A stretch of 64,000 nucleotides of DNA, taken from positions 2,210,021 through 2,274,020 of the forward strand of contig OY970321.1 of the NCBI GenBank assembly GCA_963716735.1. The letters run 5' to 3'. The notes under the pieces were generated by a model. That model was not told where the DNA came from. It did not search any database and saw nothing but the letters and a program-made list of their open reading frames with translations. A program made the position numbers and the translations under genes. Positions 1 through 64,000 of the stretch are shown here, in pieces. Positions within the stretch are counted from its first letter, which is position 1, and the number at the start of each line of letters is the position of its first letter. The stretch is from an uncultured Solirubrobacterales bacterium. Lineage in GTDB: Bacteria > Actinomycetota > Thermoleophilia > Solirubrobacterales > 70-9.

Positions 1-288
1 GGCAACCGCGTCCCCCTCGAATGCCTCCAGCCCGGCACGGACGGCGAAGCCGAAGCCGTTTTCGTAGGGCGAGGGCAGGCAGCGCACTTGCGGATGCTCG
101 GCGGCGAAGGCTTCGACGACCGCCGCCGTGTTGTCGGCGCTGGAGTCGTCGACGACGATCACCTCGTGCTCGATCTGCTCCGCGTCCAGGGTCGAGACGA
201 TCTCGCCGAGCGTCTCGACGACCGTGCCGTCCTCGTTGTAGGCGGGGATCACCACCGAGAGCTTCAGCGGCGTGGTCGCGGACTCCAT
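1..288 (-). CDS. Glycosyltransferase family 2, Dpm1-like polyprenol-phosphate sugar synthase type (first 96 codons only; rest lies left of window)
   Basis: Own translation of minus strand from ATG 288-286: [31 protein letters not shown]...HEVIVVDDSSADNT...SPYENGFGFAVRAGL. VVIPAYNE and VDDxSxD motifs are typical of GT2. The ATG shares one base with the TGA of the upstream SDR gene (TGATG). Absent from the ORF track because it is truncated. Confidence 0.8.
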   Translation of the reverse strand, partial: MESATTPLKLSVVIPAYNEDGTVVETLGEIVSTLDAEQIEHEVIVVDDSSADNTAAVVEAFAAEHPQVRCLPSPYENGFGFAVRAGLEAFEGDAVA

Positions 289-1370
289 CAGGCCGCCTTC
301 TCGAAGCCGAGAGCCTCGGCGACGGCGGGCTCGTGGGCGACGGTCCACGCGAGCAGGTCGGCGAGCACGTCGCGGGCGCTGCGACGTGGTCGCCACGAGG
401 TGCGGGCGAAGAGCCGCGAGCAGTCCGAGAGGTAGATCGGCACGTCGCCGGGGCGGGTCTCGGGGTCGGCGCCGATCTCGATCTCGTTACCGGTCAGCTC
501 GCGGCAGAGTGCGGTCGTCTCCAGCAGCGAGAGGCTGCACTCGCGCCCGCCGCCGACGTTGGCAACCGAGCCGCTCCAGCCCTCCGGATCGCCCAGCTGC
601 TCGTCGACCAGGTCGACCAGGTCGTCGATGTGGAGCAGGTCGCGGACCTGCTTGCCGGCGCCGCCGAAGCCGATGTAGGAAAGCGACTTGCCGAAGTGGT
701 GGCTGAGCAGCCACCAGGAGAAGACGCCCTGATCGACCTTGCCCATCTGCCAGGGCCCGGCGATCACCCCGCAGCGGTTGACGACGGCGCGCAGGCCGAA
801 GGCGTCGGCGTACTCCTCGATCAGCAGCTCGGCCGAGAGCTTGGTGGCGCCGTAGAGGGTGCGGGCGCCGGGCAGCGGGAACTCCTCCGAGATGCCCAGC
901 GGGCCGGCGCCTGGGACGGGCTGCTCGGCGGCTAGCTCGAAGCGGGTCTCGCCCTCCTCCAACGCCAGCTCGAGCTGGGGGGCGACCGGGTAGACGCGGC
1001 TGGTCGAGAGGAAGACGACGAAGGCGTCCTCTTCGCGGGCGCGCTCGAGGCAGTTGAAGGCGCCGACGAGATTCGTCTGCACCGAGTAGGAGGTGTCGGC
1101 GAAGCCGGCCAGGACCGAGGGCTCGGCCGAGCACTCGACCATCGCGTCGAAGGAGCCGGCGGCGGCAAGGTCGGTCTGCTCGCGGACATCGCCGTGGACG
1201 AACTCGATCCCGGCATCGCGCAGGCGGGCCAGGTTCAGCTCCGAGCCGCGGCGCATCAGGTTGTCGAGCGCGACGACTTCCCAGTCCGGGTGGCGCGCTG
1301 CCAACGAGACGCCGAGGTTGGCTCCCACGAATCCGGCCCCGCCGGTGATCAGCACCCTCATCTGGCGCAT
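288..1370 (-). CDS. NAD-dependent epimerase/dehydratase (extended SDR, CDP-paratose/tyvelose 2-epimerase-like)
   Basis: ORF 288-1370. Rossmann motif [16 protein letters not shown], catalytic YGATK (YxxxK), [13 protein letters not shown]. The true start is probably ATG 1361 (MRVLITGG) rather than 1370. Confidence 0.85.
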
Positions 1371-1404
1371 TCATAGCAGGGGTGGCTTCGCTAGGCTGCG
1401 GCCG

Positions 1405-2478
1405 ATGCCGACCGCGATAGTCACTGGCTCGGGGGGCCTGATCGGCTCAGAGTCCGTCCGCCGTTTCATCGAGGCCGGTTGGGACATCGTCGGGATCGAG
1501 AACGACATGCGTGCTCGCTTCTTCGGCGAGGAGGCCTCGACCGCGCACGTGACCGAGGGACTGCGCGAGGGCTATGCCGAGTTCCGCTCGCTCGACCTCG
1601 ACATCCGCGACGCCGAGGGCATCAATCGCGCCTTCGCCGATCTGGGGGGCAAGCTCGATGCCGTCATCCACACCGCCGCCCAGCCTTCGCACGACTGGGC
1701 GGCCCGGGAGCCGCAGACCGACTTCGGCGTCAACGCGCTCGGCACGCTCAACCTGCTCGAGGCGGCGCGCGAGCACGCCCCGGACGTGCCCTTCATCTTC
1801 TGCTCGACCAACAAGGTCTACGGCGACACGCCCAACCGCCTGCCGCTGGAAGAGCTCGAGAAGCGGCTCGAACTGCCCGAGTCCCACCCCTTCCACAAGG
1901 GCATCGACACCTCGATGTCGATCGACCGTTCGACCCACTCGCTCTTCGGCGTCTCCAAGGCGGCGGCCGACCTGCTCGTGCAGGAGTACGGCCGCTACTT
2001 CGACATGCCGACCGTCTGCTTCCGCGGCGGCTGCCTGACCGGCCCCCAGCACGCCGGCGCCCAGCTGCACGGCTTCCTCGCCTACCTGATGAAGTGCACG
2101 GTCACCGGCACCCCCTACACCGTCTTCGGCTACGGCGGCAAGCAGGTCCGCGACAACATCCACAGCGCCGACCTGGTCGCCTGCTTCCAGTCCTTCCAGC
2201 GCGCCCCCCGCGCCGGCGCCGTCTACAACATGGGTGGCGGGCGCCGCAGCAACTGCTCGATGCTCGAGGCGATCGACGTCTGCGAGCGGATCAGCGACCG
2301 CAAGCTGCAGTGGGAGCTGAGCGACGAGAATCGCATCGGCGACCACCGCTGGTGGATCTCCGACGTTTCAGACTTCGCCGCCGACTACCCCGACTGGCAG
2401 CCGCGCTACGGCATCGACGAGATCCTCCAGGAGATGTACGAGCAGAACGTCGAGCGCTGGATGGCGACCGCGGGCTGA
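1405..2478 (+). CDS. NAD-dependent epimerase/dehydratase-like SDR (second, divergent paralog; catalytic Tyr position is Phe)
   Basis: In-frame ATG at 1405 ([16 protein letters not shown]). The upstream part of ORF 1093-2478 is antisense to the neighbouring gene. TGSGGLIG Rossmann motif and [13 protein letters not shown] are present. The YxxxK position reads FGVSK (codons 1945-1959). Confidence 0.85.
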
Positions 2479-2480
2479 AG

Positions 2481-4148
2481 CTAGCCGGCTTCGCGACCGA
2501 GGCCGCAGACCGTCGCCGGGCCGCCTTCGAGCTGCATCTTCCAGGGGACGGTGGAGAGGTCGCGGGGGATCGGCAGCGCCAGTGCTTCGCCGGCGCCGAC
2601 GCCCGTCTGGAAGTCGACCGGGAACTGCCTCCCCGTCGCGAACCGCCTCATCCTGATGTCGGTCACCGGTTTCGCGCCGGCGGCGATCGCGACACCGCCG
2701 GGCGGGACCTCGAACACGCGGGAGCCGGCGACGGCGAAGCACCCGTCGCTCGGTACCGCCGAGCGGGGGATCGGTTCGACCGCGATCCGCAGGGCGTTGA
2801 GCAGCACCTTGTCGGCGGCGAAGCGTGCGGGCTCCGGACTGCTCTGCAGCTCTGGGACGGTGAAGGCAGGAGAACCAAATGCGTCCACCGCGGAGAAATA
2901 GGAGCCGGCGTCGATGTGGTCGAAATTCGTATCGGCGAATTCCTCGTCGAGGTAGAAGCCCGGTTCGACCGTGTTCCTGGCGATCTCCAGTGCAGTCAGG
3001 TTCGCTTCGATGATCTGGCTGGTCCTCCGGTAGAAGTCATAGGACTGCTGGATGAGGAGTCCATTGCCGGCGAGCGAGACGGCGACGGCGATCAGCGCTG
3101 GAGGCAATAGGCGCCGGTCGAGCTTCAGGCCACTCAGCATTCCGGCGGCGACGAGCAAGACCATCGCCGCGCCGGGGTACTGGTAGCGGCTCGCCCACGG
3201 CACCCGGCCCGGCTTGACCGCGATCCCGCCGAAGACCCAGAACGCGATCGCGATCGCGATGACGACCCAGAGTGAGCGCGGGATGCGTTCGAGTTTGTAG
3301 AGGCGCCATGCCGCGAGCGCCCCGAGGCCGACGGCAAGCGGGCGCCCCCAGTCGAGGCCCGGCGGCGAGGGCAGGCCTTCGCCCATGGTCGCCAGGCCGG
3401 CCAGCGCTCCGCTCGCGGTGGCGAATGAGTCGAGCGCGAATATGGGCGCGGTAGCGATGTTGTGCAGTGTCACCGAGCTTTGGCCGCTGTTCCCCCAGCC
3501 GAGCCACCAGATCCCGTAGAGGACGACCGGCACCGCGACGACGAAGGCGCGCCGCCGCCAATCGCGGTCGGTCCGGCGCAGGACCACGTCCACGATGGCG
3601 CCGACGGCGAAGGCGAGCCAGAGGCTGGAGAAGAGCATCGCGCCGACCAGCCAGGCGCAGGCGAGGCGGTCGCCGACGCTGTCTCGCCGGTCGAGGGCCA
3701 CGAGCATGCCGAGGCCACAGGCCATCGAGCCGAGAAAGGTGATCGAGGCGAACCAGAAGAGGTCTTCGAAGGCTGCGCCGAGGAAGAGGATGGGCAGCGT
3801 CATCAGCAGGGCGCCCCAGCCGCCGATCCGGCGCCTGATCCAGACGAAGAGGAACCAGGCGCCGAGCAGGAGCATGGCGGTCGAGGCGATGCGGAAGGGC
3901 ACCAACGATCCCATGCCGAAGCCGGACAGCAAGAGCTTCCAGATCACGACCGCGCCGCCGACAAGGTGCTCGTTGGCCGGCGTCAGGAAGGCGTCGGCGT
4001 TGAAGTCGCGCCGGTAGAGGATGTAGGTCCAGTCGTCGAGGATGAAGGTCAGCCTCGAGCCGAGGACGACGATCACGACCCCGGCCACGAGCATCGCCGC
4101 CGCGAGCAGCAGCGACGCTGGGTTCTTCAGTCGGATTGCCCCGCCCAC
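2481..4148 (-). CDS. Polytopic membrane protein, possible GT-C-type (lipid-linked-sugar-dependent) glycosyltransferase
   Basis: 555-aa ORF with many hydrophobic segments in the N-terminal ~370 aa and a soluble C-terminal domain. An FILDDWTY motif follows the first TM, and an ALDRR motif comes later; both recur in the 26973-28727 protein. The start is GTG 4148; an alternative is ATG 4094 (MLVAGVV). Confidence 0.7.
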   Translation of the reverse strand: MGGAIRLKNPASLLLAAAMLVAGVVIVVLGSRLTFILDDWTYILYRRDFNADAFLTPANEHLVGGAVVIWKLLLSGFGMGSLVPFRIASTAMLLLGAWFLFVWIRRRIGGWGALLMTLPILFLGAAFEDLFWFASITFLGSMACGLGMLVALDRRDSVGDRLACAWLVGAMLFSSLWLAFAVGAIVDVVLRRTDRDWRRRAFVVAVPVVLYGIWWLGWGNSGQSSVTLHNIATAPIFALDSFATASGALAGLATMGEGLPSPPGLDWGRPLAVGLGALAAWRLYKLERIPRSLWVVIAIAIAFWVFGGIAVKPGRVPWASRYQYPGAAMVLLVAAGMLSGLKLDRRLLPPALIAVAVSLAGNGLLIQQSYDFYRRTSQIIEANLTALEIARNTVEPGFYLDEEFADTNFDHIDAGSYFSAVDAFGSPAFTVPELQSSPEPARFAADKVLLNALRIAVEPIPRSAVPSDGCFAVAGSRVFEVPPGGVAIAAGAKPVTDIRMRRFATGRQFPVDFQTGVGAGEALALPIPRDLSTVPWKMQLEGGPATVCGLGREAG

Positions 4149-4170
4149 GCCGGTAACCTATCTGCCCCTC

Positions 4171-5400
4171 TTGACGCTCCCCGCCCCATCCCCAGTCGCG
4201 ATCGAGGCCAGCGGCGTCGAGAAGACCTTTCGCATCCCCACCCAGCGGGTCGACTCGTTGAAGGAGCGGTTGACCACCTTCTCCGGCGGGGACTACCGTG
4301 AGCTGCGCGCCCTGCGAGACGTTTCCTTCGAGGTCGAGCGGGGGGAGTTCTTCGGCATCGTCGGCCGCAACGGCTCGGGCAAGAGCACCCTGCTGAAGAT
4401 CCTCGCCAGCATCTACGCGGCGGACGCCGGACGGGTGCGGATGGCCGGCCGCCTCGCCCCCTTTATCGAGCTTGGCGTCGGCTTCAACAACGAGCTGACC
4501 GCGCGCGAGAACGTCGAGCTGAACGGGGTGATGATGGGCCTCACGCGGCGCGACGCGCGCAGCCGCCTCGGCGCGGTGCTGGAGTTCGCCGAGCTGGAGG
4601 AGTTCGTCGACCTCAAACTGAAGAACTACTCCTCGGGGATGCTGGTCCGCCTCGCCTTCTCGGTGATGATCCAGTCCGACGCCGAGATCCTCCTGATCGA
4701 CGAGGTGCTGGCGGTCGGCGATGCCTCCTTCCAGCAGAAGTGCGCCGACGTCTTCTATGAGATCCGCGACTCCGATCGGACCGTCGTCTTCGTCACCCAT
4801 GACATGAGCGCGGTCGAGCAGTACTGCCACCGGGCGATGCTGCTTCACGATGGCGCTGTGCGGGCTATCGGCGCGGCCGACGAGGTGGCGCGCAGCTACC
4901 TTCGCCTCAACTTCGAGCAGGCTCCGAGCGACGGCGATGCAGATATGGGCGGGGTCGCCGACATCACGCTCAGCGACGTCTGGCTCGAGGACGGTGAGGG
5001 CCAGCGCATCACCAATGTCGAAAAGGGCTCTGAGCTGCGCTTCGGCGCGACGTTCGAAGCCCATCGCAAGGTCGAGGGCCCGAGCTTCGGGTTTGCTTTC
5101 ACCAACGCCGACGGGGTCGAGGTGACTGGGTTTGGCCTCGGCCTCTCCGGCGACGTACCCGACCTGCTCGAGCCGGGACAGCGGGTGAGCCTGAGCGGTG
5201 AGATCGAGAACCGGCTGGCACCCGGCCGTTACGTGACCAAGTGCTGGGTCCACCGGAACCACAACTTTGCCGACCTCGTCCTGCACTCGCCCCACGTGCT
5301 CGACTTCGTCGTCTACGGCAAAGACGGCGCGGGTGTGGTTGCTCTCAACCACGAGATCGTGGCGACGGTTGAGACCAAGGCGCCAGTGGAGGGATCGTGA
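4171..5400 (+). CDS. wzt: Polysaccharide/O-antigen ABC exporter ATP-binding protein with Wzt-type C-terminal extension
   Basis: Walker A GRNGSGKST, signature YSSGM, Walker B LLIDEVLAVGD, H-loop THD. About 150 extra C-terminal residues follow (ADITLSDVWLEDGEGQRI...FGFAFTNADGVEVTG...VLDFVVYG), beta-rich like the Wzt carbohydrate-binding domain. The start is uncertain. TTG 4171 is the first in-frame start not overlapping the divergent gene, and ATG 4042 would overlap it by 107 nt. Confidence 0.85.
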   Translation: MTLPAPSPVAIEASGVEKTFRIPTQRVDSLKERLTTFSGGDYRELRALRDVSFEVERGEFFGIVGRNGSGKSTLLKILASIYAADAGRVRMAGRLAPFIELGVGFNNELTARENVELNGVMMGLTRRDARSRLGAVLEFAELEEFVDLKLKNYSSGMLVRLAFSVMIQSDAEILLIDEVLAVGDASFQQKCADVFYEIRDSDRTVVFVTHDMSAVEQYCHRAMLLHDGAVRAIGAADEVARSYLRLNFEQAPSDGDADMGGVADITLSDVWLEDGEGQRITNVEKGSELRFGATFEAHRKVEGPSFGFAFTNADGVEVTGFGLGLSGDVPDLLEPGQRVSLSGEIENRLAPGRYVTKCWVHRNHNFADLVLHSPHVLDFVVYGKDGAGVVALNHEIVATVETKAPVEGS

Positions 5401-6248
5401 ACGCCGAGCCCTCGACCATGGAGTTGCGCGAGGTCACCGGCCCGTCCGCAATCGGCGGCGGTCGCCACCGCTTCTTCGAGTTGCTCTGGCTGATGTCGGT
5501 GACCGAGTTCAAGAAAACCTTCTTCGGCACCGTGCTCGGCTACGTCTGGTCGCTGATGCGGCCGCTGCTGCTCTTCGCCGTGCTGCTCCTCGTCTTCACC
5601 CAGGTCTTCAAACTCGGCAGTGAAGTGCCGCATTACGAAGTCCTGCTGCTCTTCAACATCGTCCTCTTCGGCGTCTTCCTGGAGGGGACCAGCGGTGCCG
5701 TTGGAGCGGTACTGGGGCAGGAGGGGATCGTTCGCAAGACCCAGTTCCCGCGCCTCGTCATCCCCCTCGCGGTCGTCCTGACGGCGGTCTTCACCCTCGG
5801 GCTCAACATGATCGTCGTCTTCGTCTTCATGCTCGCCTTTGGCATCGCGCCGATGTGGACCTGGCTTTTGTTCCTCCCGCTCATTCTCGTGCCGCTCCTG
5901 GTCTTCATCTGCGCCCTTGCGATGCTGCTCTCTGCGCTAAACGTCCGCTTCCGCGACGTGGCGATCATCTGGACGGTGGTGGCGACGGCGCTCAACTATG
6001 CGACCCCGATCCTCTATCCGCTGGAAATAATCCCCGAATCGCTGCGGCATGCCCTCATGGCAAATCCGCTTGCCCCCCTCTTCCAGCAGGCGCACATCTG
6101 GATGATCAATCCGCATGCGGAAGGTGTGCGGGCCGCCGCCGGTGGCCCCCTGCCGCTGATCGCCGCGGCCGTCATCTACGTCGTCGTTTGCGTTGCCGGC
6201 GTCTGGGTCTTCAACCGCGAGGCGCCGCGCATCGCCGAGCAGCTCTGA
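5397..6248 (+). CDS. wzm: ABC-2 type polysaccharide exporter permease
   Basis: 283 aa with six hydrophobic segments and an ABC-2 permease-like sequence (FRDVAIIWTVVATALNYATPILYP). The GTG start overlaps the wzt stop (GTGA at 5397-5400). Confidence 0.85.
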   Translation: MNAEPSTMELREVTGPSAIGGGRHRFFELLWLMSVTEFKKTFFGTVLGYVWSLMRPLLLFAVLLLVFTQVFKLGSEVPHYEVLLLFNIVLFGVFLEGTSGAVGAVLGQEGIVRKTQFPRLVIPLAVVLTAVFTLGLNMIVVFVFMLAFGIAPMWTWLLFLPLILVPLLVFICALAMLLSALNVRFRDVAIIWTVVATALNYATPILYPLEIIPESLRHALMANPLAPLFQQAHIWMINPHAEGVRAAAGGPLPLIAAAVIYVVVCVAGVWVFNREAPRIAEQL

Positions 6249-6297
6249 GCAGTGGGCGCTACTTTCCCTCTCGGGGCCGTTTCAGGGTGATGCGTTG

Positions 6298-7425
6298 ATG
6301 AGAAAACTGACAGGGGCGTTTGTCGTGGTCGTGGCGCTGCTCGGGCTGCCGGCGGCCGCCGCCGCGGTTGGCCCGGCGCCGTCCGGTTTTGCCGTCGGAA
6401 TCTCGCCCCAGACGCCAGCCGGCAAAGAGGACTACGCGCTGATGGCGGAGGCGGGTCTGACGAGCCTGCGGCTGCCGCTTGGCTGGGGCAGCGTCGAGCC
6501 CCAGAGCCCTTACTTCGCCGCACCCGACTGGTCTGACTTCGACCGCTCCGTCGCGCTTGCCGCCGAATCCGGAATGCGCGTCTTCCCGTTCGTCTGGGGG
6601 AGCCCGTCGTGGGTCGCCGGCCAGGGGCTGGTGGAACCCGTTCGCAATGCCTGGGAGGGCCGCGCCTGGGCCTCCTTCCTGCGCCAGGCAGTACGGCGCT
6701 ACGGCCCCTATGGGTCCTTCTGGGGGGAAAACCCGGAGCTGCCATTCCTGCCGATCCGTGACTGGGAGATCTGGAACGAGGAGAACATCGTCACCTTCTC
6801 CGCGCGTCCCGACCCGTCGCGCTACGCGCGTCTGTTGCGGATCGCCGGCCGCGCCATCCACCGCGCCGATCCTGGCGCGAAAGCGATCCTCGGCGGCCTT
6901 TTCGGCCGCCCTCTGCAGGTGCCGCCAAACATTCCCTCCGGCGCCTTCCTCAACGGCGTCTACCGGGCCGGCCACATAAGGCCCTTCTTCGACGGCGTGG
7001 CGCTGCACCCCTACGTCGCCGATGCGAGCGCGATGGAACCTCAGATTCGCAACCTGCGCCGCATCATGCGGCGCCATCGCGACGGTGCCACGCCGATCTA
7101 CGTCACCGAGCTGGGCTGGGGCTCGGACAGCTTCCAGACCCGTTGGGAGCGCGGCATGTGGGGCCAGGCTCGCGAGCTCGACCAGGCCTTCTCGATGCTC
7201 ACCGACCACAGCCGCTCCTGGCGCATCGCCGGTGTCTGGTGGTTCTCCTGGGCCGACGCGGGCCGTCTTTGCCAGTTCTGCGATTCGGCCGGCCTGCTCA
7301 CCGGCGACCGCGAAGCCAAGCCCGCCTGGTACCGCTTCACCGAATGGACCGGCGGCGACCCCGAAATCGTCCCGCGCGTCAGCTTCGGCGAGGAACCGGT
7401 GGACGTCGTCGACTCAGCCGGCTGA
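6298..7425 (+). CDS. Secreted clan GH-A glycoside hydrolase-like protein
   Basis: ATG 6298 gives the signal peptide MRKLTGAFVVVVALLGLPAAAAAV. WEIWNEEN (acid/base Glu) and YVTELGWGS (nucleophile Glu) motifs are present. It is a paralog of 37669-38799. Confidence 0.75.
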   Translation: MRKLTGAFVVVVALLGLPAAAAAVGPAPSGFAVGISPQTPAGKEDYALMAEAGLTSLRLPLGWGSVEPQSPYFAAPDWSDFDRSVALAAESGMRVFPFVWGSPSWVAGQGLVEPVRNAWEGRAWASFLRQAVRRYGPYGSFWGENPELPFLPIRDWEIWNEENIVTFSARPDPSRYARLLRIAGRAIHRADPGAKAILGGLFGRPLQVPPNIPSGAFLNGVYRAGHIRPFFDGVALHPYVADASAMEPQIRNLRRIMRRHRDGATPIYVTELGWGSDSFQTRWERGMWGQARELDQAFSMLTDHSRSWRIAGVWWFSWADAGRLCQFCDSAGLLTGDREAKPAWYRFTEWTGGDPEIVPRVSFGEEPVDVVDSAG

Positions 7426-8301
7426 GCGGAAGAGATTGACCGAGCCGATGCGGCGCATCGCGTACTGGTCGTAGGGCAGGTCGCCGCGCCAGCGGTTGTG
7501 CGCCTCGGCGGAGACGAAGTAAGTCTCGGGGTCGCTTTCCATCGCCTCGATCTGGCCCGCCAGGTCCCGCTCGGAGAGGCCGAGGGCGGCGACGATCGCG
7601 TCGAGTTTCTCGCGGTGCTCCTCGGCGCCCCAGCCGGCGAGGACGTGATCGACGGCGTGGATCGAGCAGCCGTTGCGCTTCTGTACCAGCTCGTGGCCGG
7701 CTTCGACCACCCTGGCGACGTGCTCGAGTGGCACATGCTCGAGCACCGAGATCGAGAAGACCGCGCCGAAGTCGTCGCCGACGTCCTCGTTCGGTGGGAA
7801 GAGCTCGCGGACGAAATGCACATCGGGGTAGGCGCTCTGGAAGCGCTTGAACTCGCGCGGGCCGTTGCCGCCGCCCATGTAGTCGTCGACCACGGTCACG
7901 TCGTAACCGAGGCGCGAGAGCATCCCCGCTACCAGCGGCTCGCCGGCACCGATCTCGAGGATGCGGTCGCCGCGCTCGACGTTGCCGAGGATCGCCTTGA
8001 TCGCCCAGCAGCGCTGCAGGTCCTTCATGTCGAAGCTCGCTCCGGCGAGGCCGGTGAGGTGGTCGGCGCTGTCGGCGAAATCGCGCACGGTGCCATAGGA
8101 GATCGCTGCTAGCGGGAAGTCGCCGACGTAGCGCTCGGCGATCGGCCACAGCGCGCTGTCGGCGATCGTCCAGGCCGAGGCGTTGGCGCCGGGCGTCGCC
8201 CCCGAGGGGGCGTAGAGCGCGGCCTTGCCCGCCAGTTTGCGCAGCAGCGGCGAACGCGCCGCGGCGGCGCGCAGGCGTTGGGCCTGTGCCGTCGCGCTCA
8301 C
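7414..8301 (-). CDS. Class I SAM-dependent methyltransferase
   Basis: RILEIGAGEPLVAGMLSRLGYDVTVVDD ... FGAVFSISVLEHV (motifs I-III). I prefer GTG 8301, which forms a GTGA overlap with the upstream GT4 stop. The ORF track start is 8337. Confidence 0.75.
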   Translation of the reverse strand: MSATAQAQRLRAAAARSPLLRKLAGKAALYAPSGATPGANASAWTIADSALWPIAERYVGDFPLAAISYGTVRDFADSADHLTGLAGASFDMKDLQRCWAIKAILGNVERGDRILEIGAGEPLVAGMLSRLGYDVTVVDDYMGGGNGPREFKRFQSAYPDVHFVRELFPPNEDVGDDFGAVFSISVLEHVPLEHVARVVEAGHELVQKRNGCSIHAVDHVLAGWGAEEHREKLDAIVAALGLSERDLAGQIEAMESDPETYFVSAEAHNRWRGDLPYDQYAMRRIGSVNLFRSAG

Positions 8302-9482
8302 GCTGAGGAACCCACTGGCCGGCCGCTGGCCGAGCACTCGCGCAGGAACGCACCCAGCCCTTCGGCGTTCGCCCGCCAGCTCAGCTGCTCGGCGGCGAAG
8401 CGGCGCGCGCCGGCGCCGAGGCGCCCGGCCAGCTCGCGGTCGGCAAGCAGCTGTTCGATGTTGACGACGATCTCCATTGCGTTTCCCTGCTCCAGTAGGA
8501 GGGCACTCTCTCCGTGCGTGAGGTCATTGCCGATGTTGCAGTGCGGCAAGATAACCGGCCGCCCCATCGCCAGGAACTCCGGCAGCTTGGAGGGCAGGCG
8601 GTAGCGGTTGAAGTCATCGGGTGGCCCGGGCTGGACGTAGGCGTCGGCCATCGCCAGATAGGCGGGGATCTCCCGCCAGGCGATCGGGCCGAGCTCGATC
8701 ACGCCGTCGCCGAGGGCGCGGAAGGCGCGCGGGTCGGGCCCGCCGAATTCGGAATGGCCGAGGCGGACGAGGCGCACCCTGTGCCCGCGCCGCTGCAGCA
8801 GCTTGACGGCGAGGTAGAGGCTCAGCATCTCGTGCTGGTTGGCGTAGTGGATCGTGCCGTGGTAGACGAGGACGAAGTCCTCGGGCCCGAGGCCGAGTCG
8901 CTCACGCGGGTGTGGCTCGAGGTCGGGGTGGAAGCGCTCGAGGTCGATGCCGGGGCGAGCCAGCGCGTGCGGTCGGCCGGCACGGTTGAACTCGTTGAGC
9001 GCCTCCGTGATCACCGTGATCCCGGCAGCGCCGTCGAGGAACTCGCGGTGGTGGGTGGGGTGGATCAGGTCGGGTGGCGCGAGGCTGTCCTGCTGGCGTA
9101 GCGGCAGTCGCTGCAGTTCGGCCAGCGAGCGCCCCGTCGCCGATTCGATCAGCAGCTCCTCGTTGTCCTCGAGGTGGATGGCGTAAGGGGCGCCGAGTTG
9201 CCGCACCGCCTCCATCGTCATCCGTCGCACCGGCTCGCGCGGCGTCCAGCCGAGGACGATCGTCTCCCGCGGGTCGCGGCGCATCTCGCCGAGCTTGCGC
9301 TCGAGGTCGTCGTGGGAGATGCACTCGAAGCGTGGCTCGCCGACCGCCGCCGCTCGCGCCGGGTCGCCGCGCCCGGCCACGGTCACCTCCCAGCCGAGGT
9401 CGGTCAGCTCGTTGCCGAAGTGGTAGGCCTGGATCCCGCTGTTGACGTCGAACGGGCCGAAGTAGACGACGAGGAGCCTCAT
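8298..9482 (-). CDS. Glycosyltransferase family 4 (GT-B fold)
   Basis: 394 aa, MRLLVVYFGPF... The C-terminal half carries RLPSKLPEFLAMGRPVILP (an EX7E-like region). ATGA overlap with the upstream gene at 9479-9482. Confidence 0.8.
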   Translation of the reverse strand: MRLLVVYFGPFDVNSGIQAYHFGNELTDLGWEVTVAGRGDPARAAAVGEPRFECISHDDLERKLGEMRRDPRETIVLGWTPREPVRRMTMEAVRQLGAPYAIHLEDNEELLIESATGRSLAELQRLPLRQQDSLAPPDLIHPTHHREFLDGAAGITVITEALNEFNRAGRPHALARPGIDLERFHPDLEPHPRERLGLGPEDFVLVYHGTIHYANQHEMLSLYLAVKLLQRRGHRVRLVRLGHSEFGGPDPRAFRALGDGVIELGPIAWREIPAYLAMADAYVQPGPPDDFNRYRLPSKLPEFLAMGRPVILPHCNIGNDLTHGESALLLEQGNAMEIVVNIEQLLADRELAGRLGAGARRFAAEQLSWRANAEGLGAFLRECSASGRPVGSSA

Positions 9483-11254
9483 CGTCTCCCCAGCGGCGCG
9501 GTCGCCCGGTAGACCCGTTCGCGCCAGGCGGCCGGCACGTAGTCGGCCAGCTGTTGGGCGAAACCCGGGTTGAAGTAGGGGTCGCCGCGCATCAGCTCGT
9601 CATACCAGCAGTCGACGAAGAGAGCGCGGTCGACGGCGTCGGTGGCGGCGCGGCGGCCGGCGGGGGTGCGGTGGTTGACGAGACGCGGCCGCGGGGCGTA
9701 GACGGACTTGAGGCCGCGCTTGGCGAACCGCTGGCATAGGTCGTAGTCCTCGTACTCGCGGCCGTAGAACTCGTTGAAGCCGTTCTCGGCCTCGAAGTCG
9801 ACCCTGCGCACCAGCAGGCACTCGGCGCCGAGTGCCGAGACCTCGCGGGCGCAGGGGAGGGAGCCGTAGTAGCCGTCGCCATCGGCAGGGAAGCCGGCCA
9901 GCATCGCGCTCGCCGGGTCGCGGAGGCCGATGGCCACACCCGCCTGGTCGACCAGGCCGTCGGGCTTGGCCAGCAGCGGGCCGACGGCGCCCACGCCCGG
10001 CAGGCCGGCGTGGAGGACGAGCTGCTCGATCCAGTCGGGCTCGGCCACCTCGACCTCTTCGTCGAGGAAGAGCAGATAGTCGCCTCCGGCCGCGGCGGCG
10101 CCGACGTTGTTGGCGCGGCCGCGGCGGAAGGCACCGGGCTCGCCGGCGATCCAGGTCACCGCCTCGGGGAGCCAGGCCGGCGCCTCCTCGCCACGCCCGA
10201 TGACGATCGTCTCGAAGCTCGGATACGAGGTCAGCTCGAGCAGCGAGGTGAGGCAGCGCCGCAGGCCTCCCTCGCCGCCCCCTGTGGCGAGGACGACGCT
10301 GGCCTTGGCCTGGGGCACGGCGCCGTTGCGCGGCGCCAGGATCGCTCGGTGGGGGATCGCCGGGTGGGGGACGGCCTTGGCCTCGACGCCGAGCCGCTCG
10401 AGGTGATCGCTCACCGCCCTTGCCTGCAGCTCCTCAACCCCCGACTTCTGGTCGGTGCCGGCGGCGATGCTGCCGGGTATCGCCCGCCAGTGGTAGAGCG
10501 TCTGCGGGATGTGGTGGATGCGCTCGGTGCGCTCGGAGACGCGCAGGAAGAACTCGAAGTCCTGGATCGTGTCGAAGGCGGGGTCGAAACCGCCGGCCGC
10601 CTCGGCGAGCGAGCGCCGGACCACCAGCAGGTGGCCGATGTACATCGCGCCGAGAGCGTAGACCGGCGACCAGTCGGGCTTGAGGAAGGGGTCGGCGCGG
10701 ACGCCGTGCGCAGTCAGCTTGTCGGAATCGGAGTAGACGACGTCGAGCTCGGGATCGGCGGTGAGCGCTTGGGCGACACGCAGCAGCGCGTCGGGCGTGA
10801 GCGTGTCGTCATGGTCGAGGAAGCCGACGAACTCGCCGTCGCACATCTCCATGGCGGCGTTGGTCGCCGCCGAGATGCCGCGGTTCTCGGCGGCCGGCTC
10901 GAACTTGATCCGCGGGTCGGCGTCGGCGTAGCGCTGGACCGCCGCGTTCAGCCCAGGCTGGCCGGAGCCGTCGTCGACGATGCACAGCTGCCACGCCGGG
11001 TAGTGCTGGGCTCGCACCGACTCGATCGCCTTGGCCAGATAGCCCAGGTCGGACTTGTAGGTCGGCATCGCCAGTGAGATCGTCGGTTGCGACTCGAGCG
11101 CCGCGACTTCCTGCAGGGCGGCTTCGCGCTTGGCCCGGGGTCGGCTGAGGTGAAGTTCCTGTCGCAGGCGGCGGGTCAGGTCCCTGAGGCGGCGCAGGAA
11201 GGCGAAGGCGCGCGGGGGGAGAAGCGATTTGAGCGAGCGGATATCGCGTGGCAT
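9479..11254 (-). CDS. Two-domain glycosyltransferase family 2 (tandem GT2 modules, rhamnosyltransferase-like)
   Basis: Module 1: ISLAMPTYKSDLGYLAKAIESVRAQHYPAWQLCIVDDGS...FLDHDD. Module 2: ASVVLATGGGEGGLRRCLTSLL...YLLFLDEEV. It lies in the same reading frame as the upstream 76-aa ORF, separated by a TGA and one codon. Confidence 0.85.
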   Translation of the reverse strand: MPRDIRSLKSLLPPRAFAFLRRLRDLTRRLRQELHLSRPRAKREAALQEVAALESQPTISLAMPTYKSDLGYLAKAIESVRAQHYPAWQLCIVDDGSGQPGLNAAVQRYADADPRIKFEPAAENRGISAATNAAMEMCDGEFVGFLDHDDTLTPDALLRVAQALTADPELDVVYSDSDKLTAHGVRADPFLKPDWSPVYALGAMYIGHLLVVRRSLAEAAGGFDPAFDTIQDFEFFLRVSERTERIHHIPQTLYHWRAIPGSIAAGTDQKSGVEELQARAVSDHLERLGVEAKAVPHPAIPHRAILAPRNGAVPQAKASVVLATGGGEGGLRRCLTSLLELTSYPSFETIVIGRGEEAPAWLPEAVTWIAGEPGAFRRGRANNVGAAAAGGDYLLFLDEEVEVAEPDWIEQLVLHAGLPGVGAVGPLLAKPDGLVDQAGVAIGLRDPASAMLAGFPADGDGYYGSLPCAREVSALGAECLLVRRVDFEAENGFNEFYGREYEDYDLCQRFAKRGLKSVYAPRPRLVNHRTPAGRRAATDAVDRALFVDCWYDELMRGDPYFNPGFAQQLADYVPAAWRERVYRATAPLGRR

Positions 11255-11257
11255 CGC

Positions 11258-11488
11258 TCAGCCTCGGCGCAGCTTCGACAGCGCGGACCGCAGCGGCCTG
11301 GTCAGCCGCCAGCTCAGCGAGGTCTCGTAGGTCTGGGCAACCTCGATGACCTGCTCTTCGAGTTCGCCGATGCGGAAGTTGCGGCGGCTGAGCTCGCGAT
11401 GGAACTCCTCCCTCTGCGCGTCCAGCTCCGCCCGGTGCCGCGCCTCGGCCGCGCTCAGCTGGTCGCTCGTCTGGGTCCCGGCGCTCAT
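11258..11488 (-). CDS. Small coiled-coil protein ending in an SWRLTRPLR motif
   Basis: 76 aa. Heptad-like charged helix (AEARHRAELDAQREEFHRELSRRNFRIGELEEQVIEV) followed by SLSWRLTRPLRSALSKLRRG. It is first in its operon, 39 bp from divergent rmlA. Confidence 0.55.
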   Translation of the reverse strand: MSAGTQTSDQLSAAEARHRAELDAQREEFHRELSRRNFRIGELEEQVIEVAQTYETSLSWRLTRPLRSALSKLRRG

Positions 11489-11527
11489 CGCGGCCTATCG
11501 TAGCCACGGTAGGGTTGCAGCCTCGCA

Positions 11528-12604
11528 ATGGAGCCCCTGAAGGGACTTATTCTCTCCGGTGGGGCCGGCACTCGCCTGCGGCCCATCACCCACACTTCGG
11601 CGAAGCAGCTCGTGCCCGTCGCCAATAAACCCGTGCTCTTCTACGGGATCGAGGCGCTGGTCGACGCCGGTGTTACCGAGATCGGGATCGTCATCGCGCC
11701 GGAGACCGGCGATGAGATCCGCGAGGCGGCGGGCGACGGCTCCCGGTTCGGCGCAAAGATCACCTACATCGTTCAGGACGAGCCGGCCGGGCTCGCCCAC
11801 GCCGTACTCACCGCCGAGGAGTTCATCGGCGGCTCGCCCTTCGTCATGTACCTCGGCGACAACCTGCTCGCCGATGGTCTGCGTGGCTTGGTCGCTACCT
11901 TCCGCGAGGCCGGGCCCGACGCGCTGATCCTGCTGACGCCGGTCGCCGACCCCAGCTCCTACGGCGTCGCCGAGCTCGACGGCGACCACGTCGTCCGCCT
12001 GGTCGAGAAGCCGAAAGACCCGCCCTCAAACCTCGCCCTGGTCGGCGTCTACCTCTTCGGCCCGCCGATCTTCGAGGCGGCCCGTGCGCTGAAGCCCTCC
12101 TGGCGGGGCGAGCTGGAGATCACCGAGGCGATCCAGAGCCTGATCGAGGACGGCCACAAGGTGCAGTCGGAGGTGGTCAGCGGCTGGTGGAAGGACACCG
12201 GCCAGCTCGCCGACATGCTCGAGGCCAACAGGCTCGTCCTCGAGGAGATCGAGACACGCCTCGACGGCGAGATCGACGAGGACTCGAAGGTCGAGGGCAG
12301 GGTCGTGGTCGAGGCGGGGGCGACGCTGAGCGGATCGGTTGTGCGCGGCCCGGCCGTGATCGGCGCCGGCGCCAAGATTGAGGGCGCCTACGTCGGCCCC
12401 TACACCTCGATCGGCGAGAACGTGAAGATCTGCCGCTCCGAAATCGAGCACTCGATCGTCCTTGCCGGCTCCGTCGTCGAAGACCTCGGCACCCGCATGG
12501 AGGCCAGCCTGCTTGGCCGCGAAGTCAAGCTGACCCGCAGCGACGGCATGCCGAAGACGCTGCGGATGCTGGTCGGCGACAAATCCGAGATCAAGATCAT
12601 CTGA
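11528..12604 (+). CDS. rmlA: Glucose-1-phosphate thymidylyltransferase (long, ~355-aa form with C-terminal LbH domain)
   Basis: MEPLKGLILSGGAGTRLRPITHTSAKQLVPVANKPVLFYGIE. Hexapeptide-like repeats at the C-terminus. It heads the rml operon. Confidence 0.9.
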   Translation: MEPLKGLILSGGAGTRLRPITHTSAKQLVPVANKPVLFYGIEALVDAGVTEIGIVIAPETGDEIREAAGDGSRFGAKITYIVQDEPAGLAHAVLTAEEFIGGSPFVMYLGDNLLADGLRGLVATFREAGPDALILLTPVADPSSYGVAELDGDHVVRLVEKPKDPPSNLALVGVYLFGPPIFEAARALKPSWRGELEITEAIQSLIEDGHKVQSEVVSGWWKDTGQLADMLEANRLVLEEIETRLDGEIDEDSKVEGRVVVEAGATLSGSVVRGPAVIGAGAKIEGAYVGPYTSIGENVKICRSEIEHSIVLAGSVVEDLGTRMEASLLGREVKLTRSDGMPKTLRMLVGDKSEIKII

Positions 12605-12617
12605 TGGGCGCTGGGCG

Positions 12618-13472
12618 ATGAAGCTGCTGGTCACCGGTGCGGCCGGGATGCTGGGCCGCGACGTGATGCTCGCCGCGGGTAACGCCGGCCACCAGGTGGT
12701 CGGCTATGGCCACGCCGAGCTCGACGTCGCCGACGGGCCGGCGGTCGGCGCCAAGATCGAGGGCGAGCGTCCCGACGTCGTCATCAATTGCGCCGCCTGG
12801 ACCGACGTCGACGGCGCCGAGGGGGCCGAGCGGGAGGCAACGCGGATCAACGGGGAGGGGGCCGGCAACGTCGCCGCGGCCGCCGCCGCGGTCGGCGCCT
12901 CGGTCGTCTACGTCGGCAGCGACTACGTCTTCGACGGCAGCAAGGGCGCGCCCTACGTCGAAACCGACCAGACCGCGCCGCTCTCCGCCTACGGGCGCAG
13001 CAAGCTGGCCGGCGAGGAGGCGACCCGCGTCGCCAACAAGCGCCACTTCATCGTCCGCTCCGCCTGGCTCTTCGGCACCGGCGGCACCAACTTCGTCGAG
13101 ACGATGCTTCGCCTCGCCGCCGACCACGGTGAGGTCCTCGTCGTCCGCGACCAGGTCGGCTCGCCGACCTACACCTGGCACCTCGCCTACGGCATCGTCC
13201 GCCTGATCGAGGGGGTCGAGTTCGGCATCCACCACATGGCAGCCGCGGGCAGTTGCTCCTGGTATGAGTTCGCCCGCGAGATCTTCGAGCAGGCGCACGT
13301 CGAGTGCAAAGTGATGTCGGCGACCACCGAGATGCTCGGCCGCCCGGCCCCCCGCCCCGCCTACTCGGCGCTGACGAGCCAGCGCCGGCACGCGATCGAG
13401 CTGCCCTCCTGGCAGGACGGCCTCGCCGCCTACCTCTCCCAGCGCAGCGCCGAGGCGGAGGCCGCGGCATGA
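12618..13472 (+). CDS. rmlD: dTDP-4-dehydrorhamnose reductase
   Basis: MKLLVTGAAGMLGRDV...INCAAWTDVDGAE...YGRSKLAGE. Size and position within the rml operon fit. Confidence 0.9.
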   Translation: MKLLVTGAAGMLGRDVMLAAGNAGHQVVGYGHAELDVADGPAVGAKIEGERPDVVINCAAWTDVDGAEGAEREATRINGEGAGNVAAAAAAVGASVVYVGSDYVFDGSKGAPYVETDQTAPLSAYGRSKLAGEEATRVANKRHFIVRSAWLFGTGGTNFVETMLRLAADHGEVLVVRDQVGSPTYTWHLAYGIVRLIEGVEFGIHHMAAAGSCSWYEFAREIFEQAHVECKVMSATTEMLGRPAPRPAYSALTSQRRHAIELPSWQDGLAAYLSQRSAEAEAAA

Positions 13473-14452
13473 AGATCCTCGTCACCGGCGCCGCCGGCTT
13501 CATCGGCTCGACCTACGTGCGCCTCGTCGGCGGCGACCACGAGGTGCGGGTGCTCGACAAGCTGACCTACGCCGGTCGCCGCGAGAACCTGCCGGAGGGA
13601 ACCGACCTGGTCGTCGGCGGGATCGAGGACCCGGCGGTCGTGCGCGAGGCGATGGAGGGCTGCGACGCGGTCGTCAACTTCGCCGCCGAGTCGCACGTCG
13701 ACCGCTCGATCGACGACCAGGACGCCTTCGCCCGCACCCACGTGATCGGCACCGGCACGCTGCTCGATGCCGCCCGTGAGCTGGGGGTCGACCGCTACCT
13801 GCAGGTCTCCACCGACGAGGTCTACGGCTCGATCGATTCGGGCTCCTTCACCGAGACCTCGCCGCTCGACCCCTCCTCGCCCTACTCGGCGACCAAGGCG
13901 GCCGGGGACCTGCTCGTCTCCGCCCATTTCCACACCTACGGGACCGAGGCCTCGATCGTGCGCGGCTCGAACAACTACGGGCCGCGCCAGTACCCCGAGA
14001 AGCTGATCCCGCTGATGGTGTTGAACGCAATCCACGGCGACTCGCTGCCGGTCTATGGAGACGGGCGGCAGGTACGCAACTGGCTCTACGTCGAGGACTT
14101 CTGCCGTGGCATCCACGCCGTGTTGATGAAGGGTCGCCCCGGCGAGGCCTACAACGTCGGCGGCCCCGACGAGTGCGAGAACATCGAGGTGGTGAAGCGG
14201 GTGATCGAGCTGAGCGGTGCCGCGGAGTCGCAGATCGAGTACGTCACCGACCGCCCCGGCCACGACCGTCGCTACTCGCTCTCCTCCGAGAAGCTGCGCG
14301 CCGAGCTCGGCTGGGAGGCGCAGGTGCACTTCGCCGAGGGCCTCGAGCGGACCGTGAGCTGGTACCGCGACAACAAGGAATGGTGGGGCCCAATCCGCTC
14401 CGGCGAGTACCGGGCCTACTACGAGAAGCAGTACGGCAAAGCGCTCGGCTGA
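13469..14452 (+). CDS. rmlB: dTDP-glucose 4,6-dehydratase
   Basis: ATG 13469 (MKILVTGAAGFIGSTYV) overlaps the rmlD stop (ATGA). FAAESHVDRS, YSATKAAGDLL and GDGRQVRNWLYVEDF are present. Confidence 0.92.
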   Translation: MKILVTGAAGFIGSTYVRLVGGDHEVRVLDKLTYAGRRENLPEGTDLVVGGIEDPAVVREAMEGCDAVVNFAAESHVDRSIDDQDAFARTHVIGTGTLLDAARELGVDRYLQVSTDEVYGSIDSGSFTETSPLDPSSPYSATKAAGDLLVSAHFHTYGTEASIVRGSNNYGPRQYPEKLIPLMVLNAIHGDSLPVYGDGRQVRNWLYVEDFCRGIHAVLMKGRPGEAYNVGGPDECENIEVVKRVIELSGAAESQIEYVTDRPGHDRRYSLSSEKLRAELGWEAQVHFAEGLERTVSWYRDNKEWWGPIRSGEYRAYYEKQYGKALG

Positions 14453-15000
14453 TGCCGCGGCGGTTGGAGACCAAGCTCGACGGCGTCGTCCTGCTCGAGC
14501 CCGAGGTCCACGGCGACGATCGCGGCTTCATGGTCGAGACCTATAGGCGCGACACCTGGGCAGAGCTCGGTATCGACGTCGAGTTCGTCCAGCACAACCA
14601 TTCGCGCTCCTCAAGAGGAACGTTGCGTGGCCTTCATTTCCAGACCGAGCCGGGCCAGGCGAAGCTGGTCCGCTGCCCGCGCGGCAAGATCTTCGACGTC
14701 GCCGTCGACCTGCGCCGTGCCTCGCCCACCTACGGTCAGTGGGAAGGACACGAGCTCGACGACGAGACCCACCGCCAGCTCTTCGTCCCCGTCGGCTTCG
14801 GCCACGGCTTCGCCGTCCTCAGCGACGTCGCCGACGTCACCTACCTCTGCTCGAGCACCTACGACCCGGCGACCGAGTCCGGCATCGCCTGGGACGACCC
14901 CGACGTCGGAGTCGAGTGGCCGGTCGACGACCCCCTGCTGAGCGAGCGCGACAAGCAGGCCCCGGCGCTTAGCGAAGTAGCCGAGTCACTGCTGTTCTAG
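14452..15000 (+). CDS. rmlC: dTDP-4-dehydrorhamnose 3,5-epimerase
   Basis: ATG 14452 (TGATG junction with rmlB). DDRGFMVETYR, RGLHFQ, QAKLVRCPRGKIFDVAVDLR and VPVGFGHGF are present. Confidence 0.92.
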   Translation: MPRRLETKLDGVVLLEPEVHGDDRGFMVETYRRDTWAELGIDVEFVQHNHSRSSRGTLRGLHFQTEPGQAKLVRCPRGKIFDVAVDLRRASPTYGQWEGHELDDETHRQLFVPVGFGHGFAVLSDVADVTYLCSSTYDPATESGIAWDDPDVGVEWPVDDPLLSERDKQAPALSEVAESLLF

Positions 15001-17303
15001 CTCTGGGGGTATCCAGCCAAGATTCTGCGGCGAAGGCCGCGCAGGCTCCGCCTCGCGGCTTCCGACCAAAGATGTTTCACACGCACCGTCCCAAGGGCGA
15101 CCTGCGGATCGCTTGTCGCCAGCACCTGCTCGTGCCAGGCAACGGTATCCGCGTAGTGTTGTTCATGCCAGGCATTGGCGTCGGCCAGCGTCTTCTCTGC
15201 CCACTCGGCGACCTCGTCGTGCGCGCGCTGCAGGAACTCCAAATCTTCGTTCGGTGCGGCAAATGCGACGAGGCACTCCCAGAGCGCTATTCGCTCGCTG
15301 CGGTCCAGTTCGACGTCGACGAGAATCTCGTCGACGATCCGGCGACGCAGCCGGAACTTTTGGGCGGGGTCTTTCGTAAGCGTGGCGAGTCGACCTCCGA
15401 CTTCGGTCCGGTACCAGAACAGCGGCCGTGGAACGACATCTATGTCGAAGCCGGCGAAGGCGATCTTGGCCAGCGTCTCCCAGTCCTCGTGTGGGGAGTT
15501 GGGGTCGGTCTCAAAGCCACCCACGGCGCGGAGGGCGTCCGTTCGGTAGAGGGCGCAGGTGTCACCGAAGACATTCTCAAGGGGCGCCACGATGCGGGGA
15601 CCTCCGGTGGGGGCATAGCGGAAGGCGTAGGACTCGGTCTCGATGTCGGCCTCGTTCACGAAAGCGAGGGTCTGACACGTCGCCACATCACGCGAAGGAT
15701 CGGTCTGGACTGCCCCCAGTAACGTTTCTACCAACTCTGGATGTGCGACATTGTCGGAGTCGAATGGAAGGAAGTGCGAGCCATTGGCGAGCTCGAGACA
15801 GCGGTTTCGGGCCGCGCCCGGTCCGGCGTTTTCTTGGCGCAGGAAGGTCCACTCTGGATAGCGTGCCTCCAAGGCATCGAAGACCTCGGCGGCGCTCGGA
15901 TCGGTAGAGCCGTCATCGATCACAAAGACCTCATCGGGTTGATGCGTTTGACCGGCAATCGAATCCAACGCCGATGGAAGGAACGCCGCGTGGTTGTAGT
16001 GGGTGACCGCCACGGAGACAGTCGCTCCCTCAGGTGGTTTCGGGGTGTAGCTCAGTCGTTCTTGGTGAAAGCGCGCTACGGCCTCTCGATAGCTCGCCTC
16101 CACCCCGTCGTTCCAGCGCTCGTGGTCGCACACCTCGGAGACCTCCCGTCGAAGCCGACGCTCGTTGTCGGGGTCGGCAGCAAGCCGCTCCGATATTGAG
16201 GTGGACAAGTCCGCAGCCGTGGGATCGAAAAGCCAGTTTTGCCTGGCTTCGCAATGCCGTACGACCTCGGGTATGCCCCCGGCATGCGCCGCGATGAACG
16301 GGATCCGATTGGCGATGCACTCCGCAACCGTGAAGCCGAAAGTCTCGCTCTGGGAGGCGATGATGGCCAGCGTGTCGCCGCTTGCCAACTTTGCCAAGGC
16401 TGCCTCCCGGTCCAGCTCATCCTCGATCTCAAAAGGCCGGTCTCCTAGGCGCTCGCGGATGATCTCGCTCGCGCTCCGCCCGTCCATCCTCGTATCGCGG
16501 CCGAGGAAGACGACCGGAAGCTTCTCTGGCACCGAATCCAGCGCGTCGAGGAAGATGTCCAGGCCCTTGCGCCGCTCCAGCCGCCCGAAGAAGGCGAGCT
16601 TGCATAGTTCGGCCGTTTGTATGGTCGGCTCTGGCTCTGGATCTGGGAAGGGGTAGGTGACGAGAACATCGTCCCGAACTTCCCATCCGATGGAGCGGGT
16701 GTCCTCGACCATGTAGTGGGAAGGGCTGAGCTGCAGGTCGGCTCGCTCGAAGGCGTAGCGCTCGCACCACTCGAGCTTCAGGTCCCACGGCGACTTACGG
16801 TCGGCGAGGTTGCCCCGGCGCTGCCAATCGGTCGTGCTGTGGAGCTTCACCGCGAGCGCCACATCGTCGAAGGCCAGGCCGGATCGTTTGGCCTGGGCGC
16901 TTCGAAGCCCGAGAGCACGCCAATCGTGGAACTCGATGATGTCGAAGGAATGCTCAGCATTGAGCCCTTCCAGTGCTTCCATCGCCAGCTGGCTGAGGTG
17001 GAGGTCGTGCATGCCGTCGCCGTAGCTGTGGATGTCCGCCCAGGCCGGTGCTGGAAGTTCTTCCAGCCAGGTGAATGTCACTCCCTCGGAGGCCATCCTC
17101 GCGGGCATCTCCGCCATCGCCTGCTCGTCGTCCGCCGCGCCGCAGAACAGCACGTGCACCTCCCAACCTCGCTTCGCGAGGAGTCGGCTCATCAGCCAGA
17201 AGTGAGTGCCGATCCCGCCGTTGCGGATGACGCTCACGAAGTCGGTGGTCACAAAGCAGATGCTGGGTGCACCCTCTTTTTGCCGGACCTCGGTCGGAGC
17301 CAT
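14997..17303 (-). CDS. Bifunctional glycosyltransferase (N-terminal GT4 + C-terminal GT2) with helical tail
   Basis: GT4 part: ICFVTTDFVSVIRNGGIGTHFW...SQSETFGFTVAECIANRIPFIAAHAGGIPEVV. GT2 part: VSVAVTHYNHAAFLPSALDSIAGQTHQPDEVFVIDDGSTD...FDSDN. The start is taken at ATG 17303 (MAPTEV), 2 nt after the upstream stop; ATG 17315 is an alternative. The ORF track extension to 17549 overlaps the upstream gene. Confidence 0.8.
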   Translation of the reverse strand: MAPTEVRQKEGAPSICFVTTDFVSVIRNGGIGTHFWLMSRLLAKRGWEVHVLFCGAADDEQAMAEMPARMASEGVTFTWLEELPAPAWADIHSYGDGMHDLHLSQLAMEALEGLNAEHSFDIIEFHDWRALGLRSAQAKRSGLAFDDVALAVKLHSTTDWQRRGNLADRKSPWDLKLEWCERYAFERADLQLSPSHYMVEDTRSIGWEVRDDVLVTYPFPDPEPEPTIQTAELCKLAFFGRLERRKGLDIFLDALDSVPEKLPVVFLGRDTRMDGRSASEIIRERLGDRPFEIEDELDREAALAKLASGDTLAIIASQSETFGFTVAECIANRIPFIAAHAGGIPEVVRHCEARQNWLFDPTAADLSTSISERLAADPDNERRLRREVSEVCDHERWNDGVEASYREAVARFHQERLSYTPKPPEGATVSVAVTHYNHAAFLPSALDSIAGQTHQPDEVFVIDDGSTDPSAAEVFDALEARYPEWTFLRQENAGPGAARNRCLELANGSHFLPFDSDNVAHPELVETLLGAVQTDPSRDVATCQTLAFVNEADIETESYAFRYAPTGGPRIVAPLENVFGDTCALYRTDALRAVGGFETDPNSPHEDWETLAKIAFAGFDIDVVPRPLFWYRTEVGGRLATLTKDPAQKFRLRRRIVDEILVDVELDRSERIALWECLVAFAAPNEDLEFLQRAHDEVAEWAEKTLADANAWHEQHYADTVAWHEQVLATSDPQVALGTVRVKHLWSEAARRSLRGLRRRILAGYPQS

Positions 17304-17305
17304 CG

Positions 17306-18040
17306 TCAGGCGCATCCGTCGCGGACTCTCTTCGGCGATGCCATATAGAGAGTCGCCCGGCCGTTCCAGTAGCTGGCGACATTGCGCACATCGAACCCGG
17401 CGGCCTCCAAAAGCGCGCTGACATAGTCGCGGGTGAAAAACCACCACCAGGCCTCGTAGGGGTTCCAACCCTCGCGCTGCAGATCCCACTCCTCGCCGAC
17501 CGCGTGGTTCACGCCGTACGCAAACGGCGCCCCGTTTTCGCGCAGCCACTCACCGAGAATGACACGCTGACTGTCGGTCATCGCCGGAACGAGCAGCGCC
17601 GTGCCCGGTTCGACGCTGATGGCTCCGGCGGAGGTGGCGACGGTCTCGGGCATCGTCGCCGTGCCCAGTATCAGGGTCCCCCGAACTAGTGCGCACAGGT
17701 TGCGCAGCGTGCGCAACGGTTCGGGACAGTGGTAGAGGACACCGCTGCAATGGACGGCGTCGAAGGAGCCGACTTTGTCTACGAGCGCGTGATCGTCGAC
17801 GCTGCCGTGAATGCAGCGTACGCCCGCCACACCGTGTTCCTCCAGCCGAGACTCGAAGGCTCCCCAGAGATCTTCGGGGCCGCCCTCGGGCGCGATGTCG
17901 ATCATCGTCAGGTCGGTGGCACCGGCAGCAGCAGCAACGGTGACTTGCTCATTCACCACCCCCCAAAGACCGCCCACCTCGGCAAAGGAGCTACCAGAAG
18001 CAACCGCCGCGATCCAGCTCTCCCTGAGGCCGTCTCCCAC
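17306..18040 (-). CDS. Putative class I methyltransferase-fold protein
   Basis: 244 aa. SFAEVGGLWGVVNE...DLTMIDI...FDAVHCSGVLYHCPEPLRTL resembles MTase motifs I, II and post-III. It is the first gene after an AT-rich spacer. Confidence 0.55.
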   Translation of the reverse strand: MGDGLRESWIAAVASGSSFAEVGGLWGVVNEQVTVAAAAGATDLTMIDIAPEGGPEDLWGAFESRLEEHGVAGVRCIHGSVDDHALVDKVGSFDAVHCSGVLYHCPEPLRTLRNLCALVRGTLILGTATMPETVATSAGAISVEPGTALLVPAMTDSQRVILGEWLRENGAPFAYGVNHAVGEEWDLQREGWNPYEAWWWFFTRDYVSALLEAAGFDVRNVASYWNGRATLYMASPKRVRDGCA

Positions 18041-18186
18041 GCTGAGAACCTAGCGCATCCGCAAGGGAAATCAGTACAACTAAAAAAACAAGTTAGTACG
18101 CCAAAGACGTTTCGATCATGTTGCCGTGCTCTACTTTTGCGCCGCGCCAGAGCACTGCTCGACCCGCTTCGGCGGTCTTGTCGTTT

Positions 18187-19287
18187 CTAGGCGCCTGCAA
18201 ATGCCTCGCTGAGCGCTCGTGACGCCACTTCGAGACTGTTGTGGGTCTCGACCCGATGCCGTAGGTCCCGGAGAGCCACCTCGTCGATACCAAGGACCTC
18301 TCTCCATAGCTGGGTCGTGTCTTCCGTTGTCCGTGGATCGCCAAAGGGATCGCGAGCCGCCTCGTCATAGCGATCGGGGGTGAGCACAGCGCCGGAGGCG
18401 CTGTTGGCGCCGAACGGGCGAGCGATGACGACTCGCCGTCCCAGCGCCGCGGCCTCTAGCGTCGTCGTTCCTTGGGCGACGACGAGATCGGAGTCGGCGA
18501 GCCTGGCGATCTGGTCCCTGGGAGCTCCCTCAACTCGCCAGGAGCCGGAGGGGAGGCGGCGCTCGCACAGGGTGATCGCATCCTCCCTCAAGGGGCCTTC
18601 GCCGGCAATCGTCAGCCGGCACGGATGGCCGGCGCTGAGTCGCTCGCGCACGAGCTCCACCGCCAGCCGGAAGATTGCCGTCTTGTCTGGAGCCAGCCGG
18701 GTCATCGCCAGCACCTCTTTCCCTTCTCCCGAGTTTGGGCGGAAGGGCAGCGAAGGCAGAGGGACCGATGGAGGCAGAATCCGCAGCGCTTCCGGGGGCA
18801 GGCCGTACGCGGTAGCCACCTTCCGCCGGTGCGCTTCACCGCGCACGAGCGCGACGGCATGCGGCTCGGCGACGACACGTTCGACCGTCCGCCTCGCTTT
18901 CATCGGCGTCGGCGGTGCGAGCCAGCGAGTCATCGTCTGCGGGGCCTGGTGCATGGCGAGCGCTGCGCGCCCGCATGCGTCCAGGACCCACGGGAAGTTG
19001 TCCATCGCTCCCTGTTCCCATTCGACGATTGCCACGTCGTGTTCCGCGATGGCGGCTTTGACGCCACCGCGAACGCCGTTCTCATCCCATGACGTCGGGA
19101 CCACCTCGATACCGGCCGCGCGCGCGGGCTCGGCAAGGGGGCCTTGCGGGGCAAATATCGTTGTCCGTCCCCCCTGTGCCGCGTGGCGCTCGAGCAGGCG
19201 GATCCACTGCCAGGTGGAACCGCCTGCAGCGAGGCTGTGCAGCAGGCAGCAGATCGCGGTTTCCCCCAGCTCCCCGCGATCCTCCAT
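18187..19287 (-). CDS. Glycosyltransferase, GT-B fold (GT4/GT1-like)
   Basis: Start taken at ATG 19287 (MEDRGELGETAICCLLHSLAAGGSTWQW). C-terminal half: VLAMTRLAPDKT...LTIAGEGPL...ADSDLVVAQGTTTLEAAALGRRVV. The ORF track N-terminal extension to 19713 is antisense to the acetyltransferase gene. Confidence 0.7.
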   Translation of the reverse strand: MEDRGELGETAICCLLHSLAAGGSTWQWIRLLERHAAQGGRTTIFAPQGPLAEPARAAGIEVVPTSWDENGVRGGVKAAIAEHDVAIVEWEQGAMDNFPWVLDACGRAALAMHQAPQTMTRWLAPPTPMKARRTVERVVAEPHAVALVRGEAHRRKVATAYGLPPEALRILPPSVPLPSLPFRPNSGEGKEVLAMTRLAPDKTAIFRLAVELVRERLSAGHPCRLTIAGEGPLREDAITLCERRLPSGSWRVEGAPRDQIARLADSDLVVAQGTTTLEAAALGRRVVIARPFGANSASGAVLTPDRYDEAARDPFGDPRTTEDTTQLWREVLGIDEVALRDLRHRVETHNSLEVASRALSEAFAGA

Positions 19288-19305
19288 GCCGGGATAATCG
19301 CAAGC

Positions 19306-19968
19306 TTGAACTCCCTGAGTCGATCCGATCTGGCCCCCAACCTCCTGCTCGGTGTCGGGGTGGAGATCGGCAGCGGGGTCGAGATCGGCGCGAACGTCAT
19401 CGTCCATGACGACGTGAGCATCGGAGAGGGTGTGCGGATCGATCACGGTGCGGTGCTCGGCCGGCCGGGCCGGGTGAGCCGCGGTTCCCGCCGCACCCCG
19501 CCCATGGGTGGGCAGACGGCGATCGGCGAGGAATCGACCGTCTGCGCCTACGCGATCGTCGAGGCCGGGGCCCGGCTGGGCGCTCACTCCCTGATCGGCG
19601 ATCACGCCGCCATCCGGGAAGGGACGACGATCGGCGTCGACGTCGCGGTGGGCTATGGCAGCGTCGTGAGGCACGACGTCGAGCTCCATGACGGAGTGCG
19701 CATGCAGGCGCACTGCACCGTCGGCACCGGGGTCGTGATCGAGCGGGACTCCTTCCTCGGACCGGGGGTTCAGATCCTCACCGGAAGAATCATGACCACC
19801 GACGCCCGTCGCCCCGCCCCGCGCCTTTGTCGTGGCTGTCAGATCGGTGCCGGAGCGCAGGTCCTTCCGGGCGTTGAGATCGGCGAGGGAGCGGTTGTGG
19901 GCGCGGCGGCCGTGGTGACGACAGATGTTCCGCCGGGCGCGGTCGTAAAGGGTATGCCGGCCCGGTAG
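19306..19968 (+). CDS. Left-handed beta-helix (hexapeptide-repeat) acyl/acetyltransferase
   Basis: Repeated [LIV]-G-x-x-x-x units: VEIGSGVEIGANVIVHDDVSIGEGVRIDHGAVLG...IGAGAQVLPGVEIGEGAVVGAAAVV. The start is uncertain. TTG 19306 is the first in-frame start beyond the divergent GT gene. Confidence 0.7.
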   Translation: MNSLSRSDLAPNLLLGVGVEIGSGVEIGANVIVHDDVSIGEGVRIDHGAVLGRPGRVSRGSRRTPPMGGQTAIGEESTVCAYAIVEAGARLGAHSLIGDHAAIREGTTIGVDVAVGYGSVVRHDVELHDGVRMQAHCTVGTGVVIERDSFLGPGVQILTGRIMTTDARRPAPRLCRGCQIGAGAQVLPGVEIGEGAVVGAAAVVTTDVPPGAVVKGMPAR

Positions 19969-19975
19969 TGGCGGA

Positions 19976-20797
19976 CTAGCGCTCCGGAGAGCAAGGGGCC
20001 GAGATGTGGCCTTTGAGCGCCGTCGTTGACGCCACCCCTGGCGCCCGGGCTTCGTTGCGGAAGAGGACCTTCGACGCGGTCGCCTGAAGCTCTCCGCTGG
20101 GGCATTTGGCGGCGAGATAGCTGCGTTTGGTCCCCTTGCTCATGAAGCGCCGCTCGACCCTGAACCTGAAGTCGAGCAGCGAGCCGTCTCCTTCGAGGAT
20201 GGACGGCAGTTTCCAGACCGTGTGCAGCCCAGAGTGCCTCCGCTGGATCTTTACGGTGCCGACCAGCGGCATCAGGCCGGGCACGGAAATCGCGCCGTGG
20301 ACGAAGAGCCTCGTCTCGCCGCCTGAGCTGCCGCCGCTGAAGAGCGTCAGGGGAGATTCGATGACGGCGTCCGAGGATGCGAACCCGATGTGGGCCACAC
20401 CGCTGCCGACGATCGCCTTGCGGCAAAGGCGCCGCGCCGCCGCAACCCTCTTGCCCTCGAGCTTTTGCCGCGCGCAGGCTGGCAACCCGGCAGTATCGAT
20501 TCCCACATCCTTGGGAATGTCGACGATCGCTTCGCGCAGGGCAGATGGGTGGCCCCCTTCCTCCACGGCGATCTTGCCGTGGACCTCGAACCCGACGGGT
20601 GCCAACTCACCCTTTGGCAGGACCTTCGGCGTGACGGCGCCTCCGAAGTCGACTTCAATACGCCCGCCAGCGCAGCCGTCCCTTAGGGAGTTCGATCGAA
20701 GGCAAGTGCTGACATAGCGCTGTGCTGTAGCGCCCGCAGCAACGCTGACCGCTATCAGTGCGATCACCGATACAAGGCTCACCACAATGCGCTTCAT
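19976..20797 (-). CDS. Secreted hypothetical protein (signal peptide, Cys-containing)
   Basis: ATG 20797 gives MKRIVVSLVSVIALIAVSVAAGATA and forms an ATGA overlap with the upstream GT2 stop. I recognise no family motif. Confidence 0.6.
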   Translation of the reverse strand: MKRIVVSLVSVIALIAVSVAAGATAQRYVSTCLRSNSLRDGCAGGRIEVDFGGAVTPKVLPKGELAPVGFEVHGKIAVEEGGHPSALREAIVDIPKDVGIDTAGLPACARQKLEGKRVAAARRLCRKAIVGSGVAHIGFASSDAVIESPLTLFSGGSSGGETRLFVHGAISVPGLMPLVGTVKIQRRHSGLHTVWKLPSILEGDGSLLDFRFRVERRFMSKGTKRSYLAAKCPSGELQATASKVLFRNEARAPGVASTTALKGHISAPCSPER

Positions 20798-21678
20798 ACC
20801 TGGTGGCGATCCTTGATAGCGGTGATCGCCAGGCTCGTCGCCAGTTTGGCACCGATGCCTGCATAGACAGCGGCGTTGAGCAGGGGGTTGTGCGAGGGGG
20901 CGTCGAAGCGGCGGTAGAAGCGGCCCATGCCCTGGTGGAAGGCGATTTCCTGGCGGGGAGCTCGTCGGCCGGAGCTCGAGCCGCCCTTGACGTGCAGGGC
21001 CGTGCCGGCTGGCTCGTAGAAGACCTTCCAGCCGGCGTCCCAGAAGCGGTGGCACCAGTCGAGGTCCTCCATGTAGAGCCAGTAGCCCTCGTCGAGCAGG
21101 CCGACCTCGCGCACCGCCTCGGCTCGGCAGAGCATGAAGGCGCCGTTGACCGCGTCGACCTCGCCCGGCTCGTCGTCGCCCAGTTGCGTCGCCCGGTACT
21201 GGCTGAGCGCCCCGGAGGCGCCGTCGGTGCGACCGATGCCGGTGAAATGGGCGAGGGCACTGAGGGGGGTGGGAAACGAGCGCTTGCAGGCATGGTCGAG
21301 CTCACCCGACTCGGTAACCAGCTTGGCGCCGACGATCCCGATCCGCTCCTCGCTCCAGAGCCTCCTCAGCACCGCTTCGAGCGTTCCGGCATACACCTCG
21401 GTATCGGGGTTGAGTAGCAGCACCGCCTCCGCCTCGCTGTCGCGCAGCGCAAGGTTGTTCGCCGCGGAGAAGCCGATGTTGGCCTCACGGATCAGGCGCA
21501 CCGCCGGGAACTCCCGCTCGACCATGTCCGGGGTCGAGTCGGGGCTGCCGCTGTCGACCACGGTGACCGACATCCCACCCGCCGGCGGGTGAAGCTCCAG
21601 TGAGCGCAGGCAGCGTCGCAACATCTCTTCGGCGCTGTGACTGACGACGATCGTCTCGAGTGCGATGGAATCGGACAT
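20794..21678 (-). CDS. Glycosyltransferase family 2 (rhamnosyltransferase-like)
   Basis: IVVSHSAEEMLRRCLRSL...VTVVDSGSPDST...GFSAANNLAL...LLLNPDT...EDLDWCHR. Confidence 0.85.
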   Translation of the reverse strand: MSDSIALETIVVSHSAEEMLRRCLRSLELHPPAGGMSVTVVDSGSPDSTPDMVEREFPAVRLIREANIGFSAANNLALRDSEAEAVLLLNPDTEVYAGTLEAVLRRLWSEERIGIVGAKLVTESGELDHACKRSFPTPLSALAHFTGIGRTDGASGALSQYRATQLGDDEPGEVDAVNGAFMLCRAEAVREVGLLDEGYWLYMEDLDWCHRFWDAGWKVFYEPAGTALHVKGGSSSGRRAPRQEIAFHQGMGRFYRRFDAPSHNPLLNAAVYAGIGAKLATSLAITAIKDRHQV

Positions 21679-21685
21679 GTGCAGC

Positions 21686-22612
21686 TCAGGTCCCCTCGTA
21701 GCGGCGGCGGATCTTCTCCAGGGCGGGACGATGGGCGGGATCGCGCGACATGCGATTGGGCGCGTCCATTACGTAGGCGTGGGAGAGCGCGGGTATCGCC
21801 AGCGCCTCCCGGTCGGTGGTGAGGCGGAGCAGCATCTCCCAATCCTCTGCGGTCGAGGCATCTTCGGCGAAGCGCGCCTCCTCGAGAACGCGACGATGGG
21901 CGAGCGCTCCGATGTCGGTGACGTTCTCCCTGAGCAACGTCTCGCGCGACCAGGGAAGTTGCCAGAACGACGGCCACCAGCCGTGCTCGCCGAGATCGTC
22001 CGGGATCCTGTGTTCGGCGATCGAGACGCCGTAGGCGATGTCAACGTCCTCGCGCTTCGAGAAGACGTGGGCGACCGCTTGAAGCCAGCCGGGATGCATC
22101 ACGTTATCGTCGTCGAGGTAACAGACGATCTCCCCGCTTGCGTGGTCCAGGCCGGTATTGCGGGCACCGCTCACGCCACGACCTGGACCCACGACGAAGG
22201 TCAGGCGGTCGTCGTCGATCGCCTCGACTACTTTGGGCGTCTCGGGGTTTTTGCCATCGTCCACGACCAGCAGCTGCCAGCGTTCGTAGCGCTGGGCAAG
22301 CACGGATCGAATTGCACGAGCGAGCAGTTGGGGCCTGTCGTGGGTCGTGAGGATGACCGACAACTGCGGGCCCGTCGTCGGTGGCAGCAGCTCCAGCCAC
22401 GACATGAAGGCGAGCATCCTGGTCGGCAGCGACATGTCTTGTGCCACTTCGAGCGCGTAATCGCCGCGGCCTTTGGCTTCCTTTGCGAGGGTGTCGATAC
22501 GGTCGATCTCGTTACGTAGCTCGGCGAGGATCTGCGCGGGTGCAGGCGGCGGCTCGGCCTGTGGTTCAGCTGCCCTTCTCCGTCTCGGCAGCCAGCTCAG
22601 CAGGCGATTCAT
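21686..22612 (-). CDS. Glycosyltransferase family 2 with N-terminal helical segment
   Basis: LSVILTTHDRPQLLARAIRSVLAQRYERWQLLVVDDGKN...GARNTGLDHASGEIVCYLDDDN. N-terminus: LLSWLPRRRR followed by ILAELRNEIDRIDTLAKEAK. Confidence 0.85.
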   Translation of the reverse strand: MNRLLSWLPRRRRAAEPQAEPPPAPAQILAELRNEIDRIDTLAKEAKGRGDYALEVAQDMSLPTRMLAFMSWLELLPPTTGPQLSVILTTHDRPQLLARAIRSVLAQRYERWQLLVVDDGKNPETPKVVEAIDDDRLTFVVGPGRGVSGARNTGLDHASGEIVCYLDDDNVMHPGWLQAVAHVFSKREDVDIAYGVSIAEHRIPDDLGEHGWWPSFWQLPWSRETLLRENVTDIGALAHRRVLEEARFAEDASTAEDWEMLLRLTTDREALAIPALSHAYVMDAPNRMSRDPAHRPALEKIRRRYEGT

Positions 22613-22636
22613 GAGCGACCCGGTTGCTCCATGGCC

Positions 22637-24022
22637 CTATCTCATCATGTCGCGGGCTGCACGGAGGACGTTCAGAACTCTCCATCCCCGGGTCGCATGG
22701 ACCGCGGCGAGCTCGCGCTCGGCGTCCTCGGCGCGCTGCTGTGCCGTCGCCAGCTCAGCCTCGAGCCCGGAGATCTCCAGGCTCTCGGCAAGCGCCACCG
22801 ACAGTGCGGCGCGTCCTCGCTCGAAGCGCTCGGCGACCTGCCGCGACTGTGTCCGCAGATGCGAGACGAGCTCAGTACGAGTTGGCCCGTCGACAAGGGC
22901 CTCGACCGCGGCCGGGGCGTCCTCCGCGGTGCCTGGAATGCCCACTCTGCCCGGTTCAAGCTGGAAAAGATCGCGCAGGCCGGCCGCCTTCTGCGCGTAG
23001 TAGTCGTTCTGAGCCAGCATCACCGCGGGGATGCCGGCAAGCAGCGAGGTGAGGGTCACGTGGTAGGAGCAGCTCACGGTGAGCCGCGCGCGCCGGAACT
23101 GCGACAGGCTATGGCCGATCGCGTCATCCAGGATGTCGAGCGGCTCTATCGGCCTCAGGCCCACCTCTTCCAGTTGGTCGCCCTCCCTCTCGAGGAGGTC
23201 CGCGACGACCGAGCGCTCGGACACCCGCGGGTCCTCGTAGGCGATCACCGGCTGGAGCTGGAGCGGCTCGCTGCTCGCAGCCGCCAGCTCCTTCACGAGG
23301 GCGACGATCCTGTTCTGGATTCCCTCGGCATCGTCACTCACCCACTCGCCGTCGTTCACGTGGAGGTTGACCATGGCGCCGCTCTCCACGGTTTGCTTCT
23401 CCAGGAAGGGAAGCGCGTCGTCCCCGGCCAGCTCGACGCGATCAGCGACGGCAGGTACCTGCCGTCGCAGGTAGCGCAGCGAGTCGATGTCGCGCACCCC
23501 AATCCAGGAGGCGCGGGAGAGAAGGTCATGCGCGGGTCCATCTGGAGCGATCGCGGCCTCGTCTACCTGGAGGCCAGAGGCGACCACGGGTAGGGGGCGT
23601 CCGCCGAGAAGGTGCTGGGCAGCATTCGCGTGCGCGGTCTTGCGGACTCCCCACCATCGGTTCAGGTGGCCGCCCCCGTAGATGTAGAGGGCGGCCTTTA
23701 CGGAATCGTCTCGAAGCGTCTCCAGCTCGACCAAGCCAGCTTCGGGAGCGCCGGAGTGGTCCTGAAAGAACGCGAACGCGGCCCCCTCAAAACGCTCGGC
23801 GTAGCGTCCCATTAACTCGCTGTGATGCTCTCGCGTCTCCCACTCGACGATGGCGACTGGGAGGGGCGACCTCGGCAGTCGCTTCACCGTCTCGATCGCA
23901 GTCGCCAGCTGCAATACGTCGCCGTAGTTCCCCGAGCCGTCGTAGCCGCCGACGAGAAACAGCACGGATTCCGCATCCATCACCTGTTTGTTGTCGGCGG
24001 GAGATGCCCAGAGAGACGGCAT
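22637..24022 (-). CDS. Polysaccharide pyruvyl transferase family protein with C-terminal coiled coil
   Basis: VLFLVGGYDGSGNYGDVLQL (GxxNxGD), IGVRDIDSLRYL (RDxxS), SCSYHVTLTSLLAGIPAV. Last ~45 aa: ISGLEAELATAQQRAEDAERELAAVHATRGWRVLNVLRAARDMMR. Confidence 0.8.
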   Translation of the reverse strand: MPSLWASPADNKQVMDAESVLFLVGGYDGSGNYGDVLQLATAIETVKRLPRSPLPVAIVEWETREHHSELMGRYAERFEGAAFAFFQDHSGAPEAGLVELETLRDDSVKAALYIYGGGHLNRWWGVRKTAHANAAQHLLGGRPLPVVASGLQVDEAAIAPDGPAHDLLSRASWIGVRDIDSLRYLRRQVPAVADRVELAGDDALPFLEKQTVESGAMVNLHVNDGEWVSDDAEGIQNRIVALVKELAAASSEPLQLQPVIAYEDPRVSERSVVADLLEREGDQLEEVGLRPIEPLDILDDAIGHSLSQFRRARLTVSCSYHVTLTSLLAGIPAVMLAQNDYYAQKAAGLRDLFQLEPGRVGIPGTAEDAPAAVEALVDGPTRTELVSHLRTQSRQVAERFERGRAALSVALAESLEISGLEAELATAQQRAEDAERELAAVHATRGWRVLNVLRAARDMMR

Positions 24023-24055
24023 TACACCCCGACCCTACGCGTTCGGACTCTGTCC

Positions 24056-25228
24056 CTATGGGGCGGCGGTGACCGCGGCGGCCTCATGGGCGTGCCTCGA
24101 AACCGACTCGATCACCCGATCGATGCGCTCTTCGCCCATGCCCGACCACAGTGGCAATCTCAGCAGGCGAGCACTCGCCGAGGGCGCGACCTCGATCGGC
24201 CCGGCGGCGCGCCCGAATCGACGACCGGCCGGTGACTCATGCAGAGGGCTGTAATGAAACACGCTCTTGATGCCGTCCCTGTCCAGGCGCTCGATCAGCT
24301 CGTCCCGAGCGGAAGCGCTTGGCATCAGCAGGTGATAGAGATGACCACTGTGCTCACATCCATCGGGAACGAAAGGACGCCGCAGAGCACCCTCCTCCTC
24401 CAGATCCGCGAAGGCATCGTGGTAGCGGTCCCAGGTCCCCCGTCGCTCCGCGGTTATCTCATCTAGTCGCTCGAGTTGTGCCCATAGAAACGCCGCACCG
24501 ACCTCGCTCATGAGGTATGAGGACCCCAGGTCCTGCCAGGTGTACTTGTCTACCTCTCCTCGGAAGAACCGGGATCTGTCGGTGCCCTTCTCCTGAACGA
24601 CCTCCGCCCGGTCGATCAAGGTCGGATCGTTTATCGCCAGCGCTCCACCCTCACCGCAGTGAACGTTCTTGGTCTCATGAAAACTGAACGTCGACAGGTG
24701 CCCGATCGATCCGAGCGGGCGCTCGCGCCAAGTTGCCGGAAGCGAATGAGCCGCATCCTCGATCAGGACGAGATCGTGCTGGTCGACGAGAGACGTGATG
24801 CGGCCCATGTCGCAGGCGATCCCGCCGTAGTGGACGACCACGATGGCCCGGGTGCGTGGGGTGATGGCGGCCGCTGCTGCGTCGGGATCGATGTTGAGGG
24901 TCTCTGGCTCGGAATCGACGAAGACGGGTACCGCTCCCCTAAGCGCAAAAGCGTTGGCGGTGGAGACGAAAGTGAAGGACGGCATGACGACCTCGTCCCC
25001 GGGTCCGAGTCCGGCGAGGATGCCCGTCATCTCCAGGGCTGCGGTGCACGAGGGAGTGATCAGGGCACGATCCGCACCCAGGCGGCGCTCGAGCGAAGCG
25101 CAGCAGCGCACGGCGAACTCTCCGTTCCCAGAGAGCTTTCCGCTCAATAGAGCCTCGTCGATGTAGGCGTGCTCATTGCCGGCGAGGCGAGGCCGGTTGA
25201 ATGGAATCGCCTCGTTCATCGGAGGCAT
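24056..25228 (-). CDS. wecE: dTDP-4-amino-4,6-dideoxyhexose (Fuc4N/Qui4N) aminotransferase, DegT/WecE family
   Basis: Collinear with my recollection of E. coli WecE: IPFNRP...TPSCTAALEM...MPSFTFVSTANAF...FSFHETKN (PLP Lys)...EKGTDRSRFFRGEVDKYTWQDLGSSYLMSE...LLRLPLW. The start is taken at ATG 25228 (MPPMNEAIPFN); ATG 25252 is an alternative. Confidence 0.88.
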   Translation of the reverse strand: MPPMNEAIPFNRPRLAGNEHAYIDEALLSGKLSGNGEFAVRCCASLERRLGADRALITPSCTAALEMTGILAGLGPGDEVVMPSFTFVSTANAFALRGAVPVFVDSEPETLNIDPDAAAAAITPRTRAIVVVHYGGIACDMGRITSLVDQHDLVLIEDAAHSLPATWRERPLGSIGHLSTFSFHETKNVHCGEGGALAINDPTLIDRAEVVQEKGTDRSRFFRGEVDKYTWQDLGSSYLMSEVGAAFLWAQLERLDEITAERRGTWDRYHDAFADLEEEGALRRPFVPDGCEHSGHLYHLLMPSASARDELIERLDRDGIKSVFHYSPLHESPAGRRFGRAAGPIEVAPSASARLLRLPLWSGMGEERIDRVIESVSRHAHEAAAVTAAP

Positions 25229-25250
25229 CGTATTGCCGCTGCGCTCTAGC

Positions 25251-26255
25251 ATGTCGCCGATGGGTCCCTACGACGCACGCCGGGCGGCATCCGGCGCCGA
25301 AGCAGACCCTGCACTGAGCATCGTGATTCCTCTTTACCGGGACGAGGCAGCCGTTGCGGAGATCTTTCGTCGCTGTCAGCCGGTGCTCGATCAGGTCGGC
25401 GGCGAGCTGATTCTTGTCGACGACGGCGGTCTCGATGAGACGTCCCCCCGCGCTCGGGCGTTGGCGGAGACGTATCCGCACCCAGTGGTCGTCGTGCGGC
25501 TTGCGCGGAACTTCGGTCAGCACCCCGCGGTCTTCGCCGGACTCGCACACGCCTCCGGCAGGTGCGTCGTAACTCTGGACAGCGACCTGCAGTACCCGCC
25601 CGAGGAGATCATGACTTTGCTTGCCGAGTTGTCGGATGCGTACCCGGTGGTTTCGGGATACAGACAGGATCGACAGGATCCGTTGCCGCGACGGCTGGTG
25701 ACGCGCCTGCTGACGGGTTGGCTGAACAGGCGCACCGGGACCGATCTCAACGACTTCGGATCGATGTTCAGGGTCTACGACCGGGCGACCGTCGACCTGA
25801 TGCTCGAATTCACCGAGAGGCATCGGTACGTCCCGGCGATAGTCGCCTGGCTCGGTGTTCCCATAAAAGAGGTGCCGATCGAGCACCATGCGCGAGGAGA
25901 CCAGGGCTCTCGCTATCGGCTCTCGACTCTGCTCGATCTGCTCCTCGATCTGATCACCGGATACTCGGTGTTCCCCCTCCGCCTACTCACCGGCGTCGGC
26001 CTTGTCGCGTCTCTTGCCGGGTTTCTCGGTACCGTCTTCTTCCTCGTCTACCGCTTGTTTGAGGGCAGCGGCGTGTCCGGAACCGTCTCGGCTTTTGCCC
26101 TCGTCTTTGCGTTGCTCGGCGTTCAGTTGTTGATTACGGCCCTGATAGGGGAGTACGTCGGCCGGGTTTACACCGAGGCGAAGGGGCGCCCCTACTATCT
26201 GGTCCGCGATGTGACTCGGAGTGACAGTCACGTCACTGCGCCAACCCCCTCGTGA
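25251..26255 (+). CDS. GT2 polyprenol-phosphate glycosyltransferase (ArnC/GtrB/CsbB-like, two C-terminal TM helices)
   Basis: LSIVIPLYRDEAAV...LILVDDGGLDET...LARNFGQHPAVFAGL...VTLDSDLQYPPE. C-terminus: FPLRLLTGVGLVASLAGFLGTVFFLVY and AFALVFALLGVQLLITALIGEY. Start ATG 25251, or 25260. Confidence 0.82.
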   Translation: MSPMGPYDARRAASGAEADPALSIVIPLYRDEAAVAEIFRRCQPVLDQVGGELILVDDGGLDETSPRARALAETYPHPVVVVRLARNFGQHPAVFAGLAHASGRCVVTLDSDLQYPPEEIMTLLAELSDAYPVVSGYRQDRQDPLPRRLVTRLLTGWLNRRTGTDLNDFGSMFRVYDRATVDLMLEFTERHRYVPAIVAWLGVPIKEVPIEHHARGDQGSRYRLSTLLDLLLDLITGYSVFPLRLLTGVGLVASLAGFLGTVFFLVYRLFEGSGVSGTVSAFALVFALLGVQLLITALIGEYVGRVYTEAKGRPYYLVRDVTRSDSHVTAPTPS

Positions 26256-26983
26256 CCGAGAGCGCTCTCGACGAAGAGATTGAGCTGCTTCGCTGGGACA
26301 GCGAGCATTTCAGGTTTCCCATTGCACGGGTATGTGACCCCACGGGCCCTGCGCGGATGAGTACAGCGGTTGACGTCGCCGAAAGCCGGGGCGTTCGTTG
26401 TCTCACTGCGCTGGTGAAAGCGGATCGAGTTGATGTCATTACCACCGCTGAGGATCTCGGGTTCCGCTGCTATGACGTCCGGACTGACCTCGACCGGCAA
26501 ATCGATGGTTCGCATGACATGTCGGCTGACCAGGGCCTTCGGCTTGCCACCGAATCTGATCTTCCTCACCTAGAGCCCATCGCGCGGGAGCGGTTCTCCG
26601 CTACTCGATTTGTCAGTGATTCGCACTTCCCGAGTGAGCTTGCAAGGAACCTCTATGTGGAGTGGCTTAGGCGAGGACATCGGGATGCGGGCCGCCGGTT
26701 GATCACGGCGAGCGGGCTGGACGGATTCGTCGTCTGCCGCCTCGATGGCGAAAGTGGGGTCGGTACCATTGAGTTGATCGCCGTGTCAGCGGAAGCAGAG
26801 GGTACGGGGCTCGCCGCGCGACTACTGCATGGAGCCGAGTCGCTCTTTATGGATGCGGGACTCGCGCGCGCTCATGTGGTGACCCAGGGACGTAATCTGT
26901 CGGCACAGAGGCTGTACCAGCGCCACGGCTATCGCACTGGAGACGTAAGCCTGTGGCTTCACCGGTGGGCGCCTAGCCGCTGA
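26252..26983 (+). CDS. wecD: dTDP-4-amino-4,6-dideoxyhexose N-acetyltransferase (WecD-like two-domain GNAT)
   Basis: Architecture and motifs parallel my recollection of E. coli WecD. LRWDSEHFRFPIARV matches LTWENAFFG. RFVSDSHFPSELARNLYVEWLRRG matches RFRAPWY...YAQWIENA. VVTQGRNLSAQRLYQRHGYRTGDVSLWLHRW matches VATQMGNTAALKRYIQSGA...YWLYR. The GTG start overlaps the upstream stop (GTGA). Confidence 0.7.
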   Translation: MTESALDEEIELLRWDSEHFRFPIARVCDPTGPARMSTAVDVAESRGVRCLTALVKADRVDVITTAEDLGFRCYDVRTDLDRQIDGSHDMSADQGLRLATESDLPHLEPIARERFSATRFVSDSHFPSELARNLYVEWLRRGHRDAGRRLITASGLDGFVVCRLDGESGVGTIELIAVSAEAEGTGLAARLLHGAESLFMDAGLARAHVVTQGRNLSAQRLYQRHGYRTGDVSLWLHRWAPSR

Positions 26984-28727
26984 TCGGTTCGGCCCAGTAG
27001 GGGACGGGTCCCCATCGGCTGAGCCGGGTTTCGCACTGCCGCTTCGAGGTGACATGCAAAGCGACCCCCCGAGCGGGGCTGACGAAGTAGACGGGGTGTC
27101 GTCCTTCTCCATACGGAGCGACGAGTTCTCCCAGCTGCGTGATTCCACGGGTGCCGCAGGCGACGTCTTCGTCGAACGGCGACGCGAAGTCAGGCCTTAT
27201 CGGGCTTTCGTATTCGATCACTCCGCGAAAGTCCCAGGTTTGGGCGAAGACCGGAATCCAGCCTTGCTCCCATCTAGGAGTATCGAAGCCCATGACCCGG
27301 GCGGTCGTGGGTACGTTGCGTAGGCCCTTGCGAAGTCCAGGAAGAGTCCTCTTCTGGATGCTCCATGAAGCAAGCCAGGCGTCCTGGTGTTCGGTGCTTA
27401 CGGCGAGCTGATGCTTTGCCGCGGCAGCGAATACGAGGAGCACGGCGAGGGGTGCAGCCGGAGCCCAGGGAGACCACCGTCGAACCAGCTCATACAGAAG
27501 GCCCAAGACCGCGACGAACGCGAGTACATAGGGAATCGTGCCCGGCAGATTGAGGCGGTTATTGGTGCTGAAGTACTGCAGCAGGTAGGTGTCATTGGCC
27601 GTGAGGAAGATCAGGGAGCATGCGATCGCGGCGACGGCTGCCGCCAGGAGCACAACCCACCACCGGATCAGCCGATGTCTCATGCTTGGAACGGCGAGGG
27701 TCACCGTCGCCGCTGCGAGGACGATGCATCCCAGGGCGATCAGCCCAAAGCGCGGCGCATATAAGTAGCGCCAGCTATCCCATGCACCTTCGACCAGGAC
27801 ACCGGCTCGCGTCACGAGCTGGCCAGTCGTACGTTCGGTCATGAAGGCCGGATCGTTGGTTGGTGCGACCACCAAACGGTAGAAGACGAACGCCATGACC
27901 AAGCCCAGGTCGGCGAGCCAGCGAATGAATGCTTTTCTGCTGCGGAAGATGGCGAGGTACACGGCCCCCTGGACTGCGATGAGCGGGACCGCAATCTCAT
28001 AGGTGGCCATGGCGATCAGGGCGAGCGCGGCCGAAAGACCGTGCAGGGCCCAACTCCGCCGGCCCTCCGGTCGATCCAGGGCCCGGATGGCGATCATCAG
28101 GCTCGCCATCTGAAGCAGGATCACGTACAGGCCGATGGTTGCGATCGGCCACAGTCGACTCGAGTCCGCGCCCGGAAAGAGGATGATCGCGCCGCCGATT
28201 GCCAGGCACCAAAGTCTGGCCAAGCCGGCCCGGCGAGCAACCGCATATGCGATGGCGACGATCGCGAAGAGCAGCACGATCGGAAGAACGTGATACGCCC
28301 ATTTGTGTCCTCCGAAAGCAGACCACTGCCCCGCCTGGTAGAGGCAGGCAAGCTTACGGCCGCCCGGGATCGTTTCCATGCACGTGTTCATCCCCGCCCA
28401 TAGCGACCCCTGTGACTTCTGTTCCGCATACACGGTCCAGTCATCGAGGAACCAGCCTGCCTCGGTCGCATAAGGCAAGTACAGTGCCAGCGTCAGCAAG
28501 AGCAAGCCGAGTAAGCAGGCAAAGTCGGCCAACGAGTACCGTGGCCACCCGCCGTTGCTGGACTCCGTATCCGGGGCCAATGACCTGGTCGTATCGATTT
28601 TTCGAGGAGGCGCTTTGGGGCTGGCTGCCATTGGCCGCATTACGCTACTTGTTGGCTCGGGTCGAGCGATCGCAAGCAGCGCCGGGGCTAGGACTCTGCA
28701 CCAGGCGGCTGCAAGTCGCCGATTCAT
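26973..28727 (-). CDS. Polytopic membrane protein, possible GT-C-type glycosyltransferase (paralog of 2481-4148)
   Basis: 584-aa ORF with more than 10 hydrophobic segments. WFLDDWTVY follows the first TM and IRALDRPEGRR comes later. The C-terminal ~130 aa are soluble. Start uncertain (ATG 28727, 28640 or 28631). Confidence 0.7.
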   Translation of the reverse strand: MNRRLAAAWCRVLAPALLAIARPEPTSSVMRPMAASPKAPPRKIDTTRSLAPDTESSNGGWPRYSLADFACLLGLLLLTLALYLPYATEAGWFLDDWTVYAEQKSQGSLWAGMNTCMETIPGGRKLACLYQAGQWSAFGGHKWAYHVLPIVLLFAIVAIAYAVARRAGLARLWCLAIGGAIILFPGADSSRLWPIATIGLYVILLQMASLMIAIRALDRPEGRRSWALHGLSAALALIAMATYEIAVPLIAVQGAVYLAIFRSRKAFIRWLADLGLVMAFVFYRLVVAPTNDPAFMTERTTGQLVTRAGVLVEGAWDSWRYLYAPRFGLIALGCIVLAAATVTLAVPSMRHRLIRWWVVLLAAAVAAIACSLIFLTANDTYLLQYFSTNNRLNLPGTIPYVLAFVAVLGLLYELVRRWSPWAPAAPLAVLLVFAAAAKHQLAVSTEHQDAWLASWSIQKRTLPGLRKGLRNVPTTARVMGFDTPRWEQGWIPVFAQTWDFRGVIEYESPIRPDFASPFDEDVACGTRGITQLGELVAPYGEGRHPVYFVSPARGVALHVTSKRQCETRLSRWGPVPYWAEPISG

Positions 28728-28740
28728 ATGATGGCTCGCA

Positions 28741-31700
28741 GTGAGTGACGAGCGGACGCCAATCCTCTATCTCGCCCCTTGGGTTGACCTCGGTGGCTCC
28801 GACAGGGGGACGATCGATTGGTTCAAGAACATCGATCTGAGCCGCTGGGCGCCTTCGCTGATTACCACTACTCCCTCGCCCAATCGATGGCTGCACCACG
28901 TCGAACCGTACGCCGAGGAGATCTGGAACCTTCCCGACTTGATGCCGGGTGCCGCCTTTCCCGAGTTCATCCTCGGCTTCATCGAGAGTCGTCAGGTCGG
29001 GGTCGTCCACATCATGAACTCGCGGCTCGGCTACGACCTGCTGCCGGACATGACCTGCCTGCCCGAACCTCCGGCGATCGTCGTCCAGCTGCATGCCGAG
29101 GAACCGAACCAGACCGGCTACGTCCGCTACGTGACGCGCCGCTACGGCAACCTGATCGATTCCTTCTCCGTCGTCAGCGAGAACCTCAAGCAGACGATCG
29201 TCGACTATGAGATCCCGCCCAGCCGGATCGAGGTGATCTATCTGGGCGTCGACAGCCGGGAGGAGTTCGACCCCGAGCGGGTCGAGCCCCTGGAGCTGCC
29301 GGGCAACGGCGCCAGCAGGATCCTCTGGCCCGGTCGCCTGGTCGAGCAGAAGGACCCGATGTTGACCCTCGAGGTCCTCGCTCGGGTTCGGGAGCGGGAC
29401 GAGGATTTCGTTCTCGACGTCGTCGGCGACGGCCACCTGAAGGAGCCTGCTCGTGCCCGGGCCGAGGAGCTCGGCGTCGCTGACGTCATCCAGTGGCACG
29501 CGCCTTCCCAGGACATGGCTCGCTGGTATCGCAGCAGCGACCTGCTGCTGATGACGAGCGTCTACGAGGGTATTCCGCTGGTGATCTACGAGGCCCTGGC
29601 GATGGGCGTCCCGGTTGTCGCGCCGGCCCTGCCGGGCAACGTCGAGTTCATGGATGCCGACAGCGGTGTGCTGGTCGATCCACGCGACGACGTCGATCGC
29701 TACGCCGAGGCGATCGTCTCTCTGCTCGGCGACGATGAGCGGCGGCGGGAGATGGGCGAGCGCTCACGCAAGCGCATGCTCGAGCAGTTCTCCCTGGCGG
29801 AGATGGGGCGCCGCCACGACGCTCTGTACGAGCGCTTGCTGTCGGAACAGACGGCGAGCAGCCGCTGGCGCAACGAGGAGCTGTTCGGCGAAGAGGACCC
29901 CGGGCATCGCGAGCCGAGTAGCGCCCCGCCGGCTCCGCTGAGACTTTCGCGCGACCCGCTGCCGGAGCCCACCGTCGGTGTGATCGTTCCCTGCTACCGG
30001 CACGGAATCTTCCTCGACGCCTGCATCGCCTCGATCAAGGCTCAGACGCTGACTCCGTCGCAGATCGTCGTCGTCGACGACGGCTCTAAGGATGCTGAGA
30101 CCGTTGCGGCGCTCGCTCGCCTCGACGACGACCCCCAGGTGACGGTCCTGCGCCAGCCGCGGAACTCAGGGCCGAGCGCCGCGCGCAACCGGGCGCTCGC
30201 GCAGCTCAAGACCAGCTACTTCCTGCCGATCGACGCCGACGATGAGCTGTTGCCCGATGCGCTGGAGCGCATGCTGGCGCAGTTGGAGGGAGCACCCGAA
30301 GAGGTCGGCTTTGTCTACCCGAATGCGCAGCACGTCGGCAACCAGATGAACTACGTTCAATCGCCGGCCTACAACGTCTGGCTGCTGATGGAGCAGAACT
30401 ACTGCCCGGCGCCGGCGCTGTTCGATCGCCGCCTGTTCGAGGGCACCGGTGTTTCCTATCCGGAGGAGATAGTGGTTGGCCACGAGGACTGGGATCTGAT
30501 CCTCCAGCTGGCGGAAAGGGACGTGCGCGGGATCCCCGCCAACGGGCCCACCTTTCTCTACCGCAAGCAGGGCTTCAGTCGTGTCCACGCCGTCGACTAC
30601 GGACCCGAATCCTTCGAGAAGACGATCGAGCGGCGTCACCCACATCTGTATCTGGACCGCGACGATCTCAAGGCCAAATGGGCGCCGGCGCTGAGCCTCG
30701 TGCTGCTCGACGAGGAGGGGGACACCTGGAAAGCAGACGACCTCTCGGGGTTGACGCGGCAGACCTGCCGGGATTTCGAGCTGCTGGCGGGAACCGATCT
30801 GGGCGGCCGGGTCCGCCTCGTCGAGGGCCCCGGCAAGCTCTCGATCGCTTGGCTGCAAGCGGCGATCGACCGCGCCCGCGGGCGCTGGATCCTGCTTCTG
30901 CCTCACTCCGCTTTCCCGATACTCGAATCGTCCTCCTTCGTCGAGCAGCTCATCCACGCTTTCTCCGCGAACGAGGGTGCCACCGCCATCGTGCTGGCCG
31001 ATTCAACGGAGATCGCCCGCCCGCTCTTCTCGCAGCTCGACAACGCCGAGCGCTTGCGGGCACAGCCGGCGGCGATCGCCTTCGAACGTCCGTTGTGGGG
31101 TCGGGTGCCCGAGATCACCCTCGGCGTCGAGGCATCGTTGTTGGCGGACCTCGTCGTCGGTTTGAGGGTTATCGGCCCGGCACAGTGGCGGGTCGCTCCA
31201 GGCGTTGACGGTGGTGGCCCTTGGAGGCAGCGCGTCGAGCCCGAGGACCACCCCGCGATGATCGACGTCAACGTGCCCGTTCCTGCGGACAAGGCGGATG
31301 CGGCGATGCGGCACATGGTCGCCCACCAGCCGCCGCGGCTGCCCGAGCTGACTCCTGGCACCGTGCGGCGGTGGAAGCAATCGGAGCCCTGGACTCCCCC
31401 TCAGACGCGGTTGCTTTGCCGCCATCTAGACCTGAAGACCGGTTTCCGGATGATCACGCCAGAGCGCAAGCCCCCGTCTGGGTACCGCTTCGAGCGCGTA
31501 CTCGGCTGCACCCAGATCTTTGCTGCCCCAGGCATGAGCCGCTTGGTTCACGCCAACCACAGCTTCGAGCTGACAGATGAGCAGGGCGCGCTACCCGACG
31601 GACAATTCGACATGGGGTACGTGGAGCAGCAGCCGCTGCCGCAGCTCGAGGGGCTGGAGCTGCGGCGAGTGCCGGAGACCGGCCAGGAGATCCTCGTGGC

Positions 31701-32340
31701 CGGTCCCGACGATCCGCTCATCTACAACTCGGAGCAAATTGCGTTCCTGGGCTGGATCGAGGCATGTCCGATCCTCCCGCGTGCGAGCGAGATCATCCAT
31801 ACAGGCCCCTGGGCGGTGGTCGCGCTCCATCGCCGGGTCAACCGCGCGGTGTGGAAGCACAGCTATCGTGCCGACTCGCCGCTGCGGGCGGAGGGGGAGG
31901 GAATCGCGCTGGGCTTGCTTCAGCGCCACGCCGGTCCCGGGGCGGTTGCGCTCCGACTTCGGTCCGACGGCCGCCTCGCCAGCGAGCTCGTCAACCCGGG
32001 ACGCGCCAGCCGTGACCCGCGCAAGATCGGGCGTTGGGTCGCAGAGCCGCTGCACGCAGAGGATGCTGGACATCGAGCTGTCGGCGCCGGATCACGTCTG
32101 CGCCACCTCGCGAGCAACTTTCGAGGGCGTCGCCTCGCGACGGAGGAGGGCGAGGTTCTCGGCTATCTACGGCGCCAGACCATGTCCGGCTGCAGCACCC
32201 TCTACAGCACGATCCACCCTGTCACCGGCGATCAGCTCGTCACCCGCTTCCCGTCCGAGGCGATAGACGCCGGCTATGTGATGGACGGCATCCTGGGGGC
32301 GATCTTCGATCCGCCCGGCGATTCGACTCGAACTTTCTAG
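28741..32340 (+). CDS. Giant multidomain glycosyltransferase (GT4 + GT2 + ~550-aa C-terminal region of unknown function)
   Basis: GTG 28741. GT4: ILYLAPWVDLGGSDRG...SVYEGIPLVIYEALAMGVPVVAPALPGNVE. GT2: VGVIVPCYRHGIFLDACIASIKAQTL...VVVDDGSKD...PIDADDEL...EDWDL. From about residue 650 I recognise no catalytic motif. Confidence 0.8.
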   Translation: MSDERTPILYLAPWVDLGGSDRGTIDWFKNIDLSRWAPSLITTTPSPNRWLHHVEPYAEEIWNLPDLMPGAAFPEFILGFIESRQVGVVHIMNSRLGYDLLPDMTCLPEPPAIVVQLHAEEPNQTGYVRYVTRRYGNLIDSFSVVSENLKQTIVDYEIPPSRIEVIYLGVDSREEFDPERVEPLELPGNGASRILWPGRLVEQKDPMLTLEVLARVRERDEDFVLDVVGDGHLKEPARARAEELGVADVIQWHAPSQDMARWYRSSDLLLMTSVYEGIPLVIYEALAMGVPVVAPALPGNVEFMDADSGVLVDPRDDVDRYAEAIVSLLGDDERRREMGERSRKRMLEQFSLAEMGRRHDALYERLLSEQTASSRWRNEELFGEEDPGHREPSSAPPAPLRLSRDPLPEPTVGVIVPCYRHGIFLDACIASIKAQTLTPSQIVVVDDGSKDAETVAALARLDDDPQVTVLRQPRNSGPSAARNRALAQLKTSYFLPIDADDELLPDALERMLAQLEGAPEEVGFVYPNAQHVGNQMNYVQSPAYNVWLLMEQNYCPAPALFDRRLFEGTGVSYPEEIVVGHEDWDLILQLAERDVRGIPANGPTFLYRKQGFSRVHAVDYGPESFEKTIERRHPHLYLDRDDLKAKWAPALSLVLLDEEGDTWKADDLSGLTRQTCRDFELLAGTDLGGRVRLVEGPGKLSIAWLQAAIDRARGRWILLLPHSAFPILESSSFVEQLIHAFSANEGATAIVLADSTEIARPLFSQLDNAERLRAQPAAIAFERPLWGRVPEITLGVEASLLADLVVGLRVIGPAQWRVAPGVDGGGPWRQRVEPEDHPAMIDVNVPVPADKADAAMRHMVAHQPPRLPELTPGTVRRWKQSEPWTPPQTRLLCRHLDLKTGFRMITPERKPPSGYRFERVLGCTQIFAAPGMSRLVHANHSFELTDEQGALPDGQFDMGYVEQQPLPQLEGLELRRVPETGQEILVAGPDDPLIYNSEQIAFLGWIEACPILPRASEIIHTGPWAVVALHRRVNRAVWKHSYRADSPLRAEGEGIALGLLQRHAGPGAVALRLRSDGRLASELVNPGRASRDPRKIGRWVAEPLHAEDAGHRAVGAGSRLRHLASNFRGRRLATEEGEVLGYLRRQTMSGCSTLYSTIHPVTGDQLVTRFPSEAIDAGYVMDGILGAIFDPPGDSTRTF

Positions 32341-33632
32341 CTCGAACTCCTCCGCCGACGGAGTGCAGCGCCGGCCTTGCGCATCGGAGCCGTCATTCGC
32401 CAGGAGCGCGATTCGAGTATCTCGGCGAGCGCGGCCGCGGAGTGCTCGTCGGCCGGCGGGTCAGGCGCGCTGCCGCCGCTCAGCGGTGGCGGGCCCGGCA
32501 GGTGACGTCGCCGGTAGCTCGGGGGCAGGCCGAAGCCTCGTTTGCTCCTTTCCACGACCCCTTCGACGGCGGGCTCCAGGTCGGCGCGGCCCGCGGCCCG
32601 GACGGCGTCGAGCACGTCTTCCCAGAGGGTGAGGACGAGGATCTGTTTGGTCTTGAACGTGGCGAGATTCTGCAGGTCGAGGTCAGGCGGGAAGGTTTGA
32701 ATTCCGGAGCGAACGCCGAACGCCTCCAGGGTGATCATGGTCATCAGGCACTTCCGGCAGCGGCCGCAGTTGTAGGCGCTCCCACGGTTCTCCCAGCAGA
32801 CGCGAAGCGTTCGCTGCACCAGCGGGTGGCCGGCGATCCTTTTCGTTCGCTCGGCTCGTGAGTAGCGCCCGCCATCGTCGACGATTTCGAGCTGCTCGCT
32901 GTTCCAGAGGTGGTCGACGAGCCGGGCCGAGCCGATCGGAGGACCGTCGACCTCATGGTCCATGCCGCTGGCGAGCAGCACCCTTTCGAACCTGGGTGCC
33001 AGGAAGTGGGCCACCGCCATGCAGGCGCTGGCGTAGTAGGCATCCCAGAGCACCAACGGGTCGGAGAGCTCCCTCAGGTCGGTTTCGACCACGTGCAGAG
33101 TGAGGCCCAATTCTTCGGCCACCTCACGCACACGTGCTTCGACCTCGGGAGCGACCTCCGCGTGGTGCGTTGCCCCCGGGATCAGATCGAACCCACGGGC
33201 AAAGATGAGGTCGGTGATCTCGGGATGGTCGAGCAGCGTCGACCAGGAGTCGACCCCGCCGCTGAAGAAAGCCGCGACACGACCGGGTTCCCGCGGGGCC
33301 TCAGGCGCACGCGTGGGCGCGATCACCTCCACCTCCTCGAACGGGGGTTCGCCGAACTCCCAATCGAGCGACCAGGCGCGCTGGACCGCCTGGTACTCCC
33401 GCTGAGATCGCAGAACTCTTGGGCTGACCGGCCCAGGCAGCGTGAGGGTGCCACCGAAGCGCATCGCCGGCATCAGGCACGCGGCGAGCGCCGGGTCGGC
33501 GCCGGTGGCGGTCTCGCCACCCTCCGCCCGCATCCGCACGCGCCGGTCGTGTCCGCCCAGCCGCGCGCGGAAGCTGAGCTCGCCCGGCGAGCAGTTCAGC
33601 TCGGTGACCTCGTGATGGTCCGTCGCGGCCAC
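32337..33632 (-). CDS. PP-loop (SGGxDS) ATP-pyrophosphatase-like protein, QueC-like Cys cluster, SWRMTAPMR tail
   Basis: AAFFSGGVDSWSTLL (PP-loop) and VCWENRGSAYNCGRCRKCLMTMITLEAFG (CxxCxxC as in QueC-type enzymes). An N-terminal ~125 aa and a C-terminal Pro-rich linker plus LESRSWRMTAPMRKAGAALRRRR are unassigned. Confidence 0.65.
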   Translation of the reverse strand: MAATDHHEVTELNCSPGELSFRARLGGHDRRVRMRAEGGETATGADPALAACLMPAMRFGGTLTLPGPVSPRVLRSQREYQAVQRAWSLDWEFGEPPFEEVEVIAPTRAPEAPREPGRVAAFFSGGVDSWSTLLDHPEITDLIFARGFDLIPGATHHAEVAPEVEARVREVAEELGLTLHVVETDLRELSDPLVLWDAYYASACMAVAHFLAPRFERVLLASGMDHEVDGPPIGSARLVDHLWNSEQLEIVDDGGRYSRAERTKRIAGHPLVQRTLRVCWENRGSAYNCGRCRKCLMTMITLEAFGVRSGIQTFPPDLDLQNLATFKTKQILVLTLWEDVLDAVRAAGRADLEPAVEGVVERSKRGFGLPPSYRRRHLPGPPPLSGGSAPDPPADEHSAAALAEILESRSWRMTAPMRKAGAALRRRRSSS

Positions 33633-33638
33633 GCTCGT

Positions 33639-35144
33639 TCAGTGCGAGCCCTCGCCGCGCACGATCGCGGCGGGGGTGCGCAGCAGGATCGCCAGGTCGC
33701 CGGCGACGGAGATGTTGTCGAGGTAGTCGCGCTCCATCGCCAGCCGCTCCTCGAAGGTCAGGTCGGCGCGGCCGTATACCTGCATCGGGCCCGTCATCCC
33801 CGGCTTGACCGCGAGCCGGATCCGCTGGCGCTCGTCGTAGAGGGCGACGACCGCTTCCTCCTCCGGCCGCGGGCCGACCAGCGACATGTCGCCGCGCAGG
33901 ACGTTGACGAACTGCGGCAGCTCGTCGAAGCTGAAGCGGCGCAGCATGCGGCCCACACGGGTGACGCGGGGATCGTCGGCGATCTTGAAGGCGGGCTCTT
34001 TGAGCTTCTCGAGGTCGACCAGTTCGCCCAGCTGCTCCTCGGCTCCCTGGACCATCGTGCGGAACTTGAGGACGGTGAAGGGCTTGCCGTCCTTGCCGGC
34101 CCGCCTCTGCCGGAAGAGCACCGGCCGGCCCGAGTCGAGCAGGATCAGCACCGAGCTGACGAGCAGCACGGGGGAGAAGAGCACGAGCAAAAACGCGCTG
34201 ATCGTCACGTCCATGAATCGCTTCAGCGCTTCGGTCGAGCGTGGCGGATCGGAGAAGCGGAAGTCGAGGACTGGTAGCTCGGCGAGCCGGTTCAGCTCGA
34301 TGCCGGGCCCGAGCAGGCCGAAGTGCTGGGGCAGGAAGGTGAGCGCCAGGCCGGCGGCCTTGCACTGCTCGATCAAGCGCTCCGCCGCCGCCTCGCTCAT
34401 CTCCTGCTCGGTCACGATCACTCGCTCGACGTCGTGTTCGCGGGCGACGCGGGAGATGTCGCCGATCGATCCGAGGCGCGGCAGTCCGCCCATCCGGGGT
34501 GCGGCGTCCTCTCCGCGCGGCGTCAGGTAGCCGACCAGGTGCAGCCGGGTCTCCGGGTGGGTGGCGACCCGGCGGGCGACCACGGTGATCGCCGCCGCCG
34601 GCCCGACCACGATCCCGGTCGCGGCCCCGGCCAGGCGGTGCCAGAAGAAGCGCAGGACGGCGCGTGAGGCAAAGGCACCGATCAGCGCGCCCAGGCCGAC
34701 GGCGATCGCGCTGGCCGCCGCCAGTGGCCCTACCGGGCTCAGCGCCAGCAGCCCGTCCAGTGCCAGCGTCCCCAGAGCCGCCGCCGAGATCAGGCTGGAG
34801 AGCTCGTCGAGGGTGCTGTGGCGGATGCGGCGGTGGTCGTTGTCGTAGAGGCCGTGCAGCTTCAGCACGAGGATCCAGACCGGGCTGAACATCGTCGCCC
34901 AGAAGAGCGTGCCGACATCGGTCTCCGGGCTCGCCGCAGTGACGATGCAGAGCGTCGCCACCATGGTCAGCCAGTCGCCGGTTGCCAGCATCCGCCGCAG
35001 CAGCGAGCCACGCCGCCGCGCTCCGCCGGCGCCGGTCAGTCCCAGCCGGGTTGCCGCCTCGGTTCTGCCACCACGCGGGTCCGGCCCTGGCTGTTGTGCC
35101 GGCGAGGTCATACGGGTTGGGGTCTCCTGCGCCTTGCTCGTCAT
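33639..35144 (-). CDS. Polyprenyl-phosphate sugar phosphotransferase (WbaP/WsaP/CpsE-type initiating enzyme)
   Basis: N-terminal TM block, central Rossmann-like region, and a C-terminal bacterial sugar transferase domain. Motifs: LKRFMDVTISAFLLVLFSPVLLV...RRAGKDGKPFTVLKFRTM...DELPQFVNVLRGDMSLVGPRP. The start is taken at ATG 35144 (MTSKAQ); the track start 35189 is TTG. Confidence 0.88.
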   Translation of the reverse strand: MTSKAQETPTRMTSPAQQPGPDPRGGRTEAATRLGLTGAGGARRRGSLLRRMLATGDWLTMVATLCIVTAASPETDVGTLFWATMFSPVWILVLKLHGLYDNDHRRIRHSTLDELSSLISAAALGTLALDGLLALSPVGPLAAASAIAVGLGALIGAFASRAVLRFFWHRLAGAATGIVVGPAAAITVVARRVATHPETRLHLVGYLTPRGEDAAPRMGGLPRLGSIGDISRVAREHDVERVIVTEQEMSEAAAERLIEQCKAAGLALTFLPQHFGLLGPGIELNRLAELPVLDFRFSDPPRSTEALKRFMDVTISAFLLVLFSPVLLVSSVLILLDSGRPVLFRQRRAGKDGKPFTVLKFRTMVQGAEEQLGELVDLEKLKEPAFKIADDPRVTRVGRMLRRFSFDELPQFVNVLRGDMSLVGPRPEEEAVVALYDERQRIRLAVKPGMTGPMQVYGRADLTFEERLAMERDYLDNISVAGDLAILLRTPAAIVRGEGSH

Positions 35145-35151
35145 CGTCGGC

Positions 35152-37167
35152 TCACCCGCAGCTCGGTTTCCCGCGGAGACACTTCTCAAGCGGGTTCAGG
35201 TGTCGTGCCTGTTCCAGATCCGCTTCGGCCGCGGCCTGGTCGCCCGCCTCTTCCTCGACTTTAGAGCGTAGGTAGTAGTACTGCCAGTTGCGGTCCTCGC
35301 GGTCGATGGCTTGCGTTAGGCGTTCGACGGCCACCGGATAATTCCCTTCGCTCTCGGCGATCAGGCCGAGCTGCACGTAGGGAGAGGCGGCGAAGGGCTC
35401 GATCGAGCGCGCCGTCTTGGCGTGGCTGGTGGCGCTGGTGAGGTCGCCGTTTGCGGCGGCGCTCTGACTGGCGTCGAGCTCGCGATCGACGAGCAACGGA
35501 CCGATCAGCGCGATCGCCGCCATCCAGGCGACCGCGAGGCCGGCGACCGCGAGGCCGAAGCGCCGCTCTTCGCCCGCGGCTACGAGGCGGGGGTCGGGAG
35601 GAGCCGCCAGTTGGGCGCACCTGGCCGCCACCAACACCCCCGAGGCGAGGAAGAAGACCACCCCCAGGCCGGCGATCTCCCAGAACCAGTCGAGCCCGGC
35701 GACCACGGCGAAGGCGAGCGTCGCCGCGAGGAGCGCGGCGTAGCGCTCGCGTTGCGGGTGGGGCGCGGCGCGCCAGGCGCTGAACCCGGTCCAGAGCAGA
35801 GTGGCGACCAGCACCAGCACGAGCAGCCCGCCGACGATGCCGAGCTCGGCGAAGGCCTCCAGGTAGAGGGAGTGGGCATCGTGGACCGGCATGTCGATCG
35901 AGCGATGTCGATCCCAGGCGAACACGTAGGTGCCGGCGCCGACCCCGAGCAGCGGCTTTTCGTCGAAGGCATCGATCGCGACGCGGTAGAAGTCGTGACG
36001 GCCGGCCCCGTTGAACTGCGAGAAGTGCTGCTCGGGCTGGTTCGGGAACTGGACGTCGGAGCTGGAGAACTGATCCCAGGCACGACCGCCGATCGCGATC
36101 GCCACCCCGATCGCAATGACCGCCGCCACCGCGGCGACGCCTTTCAGCAGCGACCGGTTGCGCGAGAGATCGACGGCGCGGCCGGTCAACCGCCCTTCTC
36201 GCCGCTCGGCCCAGCGCTGCGCGGCGAAGAGCAGCAGGGTGAGGGCGACCCCCGCGGCGAGGATCAAGAGCACGGTCACGCCCTGGTCCACGGCGGCCTG
36301 GTTGTCGACGTGGTCCGCCAGGCTGTGCCGCGCCTGCACCGCAAGCACCGCCGGTAGTGCGCCCAGGGCCCCGCAGGCCAGGGTCGCAAGCAGCCAGAGG
36401 CGGTCTCGGGAGAGGACGATGAGACAGCCGGCGGCGATCAGCAGGGCCAGCAGCCCACCGCGCGAGTAGGTGAAGTAGAGGGCGAGCATGACCACCGGCA
36501 ACATCCCGGCAGCGAGCCAGCGCAGTCCGCTCCAGGCCGCTCTGCGGCTGCTCCAGAGCAGCAGGGCGATGGCGATCCCGAACATCGCGCCGTTGGCGTT
36601 CCAGTAGCCGAGCGGGTAGCCCAGGCGCGGGCCGGTACCGAATGCGTCGCCGGCCTGCAATACGTGCGGTAGAAGGCGGCTCGCGAGGGCCAGCAGGGCG
36701 ACGAGCGCCAGAGAAATTGCCAAGCCTTCAGCGAAACGTTGGCGCCTTTGGTCGGTTTGGGCGATCAGGAATGCGACTAGGAAGACCCCCAGGTAGACCA
36801 GACCCCGGTCCGCCTCGATCACGCTCAGCTCGGCTGAGCCCGACCAGAGGGATGAAATTGCAGCCAGCAGGGAAAAACCGAGAGTCAGTCCCGTCGCCCA
36901 GTAGAACGGTCGTGCCAGCGTTGCCCGGGAGGCGACGCCGAGCAGGATCAGCGCGACCACGACAAGCCATACGGCAAGGCCCGCAATGTGGCGATCGCTC
37001 ACCTCGAAACCGCCGCCAGCCAGCGCCAGAGCGACGATCAGGACGACTGGCGCAAGTAACGCCGAGCTTTCCTCTAACCTACCGCGCCATGTTTGGGACG
37101 CGCCAAAATCTCGCCCCTCGCCGGGGCGGCCACGTCTTCGCTCTGTCAGTGCTGGCTCTGCTGGCAA
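35152..37167 (-). CDS. O-antigen ligase/polymerase-like (Wzy_C domain) membrane protein with C-terminal TPR repeats
   Basis: More than 10 TM segments. LALYFTYSRGGLLALLIAAGCLIVL (Wzy_C-type SRGG motif) and a large loop with HDAHSLYLEAFAELG. C-terminus: PYVQLGLIAESEGNYPVAVERLTQAIDREDRNWQYYYLRSKVEEEAGDQAAAEADLEQA (TPR-like). The TTG start 37167 is uncertain; it overlaps the divergent gene by 79 nt. Confidence 0.8.
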   Translation of the reverse strand: MPAEPALTERRRGRPGEGRDFGASQTWRGRLEESSALLAPVVLIVALALAGGGFEVSDRHIAGLAVWLVVVALILLGVASRATLARPFYWATGLTLGFSLLAAISSLWSGSAELSVIEADRGLVYLGVFLVAFLIAQTDQRRQRFAEGLAISLALVALLALASRLLPHVLQAGDAFGTGPRLGYPLGYWNANGAMFGIAIALLLWSSRRAAWSGLRWLAAGMLPVVMLALYFTYSRGGLLALLIAAGCLIVLSRDRLWLLATLACGALGALPAVLAVQARHSLADHVDNQAAVDQGVTVLLILAAGVALTLLLFAAQRWAERREGRLTGRAVDLSRNRSLLKGVAAVAAVIAIGVAIAIGGRAWDQFSSSDVQFPNQPEQHFSQFNGAGRHDFYRVAIDAFDEKPLLGVGAGTYVFAWDRHRSIDMPVHDAHSLYLEAFAELGIVGGLLVLVLVATLLWTGFSAWRAAPHPQRERYAALLAATLAFAVVAGLDWFWEIAGLGVVFFLASGVLVAARCAQLAAPPDPRLVAAGEERRFGLAVAGLAVAWMAAIALIGPLLVDRELDASQSAAANGDLTSATSHAKTARSIEPFAASPYVQLGLIAESEGNYPVAVERLTQAIDREDRNWQYYYLRSKVEEEAGDQAAAEADLEQARHLNPLEKCLRGKPSCG

Positions 37168-37664
37168 TGTGCTGTGTTCCGGTGCTCGCTCAGGCTTCGT
37201 CCGCCGGCTACCAGTATTCCGATGCGCCGCCCACGGTAACCGGGGGCAAGCCGCCGAGTGAATCGAATCTCTCGGGTGGCTCCAAGTCGACTAGCGGCAT
37301 CGGCTCGCACGCGGGCAGTGGCAAGTCGGGTGGGAAGTCTTCTGGTGGGAATGGCTCACTCTCAAAGTCCAATGGCTCCGGTGGCGGCGGAAACGGAGCA
37401 GGCCAGCAGGGTAGCCAAGGCGGCGGCAACCAAAACTCGGGTGTCGGGGCCGGAGGAGAAGCAAACGGCACCAGCGCCGAACCGGGATCGAGCGACGGCG
37501 GCTCTTCGCCGCTGGTGCCGATCCTGATCGCGATCGTGCTGCTCGCCGGTGGCTCCATCGCCTATGTGGTGATCAAGCGTCGCCGCGCCGGCGACCCTGG
37601 CTCGGCCGACTCGACCGATTCGCCGGGGTCCGCCGACTCCTCCGTCTCGCCCGAGGCGAGTTAG
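37089..37664 (+). CDS. Gly/Ser-rich secreted protein with C-terminal membrane anchor
   Basis: ATG 37089. Signal peptide MFGTRQNLAPRRGGHVFALSVLALLAMCCVPVLAQA. About 110 aa of G/S/N/K low complexity follow, then TM PLVPILIAIVLLAGGSIAYVVI and KRRRAGD plus an acidic Ser-rich tail. Confidence 0.6.
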   Translation: MFGTRQNLAPRRGGHVFALSVLALLAMCCVPVLAQASSAGYQYSDAPPTVTGGKPPSESNLSGGSKSTSGIGSHAGSGKSGGKSSGGNGSLSKSNGSGGGGNGAGQQGSQGGGNQNSGVGAGGEANGTSAEPGSSDGGSSPLVPILIAIVLLAGGSIAYVVIKRRRAGDPGSADSTDSPGSADSSVSPEAS

Positions 37665-37668
37665 CCCG

Positions 37669-38799
37669 ATGCGCCACCAGGTAATCGGCCCGCCGCGGCG
37701 GGCTCGCCTTTGGCTAGCGGCTTTTGCGATCGCCTCCCTTGGGGTGCTTGCCCTCGCGTCTTCGGCCCTCGCTGTTCCCGCCAACTTCTGGGGTGTGGTG
37801 CCGCAGGTGGCGCCGAGCGCGGAAGAACTGCAGCGGCTCAAACGCGGCGGTGTCGACAGCATCCGCGTTCCCGTCTCCTGGGGTTCGATCCAGCCCACCA
37901 GGCACGGTGGCTATGACTGGTCGAGCACCGATTCCTACATCGCCGCGGCGATTACCGCGCGTATCGAGGTCTTTCCCTTCCTCTCCACGGCGCCGTCCTG
38001 GGTGGTGGCCGTCGACCGGCGTTTCGGCAGCCCGGTCACCCTGCCGGTGCGGACGGGCGTGCAGCGATCCGGTTGGACGCAGTTCGTCAAACAGGCGGTG
38101 TTGCGCTACGGGCCGAACGGCACCTTCTGGACCGAAAATCCGAGCCTGCCGCGGAGGCCGCTCCGCACCTGGCAGATCTGGAACGAGCCGAACTTCAAGT
38201 ACTTCGTCGCGCGGCCCGACCCAGCCGATTACGGCAAGCTGGTGAAGCTCTCCGGCGCCGCGATCAAAGCGATGGATCCGGGTGCCCAGGTCATCCTGGG
38301 CGGCCTCTTCGCGCGTCCGATCGAGGCGACCTTCCACAAGAACCCACCGCAGGCCTACTTCGCCTCCGACTTCCTCGCGCAGATGTACGAGAGCACGCCG
38401 GGGGTCAAGTCCAAGTTCCAGGGCTACGCGCTGCACCCGTACACCGGCAGCTGGAAGAACCTCACCTCGCGGATCGAAGAAGTCCGTCGAGTATTGAAGG
38501 CCAACCGCGATATCGGCAAGGGCCTCTTCCTCACCGAGGTGGGTTGGAGCTCCGAACCGCCCAGGCCGGGCAACAGCTTTGCCAAAGGCGTCGCCGGTCA
38601 GGCGAGGGAACTGAAGGGCGCCTTCCGTCTCTTCAGCGCCAATCAACGAAAGTGGAATCTGCAGCGGGTCTACTGGTTCTCGATCGGCGATTACGCCGGT
38701 CTTTGCAACTTCTGTGGCGGCTCCGGCCTCTTCCGGAGCGGCTTCAAACCGAAGCCCGCCTGGAATGCCTACGTGCAGTTCGCCGGCGGCCGTCCGTAG
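37669..38799 (+). CDS. Secreted clan GH-A glycoside hydrolase-like protein (paralog of 6298-7425)
   Basis: Signal peptide MRHQVIGPPRRARLWLAAFAIASLGVLALASSALA. WQIWNEPN and FLTEVGWSS catalytic-type motifs are present. Confidence 0.75.
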   Translation: MRHQVIGPPRRARLWLAAFAIASLGVLALASSALAVPANFWGVVPQVAPSAEELQRLKRGGVDSIRVPVSWGSIQPTRHGGYDWSSTDSYIAAAITARIEVFPFLSTAPSWVVAVDRRFGSPVTLPVRTGVQRSGWTQFVKQAVLRYGPNGTFWTENPSLPRRPLRTWQIWNEPNFKYFVARPDPADYGKLVKLSGAAIKAMDPGAQVILGGLFARPIEATFHKNPPQAYFASDFLAQMYESTPGVKSKFQGYALHPYTGSWKNLTSRIEEVRRVLKANRDIGKGLFLTEVGWSSEPPRPGNSFAKGVAGQARELKGAFRLFSANQRKWNLQRVYWFSIGDYAGLCNFCGGSGLFRSGFKPKPAWNAYVQFAGGRP

Positions 38800-38850
38800 G
38801 CTTGCGGCTCTTCGGTTCGCCGACCGCGCGCCGGGCGTAAGATCGGTGGG

Positions 38851-41800
38851 TTGAGCACTCGCCCGAAAGCACGCGTGAAATCTGACCCGCTGGCGCCGTT
38901 CAGCGCTCCGGTCAGGCGCTGGTTCGAGTCGTCCTTCGAGGGGCCGACGCCTGCCCAGGCGGGCGGTTGGGAGGCGATCGCCGGTGGCGCCAACTCGCTG
39001 ATCTGCGCCCCGACCGGCTCCGGCAAGACCTTGGCCGCCTTCCTCTGGGGCATCGACAAGCTCTCCCGGTCACCGGCGCTGGGGCAGGGCGTCAAGGTCG
39101 TCTACGTCTCGCCGCTGAAGGCGCTCTCCTACGACATCGAGCGCAACCTGCGCGCGCCGCTGCGGGGGATCGGGGCCGACATCTCCGTCGGCCTGCGCAC
39201 GGGTGACACCAGCCAGAAAGACCGCCGGGCGATGCGCAAAACGCCGCCCGACATCCTCATCACCACCCCCGAGTCGCTCTACCTGATGCTCTCCTCGGGC
39301 GCCCGCGAGATCCTCACCGGGGTCGAGGCGGTGATCGTCGACGAGATTCATGCGGTGGCCCAGTCCAAGCGGGGGTCGCACCTGGCGTTGACTTTGGAGC
39401 GGTTGGACCATCTGGTGAAGGACCATGCGGGTTCGGCCGCGGGTCCTGTCACGGGGGAGGGGGTGTCCGGGTCTGGGCTGGGTTTTTCGCCTGCTGAGGA
39501 TGCTCCCCTCGCTGAGTCGGATGGGCGAAAAAGAGGACGCCGCCCTGCCCCGGACACCCCCTCCCCCGTGACACCCGCGGGAGGGGCGCAGGGGGTTCAG
39601 CGGATCGGGCTGAGCGCCACCCAGCGGCCGCTTGAGCGGATCGCGAAGTTCCTGGTCGGTCCTAAGAGAGCTTGCGAGATTGTGGATGCGGGGGTGGCTA
39701 AGGAGCTGGACCTCGAGATCGTCGTTCCGGTTGAGGACATGTCGGAACCGGGGGCTCCTAATTTCCCCAACAGCGAGGGCGTTCCCAATGAGGGCGAGCC
39801 CCTGGCCCACGTCCGTTCGATCTGGCCCGCGATCTACCCCGAGCTCCTCAAGCTGGTCAAAGAACACAACTCGACGATCATCTTCGTCAACGCCCGTCGA
39901 GCAGCTGAGCGCCTGGCAAAGCGCCTCAATGAGCTTGCGGCCGAAGAACCGGAGCGTGAGCTACCAGCCACCGAGCAGGTGGGGCACTCCCCTTCCGCGG
40001 GTGGCGTGGGGGATGGGGGGGTCGAGGACGCCCCCGCCCGCAGCGCCCCCCCATCCCCCGCGACAGGACCCGCGGTTGACGGAAATGAGCCCTTGGTGGA
40101 GATCGCCAGGGCGCACCACGGGTCCCTGTCGCACGAAGAGCGCCTTGTGGTCGAGGAGATGCTCAAGTCGGGCCAGCTTCCCTGCCTGGTCGCGACCTCG
40201 TCGCTGGAGTTGGGCATCGACATGGGCGCCGTCGACCTCGTGATCCAGGTCGAGTCGCCGAAGTCGGTCAGCCGCGGGCTGCAACGGGTCGGCCGCGCCG
40301 GTCACTCGCTGGGCGAGGTCTCGCGCGGCCGCATCTTCCCCAAGTTCCGCGCCGACCTGCTCGAGTGCGCCGTCGTCGCGCGGCGGATGCGCGAAGGCGC
40401 GATCGAGGAGACGGTGATCCCGCAGAACCCGCTCGACGTGCTCGCCCAGCACCTGGTCTCGATGGCCGCGTTGGACGAGTGGGAGATCGACGAGGTCGAG
40501 CGCCTCGTCACCGCCACCCAGCCCTTCGGCGAGCTCTCGCGCGAACAGCTGGAGAACGTGCTCGACATGCTCGACGGTCGTTACCCGTCCGACCGCTTCG
40601 CCGAGCTGCGACCGCGGATCGTCTGGGACCGCACCCGCGGCACGATGCACGGCCGCAAAGGTTCCCGCCAGCTCGTCGTCACCAACGCCGGCACGATCCC
40701 CGACCGCGGCCTCTACGGCGTCCACCTGCCCGACGGCCGCCGCGTCGGCGAGCTCGACGAGGAGATGGTCTACGAGGCTCGGGCCGGGCAGACCTTCCTG
40801 CTGGGCGCGACGACCTGGCGGATCGAGGAGATCACCCGCGACCGGGTCATCGTCACGCCCGCGCCCGGCCTGCCGGGGGCGGTGCCGTTCTGGAAGGGCG
40901 ATGGGATCGGCCGCCCGGCCGAGCTGGGGCGGGCGATCGGCGCCTTCTCTCGCGAGGCGGTCTCGCGCGAGCCAAAGGAATTGGCCGCCGAGTACGACCT
41001 CGACCGCCGCGCCGCCGAGAACCTCGTCGCCTATCTGCGCGAGCAGCAGGCGGCCACCCGGGTCGTCCCTTCCGATGAGACGATCGTAGTCGAGCGCTTC
41101 CGCGACGAGATCGGCGACTGGCGCCTCTGCATCCTCTCCCCCTTCGGCGGCCGCGTCCACTCCGCCTGGGGCCTCGCTCTGGGCCAGAAGATCCGCGAGG
41201 AGCACGAGCTGGAGGCGGACGCGATCTGGTCCGACGACGGCATCGTCATCCACCTGCCCGACGCCGACGAGCCGCCGTCCGCCGACCTGGTCATGGTCGA
41301 TCCCGACGAGCTCGAGGACCTGGTCGTGCGCGAGCTCTCCGGCTCGGCCCTGTTCGGCGCCCGCTTCCGCGAGAACGCCTCGCGGTCGCTGCTGATCCCG
41401 CGCGCCTACCCCGGCAAGCGCACGCCGCTCTGGCAGCAGCGCCTCAAGTCACAGAGCCTGCTCGAAGTCGCCCGCGACTTCCCCCGCTTCCCGGTCATCC
41501 TCGAGACCTACCGCGAGTGCCTGCGCGACGTCCTCGACCTGCCCTCGCTGCGCCAGATCCTCACCGACCTGCACTCGCGCAAGCTCGGTCTGGTCGAGGT
41601 CGAGACGCCGACCGCGTCGCCCTTCGCCTCCTCGCTGCTCTTCGACTTCGTCGCCACCTACATGTACGAGGGGGACACGCCGAACGCCGAGCGCCGCGCC
41701 GCCGCGCTCTCCCTCGACCGCGACCTGCTGCGCGAGCTGCTCGGCCAGGAGGAGCTGCGTGAGCTGATCGACCCCGAGGCGCTGGTCGAGGTCGAGGCAC

Positions 41801-43560
41801 AGCTTCAGCATCGGACCGAGGCCGGCCGCGCCAGCGACCGCGACGCGCTGCAGCAGCTGCTCCGCAACCTCGGCGACCTCAGCGCCGAGGAGTGCGCGGA
41901 GCGCGTCACCGAGGGTTACTCGGCGGCGTCGATGCTGGAAAAGCTGGTCGCCGAGCGCCGCGTCGCGCCGATCCGCGTCGCCGGCAAGGAGCGTTACATC
42001 GCCGGTGAGGACGCCGGCCTCTACCGCGACGCGCTCGGCGTGCCGCCCCCGCCGGGGCTGCCCGAGACTTTCCTCGAGGACCACCCAGACGCGATGCGCG
42101 CCCTGGTCCGCCGCTACGCCCGCACCCACGGCCCCTTTCCGACCGTGCAGCTGGCCGAGCGCTACGGCGTCGATCCAACCCCGGCCCTGCGCGAGCTGGA
42201 GCGCGAAGGGGCGATGGTCCGTGGCGAGCTGCTGCCCGGTGGCAGCGAGCGCGAGTGGTGCGACGCCGACGTCCTGCGCCGGGTCCGTCGTGCCAGCCTC
42301 GCCCACCTGCGCCGCGAGGTCGAGCCCGCGGGCCGCGATCGCTTCGCTCGCTTCCTGCCCAGTTGGCAGAACGTCGACTCCCACCGTCCGGCAGGTGCCG
42401 GTCCGGACCGCCTGCGCGACGCACTCGTGCCGCTGCAGGGCGTCGCCCTCACGCCCAAGATCTGGGAGGAGGACGTGCTGCCGCGCCGCCTCGGCGCCTA
42501 CTCGCCGGCCTGGCTCGACGAGCTCTGCACCAGCGGCGAAGTGGTCTGGATCGGCGCCGGCTCGCGCGGGCGCAGCGACGGCCGCGTCGCCCTCTACTTC
42601 CGCGAGGACGTCCGTCTCGCCGGCCCGCCGCCCGCCAACGCGAAGCTCGAGCGCCGCGAGGGCGAGCCCCAGGAGGCGATTCGCGAGCGGCTTCTCTCCG
42701 GCCCCTCCTTCTGGCTCGATCTGCTCGCCGACCTCGACTTCCCCGGCGAGGAGCTGCACAACGCTCTGTGGGACCTGGCCTGGTCTGGAGAGGTGACCAA
42801 CGACGCGTTCGCTCCCCTGCGTGCGCCGCGCCTGCGCTCGGTGCCCGCGCACGAGCGCCAGGGCCGCCGCTTCGCCCGCCGCCGCTCGGGCGCCGGCGCC
42901 GCCGTGCAGGGGCGTTGGTCGTTGACCGCGCCGCTCTTCGCGGAGGCGCCGGGGCCGGGGGCGAAGCTGCGGGCGCAGGCCGAGCTGATGCTGGAGCGCT
43001 ACGGCATCGTCACCCGCGAGACGGTGCTCGCCGAGGGCGTGCCGGGCGGCTTCTCGACCCTCTACGCCGAGCTCGGCAACCTCGAGCTGCTCGGCACCGC
43101 CCGCCGCGGCTACTTCGTCGAGGGGTTGGGCGGCGCCCAGTTCGCCCTGGCCGGTGCGGTCGAGCGGCTGCGCTCGCTGCCGGAAACGAATGGCTCCCTG
43201 CAGGTTCTGGCCGCCACCGACCCCGCCAACCCCTACGGCGCCGCCCTGCCCTGGCCGAAACCGCCCTCAGGCAGGCGGCCCGCCCGCGCCCCCGGCGCCC
43301 ACGTGCTGCTGCGCGACGGCGAGCCACTCGTCTACGTCGAGCGCGGCGGCCGCAGCATCCTCCGGCTCCGCGAGCTCGCCGACGGCGAGCTCGCCACCGC
43401 GATGCAGGCGCTCGCCGACGCCGTCTCGGCCGGCCGCCTGCCGAAGCTCGGGATCGAGAAGCTCGACGGCGAGGCGGTGATCGGCTCCGGCCACGAGGAG
43501 GCGCTGCTCAGCGCCGGCTTCAGCCGCGGACCGCGCAAACTCACCGCCTCTGCCAGGTAG
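38851..43560 (+). CDS. lhr: ATP-dependent helicase Lhr (large helicase-related, DEAD/DEAH superfamily 2)
   Basis: 1569 aa. APTGSGKTLAAFL (motif I), VIVDEIHAV (DExH), GLSATQRP (SAT), HHGSLSHEER, TSSLELGIDMG, QRVGRAGH, and a long Lhr-type C-terminal region. Start TTG 38851, or GTG 38875. Confidence 0.9.
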   Translation: MSTRPKARVKSDPLAPFSAPVRRWFESSFEGPTPAQAGGWEAIAGGANSLICAPTGSGKTLAAFLWGIDKLSRSPALGQGVKVVYVSPLKALSYDIERNLRAPLRGIGADISVGLRTGDTSQKDRRAMRKTPPDILITTPESLYLMLSSGAREILTGVEAVIVDEIHAVAQSKRGSHLALTLERLDHLVKDHAGSAAGPVTGEGVSGSGLGFSPAEDAPLAESDGRKRGRRPAPDTPSPVTPAGGAQGVQRIGLSATQRPLERIAKFLVGPKRACEIVDAGVAKELDLEIVVPVEDMSEPGAPNFPNSEGVPNEGEPLAHVRSIWPAIYPELLKLVKEHNSTIIFVNARRAAERLAKRLNELAAEEPERELPATEQVGHSPSAGGVGDGGVEDAPARSAPPSPATGPAVDGNEPLVEIARAHHGSLSHEERLVVEEMLKSGQLPCLVATSSLELGIDMGAVDLVIQVESPKSVSRGLQRVGRAGHSLGEVSRGRIFPKFRADLLECAVVARRMREGAIEETVIPQNPLDVLAQHLVSMAALDEWEIDEVERLVTATQPFGELSREQLENVLDMLDGRYPSDRFAELRPRIVWDRTRGTMHGRKGSRQLVVTNAGTIPDRGLYGVHLPDGRRVGELDEEMVYEARAGQTFLLGATTWRIEEITRDRVIVTPAPGLPGAVPFWKGDGIGRPAELGRAIGAFSREAVSREPKELAAEYDLDRRAAENLVAYLREQQAATRVVPSDETIVVERFRDEIGDWRLCILSPFGGRVHSAWGLALGQKIREEHELEADAIWSDDGIVIHLPDADEPPSADLVMVDPDELEDLVVRELSGSALFGARFRENASRSLLIPRAYPGKRTPLWQQRLKSQSLLEVARDFPRFPVILETYRECLRDVLDLPSLRQILTDLHSRKLGLVEVETPTASPFASSLLFDFVATYMYEGDTPNAERRAAALSLDRDLLRELLGQEELRELIDPEALVEVEAQLQHRTEAGRASDRDALQQLLRNLGDLSAEECAERVTEGYSAASMLEKLVAERRVAPIRVAGKERYIAGEDAGLYRDALGVPPPPGLPETFLEDHPDAMRALVRRYARTHGPFPTVQLAERYGVDPTPALRELEREGAMVRGELLPGGSEREWCDADVLRRVRRASLAHLRREVEPAGRDRFARFLPSWQNVDSHRPAGAGPDRLRDALVPLQGVALTPKIWEEDVLPRRLGAYSPAWLDELCTSGEVVWIGAGSRGRSDGRVALYFREDVRLAGPPPANAKLERREGEPQEAIRERLLSGPSFWLDLLADLDFPGEELHNALWDLAWSGEVTNDAFAPLRAPRLRSVPAHERQGRRFARRRSGAGAAVQGRWSLTAPLFAEAPGPGAKLRAQAELMLERYGIVTRETVLAEGVPGGFSTLYAELGNLELLGTARRGYFVEGLGGAQFALAGAVERLRSLPETNGSLQVLAATDPANPYGAALPWPKPPSGRRPARAPGAHVLLRDGEPLVYVERGGRSILRLRELADGELATAMQALADAVSAGRLPKLGIEKLDGEAVIGSGHEEALLSAGFSRGPRKLTASAR
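39447..39573. repeat. Perfect 25-bp inverted repeat (39447-39471 / 39549-39573) with a 77-nt spacer, inside the lhr reading frame
   Basis: Left arm tgtcacgggggagggggtgtccggg equals the reverse complement of right arm cccggacaccccctcccccgtgaca (checked base by base). The spacer looks less GC-rich by eye. It encodes a low-complexity stretch between the DExH and SAT motifs. Confidence 0.85.
39995..40075. repeat. Second, composite inverted repeat inside lhr (ccgcgggt...gggggatggggggg / cccccccatccccc...acccgcgg)
   Basis: 14-bp perfect arms at 40008-40021 and 40046-40059, plus 8-bp outer arms at 39995-40002 and 40068-40075. It encodes SPSAGGVGDGGVEDAPARSAPPSPATGPAV between helicase domains 1 and 2. 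Confidence 0.75.
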
Positions 43561-43571
43561 TCCGCCGCTGG

Positions 43572-43616
43572 CGCGGTCGAGGTTTGGGTCGGATAGCGAC
43601 TCAAACCTCTACCGCG
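43572..43616 (+). terminator. Candidate stem-loop terminator after lhr (no clear U-tract)
   Basis: cgcggtcgaggtttg (43572-43586) pairs with caaacctctaccgcg (43602-43616), 14 of 15 positions, with a 15-nt loop. It begins 12 nt after the lhr stop. Confidence 0.35.
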
Positions 43617-43661
43617 GTTGTGGCCGTTGGATGAAAGTTCTCAGCCGGTCCTCACCGGCAG

Positions 43662-44606
43662 GTGGATCGGGTCGATCAACCGTCCATGCACTCGCTAAAA
43701 CAGAAGTCCAAGCCCGCAAGAACCGCTCATATCGCTCTCGGCTGTCTCGTCGCGCTCATTGCCGTGCTGGCCGTGCGCCCTGCCGCCGGCCTCGCCGCGC
43801 CGATCGAACCCGAAGCGCCCCAGCTGGCGATCGAACCGGGCAGCTACGACTTCGGCCTCCAGCCGCTCAACTGGGGGAGCCGCGAAACGAACTTCCAGCT
43901 GCGCAACGTGGGCAGCGAAGCCCTCCAGGTCGGATCGCCGGAAATCGTCGGCCCCGGCCACGAAGCCTTCTGGGCCGACTACAGCCCCTGCTACGGCTCG
44001 TTCCTGCTGCCGGGCGAAGCTTGCTCGGTGCGCGTGTACTTCGGTCCCCGCGACGCGGTCGAATACGCCGCCCAGTTCAGGGTCAGCGTCGGCTCCTACT
44101 CGTTCAGCGCCGATCTGACCGGCACCGGCGGACGGGCCAGCTTCTCCCCGGCCTCCAACCCGACCGATTTCGGCGCCGTCAAAGTGGGATCGGCCACGAC
44201 CCGTGAGGTCCAGGTCACCAACACCGGCAACATGCCGGGTGGCATGTTCATCGCCGTGATCGCCGGCGGCGCCATCGGCAGCTTCCAGATCCTCGACGAG
44301 AACTGCACCGGCGTCGAGCTCGCACCGGCCGCGACCTGCATGGTGCAGGTCCGCTTCCAGCCGCTCAGCGAAGGCGTGAAGAAAGCGACGCTGGGTCTCT
44401 TCGGCGAAAGCGAAGGGCCCACCCCGATCGTCCTCACCGGCGTCGGCACTGCTCCCGATCCAGCCCCCGGTCCGGCTGCGGCCGGCCCCGCGAGTGCGGC
44501 AGCGCCAGGGCCCGCCCACAAGCGCAAGGGACCCAAGGGGAAGCATCGCCGCTTCAAGCGCCACCACAAGCGAGCGTCCGTTCACGCGGCCGCTCGCGTC
44601 TCCTGA
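43662..44606 (+). CDS. Secreted protein with two choice-of-anchor-D-like (Ig-like beta-sandwich) modules and a highly basic tail
   Basis: Signal/TM IALGCLVALIAVLAVRPAAGLA. Two repeats follow the pattern FG...G......V.N.G...L........G..F.......C.G..L.PG..C.V.V.F.P. Tail: AHKRKGPKGKHRRFKRHHKR. Start GTG 43662, or ATG 43686. Confidence 0.6.
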   Translation: MDRVDQPSMHSLKQKSKPARTAHIALGCLVALIAVLAVRPAAGLAAPIEPEAPQLAIEPGSYDFGLQPLNWGSRETNFQLRNVGSEALQVGSPEIVGPGHEAFWADYSPCYGSFLLPGEACSVRVYFGPRDAVEYAAQFRVSVGSYSFSADLTGTGGRASFSPASNPTDFGAVKVGSATTREVQVTNTGNMPGGMFIAVIAGGAIGSFQILDENCTGVELAPAATCMVQVRFQPLSEGVKKATLGLFGESEGPTPIVLTGVGTAPDPAPGPAAAGPASAAAPGPAHKRKGPKGKHRRFKRHHKRASVHAAARVS

Positions 44607-44633
44607 CGGGGGCGATAGGGCGATAATCCGGGT

Positions 44634-45335
44634 GTGACCGATTCGGATGAGAGTCAGAGCCCGATCGAGCTGCTGCGCAGCGTGCCGCTCTTCGCCGATC
44701 TCGAGCCCGGTGAGTTGGAGAGCTTTTCGCACGTAGCCGTTCCACGCGCCTTCCCGGCCGCAACGCGGGTCTTTCACGAGGGTGACCACTCAGACGCCTG
44801 CTACATCGTCCGCTCTGGCAGCTTCCGGGTCACCCGGGAGCACTCCGACGGGCGGGCGATCACCCTCGCCACGCTCGGCCCCGGTGACATCTTCGGCGAG
44901 CTGGCGATGCTCGACGGCGAGGTGCGCTCGGCCAGCGTCGAAGCGCTGGGCGACGGTGAGCTGCTGGCGTTGCCGGCGGGCGAAGTGCGGGGGCTGCTTG
45001 CCCGCCACCCGGAGATCACGGTAAAGCTGGTCGGGGCCCTCGTGCGGCGGCTGCGCGCCGCCAACGAGCGCATCTCGCGCCAGTCTTTCCAGACCGTGCC
45101 CAGTCGCGTCGCCGGCGTCCTCTCCCAGCTCGTCGCCGAAGAGGCGCCGCGCACAGCCGAGGGCGGCGAGATCACGATCCGCATGAACCAGTCCGACCTG
45201 GCACAGCTCGCCGGTACCTCGCGGGAGAGCGTCAGCCGCTTCCTCGCCGACCTCGAGCGCGCCGGCATCGTCCGCCCCGGCCGTGGCCGGGTCGCGGTCC
45301 TGGCTCCCGCCAAATTGCGTAACTACATCTTCTGA
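44634..45335 (+). CDS. Crp/Fnr family transcriptional regulator
   Basis: cNMP-binding domain (FHEGDHSDACYIVRSGSFRV...GPGDIFGELAMLDGEVRSASVEAL) and C-terminal HTH (QSDLAQLAGTSRESVSRFLADLERAGIV). GTG start. Confidence 0.88.
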   Translation: MTDSDESQSPIELLRSVPLFADLEPGELESFSHVAVPRAFPAATRVFHEGDHSDACYIVRSGSFRVTREHSDGRAITLATLGPGDIFGELAMLDGEVRSASVEALGDGELLALPAGEVRGLLARHPEITVKLVGALVRRLRAANERISRQSFQTVPSRVAGVLSQLVAEEAPRTAEGGEITIRMNQSDLAQLAGTSRESVSRFLADLERAGIVRPGRGRVAVLAPAKLRNYIF

Positions 45336-45360
45336 AAATGGCGGCGGGGTCGGGGCCGTC

Positions 45361-46008
45361 ATGACCGACTTCGGCACCCTTCGGGCGCAGATGGTCGAGC
45401 GGCAGCTACGGCATCGCGGCATCGGCGACGAGCGCGTGCTGGCTGCGATGGGGGAGGTGCCGCGGGAGCAGTTCGTGCCGGAGCGCTTTCGCAAGCGCGC
45501 TTACTCGGACTCGGCGCTGCCGATCGGCGCGGGCCAGACGATCTCCCAGCCCTGGATCGTCGCCGCGATCTGCCAGGCGCTGGAGTTGAGTGGGAACGAG
45601 CGGGTGCTGGAGATCGGCTCCGGGTCCGGCTACTCGGCCGCGGTCGCCGCCCGCCTTGCCGCGGGCATCGTCGGAGTGGAGCGGCACGAGTCGCTGGCGA
45701 CTGAAGCCCGCCGTGTCCTTGACGTGCTCGGCGTCGAGAACGTCGAGCTGCTCGTCGGCGACGGCAGTCGCGGCGTCCCGGCGCGGGCGCCGTTCGAGGC
45801 GATCGCGGTCCACGCCACCGCGCCGGCACCGCCGCGTACCCTGCTCGGACAGCTCGCCGACGGCGGCCGGCTCGTTGTCCCGATTGCCGGCGATGGTGCC
45901 GATCTGCTGACCGTGTTCCGCCGTCATGGCGGTGAGCTGCGCCGCGAGGAGATCAGCCCCTGCCGCTTCGTCCCGCTGATCGGCGAAGAGGGCTTCAGCC
46001 CGGATTAG
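45361..46008 (+). CDS. pcm: Protein-L-isoaspartate O-methyltransferase
   Basis: ATG 45361. GQTISQPWIVAAICQALEL...VLEIGSGSGYSAAVAARL...RLVVPIG..., 215 aa. Confidence 0.88.
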   Translation: MTDFGTLRAQMVERQLRHRGIGDERVLAAMGEVPREQFVPERFRKRAYSDSALPIGAGQTISQPWIVAAICQALELSGNERVLEIGSGSGYSAAVAARLAAGIVGVERHESLATEARRVLDVLGVENVELLVGDGSRGVPARAPFEAIAVHATAPAPPRTLLGQLADGGRLVVPIAGDGADLLTVFRRHGGELRREEISPCRFVPLIGEEGFSPD

Positions 46009-47804
46009 GCACGTCGGCTGCGGAGCTTGTTGCGGCCGCCATGGCCGATCAGGCTGTCGCGGTGGCTGCCGATCAGTACGTCGGGACCTGGAGATCCCTC
46101 GAGCTGCTCTACCGAGGAATCGACGCGGCCGGGGGTGCAGGGGCCGCCCGCACGCGTCGCCGGGCCGCCGATTTCGGCGTTGACGCCAGGCGTAAAGCGG
46201 AAGAAGTTGGCGTCATCCTCACCTGGGCCACCGTCGAAGACGTCGCCGTCGCAAGGATCGCCGCCGACCATCACGTCGCTTCCAGGGCCACCGATAAGCG
46301 TGCTTTTGCCGCTGTTGTAGGGGACCGGCAGGTCGGTGCGTGCGCCGACCAACGCGTCGTCGCCGGCGCCGCCTTCGAGCAGGTCGGGGTCGTTGTCGTC
46401 GCCGGCCTCGAGCACGTCGCCGCCTCGTCCGCCTTGCAGTTGATCGGCCCCGGGGCCGCCTTCGATCCGCACTTCGATCTCAGGGGGAATGCTGCCGTCG
46501 ACGCTCACGCTGTCGTTGCCGCCGCCGGCGTCGATCACGATCGTCTTCACGTCGGCCGCGCAGACGGCGTTGCCGCCGACCGCTTCGCAACCGTCGACGT
46601 CGGCCGTGGAGAACGCGATGCCCGCATCGGTCACGACGTAGGCCGAGCCCTGCCTGGCGATCGCGATCGCGTCATCGTCCGCGGTGCCGCGCACGCTGAG
46701 CGAGCCGCTGCCGTCGATGCTGTGCACGCGGGAGACACTCGGCCCGCCTCCGCTCGTCGCCGGCTTGTCGCAGCCTTCCTCTTGCGCTGAGCCCTCGCAG
46801 CTCGCCCCGTCGGGGCCGCCGAAGAGCGAGTCCCCGCCGCCGCCCCCGTCGAGCTCGTCATAACCGGCGCCTCCGTCGATCCGGTTCGCCCCGCCGTCCC
46901 CGATCAGGGTGTCGTTGTAGGCCGAGCCGATGATGTCCTCGGTCCCGGCTGCGATCTTGTCGCGGCCGTCGCCGTGGGCGCTGCCGGTCGCGAGATCCGC
47001 GGTCACTGCTTCGGAGGCGGTGGAGAAAGAGGCGATGTCGCGGGCGCCGGGACCGCCATCGAGCTTGTCGAAGCCGATGTCACCGCGCATCACGTCTTCG
47101 TCGCCGGCCCCGCCGAAGATGTCATCGCGGCCGTGGTTGCCCAGCAGGAGGTCGGTACCGCCTTCGCCGTTCAGGGTGTCGTCGCCGAGGCCGCCATCGA
47201 CCATGTCTTTGCCGGAACCCCCGTCGAGGCCGTCGTTGCCGCGGCCGCCGTAAACCCGATCCTCGCCGCCTTCGCCGTCGACGACCTTCTCGCTGGCTTT
47301 GCCGGCATACAGGACGTCGTCGCCCCCGCCCGCCTTCATCACATCCGGCCCTCGGCCGCCGAGAAGCTCATCGTCGCCGGCGCCGCCGAACTCGTCGTCC
47401 GGGCCTTTGGCGCCAAGGAGCTGATCGTCACCTTCGCCACCCGCCAGGCTGTCGGCGCCTTTTTCGCCGATCAGGCGGTCCTCGCCGCCTTCGCCGTCGA
47501 TCGTGTCGTTGCCCTTGCCGCCGTGAATGGTGTCGTCGCCGGGACCGCCGCAGATCGTGTTGTTGCCGTTGTGCCCGCCGGAGATCTTGTCGTCACCGCC
47601 GCCGCCGTAGATCACGTCGCTGGCCCTCTTGCCGACGATCGTGTCGTCGCCGGGCGTGCCGACGATCGTCGCGTGCTTGCCGGCGCAGGTCGCGGCCGAG
47701 GCCTGGCTCCAGGCGGGGAGCAGGAGCAGCAGCGTCGTGCCGAGCGCAGCGGCCAGAAGGCGCCAGGAAGTCGATTTGACCAGGGTGGACATTCCAGGCG
47801 CCAT
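46005..47804 (-). CDS. Secreted calcium-binding RTX-like (GGxGxD beta-roll repeat) protein
   Basis: N-terminal signal peptide (LLAAALGTTLLLLLPAWSQASA) followed by dozens of GGxGxD/GxGxDxL nonapeptide-type repeats. Possible start ATG 47792. Confidence 0.8.
   Translation of the reverse strand: MAPGMSTLVKSTSWRLLAAALGTTLLLLLPAWSQASAATCAGKHATIVGTPGDDTIVGKRASDVIYGGGGDDKISGGHNGNNTICGGPGDDTIHGGKGNDTIDGEGGEDRLIGEKGADSLAGGEGDDQLLGAKGPDDEFGGAGDDELLGGRGPDVMKAGGGDDVLYAGKASEKVVDGEGGEDRVYGGRGNDGLDGGSGKDMVDGGLGDDTLNGEGGTDLLLGNHGRDDIFGGAGDEDVMRGDIGFDKLDGGPGARDIASFSTASEAVTADLATGSAHGDGRDKIAAGTEDIIGSAYNDTLIGDGGANRIDGGAGYDELDGGGGGDSLFGGPDGASCEGSAQEEGCDKPATSGGGPSVSRVHSIDGSGSLSVRGTADDDAIAIARQGSAYVVTDAGIAFSTADVDGCEAVGGNAVCAADVKTIVIDAGGGNDSVSVDGSIPPEIEVRIEGGPGADQLQGGRGGDVLEAGDDNDPDLLEGGAGDDALVGARTDLPVPYNSGKSTLIGGPGSDVMVGGDPCDGDVFDGGPGEDDANFFRFTPGVNAEIGGPATRAGGPCTPGRVDSSVEQLEGSPGPDVLIGSHRDSLIGHGGRNKLRSRRA
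47518..47682. repeat. 165-bp segment near-identical to 49491-49655 (2 mismatches)
   Basis: Base-by-base comparison of the two stretches. It encodes GKHATIVGTPGDDTIVGKRASDVIYGGGGDDKISGG.NGN.TICGGPGDDTIHGG in both paralogs. Confidence 0.9.
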
Positions 47805-47878
47805 CGACCGGATCGGCGCTCTCTGCAGCTCTGCAAGACACCCGTCTAATCCCTAATGGGTACGGAGCGACGTACAGC

Positions 47879-49777
47879 TCAGCAGCCGACCGGGCCCGGA
47901 TCGACTTTGTCCTTGATCACTTCGCCGCCGCCACCGCCGCAGCTGATCGATTTGTCCTGTTTGCCGTCGATGGCGTCGATGAAGTCGTTGCCGCCTTTGC
48001 CGATGAAGGTGTCGGCGCCGAGGTGACCGAGGAAGCTGTTCTCGCCGTTGTCGCCGATCAACACGTCGGGACCGTCGGAGCCCTCGAGGCTCTCGTTGCT
48101 GGAGCCGACCTGATCGGGCGAGCCACAGCCGGACGGGCCCCCGGTGCCGCCGAGCGCGACGGTCAGGGCGGCGTCGGACCGACCGTAGGAGACCGTGTCG
48201 TCGCCCGGTCCGCCGTCGTAGTCGTGTCCCTGGCAGACGGCTACCGATGAGACGAGGAGGTCGTCGCCGGGGCCGCCGGAGAGCTGGTCGGCGCCTGGAT
48301 CCGCATAGAGCACGTCGCTGCCCGCGTTGCCGGTCAGAGTGTCGTTGCCGTCGTTCGGGCCGTTGTAGTTCTCGCCCGCCTCGAGCACGTCGTCACCCGG
48401 GCCGCCGCTGAGGGAATCCGAGCCGGCGTTGCCGTTGGCGCGGACGTGGACGCTGGCGGGAACGCTGTCGGCGACCGCGATGCCATCGTTGCCGTCTCCG
48501 CCGGTGATCACCAGCAACCCGGTGGCGACCGGGACCGCGCAGTTGACGGCGCTGCTGCTCGCCGCCGCGCACCCATCGCCGGCGAAGATGCCGGAGTCGT
48601 CGGAGACGGTCCAGCCGCCACCGCCGAAGGAGACCTGGATGTTGTTGGCGGCACCGGTTCCCTGCACGATCAGGCTTGAGCCGTCGAGGCCCTGGTTGAG
48701 GATTACGAAGGTGTCGTCGGGAGGCGGATTTGGTTCGACTCCGCAGGAGTGCTCGGCGGCGAAGCCGTCGCATTCGTCGTTGCCGGCACCGCCGAACGCT
48801 TCATCGGGGCCACCGTCACCATCGAGGTCGTCGTCGCCGACGCCGCCGTCGAGCCGGTTGATGTCGCCGTCGCCGACGATGTCATCTCCCTGCGGTGAGC
48901 CGACCACGTCCTCGAAGCCGCTCAGCGCGTCGTGGCCGTCGCCTTTTGACTTGCCCGTTCCAAGGTCGACGATTACCCCGCTTCGCGTCGCGCTCGCGTA
49001 GGAGATGATGTCCTGCGTTCCTTCGCCGCCTTCAAGTTGGTCTTCGCCGCTGTCGCCACGGACGACGTCGCCGTCTCCGCTGCCCCCGTCGGCCGTGTCG
49101 CTGCCCGCGCCGCCGAGCACGATGTCGGCACCTCCGCTGCCTTCGAGGTCGGGATCGTCACCGGGGCCACCTTCGAGCTGATCGTCGCCGCTGCCGCCAT
49201 CGAGCTGATCGTTGCCCTTTTCTCCGTAGAGCGAGTCGTTTCCACCGTCGCCGATCTCCTCGTCGCTCCCTTTGCCACCGATCAGCACGTCTTCCTCGCT
49301 GCCGCCGACCATGTGGTCTGGGCCTTTTGCCCCGCGGATTTCGTCGCTCCCGGCGCCGCCGATGAGGCTGTCACTGCCATCGGCGCCGACGAGGCCGTCG
49401 TTGCCGTCGTCGCCCTCGACGTGGTCGGAACCGCTGTCGCCGGCAAGACGGTCGTCGCCACCGTCGCCGTAGAGCGCGTCGAAGCCACGCCCGCCGTGAA
49501 TGGTGTCGTCGCCGGGACCGCCGCAGATCGTGTCGTTGCCGTTGGGCCCGCCGGAGATCTTGTCGTCACCGCCGCCGCCGTAGATCACGTCGCTGGCCCT
49601 CTTGCCGACGATCGTGTCGTCGCCGGGCGTGCCGACGATCGTCGCGTGCTTGCCGTGGCAGCTCGCGGCGGAGGCCTGGCCCGCCAGGGGGATCAGCAGG
49701 AACGAGGCAACGCAGGCGACAATGGCGCCGGTAGATCTGAACATTCGGGTGGAGGCGAGGGGCATCGTCCTATGCAT
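47879..49777 (-). CDS. Secreted calcium-binding RTX-like beta-roll repeat protein (tandem paralog)
   Basis: Signal peptide (AIVACVASFLLIPLAGQASA) and a GGxGxD repeat array. The N-terminal module is identical to the neighbour. Possible start ATG 49744. Confidence 0.8.
   Translation of the reverse strand: MHRTMPLASTRMFRSTGAIVACVASFLLIPLAGQASAASCHGKHATIVGTPGDDTIVGKRASDVIYGGGGDDKISGGPNGNDTICGGPGDDTIHGGRGFDALYGDGGDDRLAGDSGSDHVEGDDGNDGLVGADGSDSLIGGAGSDEIRGAKGPDHMVGGSEEDVLIGGKGSDEEIGDGGNDSLYGEKGNDQLDGGSGDDQLEGGPGDDPDLEGSGGADIVLGGAGSDTADGGSGDGDVVRGDSGEDQLEGGEGTQDIISYASATRSGVIVDLGTGKSKGDGHDALSGFEDVVGSPQGDDIVGDGDINRLDGGVGDDDLDGDGGPDEAFGGAGNDECDGFAAEHSCGVEPNPPPDDTFVILNQGLDGSSLIVQGTGAANNIQVSFGGGGWTVSDDSGIFAGDGCAAASSSAVNCAVPVATGLLVITGGDGNDGIAVADSVPASVHVRANGNAGSDSLSGGPGDDVLEAGENYNGPNDGNDTLTGNAGSDVLYADPGADQLSGGPGDDLLVSSVAVCQGHDYDGGPGDDTVSYGRSDAALTVALGGTGGPSGCGSPDQVGSSNESLEGSDGPDVLIGDNGENSFLGHLGADTFIGKGGNDFIDAIDGKQDKSISCGGGGGEVIKDKVDPGPVGC
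49491..49655. repeat. Second copy of the 165-bp near-identical segment
   Basis: See 47518-47682. Confidence 0.9.
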
Positions 49778-49861
49778 CGACCCGTTTTCGGCTTCCCTAC
49801 ACCCGAGTCCATACGAACGTCCAGGTGTGGGCCTCGCTCCGTCAGATACGCTCGCAGCCCT

Positions 49862-50266
49862 ATGCGCGGCGGGATCTACGTGCTCAACTTCTACTCAACG
49901 GTTTTCGTCGACCAGCTGAAGCGCGGTCGCAAGACCGCGACGATCCGGCTCGGTGACAAGACGAGCAAGTACGAGCGCGGCCAGGTGGTCTGGATAACCG
50001 TTGGCTTCCGTCACAGTCCACGCGAGAAAATCTTCGCGGCGTGCATCGACGACGTCGAGGTGAAGAAGGTCGGTGACCTCTCACCGCGTGACATCGAGCA
50101 CGACAACCCCGAGTTCCGCCGGCTCGAGGACGAGATCAAGTTCCTCGAACAGATCTACGGCCGCACCGTCGGCCCGGACGACATCGTCACCGTGATTCGC
50201 TTCTCGCAGATAGTCGAGCCGCCGGGAGCGCACTTCGGTAACGGGGAGACGCCGCACCACAATTAG
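49862..50266 (+). CDS. ASCH domain protein
   Basis: ATG 49862. FVDQLKRGRKTATIRLGDKTSKYERGQVVWI is an ASCH-type N-terminal motif. The upstream part of ORF 49037-50266 is antisense to the RTX gene. Confidence 0.6.
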   Translation: MRGGIYVLNFYSTVFVDQLKRGRKTATIRLGDKTSKYERGQVVWITVGFRHSPREKIFAACIDDVEVKKVGDLSPRDIEHDNPEFRRLEDEIKFLEQIYGRTVGPDDIVTVIRFSQIVEPPGAHFGNGETPHHN

Positions 50267-50295
50267 ATGGCGGACCGCCATCTAGCGGCTGTCCG

Positions 50296-50769
50296 ATGGC
50301 CGACTACGCCTTTCTGACCACCTGGCTGCTCGACTCGCCACGCGAGCCGGTCTGGGAGGCGATCTACGACCAGGAGCGCTGGCCCGAGTGGTGGCGCGGG
50401 GTCGAGGAGGTCGAAGAACGCAATGGTGGAGACGGTGGCGGTATCGGCGCCGTCTCGCGCATGGTCTGGAAGAGCCTTCTGCCCTACCGGGTCGAGTTCG
50501 AGGTGACGACGACGCACATCGAGCGGCCGTACCTGTTGCAGGCCGACGCGGTCGGCGAGCTGGCCGGCATCGGCCGCTGGCGCCTCTACGAGCAGGACGG
50601 CGCCACCGCCGTCCTCTACGAGTGGAACGTCTCGACGACCAAGCCGTGGATGAACCTGCTCGCCCCGATCGCCCGCCCGGCCTTCGAGTGGAACCACGAC
50701 TGGGTGATGTCCCACGGCGCCACCGGCATCGCCCGGCTGCTCGGCTGCAAGCTGCTTGCCAGCGGCTAG
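50296..50769 (+). CDS. SRPBCC (polyketide cyclase/dehydrase-like) family protein
   Basis: 157 aa. PREPVWEAIYDQERWPEWW...YRVEFEVTT...GRWRLYEQDG is the typical SRPBCC/START-like pattern. Confidence 0.65.
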   Translation: MADYAFLTTWLLDSPREPVWEAIYDQERWPEWWRGVEEVEERNGGDGGGIGAVSRMVWKSLLPYRVEFEVTTTHIERPYLLQADAVGELAGIGRWRLYEQDGATAVLYEWNVSTTKPWMNLLAPIARPAFEWNHDWVMSHGATGIARLLGCKLLASG

Positions 50770-50823
50770 CGAGCTTGCCCCGCGACGCTCGCGCCCCGCG
50801 CGGTCTCGCTATCTTTACAGCGG

Positions 50824-50850
50824 CTGGCACTCACCTGTGTAGAGTGCCAA
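50824..50850 (+). promoter_or_regulatory. CIRCE-like HrcA operator upstream of groES
   Basis: ctggcactc-acctgtgta-gagtgccaa compared with consensus TTAGCACTC-N9-GAGTGCTAA (15/18 match). It lies 82 nt upstream of the groES ATG. Confidence 0.7.
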
Positions 50851-50931
50851 CGTCCGGAGACCGCAGAAACGGCTCTGAGGCGCGAATTCCACGACTTTGA
50901 CCAGTAAATCACCCATAACGGAGGTTCACGG

Positions 50932-51219
50932 ATGAAGCTGAAGCCCCTCGGGGACCGGCTGATCGTCAAGCCGATCGAGGAGGAGGAGACGACCGCTAGC
51001 GGCATCGTCCTCCCCGATACGGCCAAAGAGAAGCCGCAGAAGGGCAAGGTCATCGCCGTCGGCGATGGCGCAATTCAGGAGGATGGCTCTCGCCGCCCGC
51101 TCGACCTGAGCGATGGCGACGAAGTCCTCTACTCCAAATACGGCGGCACCGAGGTCACCGTCGAGGGCGACGACCTGCTCGTGCTGCGCGAGTCGGACGT
51201 CCTCGCCAAGCTCGGCTAG
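50932..51219 (+). CDS. groES: Co-chaperonin GroES
   Basis: [49 protein letters not shown] lies 8 nt upstream. Confidence 0.97.
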
Positions 51220-51264
51220 ACCCCGCCAACAGGACTTAGAGACACCAAGGAGGAAGGAAAACCA

Positions 51265-52905
51265 ATGGCTCACAAGGAGCTGAAGTACAAGGAGGAGGCA
51301 CGCGGGGCCCTGCAGGCCGGCGTCGATGCAGTCGCCGACGCCGTCAAGGTCACCCTCGGCCCGAAAGGCCGCTACGTCGTGCTCGACAAAAAGTTCGGCG
51401 CGCCGACGATCACCAATGACGGCGTCACCATCGCCCGCGAGGTCGAGGTCGAGGACGTCTTCGAGAACCAGGGTGCCCAGCTGGTCCGCGAGGTCGCCAC
51501 GGCGACCAACGACGTTGCCGGTGACGGCACCACGACGGCGACCCTGCTGGCCCAGACGATCGTTCGTCACGGCCTCAAGAACGTCGCTGCCGGCGCCAAC
51601 CCGCTGGCCCTGCGCCGTGGGATCGAGAAGGCCGTCGACGACGTGGTCGACAACCTGCGCGACAAGCAGTCCAAGGAGGTCGCCGGCAAGGAGCAGATCG
51701 CCCGCGTCGCCGCCATCTCCGCCGCCGACGATGAGATCGGCAACGTGATCGCCGACGCGATCGAGAAGGTCGGCAAAGACGGCGTCGTCAACGTCGAGGA
51801 GGGCCAGACCTTCGGCATGGAGCTGGAGTTCACCGAGGGGATGCAGTTCGACAAGGGCTACATCTCCCCGTACATGGTCACCGACCAGGACCGCATGGAG
51901 GCGGTGCTGGAGGATCCGTACATTCTCATCGCCAACCAGAAAATCGGCTCCGTGCGGGACATCCTGCCGGTGCTCGAGCAGGTGATGCAGGGTGGCAAGC
52001 CGTTGCTGATCGTCGCCGAGGACGTCGAGGGCGAGTGCCTCGCGACCCTGGTCGTCAACAAGCTGCGCGGCACCTTCACCGGCGTCTCGGTCAAGGCTCC
52101 GGGCTTCGGCGACCGCCGCAAGCGGATGCTCGAGGACATCGGCATCCTCACCGGCGGCGAAGTGATTACCGAGGAGATGGGCCTCAAACTGGAGAACACC
52201 CAGCTCGCTCAGCTCGGCAAGGCGCGTCGCGTCGTCGTCTCCAAGGACACGACGACGATTATCGACGGCGCCGGTGACGCCGAGGACATCAAAGGCCGGA
52301 TCAACCAGATCAAGCAGGAGATCGAGAACACCGACTCCGACTTTGATCGCGAGAAGCTCCAGGAGCGTCTCGCCAAGCTGGCCGGTGGTGTCGCGGTCGT
52401 CAAGGTCGGCGCCGCCACCGAGACCGAGATGAAGGAGAAAAAGCACCGCGTCGAGGACGCCCTGCAGGCGACCCGGGCGGCGCTCGAGGAGGGAGTCGTG
52501 CCGGGCGGTGGCGTCGCGCTGCTGAACGCGCAGAGCGAGCTCGATCCCGACAAGCTCGACGATCCCGATGAGGTGACCGGTGCCCGCATCGTGCACCGCT
52601 CGCTCGAGGAGCCGGTCCGCCAGATCGCCGAGAACTCCGGCCTGGAGGGCTCGGTCGTCGTCAATAAGGTCCGCGACCTGAAGCCGGGCGAAGGCCTCAA
52701 CGCGGCCAACGGCGAGTACGGCGACCTGATCAAGGCCGGCGTGATCGACCCGACGATGGTGACCCGGTCGGCGTTGCAGAACGCCGCCTCGATCGCCAAG
52801 AACATCCTCGTCACCGAGGCGATCATCGCCGAACCGCCCGAGAAGGACGGCGCCGGTGGCGGTATGCCCGGCGGTGGCATGCCGGACATGGGCGGCATGA
52901 TGTAG
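51265..52905 (+). CDS. groEL: Chaperonin GroEL
   Basis: 546 aa. [20 protein letters not shown], and a C-terminal [15 protein letters not shown] tail. AAGGAGG upstream. Confidence 0.98.
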
Positions 52906-52954
52906 CCACGCCCGCCCAGGCGTATCCTCGCCCCAACAGGCGAGTGGCTTTTAC

Positions 52955-52987
52955 GAGGGGCCCGGGAAACCGGGCCCCTCTTCTTCT
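52955..52987 (+). terminator. Rho-independent terminator after groEL
   Basis: gaggggcccgg-gaaa-ccgggcccctc (11-bp perfect stem) followed by ttcttct. Confidence 0.7.
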
Positions 52988-54122
52988 ACTGGGCGGGCGG
53001 GACCGGTGCCGGCTCCGGCTTCGGCGGTTTCTTCTTTTCCTTCGGTGGGAGCGGAGGTAGGAGCCCCGCGTTGTATTCCGCTTCGGTGAGGAAGGTCGCG
53101 CGGCGGACCTTGAGCCTCAGCGTGTTCGCCGTACGTGGGTAGAGCTTCAGGTCATAGGGGTTGTAGCCAGGCCCGAAGCCCTGGTAGTAGACGAACATCC
53201 GCACCCGCGGGCGTTTCGTCAGCCAGGAGACGAGCTGTTTGGCGAAGCGCGGTTCGTCTTCGTCGTAGACCGCCCACTCGGCGATCGCGATCGGCTTGCC
53301 CCGCCACTGCTTGCCTTCGTAGAAGCGGTTGAGGTCTTTCCAGACGGGATACTGGGAGTAGAAGTCGGTCCCGGCCCAGTCGACCCAGCGGGCGCCCGGC
53401 CAGTAGTTGCCGGGGAAGTTCCCTTTCACCCTGGGGGAGCCCCCCGGCAGCGGGCTCCAGATGATGCTCACCGGAGCTCCCGGAAGTTCGGTCGGCGGCG
53501 GTCCTTTGGTGCGGTTCACCGGCGGCAGGCCGATTTCCGCCAGGGTCGCGTTGATCCCTTCCAGGCTGTTGCCGCCGCGCACGATCAGGGCGATGCGGCG
53601 GAAGGCCTGCTTGTACCAGCCGGTCGTGTGTTCGCCGCCTTTCTGACTGCCGTCGCAGTTGACCGCCGACCAGGCGTTGAGGCAGCGGTTGGGCTCACCG
53701 AGCGGGCGGATGTAGGCGGGCAGCCCGCGTTTGAAGAAGAAGTCGTTGAGCTGGAGCAGGTAGTCGTCGCCGGCTCCGAGCGCGATCTGCGCGGGCGTGA
53801 TCAGCTCGGTCAGCTTCTGGTCGTCGATGGTTGAGATGTGCAGGATCGGCCGGGTGCCGGTTTCCCGCCATCTTTCGTAGGACTTGTTGAGGCTGTTGCC
53901 CCATGGATGGAAGGTCTCGAGCAGCGCCGGATGCTTGCCGCCGAGAAATTCGGTGAATTCGTTGAACTCCTGTGTCGTGCCGCGGTCGCTGACGCCGAAG
54001 AAGACGTTTGGCTTGGGCGGGACGAGGGAGAGGGCGGCTGCTGGGGCGGCCCAGACGGCAGTGGCCGTGGCGCCCAGAACCGCAACCGCGCTCACTGCAG
54101 CCCTAAGCCTCCGCCAGTACAT
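52986..54122 (-). CDS. Secreted clan GH-A-like hydrolase (GH26-like) with Pro/Lys-rich C-terminal tail
   Basis: Signal peptide MYWRRLRAAVSAVAVLGATATAVWAAPAAA. YIRPLGEPN and PIAIAEWAV are candidate acid/base and nucleophile Glu motifs. Tail: PPLPPKEKKKPPKPEPAPVPPAQ. Confidence 0.55.
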   Translation of the reverse strand: MYWRRLRAAVSAVAVLGATATAVWAAPAAALSLVPPKPNVFFGVSDRGTTQEFNEFTEFLGGKHPALLETFHPWGNSLNKSYERWRETGTRPILHISTIDDQKLTELITPAQIALGAGDDYLLQLNDFFFKRGLPAYIRPLGEPNRCLNAWSAVNCDGSQKGGEHTTGWYKQAFRRIALIVRGGNSLEGINATLAEIGLPPVNRTKGPPPTELPGAPVSIIWSPLPGGSPRVKGNFPGNYWPGARWVDWAGTDFYSQYPVWKDLNRFYEGKQWRGKPIAIAEWAVYDEDEPRFAKQLVSWLTKRPRVRMFVYYQGFGPGYNPYDLKLYPRTANTLRLKVRRATFLTEAEYNAGLLPPLPPKEKKKPPKPEPAPVPPAQ

Positions 54123-54984
54123 CGCCCATCCTTCTCGGCTCTATTCCCAGTTCCTCCGCGTCTGCGGTGCCGCGCTCGGTGGTCATCGATACCTCCATCA
54201 GCTCTGCCTCCTCCCAGGTTGCGAACACGGCCTCGCCGAAGACGTTGCGGAGTCCGATCAAACCGGCGCGGATGGCGGGCAGGGGAACGTGGACGAGCGC
54301 CCGCGGCCGGCCCGCGACGCGGCTGACCAGATCCGACATCTCGTCGTAGCTGAGCGTCTCGGGGCCGGCCAGCTCGTAGCGGTCGCGGCCGTCCCGATCG
54401 AGTGCGGCCACCACGCAGCGAGCGGCATCGTCCGCCCAGATCGGCTGGAAGCGAGCCCGGCCGTCGCCTGAGACGGGCAGGACAGGCAGGAAGGAGAAGC
54501 GGCGCAGCAGCGTCACCCAGGGGTCGCTGCGGTCGTAGACGATCGAGGGGGCGAAGACGGTCGTCTCCAGCGGCGAGGAAGCGATCGCCTGCTCCGCCAG
54601 CCACTTGGCGCGGAAGAAGCGGGTGCGCTGGGCCGCCGCGGCGTCGAGCGCGCTGAAGAAGTCGAAGCGCCGTACGCCGCTGCGCTCGGCTGCTCGCAGC
54701 AGCCGCACGCTCGCCAGCCCGTTCAGCTCCTCGATCCGGTGCGGCGGCTGGTCGCGGATCGTCGCCGCCAGGTGGATCACCGTGTCGACCCCGCGCAGCG
54801 CCTGGCGCAGGAGGTAGGGATCGGACATCTCGCCGAGGTCGCCGAGCGCGATCTGCACGTCGACCCGGTGCCCTCCGAGCCGCCGCGGCTCGCGCACGAG
54901 GCAGCGCACGTCCTCGCCCCGCTCCAGCAACAGCGGCAGGAGCCGTGAACCGATGCTTCCAGTGGCCCCCGTCAGCAACAGCAT
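54103..54984 (-). CDS. NAD(P)H-binding NmrA/NDUFA9-like atypical SDR
   Basis: ATG 54984: MLLLTGATGSIGSRLLPLLLERGEDVRCLVR. The upstream 330 codons of ORF 54103-55983 are antisense to the fdx and acyl-CoA dehydrogenase genes. Confidence 0.75.
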   Translation of the reverse strand: MLLLTGATGSIGSRLLPLLLERGEDVRCLVREPRRLGGHRVDVQIALGDLGEMSDPYLLRQALRGVDTVIHLAATIRDQPPHRIEELNGLASVRLLRAAERSGVRRFDFFSALDAAAAQRTRFFRAKWLAEQAIASSPLETTVFAPSIVYDRSDPWVTLLRRFSFLPVLPVSGDGRARFQPIWADDAARCVVAALDRDGRDRYELAGPETLSYDEMSDLVSRVAGRPRALVHVPLPAIRAGLIGLRNVFGEAVFATWEEAELMEVSMTTERGTADAEELGIEPRRMGDVLAEA

Positions 54985-55074
54985 CGGGACATCATCCCTA
55001 AAATGTCTGTTCGCGCCTGGCAGGCCCCGAATACCCGCCCGGCACCGCAAAGTCGAACCAGGAGAAAGCATCGA

Positions 55075-55347
55075 ATGACCTACGTCATCGCCGAGCCGTG
55101 CATAGGCCAGAAGGACAACTCGTGCGTCGAGGTATGTCCGGTGGACTGCATCCACCCAACCCCGGACGAGCCCGACTACGACTCGGTAGAGATGCTCTAC
55201 ATCGACCCCGACGAGTGCATCGACTGCGATGCCTGCGTCGAGGCCTGCCCGGTCGACGCCTGCTTCGCCGAGGACCAGCTCCCGGCCGAGTGGGCCAAAT
55301 ACGCCGAGATCAACGCCGAGTACTACAAGAGCAAGAGCGCCGCGTAG
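55075..55347 (+). CDS. fdxA: Ferredoxin (7Fe, [3Fe-4S][4Fe-4S] FdxA type)
   Basis: MTYVIAEPCIGQKDNSCVEVCPVDCIH...CIDCDACVEACPVDAC. ATG 55075. Confidence 0.9.
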   Translation: MTYVIAEPCIGQKDNSCVEVCPVDCIHPTPDEPDYDSVEMLYIDPDECIDCDACVEACPVDACFAEDQLPAEWAKYAEINAEYYKSKSAA

Positions 55348-55371
55348 CGCGGCTGCTCTTCGACACCCGCG

Positions 55372-56532
55372 GTGACTACCGCCACTGATTCCGGGGTCTA
55401 CGAGATCCCGCAGGAGTCGCGCGACCTGCGCGACATGGTGCGCCAGTTGGCGCAGGAGAAGATCGCGCCGCGCGCCGGTGAGATCGATCGCGAGGGCAAG
55501 TACCCGTGGGACGTGAGGCAGCGGCTCGCCGAACACGACATCCTCGGCCTGCCCTTCGAGGAGAAGTACGGGGGTACCGGCACCGGCACGCTGGTCCTGC
55601 AGATGGCGGTCGAGGAGATCGCCAAGGCCTGCGCCTCCTCCGCGCTGATCCTGATGATCCAGGAGCTGGGCACGCTGCCGATCCAGCTCTTCGGCTCCGA
55701 TGAGCTGAAACAGCGCTTCCTGCCAAAGTGCGCCAGCGGCGAGTGGTCGCCCGCCTTTGCGCTGTCGGAGCCGGAGGCCGGCAGCGACCCGGCCTCGATG
55801 CGGACCACCGCCGTCCGCGATGGCGACGAGTGGGTGATCAACGGCCAGAAGAACTGGATAACCAACGCCTCGATCGCCGACTTCTACATCGTCTTCGCCG
55901 TCACCGACCGCGAGAACAGGCGGATGAGCGCCTTCGTGGTCGAGAAAGAGCGCGAGGGCTTCGACCCGGGCCAGCTCGAGCACAAGCTCGGGATCAAGGG
56001 CTCGCCGACCGGCTCACCCTCGTTCACCGACGTCCGCGTCCCCAACGAGAACATGGTCGGGGCCGAGGGCAAGGGGCTGAGCGTCGCGCTCGGCACCCTC
56101 GAGCGCACCCGCCTCGGTGCCGCCGCGCAGGCGGTGGGGATCGCCCAGGGGGCCACCGACTACGCCAACCAGTACTCCAAGGAACGCATCGCCTTCGGCA
56201 AGCCGATCAACAACCTGCAGGGGATCCAGTTCAAGCTCGCCGACATGGAGACCGGGACCGCCGCCGCGCGCGAGCTCCTCTACAAAGCCTGCTCGATGGC
56301 CGACAAGCCCGAGCGCCCTGCCGACCTCGGCAAGTGGACCTCGATGGCCAAGCTCTTCGCCTCCGACAACGCGATGAAGGTCACGGTCGAGGCGATCCAG
56401 GTGCTCGGCGGCTACGGCTACGTCAACGAGTACCCGGTCGAGCGCATGCTGCGCGACGCCAAGATCACCCAGATCTACGAGGGCACCAACGAGATCCAGC
56501 GGGTCGTGATCGCCCGCGCGATGGGCGCTTAG
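55372..56532 (+). CDS. Acyl-CoA dehydrogenase (short/branched-chain type)
   Basis: 386 aa. FALSEPEAGSDPASMRTTA, QKNWITNA, and the C-terminal YEGTNEIQRVVIAR motif. Confidence 0.9.
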   Translation: MTTATDSGVYEIPQESRDLRDMVRQLAQEKIAPRAGEIDREGKYPWDVRQRLAEHDILGLPFEEKYGGTGTGTLVLQMAVEEIAKACASSALILMIQELGTLPIQLFGSDELKQRFLPKCASGEWSPAFALSEPEAGSDPASMRTTAVRDGDEWVINGQKNWITNASIADFYIVFAVTDRENRRMSAFVVEKEREGFDPGQLEHKLGIKGSPTGSPSFTDVRVPNENMVGAEGKGLSVALGTLERTRLGAAAQAVGIAQGATDYANQYSKERIAFGKPINNLQGIQFKLADMETGTAAARELLYKACSMADKPERPADLGKWTSMAKLFASDNAMKVTVEAIQVLGGYGYVNEYPVERMLRDAKITQIYEGTNEIQRVVIARAMGA

Positions 56533-56696
56533 GAGGGTCTAGCGAAACCCCCGCACGCGTCTGGCGGCGGCGGACACGGCGCGGTGCGGCGTCCTCGGTC
56601 GGCCAAATAGCGCTGCTATTCGGCCTCCCTGCGTCCTTGCCCCGCTTGGTCCGGCGCTCGCCAGGCCGCATACGCGAGTTTCGCTAGACCCTCCTA
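56530..56696. repeat. 167-bp palindromic intergenic element with perfect 19-bp termini
   Basis: taggagggtctagcgaaac (56530-56548) equals the reverse complement of gtttcgctagaccctccta (56678-56696). The interior is also an imperfect palindrome with a central hairpin ggccaaatagc/gctattcggcc. The TAG stops of both convergent genes lie in the arms. Confidence 0.85.
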
Positions 56697-57839
56697 GGCC
56701 ATCGGCAGCGGGGTGCCGCTGACCGGGGGCGCTTCGGCCGGGGCCGGGGTCGCCTGTAGGACCGGCAGCTCCTGAGGCGTGGCGGCGATGATGCCGCGGG
56801 CGGCCTGGCGGATCGCCTGCGAGGCCGGTGAGTCGGGTTCCTCGATGGAGAGCGGGGAGCCGTTGTCGGCGTGCTCGCGCAGCGGCTCGGAGAGGGGAAC
56901 CTTGCCGAGCAGCGGGATGTCGAGCTCGTCGGCGAGGAGCTGACCGCCACCCTCGCCGAAGATCGTGAAGCGCTCGCCGTCGGGCGTGGTGAAGCCGGAC
57001 ATGTTCTCGATCACGCCGAGCAGCTCGAGGTCGAACTTGACCGCCATGTCGGCGGCCCGTTTCGCCACGGTCTGCGCCGCCGGTTGCGGCGTGGTGACGA
57101 TCGCGAACTTGGCCTGTGGCAGGAGCTGGGAAAGCGTCATCGAGACGTCGCCGGTTCCGGGCGGCAAGTCCAGCAGCAGGTACTCCAGCTCACCCCAGGC
57201 GACGTCCTCGAGGAACTGCTGGATCGCCTTGTGCAGCATCGGGCCGCGCCAGACCACCGCCGAGTTCTCCTCGACGAAGAAGCCGATCGACATCACCTTG
57301 ACCCCGCCCGCCCCCACCAGCGGCAGGATCTTGCGCTCGCCGTTGACCTCGGGTTTGTGGTTGACGCCGAGCATGCGCGGCATCGAGTAGCCGTAGACGT
57401 CGCAGTCGAGGGCGCCGGCCGAGTGGCCTTCGGCGGTCAGCGCCGCGGCCAGGTTGGCCGTCATCGTCGACTTGCCGACGCCGCCCTTGCCGGAGGCGAC
57501 GCAGATCACGTTCTTCACCTGGGCCAGTGCGCCCTCCGGCAGCTTGCTGCGGCCGAGGGTCTGCTGCAGGTTGCCTTTCTCGTCCTCGGAGAGGACGTCG
57601 AAGCCGACCGCGACCGCGGTCACCCCGTCCAGCTGGGATACCTGCTGGGCGACCGCCTGTTCGAAATGGGAGCGGATCGGGCAGCCGGCGGTGGTCAGTG
57701 AGACGACGACCTCGACTCGACCGTCGTCCTTGATCTCGATCGAGCGGACCATGCCCAGCTCGACGATCGAGCGACGCAGCTCGGGATCGATGACGGCGCG
57801 CAGCTTCTCGGTGACCTGATCTTCGCTCGGAAGGGGCAT
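56694..57839 (-). CDS. apbC: Fe-S cluster carrier ATPase Mrp/ApbC/NBP35 family (N-terminal DUF59-like domain)
   Basis: ATG 57839. VTEKLRAVIDPELRRSIVELGMV, VASGKGGVGKST, LLLDLPPGTGD. The upstream 377 codons of ORF 56694-58970 are antisense to the next gene. Confidence 0.88.
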   Translation of the reverse strand: MPLPSEDQVTEKLRAVIDPELRRSIVELGMVRSIEIKDDGRVEVVVSLTTAGCPIRSHFEQAVAQQVSQLDGVTAVAVGFDVLSEDEKGNLQQTLGRSKLPEGALAQVKNVICVASGKGGVGKSTMTANLAAALTAEGHSAGALDCDVYGYSMPRMLGVNHKPEVNGERKILPLVGAGGVKVMSIGFFVEENSAVVWRGPMLHKAIQQFLEDVAWGELEYLLLDLPPGTGDVSMTLSQLLPQAKFAIVTTPQPAAQTVAKRAADMAVKFDLELLGVIENMSGFTTPDGERFTIFGEGGGQLLADELDIPLLGKVPLSEPLREHADNGSPLSIEEPDSPASQAIRQAARGIIAATPQELPVLQATPAPAEAPPVSGTPLPMA

Positions 57840-57980
57840 CGGGTCATTCTCGCAAAGCGCGAGTCCGAGCACGCAGCGACCGGGGCGGCGGTCACGTGCC
57901 CCGACATCCGTCCGCAGGGGGGAGAGGCCGTGTTGCTGAGCCCTTGGGCCTCCATCTGCAATTCGATCGATGGAGGGCCG

Positions 57981-60266
57981 ATGTCGGGAACGCGCGGGGG
58001 TTTGGGACGGATCATCGCGATGGGGATCGCGCTGGCACTGGCACTGCTGCTGCTGGCGGCGCGCGAGGCGACGGCCGGGGACTACACGGTCGCGCAGTGC
58101 GGCTGGTACGTGGACAAGGATGCGGACTGGGCCGATACGACCGGTGGCGCCAAGTTCCGCTCCGACGCCTGGTGTGTCCCATCCGGCGGCGATCCCTTCG
58201 ACGGCGTCCACACGAAGAGCTTCACCAAGGGTGGCTCGACCGTCTCCGGCACGCGTTACGCGCGCTGGCGCTGGGTGGCGCCGGCCGGCACCGGCATCAG
58301 CCGGGTGACGGGTACCTGGTGGCACACGCTGCACGACGGGATGGAGCAGCGGATCGGCGCCGGTAACTGGAACGGCGGCTTCGATCCGATGGTCAGCGCG
58401 AGCGGGACCGATACGACCCCGCGTAACTTCGCCTTCTCCCTTTCGATCCCCCAGCCCGCGCTCGAGGACCGGCTGCTCTGCGCCCGGGGGGAGGACAAGT
58501 GGTGCTCGATTGAACCGGACTCCTGGTCGGCGCTGCGGGCCCTGATGCTCACCGTCTTCGATGGCTATACGCCGGTGCCGGGGGATGCGGGTGCGGATCT
58601 GGCGGCCGGTGGTTGGCGCCGTGGGGCGCAGCGGGTCAACTACTGGGACACTGATGTCGGCGGCGGGGTTCGCTTCAGCGAAACACTCCTCGACGGCGCC
58701 CGCGTGGGGCTGACCGAGTACCCGTGCGCCAAGGCGATGATCGACGGCCAGTGGCGGGCGACGCGGATGCAGCCGTGTCCGACCGGCGCCGCGGACGAGG
58801 TCACGGTCCAGACGACGAACTTCAACGACGGTCCGCATGCACTCCAGCGCTGCGCGACCGATTTCGCGGGGAACAGCGCCTGCCTGTTCCCGACCACCGT
58901 CCTGATCGACAACCACCCCCCGGCGGCGCCTCGCAATCTCACCCTGGCAGGCGGTGTGGATTGGCGCCATGTCGACAATTTCGATTTCTCATGGCAGAAC
59001 CCCGACCAGGGACCCGCCAGCCCGATTGGCGGCGCTTACTGGCGCATCACCGGCCCGGCCGGCTACGACACCGGGGTCAACCTTGCCTCCGCGCATGACA
59101 TCTCCTCGCTCGCCGACCGTACCTTGCCCCGGCCGGGCATCTTCGCCTTCCACGTCTGGCTGCGCGACGAGGCCGGCAATGCCGACTCGGGGTCGGCGAT
59201 AGAGATCCCGATGCGGCTCGACGACGTGCCGCCCGGCGTGACCTTCGAGACCGTGGCCGACCCAACCGGGCCGGAGCTGCCCCAGACGGTGAGCGCGGTG
59301 GTGAGCGACGAGCACTCGGGGCCGGCCGGCGGCGAGATCGAGTATCGGCGGCTCAACGCCGAGCACTGGATCGGGCTGCCGACCAAACTGCAGCGCGGGG
59401 GCGGATTGGGCAAAGCCAGCCTCATCGCCGCGCCCCCGAGTGGCCTCGAAGCCGGTACCTATGTCTTCCGCGCCAGTGCCGTCGACGGGGCCGGAAATGT
59501 CGCATCGACCACGCGGCGCGCGGACGGCACCGAGATGGCGCTGCGCAAGACCCCGCCCCCGGTGGGCCCAAGTCGGCCGGCGACGGGGCAGAAGGAGTCA
59601 CCCCGCTTGGTGCCCGGAGCGAAGACCCGGATCTTCGCCGTGCTGCGCTGGCGACATCGCCACGGATCGAGCGTGACGGTGCCCTTCGGCGCCGGGGCGG
59701 CTCTATCGGGGCGGTTGCTGAACGCCGACGGGGCGGGGCTGGCCGGACGGGGGCTGCGTGTCGTCTCCCGTCCCTCGCACGGCGCTCTCATGCCCCGCCG
59801 GGTCGAGACGATCGAGACCGGTGAGCACGGCGGCTTCAAGCTCACGCTGCAGGCCGGTCCCTCTCGTCGGCTCACCGTCGTCTTTCCGGGCGGTACGGGA
59901 TTAGACGCGGCACGCCGTCCGGCCCTGGCCCTGCGCGTGCGCGGCGCGGCCAGTCTCAGTGCCACCCCGCGTAGCCTCCGAACCGGCCAGTCGGTGCGGC
60001 TCCGGGGGCGTGTTCGTAGCCGTGGAGCGCCGCTGCCGCGACGCGGCAAGCTGGTCGCGATCCAGTACTTCGAGAACGAGGGCCGGATCTGGCGGCCGGT
60101 CCTCGTCACTCGCAGCGATCACAGCGGTCGCTTCCACGCCAGCTACCGGTTCCGTTACATCACCGGAACGGCCCGGATCCGCCTGCGCGCCGTCGTCCTT
60201 GCGGAGGAGCGCTGGCCTTACGCTCCGGGAGCGTCCCGCCCGGTCACGGTGCGGGTTTCGGGTTGA
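57981..60266 (+). CDS. Large secreted hypothetical protein
   Basis: ATG 57981. Signal peptide [33 protein letters not shown]. The ~760 aa are beta-rich with several Cys pairs, and I recognise no family motif. Confidence 0.6.
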
Positions 60267-60283
60267 TCGATAGGGTGCGCGCC

Positions 60284-60742
60284 ATGTCACAGGCGACGTT
60301 TCACACCAATGCCGGGGAGATCGTGCTCGAACTGCACGACTCCGACGCCCCCAAGACGGTGGAGAACTTCCGCAAGCTCGCGGGAGACGGCTTCTACGAC
60401 GGGCTGATCTTCCACCGGGTCATCAAGGACTTCATGGTCCAGGGTGGCTGTCCGGAGGGAACCGGCCGCGGTGGTCCCGGCTACACCTTCGAGGACGAGA
60501 TCAACGAGCACAAGATCGTCCGCGGAGCGCTGGCAATGGCCAATGCAGGGCCCAACACCAACGGCTCGCAGTTCTTCATCGTCACCACGGAGGCGGCACC
60601 CTGGCTGGACGGTAAGCACACCGTCTTCGGCACGGTCACCGCCGGCATGGAGACCGTCGATGCGATCGAGGCGACTGCTACCGACGGCTCCGACCGTCCC
60701 CTCGACGAGCAGAAGATCGAGCGCGTCGAGCTCTCCGAGTAG
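60284..60742 (+). CDS. ppiB: Peptidyl-prolyl cis-trans isomerase, cyclophilin type
   Basis: ATG 60284. [41 protein letters not shown]. Confidence 0.92.
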
Positions 60743-60748
60743 CGCCCC

Positions 60749-61474
60749 TCAGCGGGGCGCCGGCGCTTCGGCGGGAGGCTCGCCGCCGCCGCGCCGCTCG
60801 CGCCGCCGCAGCAGTCCCTCGCCGGGTCGCCAAAGGCTGACCAGCCCCGCCACCAGGGTCACCAGGAAGATCTGGCCGAGCATCATCTCCAGCCCGGAGA
60901 CCATGCGGCCCATCTGCCCGGTCGGAACCAGATCGCCGTATCCGGTCGTGGTCAGCGTGGTGTAGCTGAAGAAGAGGAAGTCGCTTCCCTTGGTGGCGAC
61001 GCCGGGTCCGAAGAAACCGCCGCCTTCGATCCGGTCGATCAGGCCATAGGCCCAGGTAAAGAGGATGCCGAGGGAGGTGTAGACGCTGATTGCGCCCAGG
61101 ATCGTGCGGGAGGAGACGTTGTCGCCGGCGACAACGCGCCGCAGGACCGCGGCCATCGCCACCGCCAGGAGCCCGATCTCGATGAAGTTGGCGGCGTTGA
61201 GGCAAAGCCGGCCTCCAAATGCCGCCGATACGATGGCCAGCAGCGTCGCGATCGCCGCCAGGATCAACGCCCGCCGAACAAAGACAGGCCGAGCATGGGA
61301 GCTGGTCAGGGCGACCACCGAGGTGGCGCCGACCACGATCGTCAGCAGGACCGCTGACCAGCCATGGTTGGGAAGAACCGAGGCGAGCACATAGGTGGTC
61401 AAGATCAGCAGCAGGACCAACCCGAAGGCATCCCTGGCGCGCTCCGCCCGTCGCCTCCACCGCTCGCGGCTCAT
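60749..61474 (-). CDS. Potassium channel family protein (pore loop TTGYGD)
   Basis: FFSYTTLTTTGYGDLVP selectivity-filter motif flanked by TM helices, with additional N-terminal TM segments. Confidence 0.8.
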   Translation of the reverse strand: MSRERWRRRAERARDAFGLVLLLILTTYVLASVLPNHGWSAVLLTIVVGATSVVALTSSHARPVFVRRALILAAIATLLAIVSAAFGGRLCLNAANFIEIGLLAVAMAAVLRRVVAGDNVSSRTILGAISVYTSLGILFTWAYGLIDRIEGGGFFGPGVATKGSDFLFFSYTTLTTTGYGDLVPTGQMGRMVSGLEMMLGQIFLVTLVAGLVSLWRPGEGLLRRRERRGGGEPPAEAPAPR

Positions 61475-61577
61475 CTCACCTAGTTCGGTTGCCAGAGCGG
61501 CGATCCTGCGTGGACCCGGTTAGCGTGGGTGACCATTCGCACACCGAGAAGCGAGAACGTAACCTAGTCTCCAGTAG

Positions 61578-62231
61578 GTGTCGCGCGATGACTTCTACGC
61601 CTCGCCGTTCGGCGCTATCTACAGCGCTTATATGGAGCGCCCGCGCCTGAGCCGTCGGATCAGCCGGTTCGTCTGGGGTGGCGACACCATGCCGTACTAC
61701 GAAAGCATGGCGGCGGCGACCGCGGTGCCGGCCGGAAGCACGATCGTCGACTGCCCGTGCGGGGCGGGGCCGGCGCTGCGCGCGATTCCCTCGAACGGCG
61801 CCGCCCGCTACGTAGGGGTCGACCTCTCGCCCGCGATGCTAGGTCGCGCTCGTGCGCGTGCCGCCGCCCGCGGTCTCGCGAGCGCCGACTTCGTGGAAGC
61901 CGACGCGACGGAGATCCCACTGCCTGCAGCCACCGCTGATCTGTTTCTTTCCTTTTGGGGCCTGCACTGCTTCGGCGATCCCCGGGCTGCCGTCGCCGAG
62001 GCGGCTCGAATCCTCAAGCCGGGAGGCCGGCTCGTCGGCTCCTCCTTTGTGCGCGGCCGTGGCAGCCTGCGCCAGCGCCTCCTGATCCGTCCGCACGTGG
62101 GCGATTTCGGTCCGCTGGGCACTCAGCCCGAAATCGAGTTTTGGCTCGCCGATGCGGGCCTCGAGCTCAGCAATACCGAGCGCTCCGGTCCATTCCTCTT
62201 CTTCGAGGCACGTAAGGAAAACAACCTTTGA
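61578..62231 (+). CDS. Class I SAM-dependent methyltransferase
   Basis: IVDCPCGAGPAL (motif I), VGVDLSPAML, LKPGGRLVGSSF. GTG start. Confidence 0.75.
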   Translation: MSRDDFYASPFGAIYSAYMERPRLSRRISRFVWGGDTMPYYESMAAATAVPAGSTIVDCPCGAGPALRAIPSNGAARYVGVDLSPAMLGRARARAAARGLASADFVEADATEIPLPAATADLFLSFWGLHCFGDPRAAVAEAARILKPGGRLVGSSFVRGRGSLRQRLLIRPHVGDFGPLGTQPEIEFWLADAGLELSNTERSGPFLFFEARKENNL

Positions 62232-62297
62232 CCAGATGTCTCCATCCCTCATGCGGCTGGACGTTGCCTGGGAGAACGTTGGCTACACTGCCCCGCC

Positions 62298-63311
62298 GTG
62301 AAATACCGGACTCGCATGTTTATTTCCTTGGCAGCGATCTTTATTGCCGGGCTTTTCACATTCGGCTGTGGCGATGATCCGGACACGCCGGAGTGGGCGC
62401 TACGACTCCCCGACGGGGCGCAATACGGAGCGTGGTCGCCCGATGGGAAGCTGTTCGCGATCCCGGCCTCACGACAGGGTCGAACTGATTAAGGCTGACG
62501 GCGGCCTGGAGCGCAGGATCAACGTGCCGGGAATCGACAATTCAGCCCTGTCCTGCGAATGCCGCCTTGGCTGGTCGAAGGATGGCTCGGCGATCCACAT
62601 CGTTACCCGACCCAGGCCAAAAGCGCGAGGGGGCGTCGCGGTTGTCAATGCAGACGGTGAGAATCTGCGCACGCGCAATCTCGATCTGCACGTTTCTGGC
62701 GCGACTTGGGGGCCCCAGGGTTGGCCCTTGATCTTGGAGCCTCAGCCGACTGATGACGGCAGGCCGGGGTCTGAGCGTTCCCAATTGCTTCGACTGAATC
62801 GCCTCAACGCCCGTCCCGACATATTCCTGAGAATGGATGGCTATATCTCCGAACCGGCTTTCTCTCCGGATGGCAGGAGGATCGCGTTCACAATCGTTCC
62901 GGAAAGCCCAAATGCAAGCCTCTGGATTGCCTCTCGCAACGACGGAAAGCCACGGCGTCTGCTCACGCATCTCCTCAGCCCCTACTTCTCCTGGTCCCCG
63001 GATGGTCGTGAGCTGGCCCTGAATGCTGCTGTGCAGGGTCGTCGCGGCCTTTTCCTGGTCTCTGCAACGAGTGGCGAGGTGAGGCTCCTCACCAGCGATC
63101 TACTTGCGGAAGGCCAGCCGCCGGCTTGGACTCCCGACGGTCGCTGGATCAGCTATGCAGGCGAAGACAGCAGCGTCAGCAAAATCCGACGCGACGGCAC
63201 GAAAACGCAGGGCCTCTTTGAACTTCCGGCGAAGAAATCTTTGGGCTCAGCTGGTCTCCTGACGGACGCCGCCTTGTGTACAGCGCCCGCGCGATAGTCC
63301 CAAGCGGCTAG
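62298..63311 (+). pseudogene. Frameshifted lipoprotein-like gene with TolB-type PD40 beta-propeller repeats
   Basis: Frame 1 (62298-62492): MKYRTRMFISLAAIFIAGLFTFGC...YGAWSPDGKLFAIPAS then a stop. Frame 2 continues (HDRVELIKADGG...PAFSPDGRRIAFT...FSWSPDGRELAL...PAWTPDGRWISYA). Frame 3 gives the natural end EEIFGLSWSPDGRRLVYSARAIVPSG, with a stop at 63309-63311. At least two frameshifts are needed. Confidence 0.75.
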
Positions 63312-63329
63312 CAGCGAGCCTCTCGCCGC

Positions 63330-63878
63330 TCAGCGAGGCGGGCACTGGGGTGCTGGTGGGGGGAGAGAAGACGGGGGGTGTTTTTCACGAACGTTCCTCA
63401 GGGCTTGCACGGCAGAGTTGAGGACGCTTTGGTTTTCGGCGCCGATCGTCACGGTTGTTCGGCCGGTGAAGATTTCCAAGCCAGCTCCGCTTCCCCGCAT
63501 CGTCTTGGTCGCCTTGGCCCCGCGTAAATCGAATAGCCGGCTCTCACGCAGGCCTGCCCCGCGAGCGCAAATGCTGTAGCTGTGTATCTGGAGTGGGGGA
63601 AAACAACCGCCTTCATCCGCATTGCAATCGCCGTAGATGAGAATCCAGGCCGTGTCTCGTTTGTCTTTGTACTGAGTGGGGTCTCCGAAAACCTCTATTA
63701 GAGAGTTCCCAGCTACGGAGTTACCGGAGTAGTAGACCGGGTAGGCCCGGAATTCTTTGATCTCGCTCAAACTCGGCGCGTCCTTCGGCGCGTCCTCCGT
63801 TGCACACGCGCAGAGGCAAAGCGCAGAAGCGAATGCCGCGAAGAGCGTCCTGAGAGCTTGCCTGAGTTTCAAACCCAT
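63330..63878 (-). CDS. Hypothetical lipoprotein
   Basis: MGLKLRQALRTLFAAFASALCLCAC (lipobox-like LCAC). 182 aa in a lower-GC region. Confidence 0.55.
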   Translation of the reverse strand: MGLKLRQALRTLFAAFASALCLCACATEDAPKDAPSLSEIKEFRAYPVYYSGNSVAGNSLIEVFGDPTQYKDKRDTAWILIYGDCNADEGGCFPPLQIHSYSICARGAGLRESRLFDLRGAKATKTMRGSGAGLEIFTGRTTVTIGAENQSVLNSAVQALRNVREKHPPSSLPPPAPQCPPR

Positions 63879-63933
63879 CCCTTGCCTTCTGGGTTGCTTG
63901 CAGCCGACCTAGAGCCAGATTCGGCTCTATAAG

Positions 63934-64000
63934 CGGAGGGGGTGGGATTCGAACCCACGAGACACCCGAAGGCATCTAACGGCTTTCAAGGCCGCCGCAT
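63934..64000 (-). tRNA. tRNA-Ser (anticodon UGA), 3' two-thirds; 5' part lies beyond the window
   Basis: Reverse complement reads ...GCGGC-CUUGAAA-GCCGU (anticodon loop, UGA). A long variable arm follows (GAUGCC-UUCG-GGUGUC), then T arm GUGGG-UUCGAAU-CCCAC, acceptor CCCCUCC and discriminator G. No encoded CCA. Confidence 0.85.

Follow-up and report, generated by a model that had tools for sequence, protein, structure and literature searches.

Extent and organisation of the cluster

The locus studied here raises the question of which cell-surface glycan is built by an uncultured soil actinobacterium of the order Solirubrobacterales (Actinomycetota), and to what that glycan is attached. The window, i.e., the whole 64-kb stretch of DNA analysed, has a GC content of 62-73%, and genes were therefore called from the GC at the third codon position; the open reading frames were annotated by HMM search (Pfam and NCBIfam). 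It contains a genuine, large gene cluster for a rhamnose-containing cell-surface sugar polymer. A preliminary description had placed one contiguous, mostly translationally coupled block at 1-37664 of an actinobacterial-type genome. The genome type agrees with the source, but the cluster is a mosaic of conserved core and variable cassettes rather than a single block, with about 13 short transcription units in alternating orientation and coupling confined within them.

Both boundaries have moved. On the left, the minus strand of 1-288 carries the N-terminal part of one more GT2, and the cluster thus passes the window's edge; the translation matches the N-terminal end of a GT2 of 252 aa in the relative L081 (15148-15906; PF00535, 90 bits), where three polytopic proteins and another GT2 follow. 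The right end is at 38799, taking in the small gene 37089-37664 and a GH39-like hydrolase (37669-38799). The long ORF 36642-37664, source of the earlier end coordinate, was rejected, since most of it shadows the Wzy_C gene.

The earlier gene inventory largely stood. Its rmlA/D/B/C genes, WbaP-type initiator, Wzm/Wzt pair, Wzy_C protein with TPR tail, LbH acetyltransferase and pyruvyl transferase were all recovered by HMM. The "at least 11" glycosyltransferase genes became 8 cytoplasmic ones with about 11 domains, plus 2 GT-C-like membrane proteins. Of two methyltransferases, the one at 17306-18040 was upheld, and the one at 7414-8337 is a weak call, with E values of about 1e-3 to 2e-2; the PP-loop enzyme kept its SGGVDS motif without a family match; and one of the secreted hydrolases (6193-7425, GH-like) lies inside 1-37664, the second (37669-38799) outside.

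A conserved core around PGT and Wzy_C-TPR

Synteny in related genomes, proposed earlier as a check, revealed across about 160 loci a near-invariant core of GH39-like hydrolase, stalk protein, Wzy_C-TPR, PGT and one GT2, usually with rml nearby, whereas the glycosyltransferase and amino-sugar cassettes among these genes differ. In some loci the variable part contains additional polymerase-like genes. The core genes and a hydrolase paralog are:

20794..21678 (-), GT2 ("GT2b"), conserved (PF00535, 50 bits; TIGR01556, 35 bits)
33639..35189 (-), WbaP/WcaJ-type polyprenyl-phosphate hexose-1-phosphate transferase, PGT (PF02397, 209 bits; CoA_binding_3)
35152..37167 (-), Wzy_C-family glycan transferase, assigned to the WaaL/O-OTase superfamily (PF04932, 61 bits; TPR_16)
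37089..37664 (+), type-I membrane protein, 191 aa, Gly/Ser-rich, "stalk protein" (sequence features)
37669..38799 (+), secreted GH39/PslG-like glycoside hydrolase (PslG 5bx9, E=5.4e-10; GH39 xylosidases, E=3e-5)
6193..7425 (+), secreted GH39/PslG-like hydrolase (38% identity to 37669-38799, E=4e-84)

PGT exceeds the TIGR03025 cutoff (352 versus 295.6 bits) and likely starts at the ATG at 35144. Its ORF abuts or overlaps that of Wzy_C, directly downstream of which it lies in 76/80 and 61/61 loci. GT2b comes directly after PGT in most relatives (adjoining it in 58/63 loci, median identity 81%) and is a candidate adaptor transferase; its rhamnosyltransferase match (TIGR01556) is weak, and we query the rhamnosyl specificity.

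By sequence, Wzy_C-TPR belongs to the WaaL/O-OTase superfamily. About 15 TM segments are predicted, with an extracytoplasmic C-terminal tail of three TPR repeats. In an alignment of 83 family sequences R390 and H432 are invariant and R236 is at least 90% conserved, and their relative order is that of three residues reported to matter for the function of WaaL and to be conserved in PglL (PMC3643930). The family profile matches WaaL 7tpg (E=1.3e-6) and the oligosaccharyltransferase 9rmk (E=1.4e-6); PglL-specific Pfam domains were not detected. The AlphaFold 2 model is poor (pLDDT 56), and the TPR tail alone found a match, CTPR3 at TM 0.9.

The stalk protein, overlooked in the preliminary description, is our best lead for a protein-linked product. 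A Sec signal peptide and a near-invariant N-terminal motif, whose Tyr is kept in 92% of 140 unique sequences, precede some 110-140 aa of Gly/Ser-rich stalk; the protein ends in a TM anchor with a short tail and has no Pfam match. The codon-position pattern backs coding from 37131 onward. The gene stands head-to-head with Wzy_C and occurs in 76/78 genome and 66/70 metagenome loci; this link is a conserved adjacency within one syntenic lineage, distant family members (33-38% identity) lying outside the comparison. O-OTase genes often adjoin their target genes, and the sites that PglL modifies lie in low-complexity regions of its substrates. Overall, we tentatively regard the stalk protein as the leading candidate acceptor. 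The hydrolase gene beginning 4 nt downstream encodes NEPN and TEVGW motifs and is present in 77/80 and 52/52 loci; the signal peptide of its paralog starts at about 6298.

Export pair and left-hand genes

1..288 (-), soluble GT2, 5' part (96 codons), truncated at the window edge (translation matches the relative's GT2)
288..1370 (-), SDR1, NAD-dependent sugar epimerase/dehydratase (PF01370, 119 bits)
1093..2478 (+), second SDR epimerase/dehydratase, SDR1 paralog (PF01370, 125 bits, domain from residue 107)
2481..4148 (-), orphan polytopic membrane protein, about 10 TM segments, C-terminal soluble domain (hydropathy)
4042..5400 (+), Wzt, ABC ATPase with C-terminal carbohydrate-binding domain (PF00005, 72.7 bits; PF14524)
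5397..6248 (+), Wzm, ABC-2 permease (PF01061, 53.6 bits)
7414..8337 (-), SAM-methyltransferase-like protein, weak (ILEIGAGE motif; Methyltransf_23, E=0.02; UbiG, E=1e-3)

The start of Wzm and the stop of Wzt overlap by 4 nt. Wzt, probably starting near 4195, carries Wzt_C (PF14524, 61.5 bits versus cutoff 30.4), as does the relative's Wzt, and its nearest NCBIfam families are TagH and galactan Wzt. Neither the cluster nor the +/-10 kb examined in 80 relatives yielded a MOP/Wzx flippase. The orphan at 2481..4148 is a candidate GT-C-type glycosyltransferase with LDDW after TM1; it matched nothing in Pfam, NCBIfam or the PDB, none of its 445 homologs has a Pfam domain, and the relative has two paralogs adjoining a soluble GT2. 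SDR1 reaches no NCBIfam equivalog level; the second SDR probably starts near 1400, and an inverted repeat of 66 nt (83% complementary) lies between the two. The methyltransferase-like protein, 94% identical in L081, is a possible chain-capping enzyme.

Rhamnose synthesis and cytoplasmic glycosyltransferases

8298..9482 (-), GT4 glycosyltransferase (PF13692, 49.7 bits)
9479..11254 (-), glycosyltransferase with two GT2 domains (PF00535, 122 bits in 2 stretches; GT21-like C-terminal half)
11258..11488 (-), small charged helix-like protein, 76 aa, coupled to the dual GT2 (third-position GC 0.92)
11528-12604 (+), rmlA (TIGR01208, 487 bits)
12618-13472 (+), rmlD (PF04321, 303 bits)
about 13469-14452 (+), rmlB (PF16363, 230 bits)
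about 14460-15000 (+), rmlC (PF00908, 235 bits)
14997..17549 (-), GT4-GT2 fusion, variable cassette (PF00535, 88.8 bits; PF13579; PF00534)
17306..18040 (-), SAM-dependent methyltransferase, variable cassette (PF13489, E=2.9e-8)
18187..19257 (-), GT4-like glycosyltransferase, 356 aa (PF13692, E=7.5e-4; frame-specific GC)
19261..19968 (+), left-handed beta-helix (LbH) sugar acetyltransferase, NeuD/PglB/VioB family (PF00132, 100 bits; TIGR03570, 100.6 bits)
19976..20797 (-), secreted 273-aa protein, coupled to GT2b (signal peptide MKRIVVSLVSVIALIAV)
21686..22612 (-), GT2, variable cassette (PF00535, 99.8 bits)
22637..24022 (-), polysaccharide pyruvyl transferase, variable cassette (PF04230, 47.3 bits versus cutoff 25.3)
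28741..32340 (+), GT4-GT2 fusion with 580-aa C-terminal region (PF00534, 103 bits; PF00535, 96 bits)
32337..33632 (-), SGGVDS (PP-loop-like) motif protein with CxxCxxC cluster (motif in sequence)

The rmlADBC genes (11528..15000) are predicted to make dTDP-L-rhamnose. The 76-aa protein is kept in L070, L002, L007 and L081. The fusion at 14997..17549 probably starts near 17300, and a longer version of the 18187 ORF, to 19713, was rejected as an antisense shadow of the LbH gene. Neither the 273-aa secreted protein (one ortholog, in L007) nor the SGGVDS protein, which adjoins PGT also in L082 (91%) and L022 (74%), has a family match; the latter and the 580-aa region of 28741..32340 have no PDB match, and the 580-aa region none in Pfam.

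An amino-sugar module

24056..25252 (-), WecE-type dTDP-4-amino-4,6-dideoxyhexose transaminase (NF008687, 540 bits versus cutoff 375)
25176..26255 (+), ArnC/GtrB-like polyprenyl-phosphate sugar transferase, GT2 with C-terminal TM helices (NF007986)
26252..26983 (+), WecD-like GNAT N-acetyltransferase (NF008212; PF00583)
26973..28640 (-), orphan membrane glycosyltransferase candidate, GT-C fold (AlphaFold 2 model and Foldseek)

WecE is upheld also by TIGR02379 (522 bits versus cutoff 435); the WecD-like protein matches NF008212 over its full length at 83 bits, under the 219-bit cutoff. The ArnC-like GT2 matches NF007986 (ArnC) over its full length (231 bits) and PgfS at 163 bits. The orphan has a near-invariant DDW after TM1; its homologs number only 25, and all of them lack Pfam domains. 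For its model (mean pLDDT 77.7), the top 19 Foldseek matches in the PDB are all GT-C enzymes (AftA, STT3/PglB/AglB, ALG3, Pmt4), with probability 0.99-1.00, but E=1.5e-3 to 6e-2 and TM 0.3-0.44. In L029 its gene is co-inherited with the WecE, ArnC-like and WecD genes, and a relative at 93-98% identity has the cassette replaced by one of FdtA/LbH, DegT, GtrB-like GT2 and FLDDW membrane protein. The 4-acetamido-4,6-dideoxyhexose had been placed in the polymer; its synthesis genes are present, yet it is probably not a main-chain sugar and more likely a lipid-linked, extracytoplasmic decoration added via the ArnC-like GT2 and the GT-C-fold protein. The expected pyruvyl and methyl groups likewise have genes, but the pyruvyl, acetamido-sugar and one methyl function belong to strain-variable cassettes outside the conserved system.

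Proposed pathway and alternatives

We favour, at a probability of roughly 0.55, an slg-like glycan that depends on an ABC transporter and is moved in one piece by Wzy_C-TPR to an acceptor outside the membrane. For that acceptor our preference, held with clearly less certainty, is the stalk protein; step order, cap and acceptor are what we infer. Briefly, PGT would load hexose-1-phosphate onto undecaprenyl phosphate, GT2b would add the adaptor with dTDP-rhamnose from RmlABCD, and single- and multi-domain GT2/GT4 enzymes would extend the chain in the cytoplasm. A methyltransferase would probably cap it, Wzt_C would recognise the chain end, and Wzm/Wzt would export it. Wzy_C-TPR, whose catalytic loop and TPR tail both lie on the outer side of the membrane, would then pass the finished glycan to the extracytoplasmic acceptor. 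WecE and WecD may make dTDP-4-acetamido-4,6-dideoxyhexose, which the ArnC-like GT2 would load, as the acetamido sugar, onto undecaprenyl phosphate and the GT-C-fold protein add to the polymer outside; the PslG-like hydrolases may trim or release the polymer. Please note that the methyltransferase calls are weak or fall within variable cassettes, which weighs against this reading.

In the window 30 kb separate Wzm/Wzt from the genes for PGT and Wzy_C, and because of this distance an EPA-like dual-chain wall polysaccharide made by two separate pathways, as in E. faecalis, is a live rival. Against it, in compact relatives about 10 kb accommodates the genes for the GH39-like hydrolase, the stalk protein, Wzy_C-TPR, PGT and GT2b as well as rml, with Wzt following in six of these relatives and Wzm also present in two, a layout that suggests one pathway. 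Wzy_C-TPR might also act as a Wzy polymerase, in which the domain is known too; its 55-92% identity across the roughly 160 loci, whereas the glycosyltransferase content from PGT to rml changes, instead fits a ligase/OTase acting on a conserved reducing end.

Comparison with known systems

The host envelope is presumed monoderm, and neither the 64-kb window nor a 44-kb stretch of one relative showed lipid A or core genes, in line with the preliminary description; we likewise found no publication describing a system of this kind in the lineage, where the description had thought it uncharacterised. Its S-layer reading is not supported, as the cluster has neither an S-layer gene nor an SLH domain. 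E. faecalis EPA offers a possible parallel for the distant Wzm/Wzt, and the proposed working is similar to ABC-transporter-dependent capped O-polysaccharide pathways. Cultured Solirubrobacter, Gram-positive, has rhamnose and galactose among its whole-cell sugars. In architecture the slg analogy stands: each defining part of the Geobacillus and Paenibacillus clusters, i.e., WbaP-type WsaP/WsfP, Wzm/Wzt, the Wzy_C transferase WsaB/WsfB, rmlABCD and the methyl cap (PMC2943079), has a counterpart here. The TPR is C-terminal in WsfB, WsaA being a TPR protein in its own right, and the P. alvei glycan has a Gal-Rha-Rha-Rha adaptor (PMC2943079). The slg clusters and this one are also alike in a GC content lower than that of their surroundings.

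A stalk protein in the conserved core

Our reading of this locus centers on a conserved core of four genes:

33639-35189 (−), WbaP/WcaJ-type initiating transferase (PGT)
35152-37167 (−), Wzy_C protein with a TPR tail (Wzy_C-TPR)
37089-37664 (+), stalk protein
37669-38799 (+), GH39-like secreted hydrolase

The stalk gene, located between the Wzy_C and the GH39-like genes, was not recognized in the preliminary description. Its 191-aa product, a type-I membrane protein, starts with a Sec signal peptide (MFGTRQNLAPRRGGHVFALSVLALLAMCCVPVLA/QASS), continues with a conserved mature N-terminus and then a low-complexity stalk of ~110–140 residues (Gly 23.5%, Ser 18%, Ala 11%, Pro 8%, Thr 6%) that is followed by a conserved TM anchor (GGSSPLVPILIAI...), and ends in an Arg-rich stop-transfer and a short tail with terminal VSPEAS. 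It matches no Pfam family, and its JGI gene call is a truncated version. Where enough upstream sequence was available, the gene was present in 76/78 genome loci and 66/70 metagenome loci, i.e., 142/148 in total, and in 142 of the 148 it stands head-to-head with the Wzy_C gene. Across 140 unique sequences, the consensus of the mature N-terminus is [D/E]SSG[I/V][Q/E]Y[E/S]D-A-x-P-T; the motif Tyr is found in 92% of them (99% of the ungapped ones) and the Pro in 84%.

Codon-position variability supports the stalk frame from 37131 on and the Wzy_C frame up to 37088. The stalk protein starts at ATG 37089, and TTG 37167 is the only in-frame canonical (ATG/GTG/TTG) Wzy_C start upstream of the conserved first TM; the two divergent genes thus appear to share up to 79 nt at their 5' ends (37089-37167). 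The stalk and GH39-like genes are probably co-transcribed, given their 4-nt gap and shared strand.

S-layer glycans of Paenibacillus are Tyr-linked via a Gal-Rha3 adaptor by the TPR-bearing WsfB (PMC2943079), which makes the stalk protein a reasonable candidate for the glycan acceptor here, the evidence being adjacency within one syntenic lineage. We tentatively propose, with a probability of roughly 0.3, that the core encodes a new monoderm glycoconjugate, a "protein-anchored O-antigen": the stalk protein would span the wall with a flexible stalk, and Wzy_C-TPR would attach to it, possibly on the near-invariant Tyr as in Paenibacillus tyrosine O-glycosylation, a capped, strain-variable rhamnose polymer delivered by the ABC exporter. 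The N-terminal Tyr motif would then be the sole conserved outside element of the stalk protein, the conjugate would be a stand-in for LPS or lipoglycan in a widespread soil lineage, and serotype-like variation would arise from swappable amino-sugar cassettes.

Conservation across related loci

Named homologs of Wzy_C-TPR all come from Solirubrobacterales metagenome-assembled genomes. The protein occurs in 80 species-level genome loci at 62–92% identity, many on closed 2.4–3.1-Mb chromosomes, and all of these genomes are uncultured Solirubrobacterales, Conexibacteraceae, or Actinomycetota. The conserved order, derived from tblastn of the window proteins against the related loci, reads RTX, PCMT, Crp, Lhr, GH39-like, Wzy_C-TPR, PGT, GT2b (20794-21678 (−) in the window), a variable stretch of 0–6 kb, and rmlCBDA. 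GT2b is at most 117 nt from PGT in 58/63 loci; in the window, a 12-kb insertion lies between the two, the largest among the loci compared, with a GC of 62–66% versus 69–72%. In compact loci (L042, L011, L077, L028, L006, and L039), Wzt comes after rml at no more than 10 kb from Wzy_C, and Wzm also follows rml in those whose flank extends far enough; these compact relatives have ~4 GT genes in all beside PGT and Wzt. On the closest long contig (327 kb, core proteins 93–98% identical), the Wzy_C–Wzt distance is ~30 kb, likewise in the window.

The same core was recovered from an independent metagenome set of 80 loci (55–92% identity), with PGT in 61/61 and the GH39-like gene in 52/52 of the loci having enough sequence. 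The metagenome scan behind this set, run with the deep alignment, yielded the same lineage only. Because this core is conserved while the cassettes between vary across loci, the locus, judged by gene order, behaves as an O-antigen or capsule locus with a fixed frame and swappable cassettes.

Two stretches of a close long relative, L081 and L082 (~44 kb examined together), are used below. Inside its glycan cluster, L081 has AAA-ATPase genes at 1233-2540 (AAA_14/DUF4143) and 11665-12885 (AAA_16), at sites that are empty in the window; these may be mobile or defence-type insertions.

Gene inventory and boundaries

Genes were called by third-codon-position GC, and the calls were then checked against Pfam and NCBIfam. 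The GC of the window is 62–73%, and most long ORFs are consequently shadows. Some 33 genes lie between the left edge and 38799, each related to glycan synthesis or without function by annotation. HMM annotation of the ORFs left the earlier inventory largely intact; one correction is that at least 11 GT genes had been claimed, while we count 8 genes with ~11 GT domains.

Table. Functions assigned to genes of the glycan cluster
Nucleotide sugars: rmlA, rmlD, rmlB, rmlC; rmlA TIGR01208, 487 bits
Nucleotide sugars: WecE-type transaminase; 540 bits versus cutoff 375
Nucleotide sugars: WecD-like GNAT; 83 bits over full length, below cutoff
Nucleotide sugars: SDR epimerase/dehydratase, two paralogs
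Initiation: WbaP/WcaJ-type PGT; PF02397, 209 bits, residues 323–510; TIGR03025, 352 bits, above cutoff
Elongation: cytoplasmic GTs, 8 genes with ~11 GT domains
Decoration: methyltransferases, one clear (17306-18040), one weak (7414-8337)
Decoration: LbH acetyltransferase of the NeuD/PglB/VioB family
Decoration: pyruvyl transferase, in a variable cassette

The GT set consists of a GT4, a dual GT2, a GT4-GT2 fusion, a GT4-like protein, three single GT2, and a GT4-GT2 with a 580-residue C-terminal extension. PGT has 4–5 TM segments in its N-terminal part and the catalytic domain at the C-terminus. There are two secreted hydrolase paralogs (37669-38799 (+) and 6193-7425 (+)), mutually 38% identical, whose closest solved relative is the GH39 enzyme PslG (E=5e-10; ~200 residues aligned). 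We considered CsaB/SLH-type S-layer anchoring for the pyruvyl transferase and rejected it: the protein reaches 24 bits against CsaB (cutoff 213), its gene belongs to a variable cassette, and SLH domains were not found.

A "PP-loop enzyme" had been assigned to 32337-33632; the SGGVDS motif is indeed there, but this 431-aa protein has no match in Pfam, NCBIfam, or PDB, and neither do the 580-aa C-terminal region, a 273-aa secreted protein, and a 555-aa membrane protein. The C-terminal 580 aa of the GT4-GT2 fusion (30541-32340 (+)), 93% conserved in the close relative, may form an additional domain with a catalytic or chain-length role. The dual GT2 is coupled to a charged, helix-like protein of 76 aa (11258-11488 (−)), whose divergent start is only 39 nt (11489-11527) from that of rmlA, so the two promoters must overlap. 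The 66-nt inverted repeat at 614-679 and 2114-2179 (83% complementary) is due to the two divergently oriented SDR paralogs.

Translational coupling holds inside ~13 short transcription units but not across them, where orientation alternates, and the locus is a mosaic instead of the single supercluster of the preliminary description. We found no IS-like or long repeats at the cassette borders, no tRNA gene at the cluster, and no Rfam family within it. As for the boundaries, the right end had been set at 37664, which is the true stop of the stalk gene, but the GH39-like gene starts 4 nt further on. The left end is not at 1: bases 1-288 (−) encode the first 96 residues of a further GT2, so the window edge cuts the cluster. 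In L081, the counterpart of this gene encodes a 252-aa soluble GT2, and three polytopic membrane proteins and another GT2 follow.

To the right of 38799 are housekeeping genes (Lhr helicase, Crp, PCMT, and GroES/EL) plus two secreted RTX-repeat proteins. The RTX proteins (46005-47804 (−) and 47879-49777 (−)) are paralogs with Sec-type signal peptides and 8–9 RTX calcium-binding repeats; the pair is unusual in a presumed monoderm, is syntenic at ~9 kb from the glycan core, and possibly represents surface-layer or matrix proteins. A secreted or anchored Ig-like "choice-of-anchor D" protein (43662-44606 (+); NF012200, 83 bits) has a strongly basic, Ala/Pro-rich C-terminal tail. The right edge cuts a tRNA gene, of which the 3' part is at 63934-64000 (−) (RF00005, 29.5 bits, barely above the gathering score).

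The Wzy_C-TPR protein

Wzy_C-TPR is widespread, with 1433 representative clusters at E<=1e-30, many full-length at 33–38% identity. Across 83 aligned sequences, R390 and H432 never vary and S235-R236 reach at least 90% conservation; H432 is inside an AHSLYLEx3ELGxxGG motif. R215, R288, and H338 of E. coli WaaL have been reported as important and are conserved in PglL (PMC3643930), and the order of the conserved R/R/H residues in Wzy_C-TPR agrees with them. A deep family profile matched two structures equally well, WaaL (7tpg, E=1.3e-6) and an entry named "oligosaccharyltransferase" (9rmk, E=1.4e-6); PDB searches with the single sequence or a shallow profile did not give WaaL. The protein is thus a member of the WaaL/O-OTase superfamily, but the equal matches do not tell which of the activities it has. 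Only Wzy_C and TPR families were found at E<=0.01, the PglL-specific PglL_A and Wzy_C_2 being absent.

From hydropathy and the positive-inside rule, we predict ~15 TM segments, a cytoplasmic N-terminus, and a catalytic loop (369–430) and TPR tail (573–671) that both lie outside. The AF2 model is poor in the membrane part (pLDDT 56, from a shallow alignment at 73–94% identity), and with this model Foldseek matched the TPR tail only; this tail superposes on three-repeat TPR structures with TM ~0.9. TPR tails are also carried by WsfB and PglL (PMC2943079). Some loci have extra polymerase-like genes (O_anti_polymase or Wzy_C) in their variable part. Wzy_C-TPR is in our view more likely a ligase or oligosaccharyltransferase than a polymerase of repeat units, as it is conserved amid changing GTs, such extra genes occur in the variable part, and neither the cluster nor the 80 relatives yielded a MOP flippase.

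Export and a candidate chain cap

Export is assigned to an ABC transporter encoded in the left part of the cluster:

4042-5400, Wzt (PF00005, 72.7 bits)
5397-6248, Wzm (PF01061, 53.6 bits)

The two genes overlap by 4 nt. Wzt has a C-terminal carbohydrate-binding domain (PF14524, Wzt_C, 61.5 bits versus cutoff 30.4), as does the Wzt of the relative. Of the two candidates for a chain-terminating enzyme, the clear methyltransferase at 17306-18040 (E=2.9e-8) is in a variable cassette, and the conserved 7414-8337 is only weakly methyltransferase-like. No Wzx/MOP flippase was detected in any cluster ORF, nor among ORFs with at least 8 TM in 80 related loci (±10 kb), and no PCP/Wzz or tyrosine-kinase genes are present.

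The amino-sugar cassette and orphan GT-C-like proteins

The cassette at 24056-28640 combines WecE, an ArnC-like GT2, and the WecD-like GNAT with a 555-aa polytopic protein (26973-28640). The GT2 matches the whole ArnC model with 231 bits, short of the equivalog cutoff of 529, and has 2–3 C-terminal TM helices (265–324). The 555-aa protein belongs to a tiny orphan family, of which a set of 5.8 billion proteins contained 25 homologs, all lacking a Pfam domain; a DDW after TM1 is near-invariant. With its AF2 model (pLDDT 77.7), the top 19 Foldseek matches are all GT-C enzymes (AftA, STT3/PglB/AglB, ALG3, Pmt4) at probability 0.99–1.00, with E only 1.5e-3 to 6e-2 and TM-scores of 0.3–0.44; lower-ranked matches have a probability of at most 0.2 almost throughout, the exception being Pmt1-Pmt2 (rank 27, 0.99), also GT-C.

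The six-gene cassette recurs in one related locus (L029) at 55–78% identity. In L082, where core proteins are 93–98% identical, the same position (18341-21878) is occupied by a DegT aminotransferase, an FdtA-LbH fusion, a GtrB-like GT2 with 2 C-terminal TM, and a 540-aa FLDDW polytopic protein, non-orthologous but analogous to the window cassette. The change from WecE/ArnC-like/WecD/GT-C to this set would, like a serotype switch, exchange a 4-acetamido for a 3-acetamido dideoxyhexose. We infer a lipid-linked, extracytoplasmic addition: the N-acetylated aminodideoxyhexose (4-acetamido in the window and 3-acetamido in the relative) would be attached to undecaprenyl phosphate and transferred on the outer side of the membrane, in the manner of Arn and Gtr systems, and would not enter the main chain. 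A small GtrA/ArnEF-type flippase was not seen, and the called genes at 24056-28727 leave no room for such an ORF.

Beside Wzt, 2481-4148 (−) encodes another 555-aa polytopic protein with 445 homologs, none with a Pfam domain. Its family has an acidic pair after TM1, LDDW in the window copy, and is present at 3–4 copies beside a soluble DPM1-like GT2 in L081 (15903-21241), just past what corresponds to the left edge of the window. It is a candidate second GT-C-like transferase; in BLASTP, the two polytopic proteins shared the LDDW motif only, which was not significant.

Alternative readings

The strongest rival to the protein-linked reading, and in our estimate still an unlikely one, is a dual-chain wall polysaccharide like EPA or lactococcal CWPS. 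A WecA/TagO-type enzyme with its gene elsewhere would prime a rhamnan, which would be methyl-capped, leave the cytoplasm through Wzm/Wzt, and be LCP-fixed to peptidoglycan, whereas PGT-primed subunits from the variable GT cassettes would be flipped, and Wzy_C-TPR would polymerize or ligate them onto the rhamnan. The same split exists in E. faecalis EPA; in the window, PGT and Wzy_C are 30 kb from Wzm/Wzt with variable cassettes between, and the cultured relative Solirubrobacter is Gram-positive and contains rhamnose and galactose. However, the EPA decoration locus has a flippase, which is missing from the window cluster and from ±10 kb of the 80 relatives, neither the 64-kb window nor the relative's 44 kb holds a WecA/TagO-type initiator or LCP gene, and the GT genes of the compact relatives are few for two polymers. 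Weaker, and rather improbable, is a Psl-like secreted or capsular exopolysaccharide in which Wzy_C-TPR would be the Wzy polymerase of PGT-primed repeat units and the GH39-like protein would take the PslG role, with Wzm/Wzt serving a different polymer or acting as flippase. PslG is the closest solved relative of the adjacent hydrolase, the conserved PGT, GH39, and Wzy_C set is reminiscent of PslA and PslG, Wzy-like membrane proteins are also part of Psl, and the Pfam Wzy_C model covers polymerases too. This reading is at odds with the missing flippase, PCP/Wzz, and tyrosine-kinase genes, and with a Wzy_C-TPR that is constant while GT content varies, extra O_anti_polymase/Wzy_C genes being located in the variable regions of some loci; the R..R..H pattern and TPR tail, features of ligases and O-OTases, and the family profile matching both WaaL and an O-OTase also point away from a polymerase.

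An ordinary ABC-dependent LPS O-antigen locus of a diderm, with Wzy_C-TPR as WaaL, is very improbable. Wzm/Wzt with Wzt_C plus a Wzy_C ligase is classic O8/O9a-type logic, and the family profile does match WaaL 7tpg. Yet all ~160 related loci are from Solirubrobacterales or Actinomycetota metagenome-assembled genomes, cultured members are Gram-positive, Actinomycetota to our knowledge lack LPS, and no lpx, waa, lpt, or bam genes are present in any sequence examined (window and L081/L082). A WecA homologue is the expected initiator of ABC-dependent O-antigen pathways (PMC2943079), whereas the initiator here is a WbaP-type PGT.

Implications

Solirubrobacterales are abundant soil bacteria with essentially unstudied envelopes, and the present clade is known solely from metagenome-assembled genomes. 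The locus gives a concrete model for the main variable surface glycan of the lineage, and its frame with swappable cassettes is relevant to interactions with phages and predators and to metagenomic strain typing. Searches of the literature turned up nothing on such a system in the Solirubrobacterales lineage, in keeping with the preliminary description, which was aware of none characterised there, and we know of no Wzy_C-type protein O-glycosylation system in Actinomycetota. If Wzy_C-TPR glycosylates the stalk protein, it would be the first of this kind in the phylum, and the stalk protein would represent a new architecture by which a monoderm carries a long polysaccharide. Two orphan GT-C-like families without a Pfam model also come to light in this locus, which in addition suggests an Arn-like route for dTDP-derived acetamido-dideoxyhexoses. 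We consider that the value of the locus is in the conserved four-gene core with its stalk protein, the Arn-like cassettes, and the orphan GT-C-like families, and less in the gene list.

Comparison with known systems

In gene logic, the closest match is the slg cluster family (G. stearothermophilus NRS 2004/3a, P. alvei CCM 2051T), which shares the WbaP-type Hex-1-P initiator, the Wzm/Wzt exporter, a Wzy_C-domain transferase (the TPR being C-terminal in WsfB and separate as WsaA), rmlABCD, multi-domain GTs, a methyltransferase cap (a candidate one in the window), and a GC below that of the surrounding genome. The P. alvei cluster further encodes WsfH/WsfD, a lipid-linked route for branching sugars, and WsfA, an Asn-synthase homologue of the PP-loop family (PMC2943079). 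Those clusters are in Firmicutes, in contrast to Actinomycetota here, and no S-layer structural gene or SLH domain was found in any ORF scanned. The secreted proteins near Wzy_C-TPR are the stalk protein and, 9 kb off, the two RTX-repeat proteins; it is this Gly/Ser-rich anchored protein, together with GH39-like hydrolases, that flanks the candidate transferase. The locus also far exceeds the slg clusters in size, is a mosaic, and includes orphan GT-C-like proteins. The slg-type reading advanced earlier is a fair functional analogy, with all defining enzymes matched (the cap enzyme by a candidate), but we do not class the locus as an slg cluster because the S-layer structural gene is absent.

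The E. coli O8/O9a-type pathway with WaaL shares Wzm/Wzt with a C-terminal carbohydrate-binding domain, cytoplasmic polymerization on undecaprenyl pyrophosphate (predicted for the window), a candidate methyl cap, and a Wzy_C-family enzyme with conserved Arg and His. The window differs by its WbaP-type PGT in place of WecA and by ~15 TM with an outside TPR tail, and a lipid A-core acceptor is not expected, since the lineage is Actinomycetota and cultured Solirubrobacter is Gram-positive. EPA and other Gram-positive rhamnose wall polysaccharides share the conserved part with rml, ABC, and methyl-cap genes (the cap a candidate in the window), a conserved priming transferase, and a strain-variable decoration region, which in EPA holds the O-antigen-ligase homolog; in our locus, Wzy_C-TPR and PGT belong to the conserved core instead, and Wzx, the WecA-type EpaA, and an LCP gene were not found in the window.

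The amino-sugar cassette shares with Arn (ArnB/C/T) and Gtr systems the aminotransferase, the N-acyltransferase, an ArnC-like GT2 with C-terminal TM, and a transferase of predicted GT-C fold. It differs in a dTDP-linked 4-acetamido-4,6-dideoxyhexose as the predicted sugar (a 3-acetamido sugar in the close relative), in an orphan GT-C protein without a Pfam model, in showing no small GtrA/ArnEF-type flippase, and in a proposed target that would be polymer or protein, not lipid A. Pseudomonas Psl, with PslG (GH39), shares a secreted GH39-like hydrolase beside a WbaP-type PGT; the window has two such paralogs, one of them adjoining the stalk gene.

Follow-up and report, generated by a model that had tools for sequence, protein, structure and literature searches.

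The two polytopic membrane proteins P0001 and P0002, encoded in the window (the whole stretch of 64,000 nucleotides that was analysed), are quite probably GT-C-fold integral-membrane glycosyltransferases of a single unnamed family, within which each represents its own branch, distantly related to the other. This is a new family inside the known GT-C superfamily and not a new kind of system. We infer the glycosyltransferase activity, the lipid-phosphate-sugar donor, the acceptor and the residue roles that are given below. Solirubrobacterales are abundant soil actinobacteria, mostly uncultured. The genes of the window that bear on the two proteins are the following.

1..291, minus strand: 5' part of a Dpm1/AglJ/PpgS-like GT2 gene (272 aa in the genome)
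288..1370, minus strand: SDR epimerase/dehydratase A (SDR_A), overlapping the GT2 start codon
1405..2478, plus strand: SDR epimerase/dehydratase B (SDR_B), convergent with P0001
2481..4148, minus strand: P0001, 555 aa, predicted GT-C-fold membrane glycosyltransferase of the D-[DE]-W family
4198..6248, plus strand: Wzt/Wzm ABC exporter (Wzt carries a Wzt_C domain), divergent from P0001
24056..25252, minus strand: WecE-type sugar 4-aminotransferase (540 bits, above the NCBIfam cut-off)
25248..26255, plus strand: ArnC/PgfS-like GT2 ending in a membrane part (E 1e-68 to the ArnC model, below the cut-off)
26252..26983, plus strand: WecD-like GNAT acyltransferase, between the ArnC-like GT2 and P0002
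26973..28727, minus strand: P0002, open reading frame of 584 aa, GT-C-fold membrane protein, remote homologue of P0001

Both open reading frames (2481-4148 and 26973-28727) and all four motif strings quoted for them by the initial annotation were found in the sequence, and comparison with homologues suggests that the true start of P0002 is M30 or M33 (28640/28631). The Dpm1-like GT2 had been called truncated, with P0001 downstream of it; the gene is full length in the genome and merely cut by the window edge, and P0001 does not follow it transcriptionally, SDR_A and SDR_B (the latter converging on P0001) lying in between. In the genome this GT2 gene is directly 5' of a P0001 paralogue. Three close paralogues of P0001 are found immediately upstream of the window; with P0001 there are four D-[DE]-W paralogues in a row. 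When the 14 kb upstream are counted together with the window, the locus holds about seven GT-C-type genes (the four D-[DE]-W paralogues, P0002, a GT87 gene and a PMT_2-like gene) and three polyprenol-P-sugar-type GT2s, which exceeds the two decoration steps once proposed for it.

P0001 and P0002 had been described as paralogous, which stands as remote homology and falls as recent paralogy. BLASTP found no significant similarity between them, and we therefore regard them as remote homologues and not as recent paralogues, whereas the hhalign comparison of family 1 (P0001, diverse alignment A3) with family 2 (P0002, alignment A2) gave a probability of 97.2% (E 3.8e-11, 369 columns) and placed DDW on DDW and ALDR on ALDR. 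The reversed-sequence control of this comparison reached 0.7%, and all such controls of the profile alignments stayed below 3% probability, so the motifs shared in register lie beyond chance. The diverse alignment A3 was needed for convincing homology, as the shallow family-1 alignment A1 gave an hhalign probability of just 18%.

When P0001, P0002 and their families were compared with Pfam-A and NCBIfam, no match rose above a curated cut-off, and the label of a distinct GT-C-like family is therefore fair. PF02366 (PMT) had no match, even among the sub-threshold ones reported, in P0001, P0002 or their 45+23 relatives, and a search of the bacterium's own genome found no PF02366 gene; of the 45 family-1 members, 3 had a match to PMT_2 (PF13231) below threshold, the best with E 0.0023, and no member of family 2 had one. 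The sub-threshold Pfam matches in family members were of GT-C type (PMT_2, YfhO, GT87, PTPS_related and DUF6056/6057), and in a protein atlas the neighbours of the homologue P0015 were unnamed clusters together with faint GT-C-type ones (YfhO, Glucos_trans_II). The relatives inspected by name or Pfam record were all 'hypothetical protein' entries lacking a Pfam domain. With a threshold of E <= 1e-3, profile search finds 4,258 clusters (50% identity); with E <= 1e-30 it finds 1,316.

The AlphaFold model of P0002 (pLDDT 79.8, pTM 0.79) had only GT-C enzymes among its top 18 Foldseek matches in the PDB, all at probability 1.00 (PglB as the best match, AftA, STT3, ArnT, ALG3, AglB), with Pmt4 at rank 20; the TM-scores against GT-C enzymes were modest, at 0.28-0.45 (ArnT structure 5f15, 0.44). 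Transporters obtained a probability of at most 0.25 and TM-scores of about 0.1-0.16, and on these values the transporter reading was rejected in favour of the GT-C fold that the initial annotation had supposed. The P0001 model had a pLDDT of 70.6 overall with a mediocre membrane part (40-80), and its best matches, EmbC, EmbB, STT3, DPY19 and AglB, came with weak E-values (5e-3 or worse) and low TM-scores. Weak when taken alone, the P0001 fold is tied to GT-C through P0002 by the 97% profile homology. A search of PDB sequences with the A3 HMM returned only a chance match, IFT74.

It is hardly credible, and largely refuted, that both are transporters or other polytopic proteins whose fold matches reflect generic helical bundles. 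The modest TM-scores, the poor P0001 model and the lack of family matches above threshold would agree with such proteins, but all high-probability matches are GT-C enzymes, the PMT profile alignment described below keeps the catalytic motif in register while reversed controls fail, and architecture, motif position and gene context all suit GT-C. A WaaL/Wzy-type ligase was rejected as well, since no such folds were matched. Within the GT-C fold, we consider it unlikely that the proteins act as oligosaccharyltransferase-like ligases similar to PglB/STT3, transferring en bloc a polyprenol-diphosphate glycan (the Wzm/Wzt product) to protein or lipid, and no single sugars from polyprenol-monophosphate. 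PglB is indeed the best P0002 match with many STT3 structures among the top, P0001 adjoins Wzt/Wzm, and W498-D-F-R-G in the C-terminal part of P0002 faintly recalls WWDYG; however, the monophosphate users ArnT, AftA, ALG3 and PMT score about equally in Foldseek, PMT is the only group reached by sequence profile, GT2s of the polyprenol-P-sugar type are linked to both families, and four consecutive paralogues are unusual for a ligase. Moreover, the WWDxG motif of GT66 is absent from P0001, and the aspartate of WDFRG varies (G or N) in family 2.

The topology suits GT-C glycosyltransferases. Charge bias over the AlphaFold helices gave 11 TM helices for each protein, with the N-terminus inside and the C-terminus outside (TM6 of P0002 was assigned by homology to the P0001 helices). 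The K+R content per residue was 0.256 in inside loops and 0.062 in outside loops for P0001/A3, and 0.237 and 0.055 for P0002/A2, a positive-inside bias of about 4-fold in favour of this orientation. DDW is thus predicted to be extracytoplasmic in both proteins, facing outward as first suggested. The domain and motifs concerned are located as follows.

2484..2981, minus strand: P0001 C-terminal soluble domain, residues ~390-555, beta-rich, predicted outside
3183..3188, minus strand: P0001 R321-Y322, outside loop before TM10
3687..3698, minus strand: P0001 A151-L-D-R154, cytoplasmic end of TM4
3762..3767, minus strand: P0001 E128-D129, second outside loop, short (G-x-A-W-E-D-L-L-W)
4029..4046, minus strand: P0001 FILDDW (F35-I-L-D38-D39-W40), first extracytoplasmic loop, directly after TM1
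27555..27560, minus strand: P0002 N390-R391, outside loop, both residues invariant
28071..28082, minus strand: P0002 A216-L-D-R219, cytoplasmic loop
28149..28178, minus strand: P0002 F184-P-G-A-D188-S-S-R191-L-W, outside loop 2
28437..28445, minus strand: P0002 D95-D96-W97, immediately ahead of the first helix in outside loop 1

Among 45 diverse relatives of P0001, D38 was kept in 44, D or E at position 39 in 41 and W40 in 42, which agrees with the expectation that DDW is conserved in diverse homologues, and L-D-D-W was invariant among 30 family-1 sequences. In P0002, where DSSP on the model places DDW between helices H66-89 and H96-106, D95, D96 and W97 were each at least 90% conserved across 23 family-2 sequences. 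We infer D38-D39 to be the catalytic acidic pair of P0001. Position 128 (in outside loop 3 by topology numbering) is E in 35, Q in 6 and D in 3 of the 45 relatives, and E128-D129 is a candidate for the second acidic residue. R321 and Y322 are both invariant (45/45 each). In family 2, F184, P185, D188, R191 and L192 of outside loop 2 are invariant, and R391 is aligned with P0001 R321 in the profile alignment; D188 and R391 are the P0002 candidates for the second acidic residue and for the arginine of a later outside loop. ALDR, also said to be shared, is aligned in both proteins, with R154 kept in 41/45 relatives of P0001, but its aspartate is not conserved in family 2 (AL-x-R). As a catalytic motif ALDR was rejected; it is predicted to be cytoplasmic and is therefore not part of the active site. 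The C-terminal domain of P0001 was modelled at a pLDDT of about 90, contains a Cys470/Cys548 pair that is invariant in family 1, and gave weak Foldseek matches to CBM-like beta-sandwiches.

In MtPMT, the residues D74(-E75) of EL1, D176 of EL2 and R441/Y444 of EL5 are essential (PMC12331936). When A3 was aligned by hhalign with 24 actinobacterial PF02366 PMTs (the PMT open reading frames of the comparison loci were chosen with phmmer), the probability was 82.5% (E 1e-5), D38-D39 fell on the catalytic D-E of the PMTs, and the reversed control gave 2.6%; A2 alone reached only 11.6% against PMT. The register of E128/D129 relative to PMT D176 is imprecise, about 5 positions off, and an acidic-Arg (Dr-r) element of actinobacterial PMTs aligns at the position of ALDR in P0001. 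By analogy with R441/Y444 on EL5 of MtPMT, R321-Y322 may be the pair that binds the lipid phosphate and the acceptor. Following PMC12331936, the GT-C acidic motif is a DE, DD or DxD where the first extracytoplasmic loop begins, ahead of the first loop helix. It is present in both families, which also have the predicted polytopic architecture of the superfamily, with 8-13 or more TM helices, a cytoplasmic N-terminus and an outside C-terminal domain, and, through P0002, its structural similarity to solved enzymes.

Each protein had been placed beside a polyprenol-P-sugar-synthase-like GT2. The linkage proved to be conserved, but P0001 is outside the operon of its nearest GT2, and P0002, although only 0.7 kb from the ArnC-like GT2, is separated from it by the GNAT gene. 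Among 35 Solirubrobacterales loci searched with alignment A1, for the most part of related genomes, so that the counts lack independence, a Dpm1-like GT2 was found within 6 kb of the family-1 gene in 31, often contiguous and on the same strand, and Wzt/Wzm synteny with the family-1 gene in 24-31. In 11 other genomes of the phylum, a GT2 was near the gene in 8 of 13 loci and adjacent or ~1.2 kb away in 4. The DegT/GT2/GNAT/P0002 unit was kept at 40-55% identity with differing flanks. The best NCBIfam matches of the locus GT2s were polyprenyl/dolichyl-P-sugar synthases, all below equivalog cut-offs, and PgfS ranked second for the ArnC-like GT2. The locus yielded no flippase, and in the genome the only GtrA-type gene is at position 313899.

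Another family member, P0198, is fused to a GT2. As the fused GT2 is not detectably like the locus GT2, this fusion lends weak support.

The same absence of a flippase from the locus, together with the many paralogues, could be explained if the proteins had the GT-C fold but had lost activity, and served the other GT-C enzymes of the locus as scaffolds, chaperones, flippases or binders of lipid-linked sugars. We consider this very unlikely, since the acidic pair, the acidic residue of loop 2 and Arg-Tyr are strongly kept across sequences only 30-40% identical, as one would expect in active enzymes.

As active glycosyltransferases, P0001 and P0002 would work in three steps. A cytoplasmic GT2 would load a monosaccharide onto polyprenol phosphate; the partner would be the Dpm1/AglJ/PpgS-like GT2 for the P0001 paralogue group, and for P0002 the ArnC/PgfS-like GT2, supplied by the WecE aminotransferase and the WecD-like acetyltransferase. 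Some flippase would then turn the lipid-linked sugar over, and the GT-C enzyme would move the sugar onto an acceptor at the outer membrane face, likely the glycan exported through the neighbouring Wzm/Wzt ABC transporter. In catalysis, the D-[DE] pair conserved where outside loop 1 begins would act as base or acceptor-activating centre, and an acidic residue of outside loop 2 would handle the lipid phosphate together with the invariant Arg(-Tyr) of a later outside loop. Further, it is conceivable, albeit speculative, that the roughly seven GT-C genes and three GT2s around Wzm/Wzt assemble, outside the membrane, an entire branched glycan domain on a primer exported by the ABC transporter, which, if true, would be an extracytoplasmic assembly line of the mycobacterial arabinan/LAM style in Thermoleophilia.

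The GT-C assignment gives a nameless family a testable function and a short list of targets for mutation, and a Pfam or CAZy family could be founded on the seed alignment and its D-[DE]-W / R-Y signature. The locus suggests that the surface polymer of Solirubrobacterales is heavily modified outside the membrane by means of lipid-monophosphate sugars. The understanding of GT-C enzymes themselves is unchanged, and the value of the result is in annotation.

Compared with known systems, the proteins resemble the PMTs (PF02366, GT39; MtPMT) in their predicted 11 TM, N-in, C-out architecture, in an acidic pair with which outside loop 1 opens after TM1 (D38-D39 on D-E), and in the cytoplasmic acidic-Arg element after TM4; an acidic residue of outside loop 2 and an Arg/Tyr of a later loop are candidate counterparts. 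They differ in having D-[DE]-W where PMT has D-E-x-Y-Y, in their own beta-rich C-terminal domain with a Cys pair in place of the PMT_4TMC module, and in belonging to a polysaccharide locus and not being a single housekeeping gene. The P0002 module, composed of an aminotransferase, an ArnC-like GT2 and a GT-C protein, is similar to ArnT/ArnB/ArnC of lipid A aminoarabinose modification (GT83); however, its sugar is predicted to be a 4-acetamido-4,6-dideoxyhexose of WecE/WecD type and not Ara4N, ArnA and ArnD are absent, and the acceptor would not be lipid A in the Gram-positive-type lineage of the host.

In three-component side-chain systems, such as GtrA/GtrB/Gtr(type), GacI/GacL of the streptococcal group A carbohydrate, CsbB/YfhO and PgfS/PgfM, a GtrB-like GT2 makes the polyprenol-P-sugar with which a GT-C enzyme then decorates, outside the membrane, a polymer exported by an ABC transporter. 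This logic of GT2 followed by GT-C decoration fits the locus, although by sequence there is no family membership, no GtrA-type flippase lies in the locus, and several GT-C paralogues occur per locus instead of one. The mycobacterial Emb/Aft enzymes (GT53/85/89) are larger (about 1,050 aa for Emb, about 555 aa for P0001), show no match at the sequence level and use a decaprenyl-P-arabinose pathway whose genes were not identified here; nevertheless, they share with our proteins the GT-C fold (EmbC, EmbB and AftA being among the fold matches), the DD-type loop-1 motif, the occurrence of multiple GT-C paralogues at a single cell-envelope locus, and a host among the actinobacteria.

The two membrane proteins, P0001 (family 1) and P0002 (family 2), are best read as putative glycosyltransferases with a GT-C fold that belong to an unnamed family. 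All of the motif strings quoted in the initial annotation were present in them, as listed below.

2481-4148, minus strand: P0001, ORF of 555 aa
4029-4046, minus strand: FILDDW in P0001
3687-3698, minus strand: ALDR in P0001
26973-28727, minus strand: P0002, ORF of 584 aa
28437-28445, minus strand: DDW in P0002
28071-28082, minus strand: ALDR in P0002

The true start of P0002 is likely M30 or M33, because its homologues begin about 30 residues later. No Pfam or NCBIfam model scored above threshold for either protein. P0001 had 441 word-indexed relatives, every one named 'hypothetical protein', and P0002 had only 25. When 1.84 billion representatives at 50% identity were searched with a P0001-family profile, 4,258 clusters matched at E <= 1e-3, 1,316 of them at E <= 1e-30. 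The assignment is of value because it annotates many proteins now called hypothetical. Family 1 was patchy within the phylum: 14 of the 301 genomes searched had it, and these clustered in the family and order of the window itself. The two proteins had been called paralogous. BLASTP gave no significant match between them, and a shallow family-1 alignment matched family 2 weakly (18%) in profile-profile comparison, while hhalign of 45 diverse family-1 sequences (A3, 29-56% identity to P0001) against the family-2 alignment (A2) gave 97.2% probability, E 3.8e-11 over 369 columns, pairing DDW with DDW, ALDR with ALDR and S-R-Y with N-N-R. Since this profile match holds, the control with one alignment reversed fails (0.7%) and BLASTP is empty, P0001 and P0002 are, at the level of sequence profiles, genuine but remote homologues; the homology stood, recent paralogy did not.

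The D-D-W motif was conserved among homologues, as had been expected. In A3 (P0001 numbering) D38 was found in 44/45 sequences (one E), D or E at position 39 in 41/45, W40 in 42/45, F35 in 41/45, H61 in 43/45, E128 in 35/45, R154 in 41/45, and W214, R321 and Y322 in 45/45 each; in family 2, D95/D96/W97 were at least 90% conserved, F184, P185, D188, R191, N390 and R391 were invariant, and the D of ALDR was variable. The family signature in these alignments is F-x-x-D-[DE]-W. That the two proteins are inactive scaffolds is unlikely. P0002 residues 496-503 (window 27219-27242), in the C-terminal domain, read Q-T-W-D-F-R-G-V with W498 invariant, a faint echo of the oligosaccharyltransferase WWDYG, although some homologues have G or N in place of the D.

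The AlphaFold2 model of P0002 had a mean pLDDT of 79.8 and pTM 0.79, and that of P0001 70.6 and 0.64, with a weak membrane part and a C-terminal domain at about 90. Taking the hydrophobic cores of the model helices, with one P0002 helix placed by homology to P0001 before K+R density was computed, and counting K+R over the family alignments, we predict 11 TM, N-in and C-out, for both proteins (K+R per residue inside and outside 0.256 and 0.062 for P0001/A3, 0.237 and 0.055 for P0002/A2). D-D-W is then predicted to open the first outside loop, immediately ahead of the first loop helix, in agreement with the outward orientation first proposed, and ALDR at the cytoplasmic end of TM4, which rules it out as part of an outward-facing active site. 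An invariant Cys470/Cys548 pair in the family-1 C-terminal domain fits an extracytoplasmic location. This domain of P0001 (residues 390-555, window 2484-2981, pLDDT ~90) carries an R-x-x-A-D-K-V-L motif, showed weak Foldseek likeness to small beta-sandwich or CBM-like domains, and could be a putative acceptor-glycan-binding part.

Foldseek of P0002 against the PDB placed GT-C enzymes at all of ranks 1-18 with probability 1.00, including PglB (E 4e-4), AftA, yeast and human STT3, ArnT 5f15 (TM 0.44 on target), ALG3 and AglB, with Pmt4 at rank 20 and DPY19 at rank 24, whereas MFS, CLC, SGLT and TMEM16 proteins reached <= 0.25 with TM-scores of 0.1-0.17. The suggested GT-C fold, not a transporter, was thus recovered for P0002, and it is unlikely that these are non-GT-C proteins. 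The poorer P0001 model gave weak E-values (5e-3 to 0.1), the high-probability matches of its membrane part being EmbC, EmbB, STT3, DPY19 and AglB. As leads only, family-1 members had sub-threshold Pfam matches to DUF6057, YfhO, PMT_2, DUF6056, PTPS_related and GT87, and the nearest named clusters in a language-model atlas were Glucos_trans_II, DUF6056 and PMT_2. A3 matched 24 actinobacterial PF02366 protein O-mannosyltransferases (PMTs) from genomes, two loci from unpublished genomes being left out, with a probability of 82.5% (E 1e-5, 208 columns; reversed control 2.6%); A2 by itself reached only 11.6%. These PMTs have an F-D-E-x-Y-Y motif after TM1. In the alignment D38, D39 and Y42 fell on the D, the E and the second Y of this motif, and the ALDR region fell on a D-r-x-r element. 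PF02366 was not found in the window's own genome nor in 8 other sampled genomes of its class; it occurred in 47/121 genomes of the phylum, a tally that includes three unpublished genomes (G001, G048, G120), on which none of the conclusions depends.

Wzt (carrying a Wzt_C domain) and Wzm are oriented divergently from P0001, an SDR gene converges on it, and beyond that SDR a second SDR and a Dpm1-like GT2 lie on the minus strand. In window 4042-4198, P0001 starts at 4148 and Wzt likely at ~4198, leaving ~50 nt for a divergent promoter region; taken at its longest, from 4042, the Wzt ORF would run into P0001. P0002 adjoins a WecE-type aminotransferase (above the NCBIfam cut-off), an ArnC/PgfS-like GT2 (ArnC model E 1e-68, below cut-off) and a WecD-like GNAT, near a large GT4-GT2 protein, a pyruvyltransferase and a Bac_transf initiating transferase. 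The best matches of the two small GT2s were AglJ, dolichyl-P-hexose transferase and PpgS, and for the first also ArnC, all below cut-offs. The window has 67.7% G+C, and its relatives, for the most part MAGs from soil, are uncultured Solirubrobacterales (Actinomycetota, Thermoleophilia). G+C is 61-65% at 24000-29000 and 15000-18000 vs 66-72% over much of the remainder; the position of P0002 and its WecE/GT2/GNAT partners inside the lower-GC block (24-29 kb, 61-64%) suggests that this module was acquired separately.

The proximity to GT2s of polyprenol-P-sugar-synthase type noted for both proteins recurred elsewhere. Among 35 Solirubrobacterales loci, from genomes related to one another so that the counts are not independent, a Dpm1-like GT2 lay within 6 kb in 31, Wzt in 31 and more than one family-1 gene in 28, and a second recurrent order was family gene, GT2, family gene, family gene, contiguous on one strand. 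Outside this group, 13 loci in 11 further genomes of the phylum were examined: a polyprenol-P-sugar-type GT2 was near the family gene in 8 of them, and in 4 it was adjacent or, on the same strand, ~1.2 kb off. One of these is an SDR-DegT-GT2-family-gene run. The P0002-homologue/GNAT/GT2/DegT unit was kept where P0002 homologues were only 40-55% identical and the flanks different. No GtrA-type flippase gene was present at the locus; the genome's only one, far away at 313899, adjoins a PMT_2 gene (312529), and the two look like a separate three-component system. ORFs 6160-7425 (plus) and 7414-8523 (minus), window 6160-8523, have coding-like GC3 and no Pfam match, and may encode functions missing here, a flippase for example.

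Over the whole 2.83-Mb genome the family-2 HMM matched P0002 alone, and the family-1 HMM found four copies within 10 kb, P0001 and three in L006, the stretch just upstream of the window:

L006:11801-13483, minus strand: paralogue, 56% identity to P0001, L-L-D-D-W-T-Y
L006:10096-11808, minus strand: paralogue, G-I-D-E-M-F-Y
L006:8260-10086, plus strand: paralogue, V-N-D-D-A-F-Y

The first begins 9 nt past the stop of the GT2 at window position 1, which had been described as truncated; it is complete in the genome (272 aa) and cut only by the window edge. The 14 kb upstream of the window also encode a GT87 membrane protein, a second Dpm1-like GT2 and a membrane protein of 643 aa that matches PMT_2 below threshold and has the motif V-D-Y-D-D-E-G. 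Directly upstream of position 1, predicted GT-C-type genes are densely packed in L006:3206-14311 (genome 2199206-2210311), where the order is this GT87 (422 aa), a secreted GH-like protein, the second Dpm1-like GT2, the 643-aa protein, the three P0001 paralogues and the cut GT2. In two relatives, P0188 and P0198, the family-1 membrane domain is naturally fused to another domain at the N-terminus: in one a Wzy_C domain (O-antigen ligase/polymerase-like), in the other a GT2 domain without detectable likeness to the locus GT2. The locus points to unusually GT-C-rich envelope biosynthesis in Thermoleophilia.

We propose that the neighbouring GT2s would make polyprenol-monophosphate sugars, which P0001 and P0002 would use to glycosylate an exported surface polymer on the membrane's outer face. 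The main alternative, transfer en bloc from a diphosphate-linked glycan, as by an OST or ligase, would accord with PglB and STT3 among the top fold matches, but monophosphate-using GT-Cs score equally, the sequence link is to PMT, the genes are linked to GT2s and there is no WWDxG motif, and we consider it improbable. In most GT-C enzymes a DE or DxD motif precedes the first helix of external loop 1, and mutagenesis of MtPMT found D74 (EL1), D176 (EL2), and R441 and Y444 (EL5) essential (PMC12331936). In topologically equivalent loops, the conserved counterparts of D74(-E75) are D38/D39 in P0001 and D95/D96 in P0002, candidates for D176 are E128/D129 and D188 (the register against PMT being imprecise), and candidates for R441/Y444 are R321/Y322 and R391. 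P0001 and P0002 represent a new family within a well-known superfamily and would work by an established scheme, extracytoplasmic glycosylation of the three-component or Arn-like kind; they are not a new type of system.

Follow-up and report, generated by a model that had tools for sequence, protein, structure and literature searches.

Immediately ahead of a gene for a two-domain GT2 glycosyltransferase lies a small ORF for a predicted coiled coil, and the two share one reading frame that is interrupted only by TGA-GCG before the glycosyltransferase (GT) start codon. Does this junction mark a longer glycosyltransferase that was recently cut in two, a stop codon that is read through, or two genuine genes? 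We investigated this question in a window of 64,000 nt, the whole stretch of DNA that was analysed, within which all positions below are counted. The small gene and the GT2 gene are almost certainly two separate, tightly coupled genes. When this architecture is weighed together with a function of the small protein as an adaptor for the glycosyltransferase, the joint claim appears likely.

The junction and its expression signals

The junction is made up of the following features.

11497–11502, minus strand: TACGAT, a -10-like TANNNT hexamer lying 8 nt ahead of the small-ORF ATG, with a putative promoter role
11258–11488, minus strand: small gene, 76 codons plus TGA, for a free-standing protein of coiled coil and tail
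11252–11260, minus strand: junction TGA-GCG-ATG, that is, small-gene stop, 3-nt spacer and GT start
9479–11254, minus strand: two-domain GT2, 591 aa, a probable polymerase, beginning MPRDIRSLKSLLPPRAFAFLRRLR, with its stop at 9481–9479

The small ORF starts on the minus strand with an ATG at 11488–11486, its sense codons run from 11488 to 11261, and its product has the C-terminal end ...SWRLTRPLRSALSKLRRG. TGA at 11260–11258 and GCG at 11257–11255 then precede the GT2 ATG at 11254–11252. The two starts are 234 nt apart (11488 - 11254), equal to 78 codons, which places both ORFs in one frame and confirms the geometry of the original prediction, a 76-codon ORF followed by TGA-GCG and an in-frame GT2 ATG. 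GC content by codon position (0.68/0.52/0.92 in the small ORF vs 0.74/0.49/0.92 in the GT) carries the local coding signature, and L053, L054 and L055, the nearest relatives, have the identical TGA-GCG-ATG junction. A check of reads at 11258–11260 had also been proposed. Metagenome contigs from four independent runs, ~90–99% identical and covering 11244–11280, have no listed change or indel at 11252–11260, and because of this the stop is no assembly artefact. The check thus came out in favour of the stop for the contigs of relatives; a search for sequencing runs that contain the organism itself had no success, the best run sharing 0.26 of the sampled words.

Upstream of the small ORF, TA[CG]GAT was found at a fixed 8–9 nt before the ATG or GTG in 25 of 26 upstream sequences, L038 being the exception, and the distant locus L051 likewise carries it before its start. 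A scan for E. coli-type -35/-10 promoters gave no match, as is expected because the putative promoter is one without a -35 element. The spacing of the hexamer suggests a leader of 0–3 nt, into which no Shine-Dalgarno site would fit; the small gene, as the first cistron, is therefore probably leaderless or nearly so. The GT2 starts at its own ATG or GTG, 3 nt beyond the small-ORF stop in this window and between -1 and 13 nt beyond it in relatives, and only 6 of 29 loci carry a 4-mer Shine-Dalgarno core ahead of this start. Because the GT2 is usually without a good Shine-Dalgarno site, its translation is, as far as sequence can tell, most likely coupled to termination at the small ORF. In both the few nucleotides between stop and start and the weak or absent Shine-Dalgarno sequence, the pair resembles coupled bacterial gene pairs with near-abutting stops and starts.

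Stop codon and reading frame among relatives

In a comparison of the locus across 26 Solirubrobacterales genomes, every small ORF is closed by a stop of its own (TGA in 25, TAG in 1), down to a small-protein identity of 44–48%, and also in two more distant loci, and the GT start, encoding MPRD or VPRD, is kept in 26/26. The gap from stop to start is -1, 1, 2, 3, 4, 5, 8, 9 or 13 nt, with stop and start overlapping as TGATG in L046, and the GT lies in frame 0 relative to the small ORF in 5 genomes, in frame 1 in 12 and in frame 2 in 9. Even sister genomes are unlike in phase (L035/L036, L024/L034, L040/L041/L042 and L044/L046). In-frame genomes number 5 of 26, whereas chance alone would put one third of them in frame, and the shared frame is therefore not in excess; on the evidence of these genomes, one frame here is a one-in-three accident common only to the closest relatives. 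Of the three readings that had been offered for the junction, it is thus the last, two separate coupled products, that agrees with the data: stop and GT start are constant and spacer and phase vary, and separate genes in varying frame and spacing are the very outcome that the original prediction had named as speaking against a fused gene.

The GT ORFs are shortened in some long-read MAGs (L037, L041 and L043), probably owing to assembly frameshifts. Because of these truncations, the phase count was rechecked on L022, L023, L024, L026, L028, L034, L036, L039 and L044, assemblies chosen by contig names (k141, k133, k97) that suggest short-read assembly, and the same spread of gaps was obtained (2, 3, 4 and 5 nt).

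At the protein level, purifying selection acts on the small ORF (median dN/dS 0.26), 32 residues of its product are invariant in an alignment of 31 close homologues, and free-standing homologues of 75–85 aa form 205 clusters. No protein of 368–1170 aa matching residues 1–76 was found among 5.8 billion sequences. Owing to the comparative data, the free-standing homologues, the purifying selection and the unchanged stop, we reject both a nonsense split and programmed read-through. That a recent nonsense mutation cut an N-terminal coiled-coil domain off a longer GT is an exceedingly improbable account, for which the in-frame arrangement is the sole support. The stop recurs in every genome compared and in the two more distant loci, small ORF and GT are in different frames in 21/26, and the small ORF is selected and called as a gene of its own; neither the 26 genomes nor the search of long proteins yielded an uninterrupted orthologue, and this part of the original prediction is refuted. 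TGA is the leakiest stop codon in general, and both this genome and its three nearest relatives have TGA-GCG-ATG in frame, as would suit low-level or programmed read-through that gives this clade a functional fused coiled-coil–GT2–GT2 isoform, reminiscent of the Klebsiella O7 protein in which methyltransferase, coiled coil and GT2-GT2 form a single chain. A working single chain of coiled coil and two GT2 modules does exist in Klebsiella O7 and O12 (PMC11231755), and the distant protein P0175 has SRSWRITRPLR repeats ahead of its GT domains. As a selected mechanism, however, read-through is unsupported and we consider it highly improbable: the in-frame state is not conserved and flips between sisters, fused proteins are absent from the 5.8 billion sequences, the GT keeps its own start codon everywhere, and analysis of the junction found no stable RNA fold that might stimulate read-through (z = +0.27) and no Rfam match. 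Ordinary TGA leakage may still produce a trace of fused product in this clade. Selenocysteine at the TGA was ruled out, because the downstream frame differs in 21/26 genomes. The shared frame across the TGA thus proves ordinary, and knowing this guards against the annotation of a pseudogene or a recoding site.

It could also be argued that the small ORF is a purely regulatory upstream ORF, the translation of which sets GT2 expression while the peptide itself is functionless; its position as first cistron, its probably leaderless start, the 3-nt gap and the weak Shine-Dalgarno sequence before the GT would all fit. This is nevertheless very unlikely in view of the strong amino-acid conservation given above. 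Moreover, methyltransferase-like and QueC-like enzymes carry the module at their C-terminus, which is how a unit of protein would behave, and a function of the peptide can coexist with a regulatory role.

The small protein and its family

As the product of a separate, coupled gene, the small protein consists of three parts.

11321–11476, minus strand: long helix, residues 5–56, from AlphaFold2 (pLDDT about 78–81)
11288–11320, minus strand: SLSWRLTRPLR motif, residues 57–67, at the helix break, from the 31-sequence alignment
11264–11317, minus strand: basic amphipathic tail helix, residues 58–75, a candidate membrane foot, from hydrophobic moment and AlphaFold2

The AlphaFold2 model, for which the read-through chain was given an alignment of both paired and unpaired sequences, places the tail helix at residues 58–73 with lower confidence. 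It is informative on secondary structure but not on how the small protein and the GT might touch, and pLDDT at the junction is below 50. Heptads are clearest over about residues 29–54 (F29, L33, I40, L43, V47, V50 and Y54), where the best register has hydrophobic residues at 8 of 12 a/d positions, amounting to about four good heptads. The tail has a hydrophobic moment of 0.68 and a net charge of +6, reached by only 1.5% of shuffles. The first description, a coiled coil with a basic helical stretch behind it, holds in structure prediction and in heptad and hydrophobic-moment analysis. Within the motif, L58, S59, W60, R61, P65 and R67 are invariant in the 31 sequences.

Neither Pfam nor NCBIfam returned a family or domain for the 76-aa protein, the ESM Atlas matched it only to unnamed actinobacterial clusters, below a score of 0.9, and a literature search with the motif as a string found nothing relevant. 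A profile search of 1.84 billion representatives yielded 57 hits, most of them 45–102 aa long. Among the longer hits, the module is at the C-terminal end in 15 of 18, with methyltransferase-like heads where a domain was found. Such methyltransferase-like proteins (P0134, P0139, P0141, P0148 and others) carry the full-length module (profile positions about 5–77) at the C-terminus and share REEFxRE and SLSWRxTxPLR with the small protein of the window, and P0148 occupies the same operon slot, directly upstream of orthologous GT2-GT2, GT4 and methyltransferase-like genes. They differ in an N-terminal head of 120–250 aa (Methyltransf_11/12/23 in three), whereas the protein of the window is headless. 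A simple transfer of the head to the last place in the operon is unsupported, because these heads are not related to the last operon gene. The small protein belongs to an unnamed, well-conserved family with a WbdD-like closing motif and a putative amphipathic foot, and with no catalytic head.

The glycan locus and a possible adaptor role

The neighbourhood of the gene pair, and one more distant gene of the window, contain the following.

8298–9482, minus strand: GT4 glycosyltransferase, the start of which overlaps the GT2 stop by 4 nt
7414–8337, minus strand: methyltransferase-like protein, 307 aa, last operon gene and candidate capping enzyme, with 53% identity to its L048 counterpart
11528–12604, plus strand: long-form rmlA (TIGR01208, 2.4e-146), divergent, 39 nt from the small gene
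after rmlA, up to 15000: rmlD, rmlB and rmlC, with RmlD, dehydratase and epimerase domains
4042–6248, plus strand: Wzt (PF00005 and PF14524) and Wzm (PF01061)
32337–33632, minus strand: QueC-like enzyme, ending ...ILESRSWRMTAPMRKAGAALRRRRSSS, a catalytic protein that bears the tail of the small protein

In the GT2 protein, Pfam places GT2 at residues 60–173 and a second GT-A region, Glyco_transf_21, at 387–543, and among solved structures its best relative is a two-domain chondroitin polymerase, 2z86/2z87. The N-terminal ~55 residues of the GT2 protein form basic amphipathic helices before the first GT2 domain (hydrophobic moment 0.6–0.7, charge +4 to +6). The operon order, small protein, GT2-GT2, GT4 and methyltransferase-like protein, is kept in the distant loci L048 and L051, with the GT4 at the same position in both, and Wzm adjoins the operon in L051. 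Pfam gave no hit for the 307-aa methyltransferase-like protein; the gene at the same position in L048 has a weak Methyltransf_23 hit. Wzm is an ABC-2 permease and Wzt an ABC ATPase with a Wzt_C glycan-cap-binding domain, because of which the glycan is probably capped. In the Wzm/Wzt glycan loci that soil Actinomycetota carry, members of the small-protein family always stand directly ahead of a two-module polymerase. A genome-wide motif scan returned only the QueC-like enzyme and the small ORF as real-looking coding hits. Two other proteins of the window end in coiled-coil or basic tails, and the methyltransferase-like protein of the operon is without an SWRxT-type tail.

We propose that the small protein may be a membrane-foot adaptor for the dual-GT2 sugar-chain polymerase, a function to which we give roughly even chances. 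In such a mechanism, the small protein would oligomerise via its helix, rest with its basic amphipathic tail on the cytoplasmic face of the membrane, and dock or organise the polymerase, possibly together with other enzymes of the locus that bear the tail, all in the service of an ABC-transporter-dependent pathway to a glycan that contains rhamnose. Its counterpart would be the non-catalytic C-terminal part of WbdD, the holder of the WbdA polymerase at the membrane, without the terminating catalytic head. If polymerase recruitment is true, scaffold and terminator, which are joined in the Gram-negative models, are separable into two proteins, and the 76-residue protein is a minimal object for the study of polymerase membrane attachment.

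In WbdD, a coiled coil is followed by a membrane-associated amphipathic segment (PMC3482155, PMC11231755), and here by a predicted amphipathic tail that may lie on the membrane. In both, the gene lies directly upstream of that of a polymerase with multiple GT modules in an ABC-transporter-dependent locus with a cap-binding Wzt, a context also kept in L048 and L051. In E. coli HS, wbdD is directly upstream of wbdA, and the S-x-S-W-R-x-T at the end of the coiled coil reads SRSWRMT in WbdD and SLSWRLT here; where TxPxR has its conserved Pro and Arg, WbdD has Gly and Tyr. Sequence similarity is weak and confined to this motif, too little to establish homology: alignment by hhalign of the family profile with the E. 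coli HS WbdD C-terminus covered 19 columns round SWRxT, with a probability of 12% and an E of 0.0025. Unlike WbdD, the small protein is without a methyltransferase or kinase head, as no Pfam or NCBIfam domain is found and the chain consists of helix and tail; its helix of ~50 residues is far shorter than the WbdD ruler, the host is an actinobacterium of Gram-positive type, and rhamnose takes the place of mannose in the sugar pathway.

A role beyond simple anchoring of the GT2 can also be envisaged. The small protein might be a chain-length ruler or terminator partner, its helix joining the coiled-coil tails of finishing enzymes (QueC-like, pyruvyltransferase and methyltransferase) and the polymerase into a complex. 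The recurrence of the motif in the QueC-like enzyme, the two further proteins with coiled-coil or basic tails and the probable capping of the glycan would be consistent with this, and in known systems a coiled-coil protein does integrate termination and polymerisation (PMC11231755). We nonetheless regard it as unlikely, since a helix of ~50 residues without a catalytic head cannot alone space a terminator from the membrane, and the operon's methyltransferase-like protein lacks a tail of this kind. Doubtful too, if somewhat less so, is a hub, in effect a headless WbdD, that would use its helix and tail to join the polymerase, the QueC-like enzyme and the pyruvyltransferase in one assembly at the membrane, with occasional read-through adding a tethered isoform in the in-frame clade.

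The architecture that a fused reading would give here exists in Klebsiella pneumoniae O7 ORF6 and O12 WbbB, in which terminator, coiled coil and two GT modules form one chain (PMC11231755). As in the locus studied here, a coiled coil precedes two GT2 domains, the glycan contains rhamnose and Wzm/Wzt are present (PMC11231755). In the Klebsiella proteins, however, the modules are covalently joined and bear a terminating head, whereas all genomes examined here encode the coiled coil as a protein of its own.

One frame, two genes

The 76-codon small ORF and the two-domain glycosyltransferase (GT) downstream of it, a probable polymerase, lie in one reading frame. The original prediction made this observation, and we confirmed it: the two starts are 78 codons apart and the junction reads TGA-GCG-ATG.

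11488-11258, minus strand: small ORF, 76 codons, start at 11488, TGA at 11260-11258 (sequence reading)
11254-11252, minus strand: GT start codon ATG, behind a GCG spacer (sequence reading)
11254-9479, minus strand: GT, 591 aa; GT2 domain spanning residues 60-173, further GT-A region at 387-543; best solved relative, the two-domain chondroitin polymerase

Contigs of four other metagenome runs (~90-99% identical) span the junction with positions 11252-11260 unchanged, indicating that the small-ORF stop is not an assembly error. Pfam and NCBIfam contain no family for the small-ORF product. Its GC3 of 0.92 matches the local coding signature, 32 residues do not vary across 31 aligned close homologues (REEFHRE, RIGELE and LSWR..P.R among them), and pairwise dN/dS has a median of 0.26 at a median dS of 0.72 (324 pairs). 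Judged by its sequence, the small ORF is a real protein-coding gene.

Three readings of the junction had been proposed: a nonsense mutation that split a coiled coil from the GT, TGA read-through, and two separate, coupled genes. The small ORF (67-75% identical) is present in each of three congeneric genomes whose GTs are orthologous (76-82% identity); there it has its own TGA and a frame different from that of the GT, with gaps of 4, 5 and 2 nt. Scanning species-representative genomes, we recovered 25 Solirubrobacterales-type loci, these three included, which makes 26 genomes with the window. The order of small ORF, own stop (TGA in 25, TAG in one) and GT with a conserved MPRD/VPRD start was found in 26/26, with stop-to-start gaps of -1, 1, 2, 3, 4, 5, 8, 9 or 13 nt. 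When the read-through chain was used as query against 5.8 billion sequences (residues 1-76, proteins of 368-1170 aa), no fused coiled-coil-GT was found, and this result, together with the stop kept in 26/26 genomes, refutes the nonsense split. With the small protein as query, 205 clusters of 75-85 aa were returned. Read-through maintained by selection is unsupported, because the phase varies between sister genomes in a concatenated-protein tree (L035/L036, L024/L034, L040/L041/L042 and L044/L046) and the junction RNA has neither an unusual fold (z = +0.27) nor an Rfam match. The phases are distributed as frame 0 in 5, frame 1 in 12 and frame 2 in 9 genomes, frame 0 being, if anything, rarer than expected. 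The gap spread was alike in long-read MAGs and in assemblies with contig names k141, k133 and k97, taken to suggest short-read assembly, so the variation is not sequencing noise. TGA-GCG-ATG is common to a well supported clade of the window and three relatives (L053, L054, L055) whose small proteins are 90-99% identical. On these comparisons the common frame is chance, without meaning, and what is borne out is the third reading: the small ORF and the GT are two separate, tightly coupled genes, variable in gap and phase.

Orthologous GT ORFs are shortened in some long-read MAGs (L037, 458 aa; L041, 407 aa; L043, 335 aa), probably by assembly frameshifts rather than as real pseudogenes. One pair (L045), from a 4.5-kb contig in a MAG titled Syntrophothermus sp. 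(Bacillota), groups with actinobacterial sequences; a binning error is probable, gene transfer possible.

Predicted expression signals

Actinobacterial promoters have a TANNNT -10 element ~6-7 nt before the transcription start, and leaderless mRNAs are frequent. TA[CG]GAT stands 8-9 nt ahead of the small-gene ATG/GTG in 25/26 loci, as it does in the distant L051; with this spacing, the promoter rule predicts a leader of 0-3 nt. The divergent gap between the small gene and the long form of rmlA is 39 nt (11489-11527), which leaves neither gene room for a normal Shine-Dalgarno leader, and the region may therefore comprise back-to-back short-leader promoters. It is highly conserved across genomes and holds one TANNNT-like hexamer per direction: that of the small gene is TACGAT, that of rmlA is TAGGGT, 12 nt upstream of its ATG. 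In the close relative L055, an AAA_14/DUF4143 ATPase gene (73-1380) separates rmlA from the small gene; the upstream region differs, yet TACGAT is kept 9 nt before the ATG.

A GGAG, GAGG or AGGA core precedes the GT start in only 6/29 loci, and in one locus the small-ORF stop and GT start overlap as TGATG. Both features fit coupling of GT translation to the small ORF by termination-reinitiation.

A probable stalk and foot without a head

AlphaFold2 modelling of the read-through chain gave a helix at residues 5-56 (pLDDT ~78-81), a break at S57 and a lower-confidence helix at 58-73, followed by a disordered junction and two confident GT2 domains. Hydrophobic residues occupy 8/12 a/d positions in the best heptad register. 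The tail (residues 58-75) carries a charge of +6, and its hydrophobic moment is 0.68, a value that only 1.5% of shuffled sequences attain; the first ~40 residues of the GT are likewise amphipathic and basic.

Searched with the family profile, 1.84 billion representatives yielded 57 matches, most of 45-102 aa. In 15/18 longer proteins the module (helix, SLSWRxTxPxR and basic tail) stands at the very C-terminus, and in three (P0134, P0139, P0141) it follows Methyltransf_11/12/23-type heads. Internal copies are motif-length repeats only (SRSWRITRPLR) and occur in two distant proteins, P0161 and, towards its N-terminus, the 1346-aa multi-GT protein P0175, so the motif can be repeated and internal. 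P0175 has three ~60-residue tandem repeats (residues 80-250) ahead of WbsX-GT4-GT2 domains, and P0161 two such copies (145-235) inside a GT2, each closing with LE(G/R)SRSWRITRPLR, then RRLLRR.

In E. coli HS (serotype O9), wbdD, encoding a coiled-coil chain terminator, lies directly upstream of wbdA (TAA stop to TTG start, 14 nt), and the WbdD coiled coil ends ...EIEKIHRSRSWRMTKGYRYLGLQIHLL... Unlike WbdD, the window's small protein has no defining catalytic head. Because the family profile aligned with the WbdD C-terminus at the motif alone (probability 12%), we claim a functional analogy and not family membership. In Klebsiella systems, terminator, coiled coil and GT modules are either joined or separate, O7 ORF6 and O12 WbbB each carrying, in one chain, a coiled coil followed by two GT modules (PMC11231755). 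The most likely role of the small protein, we infer, is that of a headless adaptor, whose stalk and foot would serve the GT2-GT2 polymerase.

Two credible coding frames of this genome contain the strict motif: the small ORF, and the gene of a QueC-like enzyme that has it C-terminally. Two further enzymes have looser tails.

32337-33632, minus strand: QueC-like enzyme, ending SRSWRMTAPMR plus a basic tail
22637-24022, minus strand: pyruvyltransferase, ending in a coiled coil plus GWRVLNVLRAARDMMR (looser tail)
14997-17549, minus strand: 850-aa GT4-GT2, ending in a basic RRSLRGLRRRIL tail (looser tail)

One docking or membrane-foot device may be common to several enzymes of this locus.

Locus context

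The operon runs from the small protein through GT2-GT2 and GT4 (4-nt overlap) to a 307-aa methyltransferase-like protein; rmlA, rmlD, rmlB and rmlC are divergent from it, and positions 4042-6248 encode Wzm and Wzt, the latter with the cap-binding domain Wzt_C. Congeneric GT2-GT2 paralogues (35-39% identity) have no small ORF upstream. The four-gene order recurs in two distant loci, L051 (88-aa small protein, Wzm adjoining) and L048 (251-aa head-bearing form, GT 53% identical). The module was matched in 44/301 sampled genomes of the order, often closing a 300-500-aa open frame; such patchiness is usual for glycan loci.

The last operon gene (7414-8337, minus strand) has no Pfam match. Its product contains a glycine-rich EIGAGEP segment similar to a SAM-binding motif and shares 53% identity with an L048 protein that has a weak Methyltransf_23 match; it is a candidate capping methyltransferase whose product would be read by the Wzt cap-binding domain.
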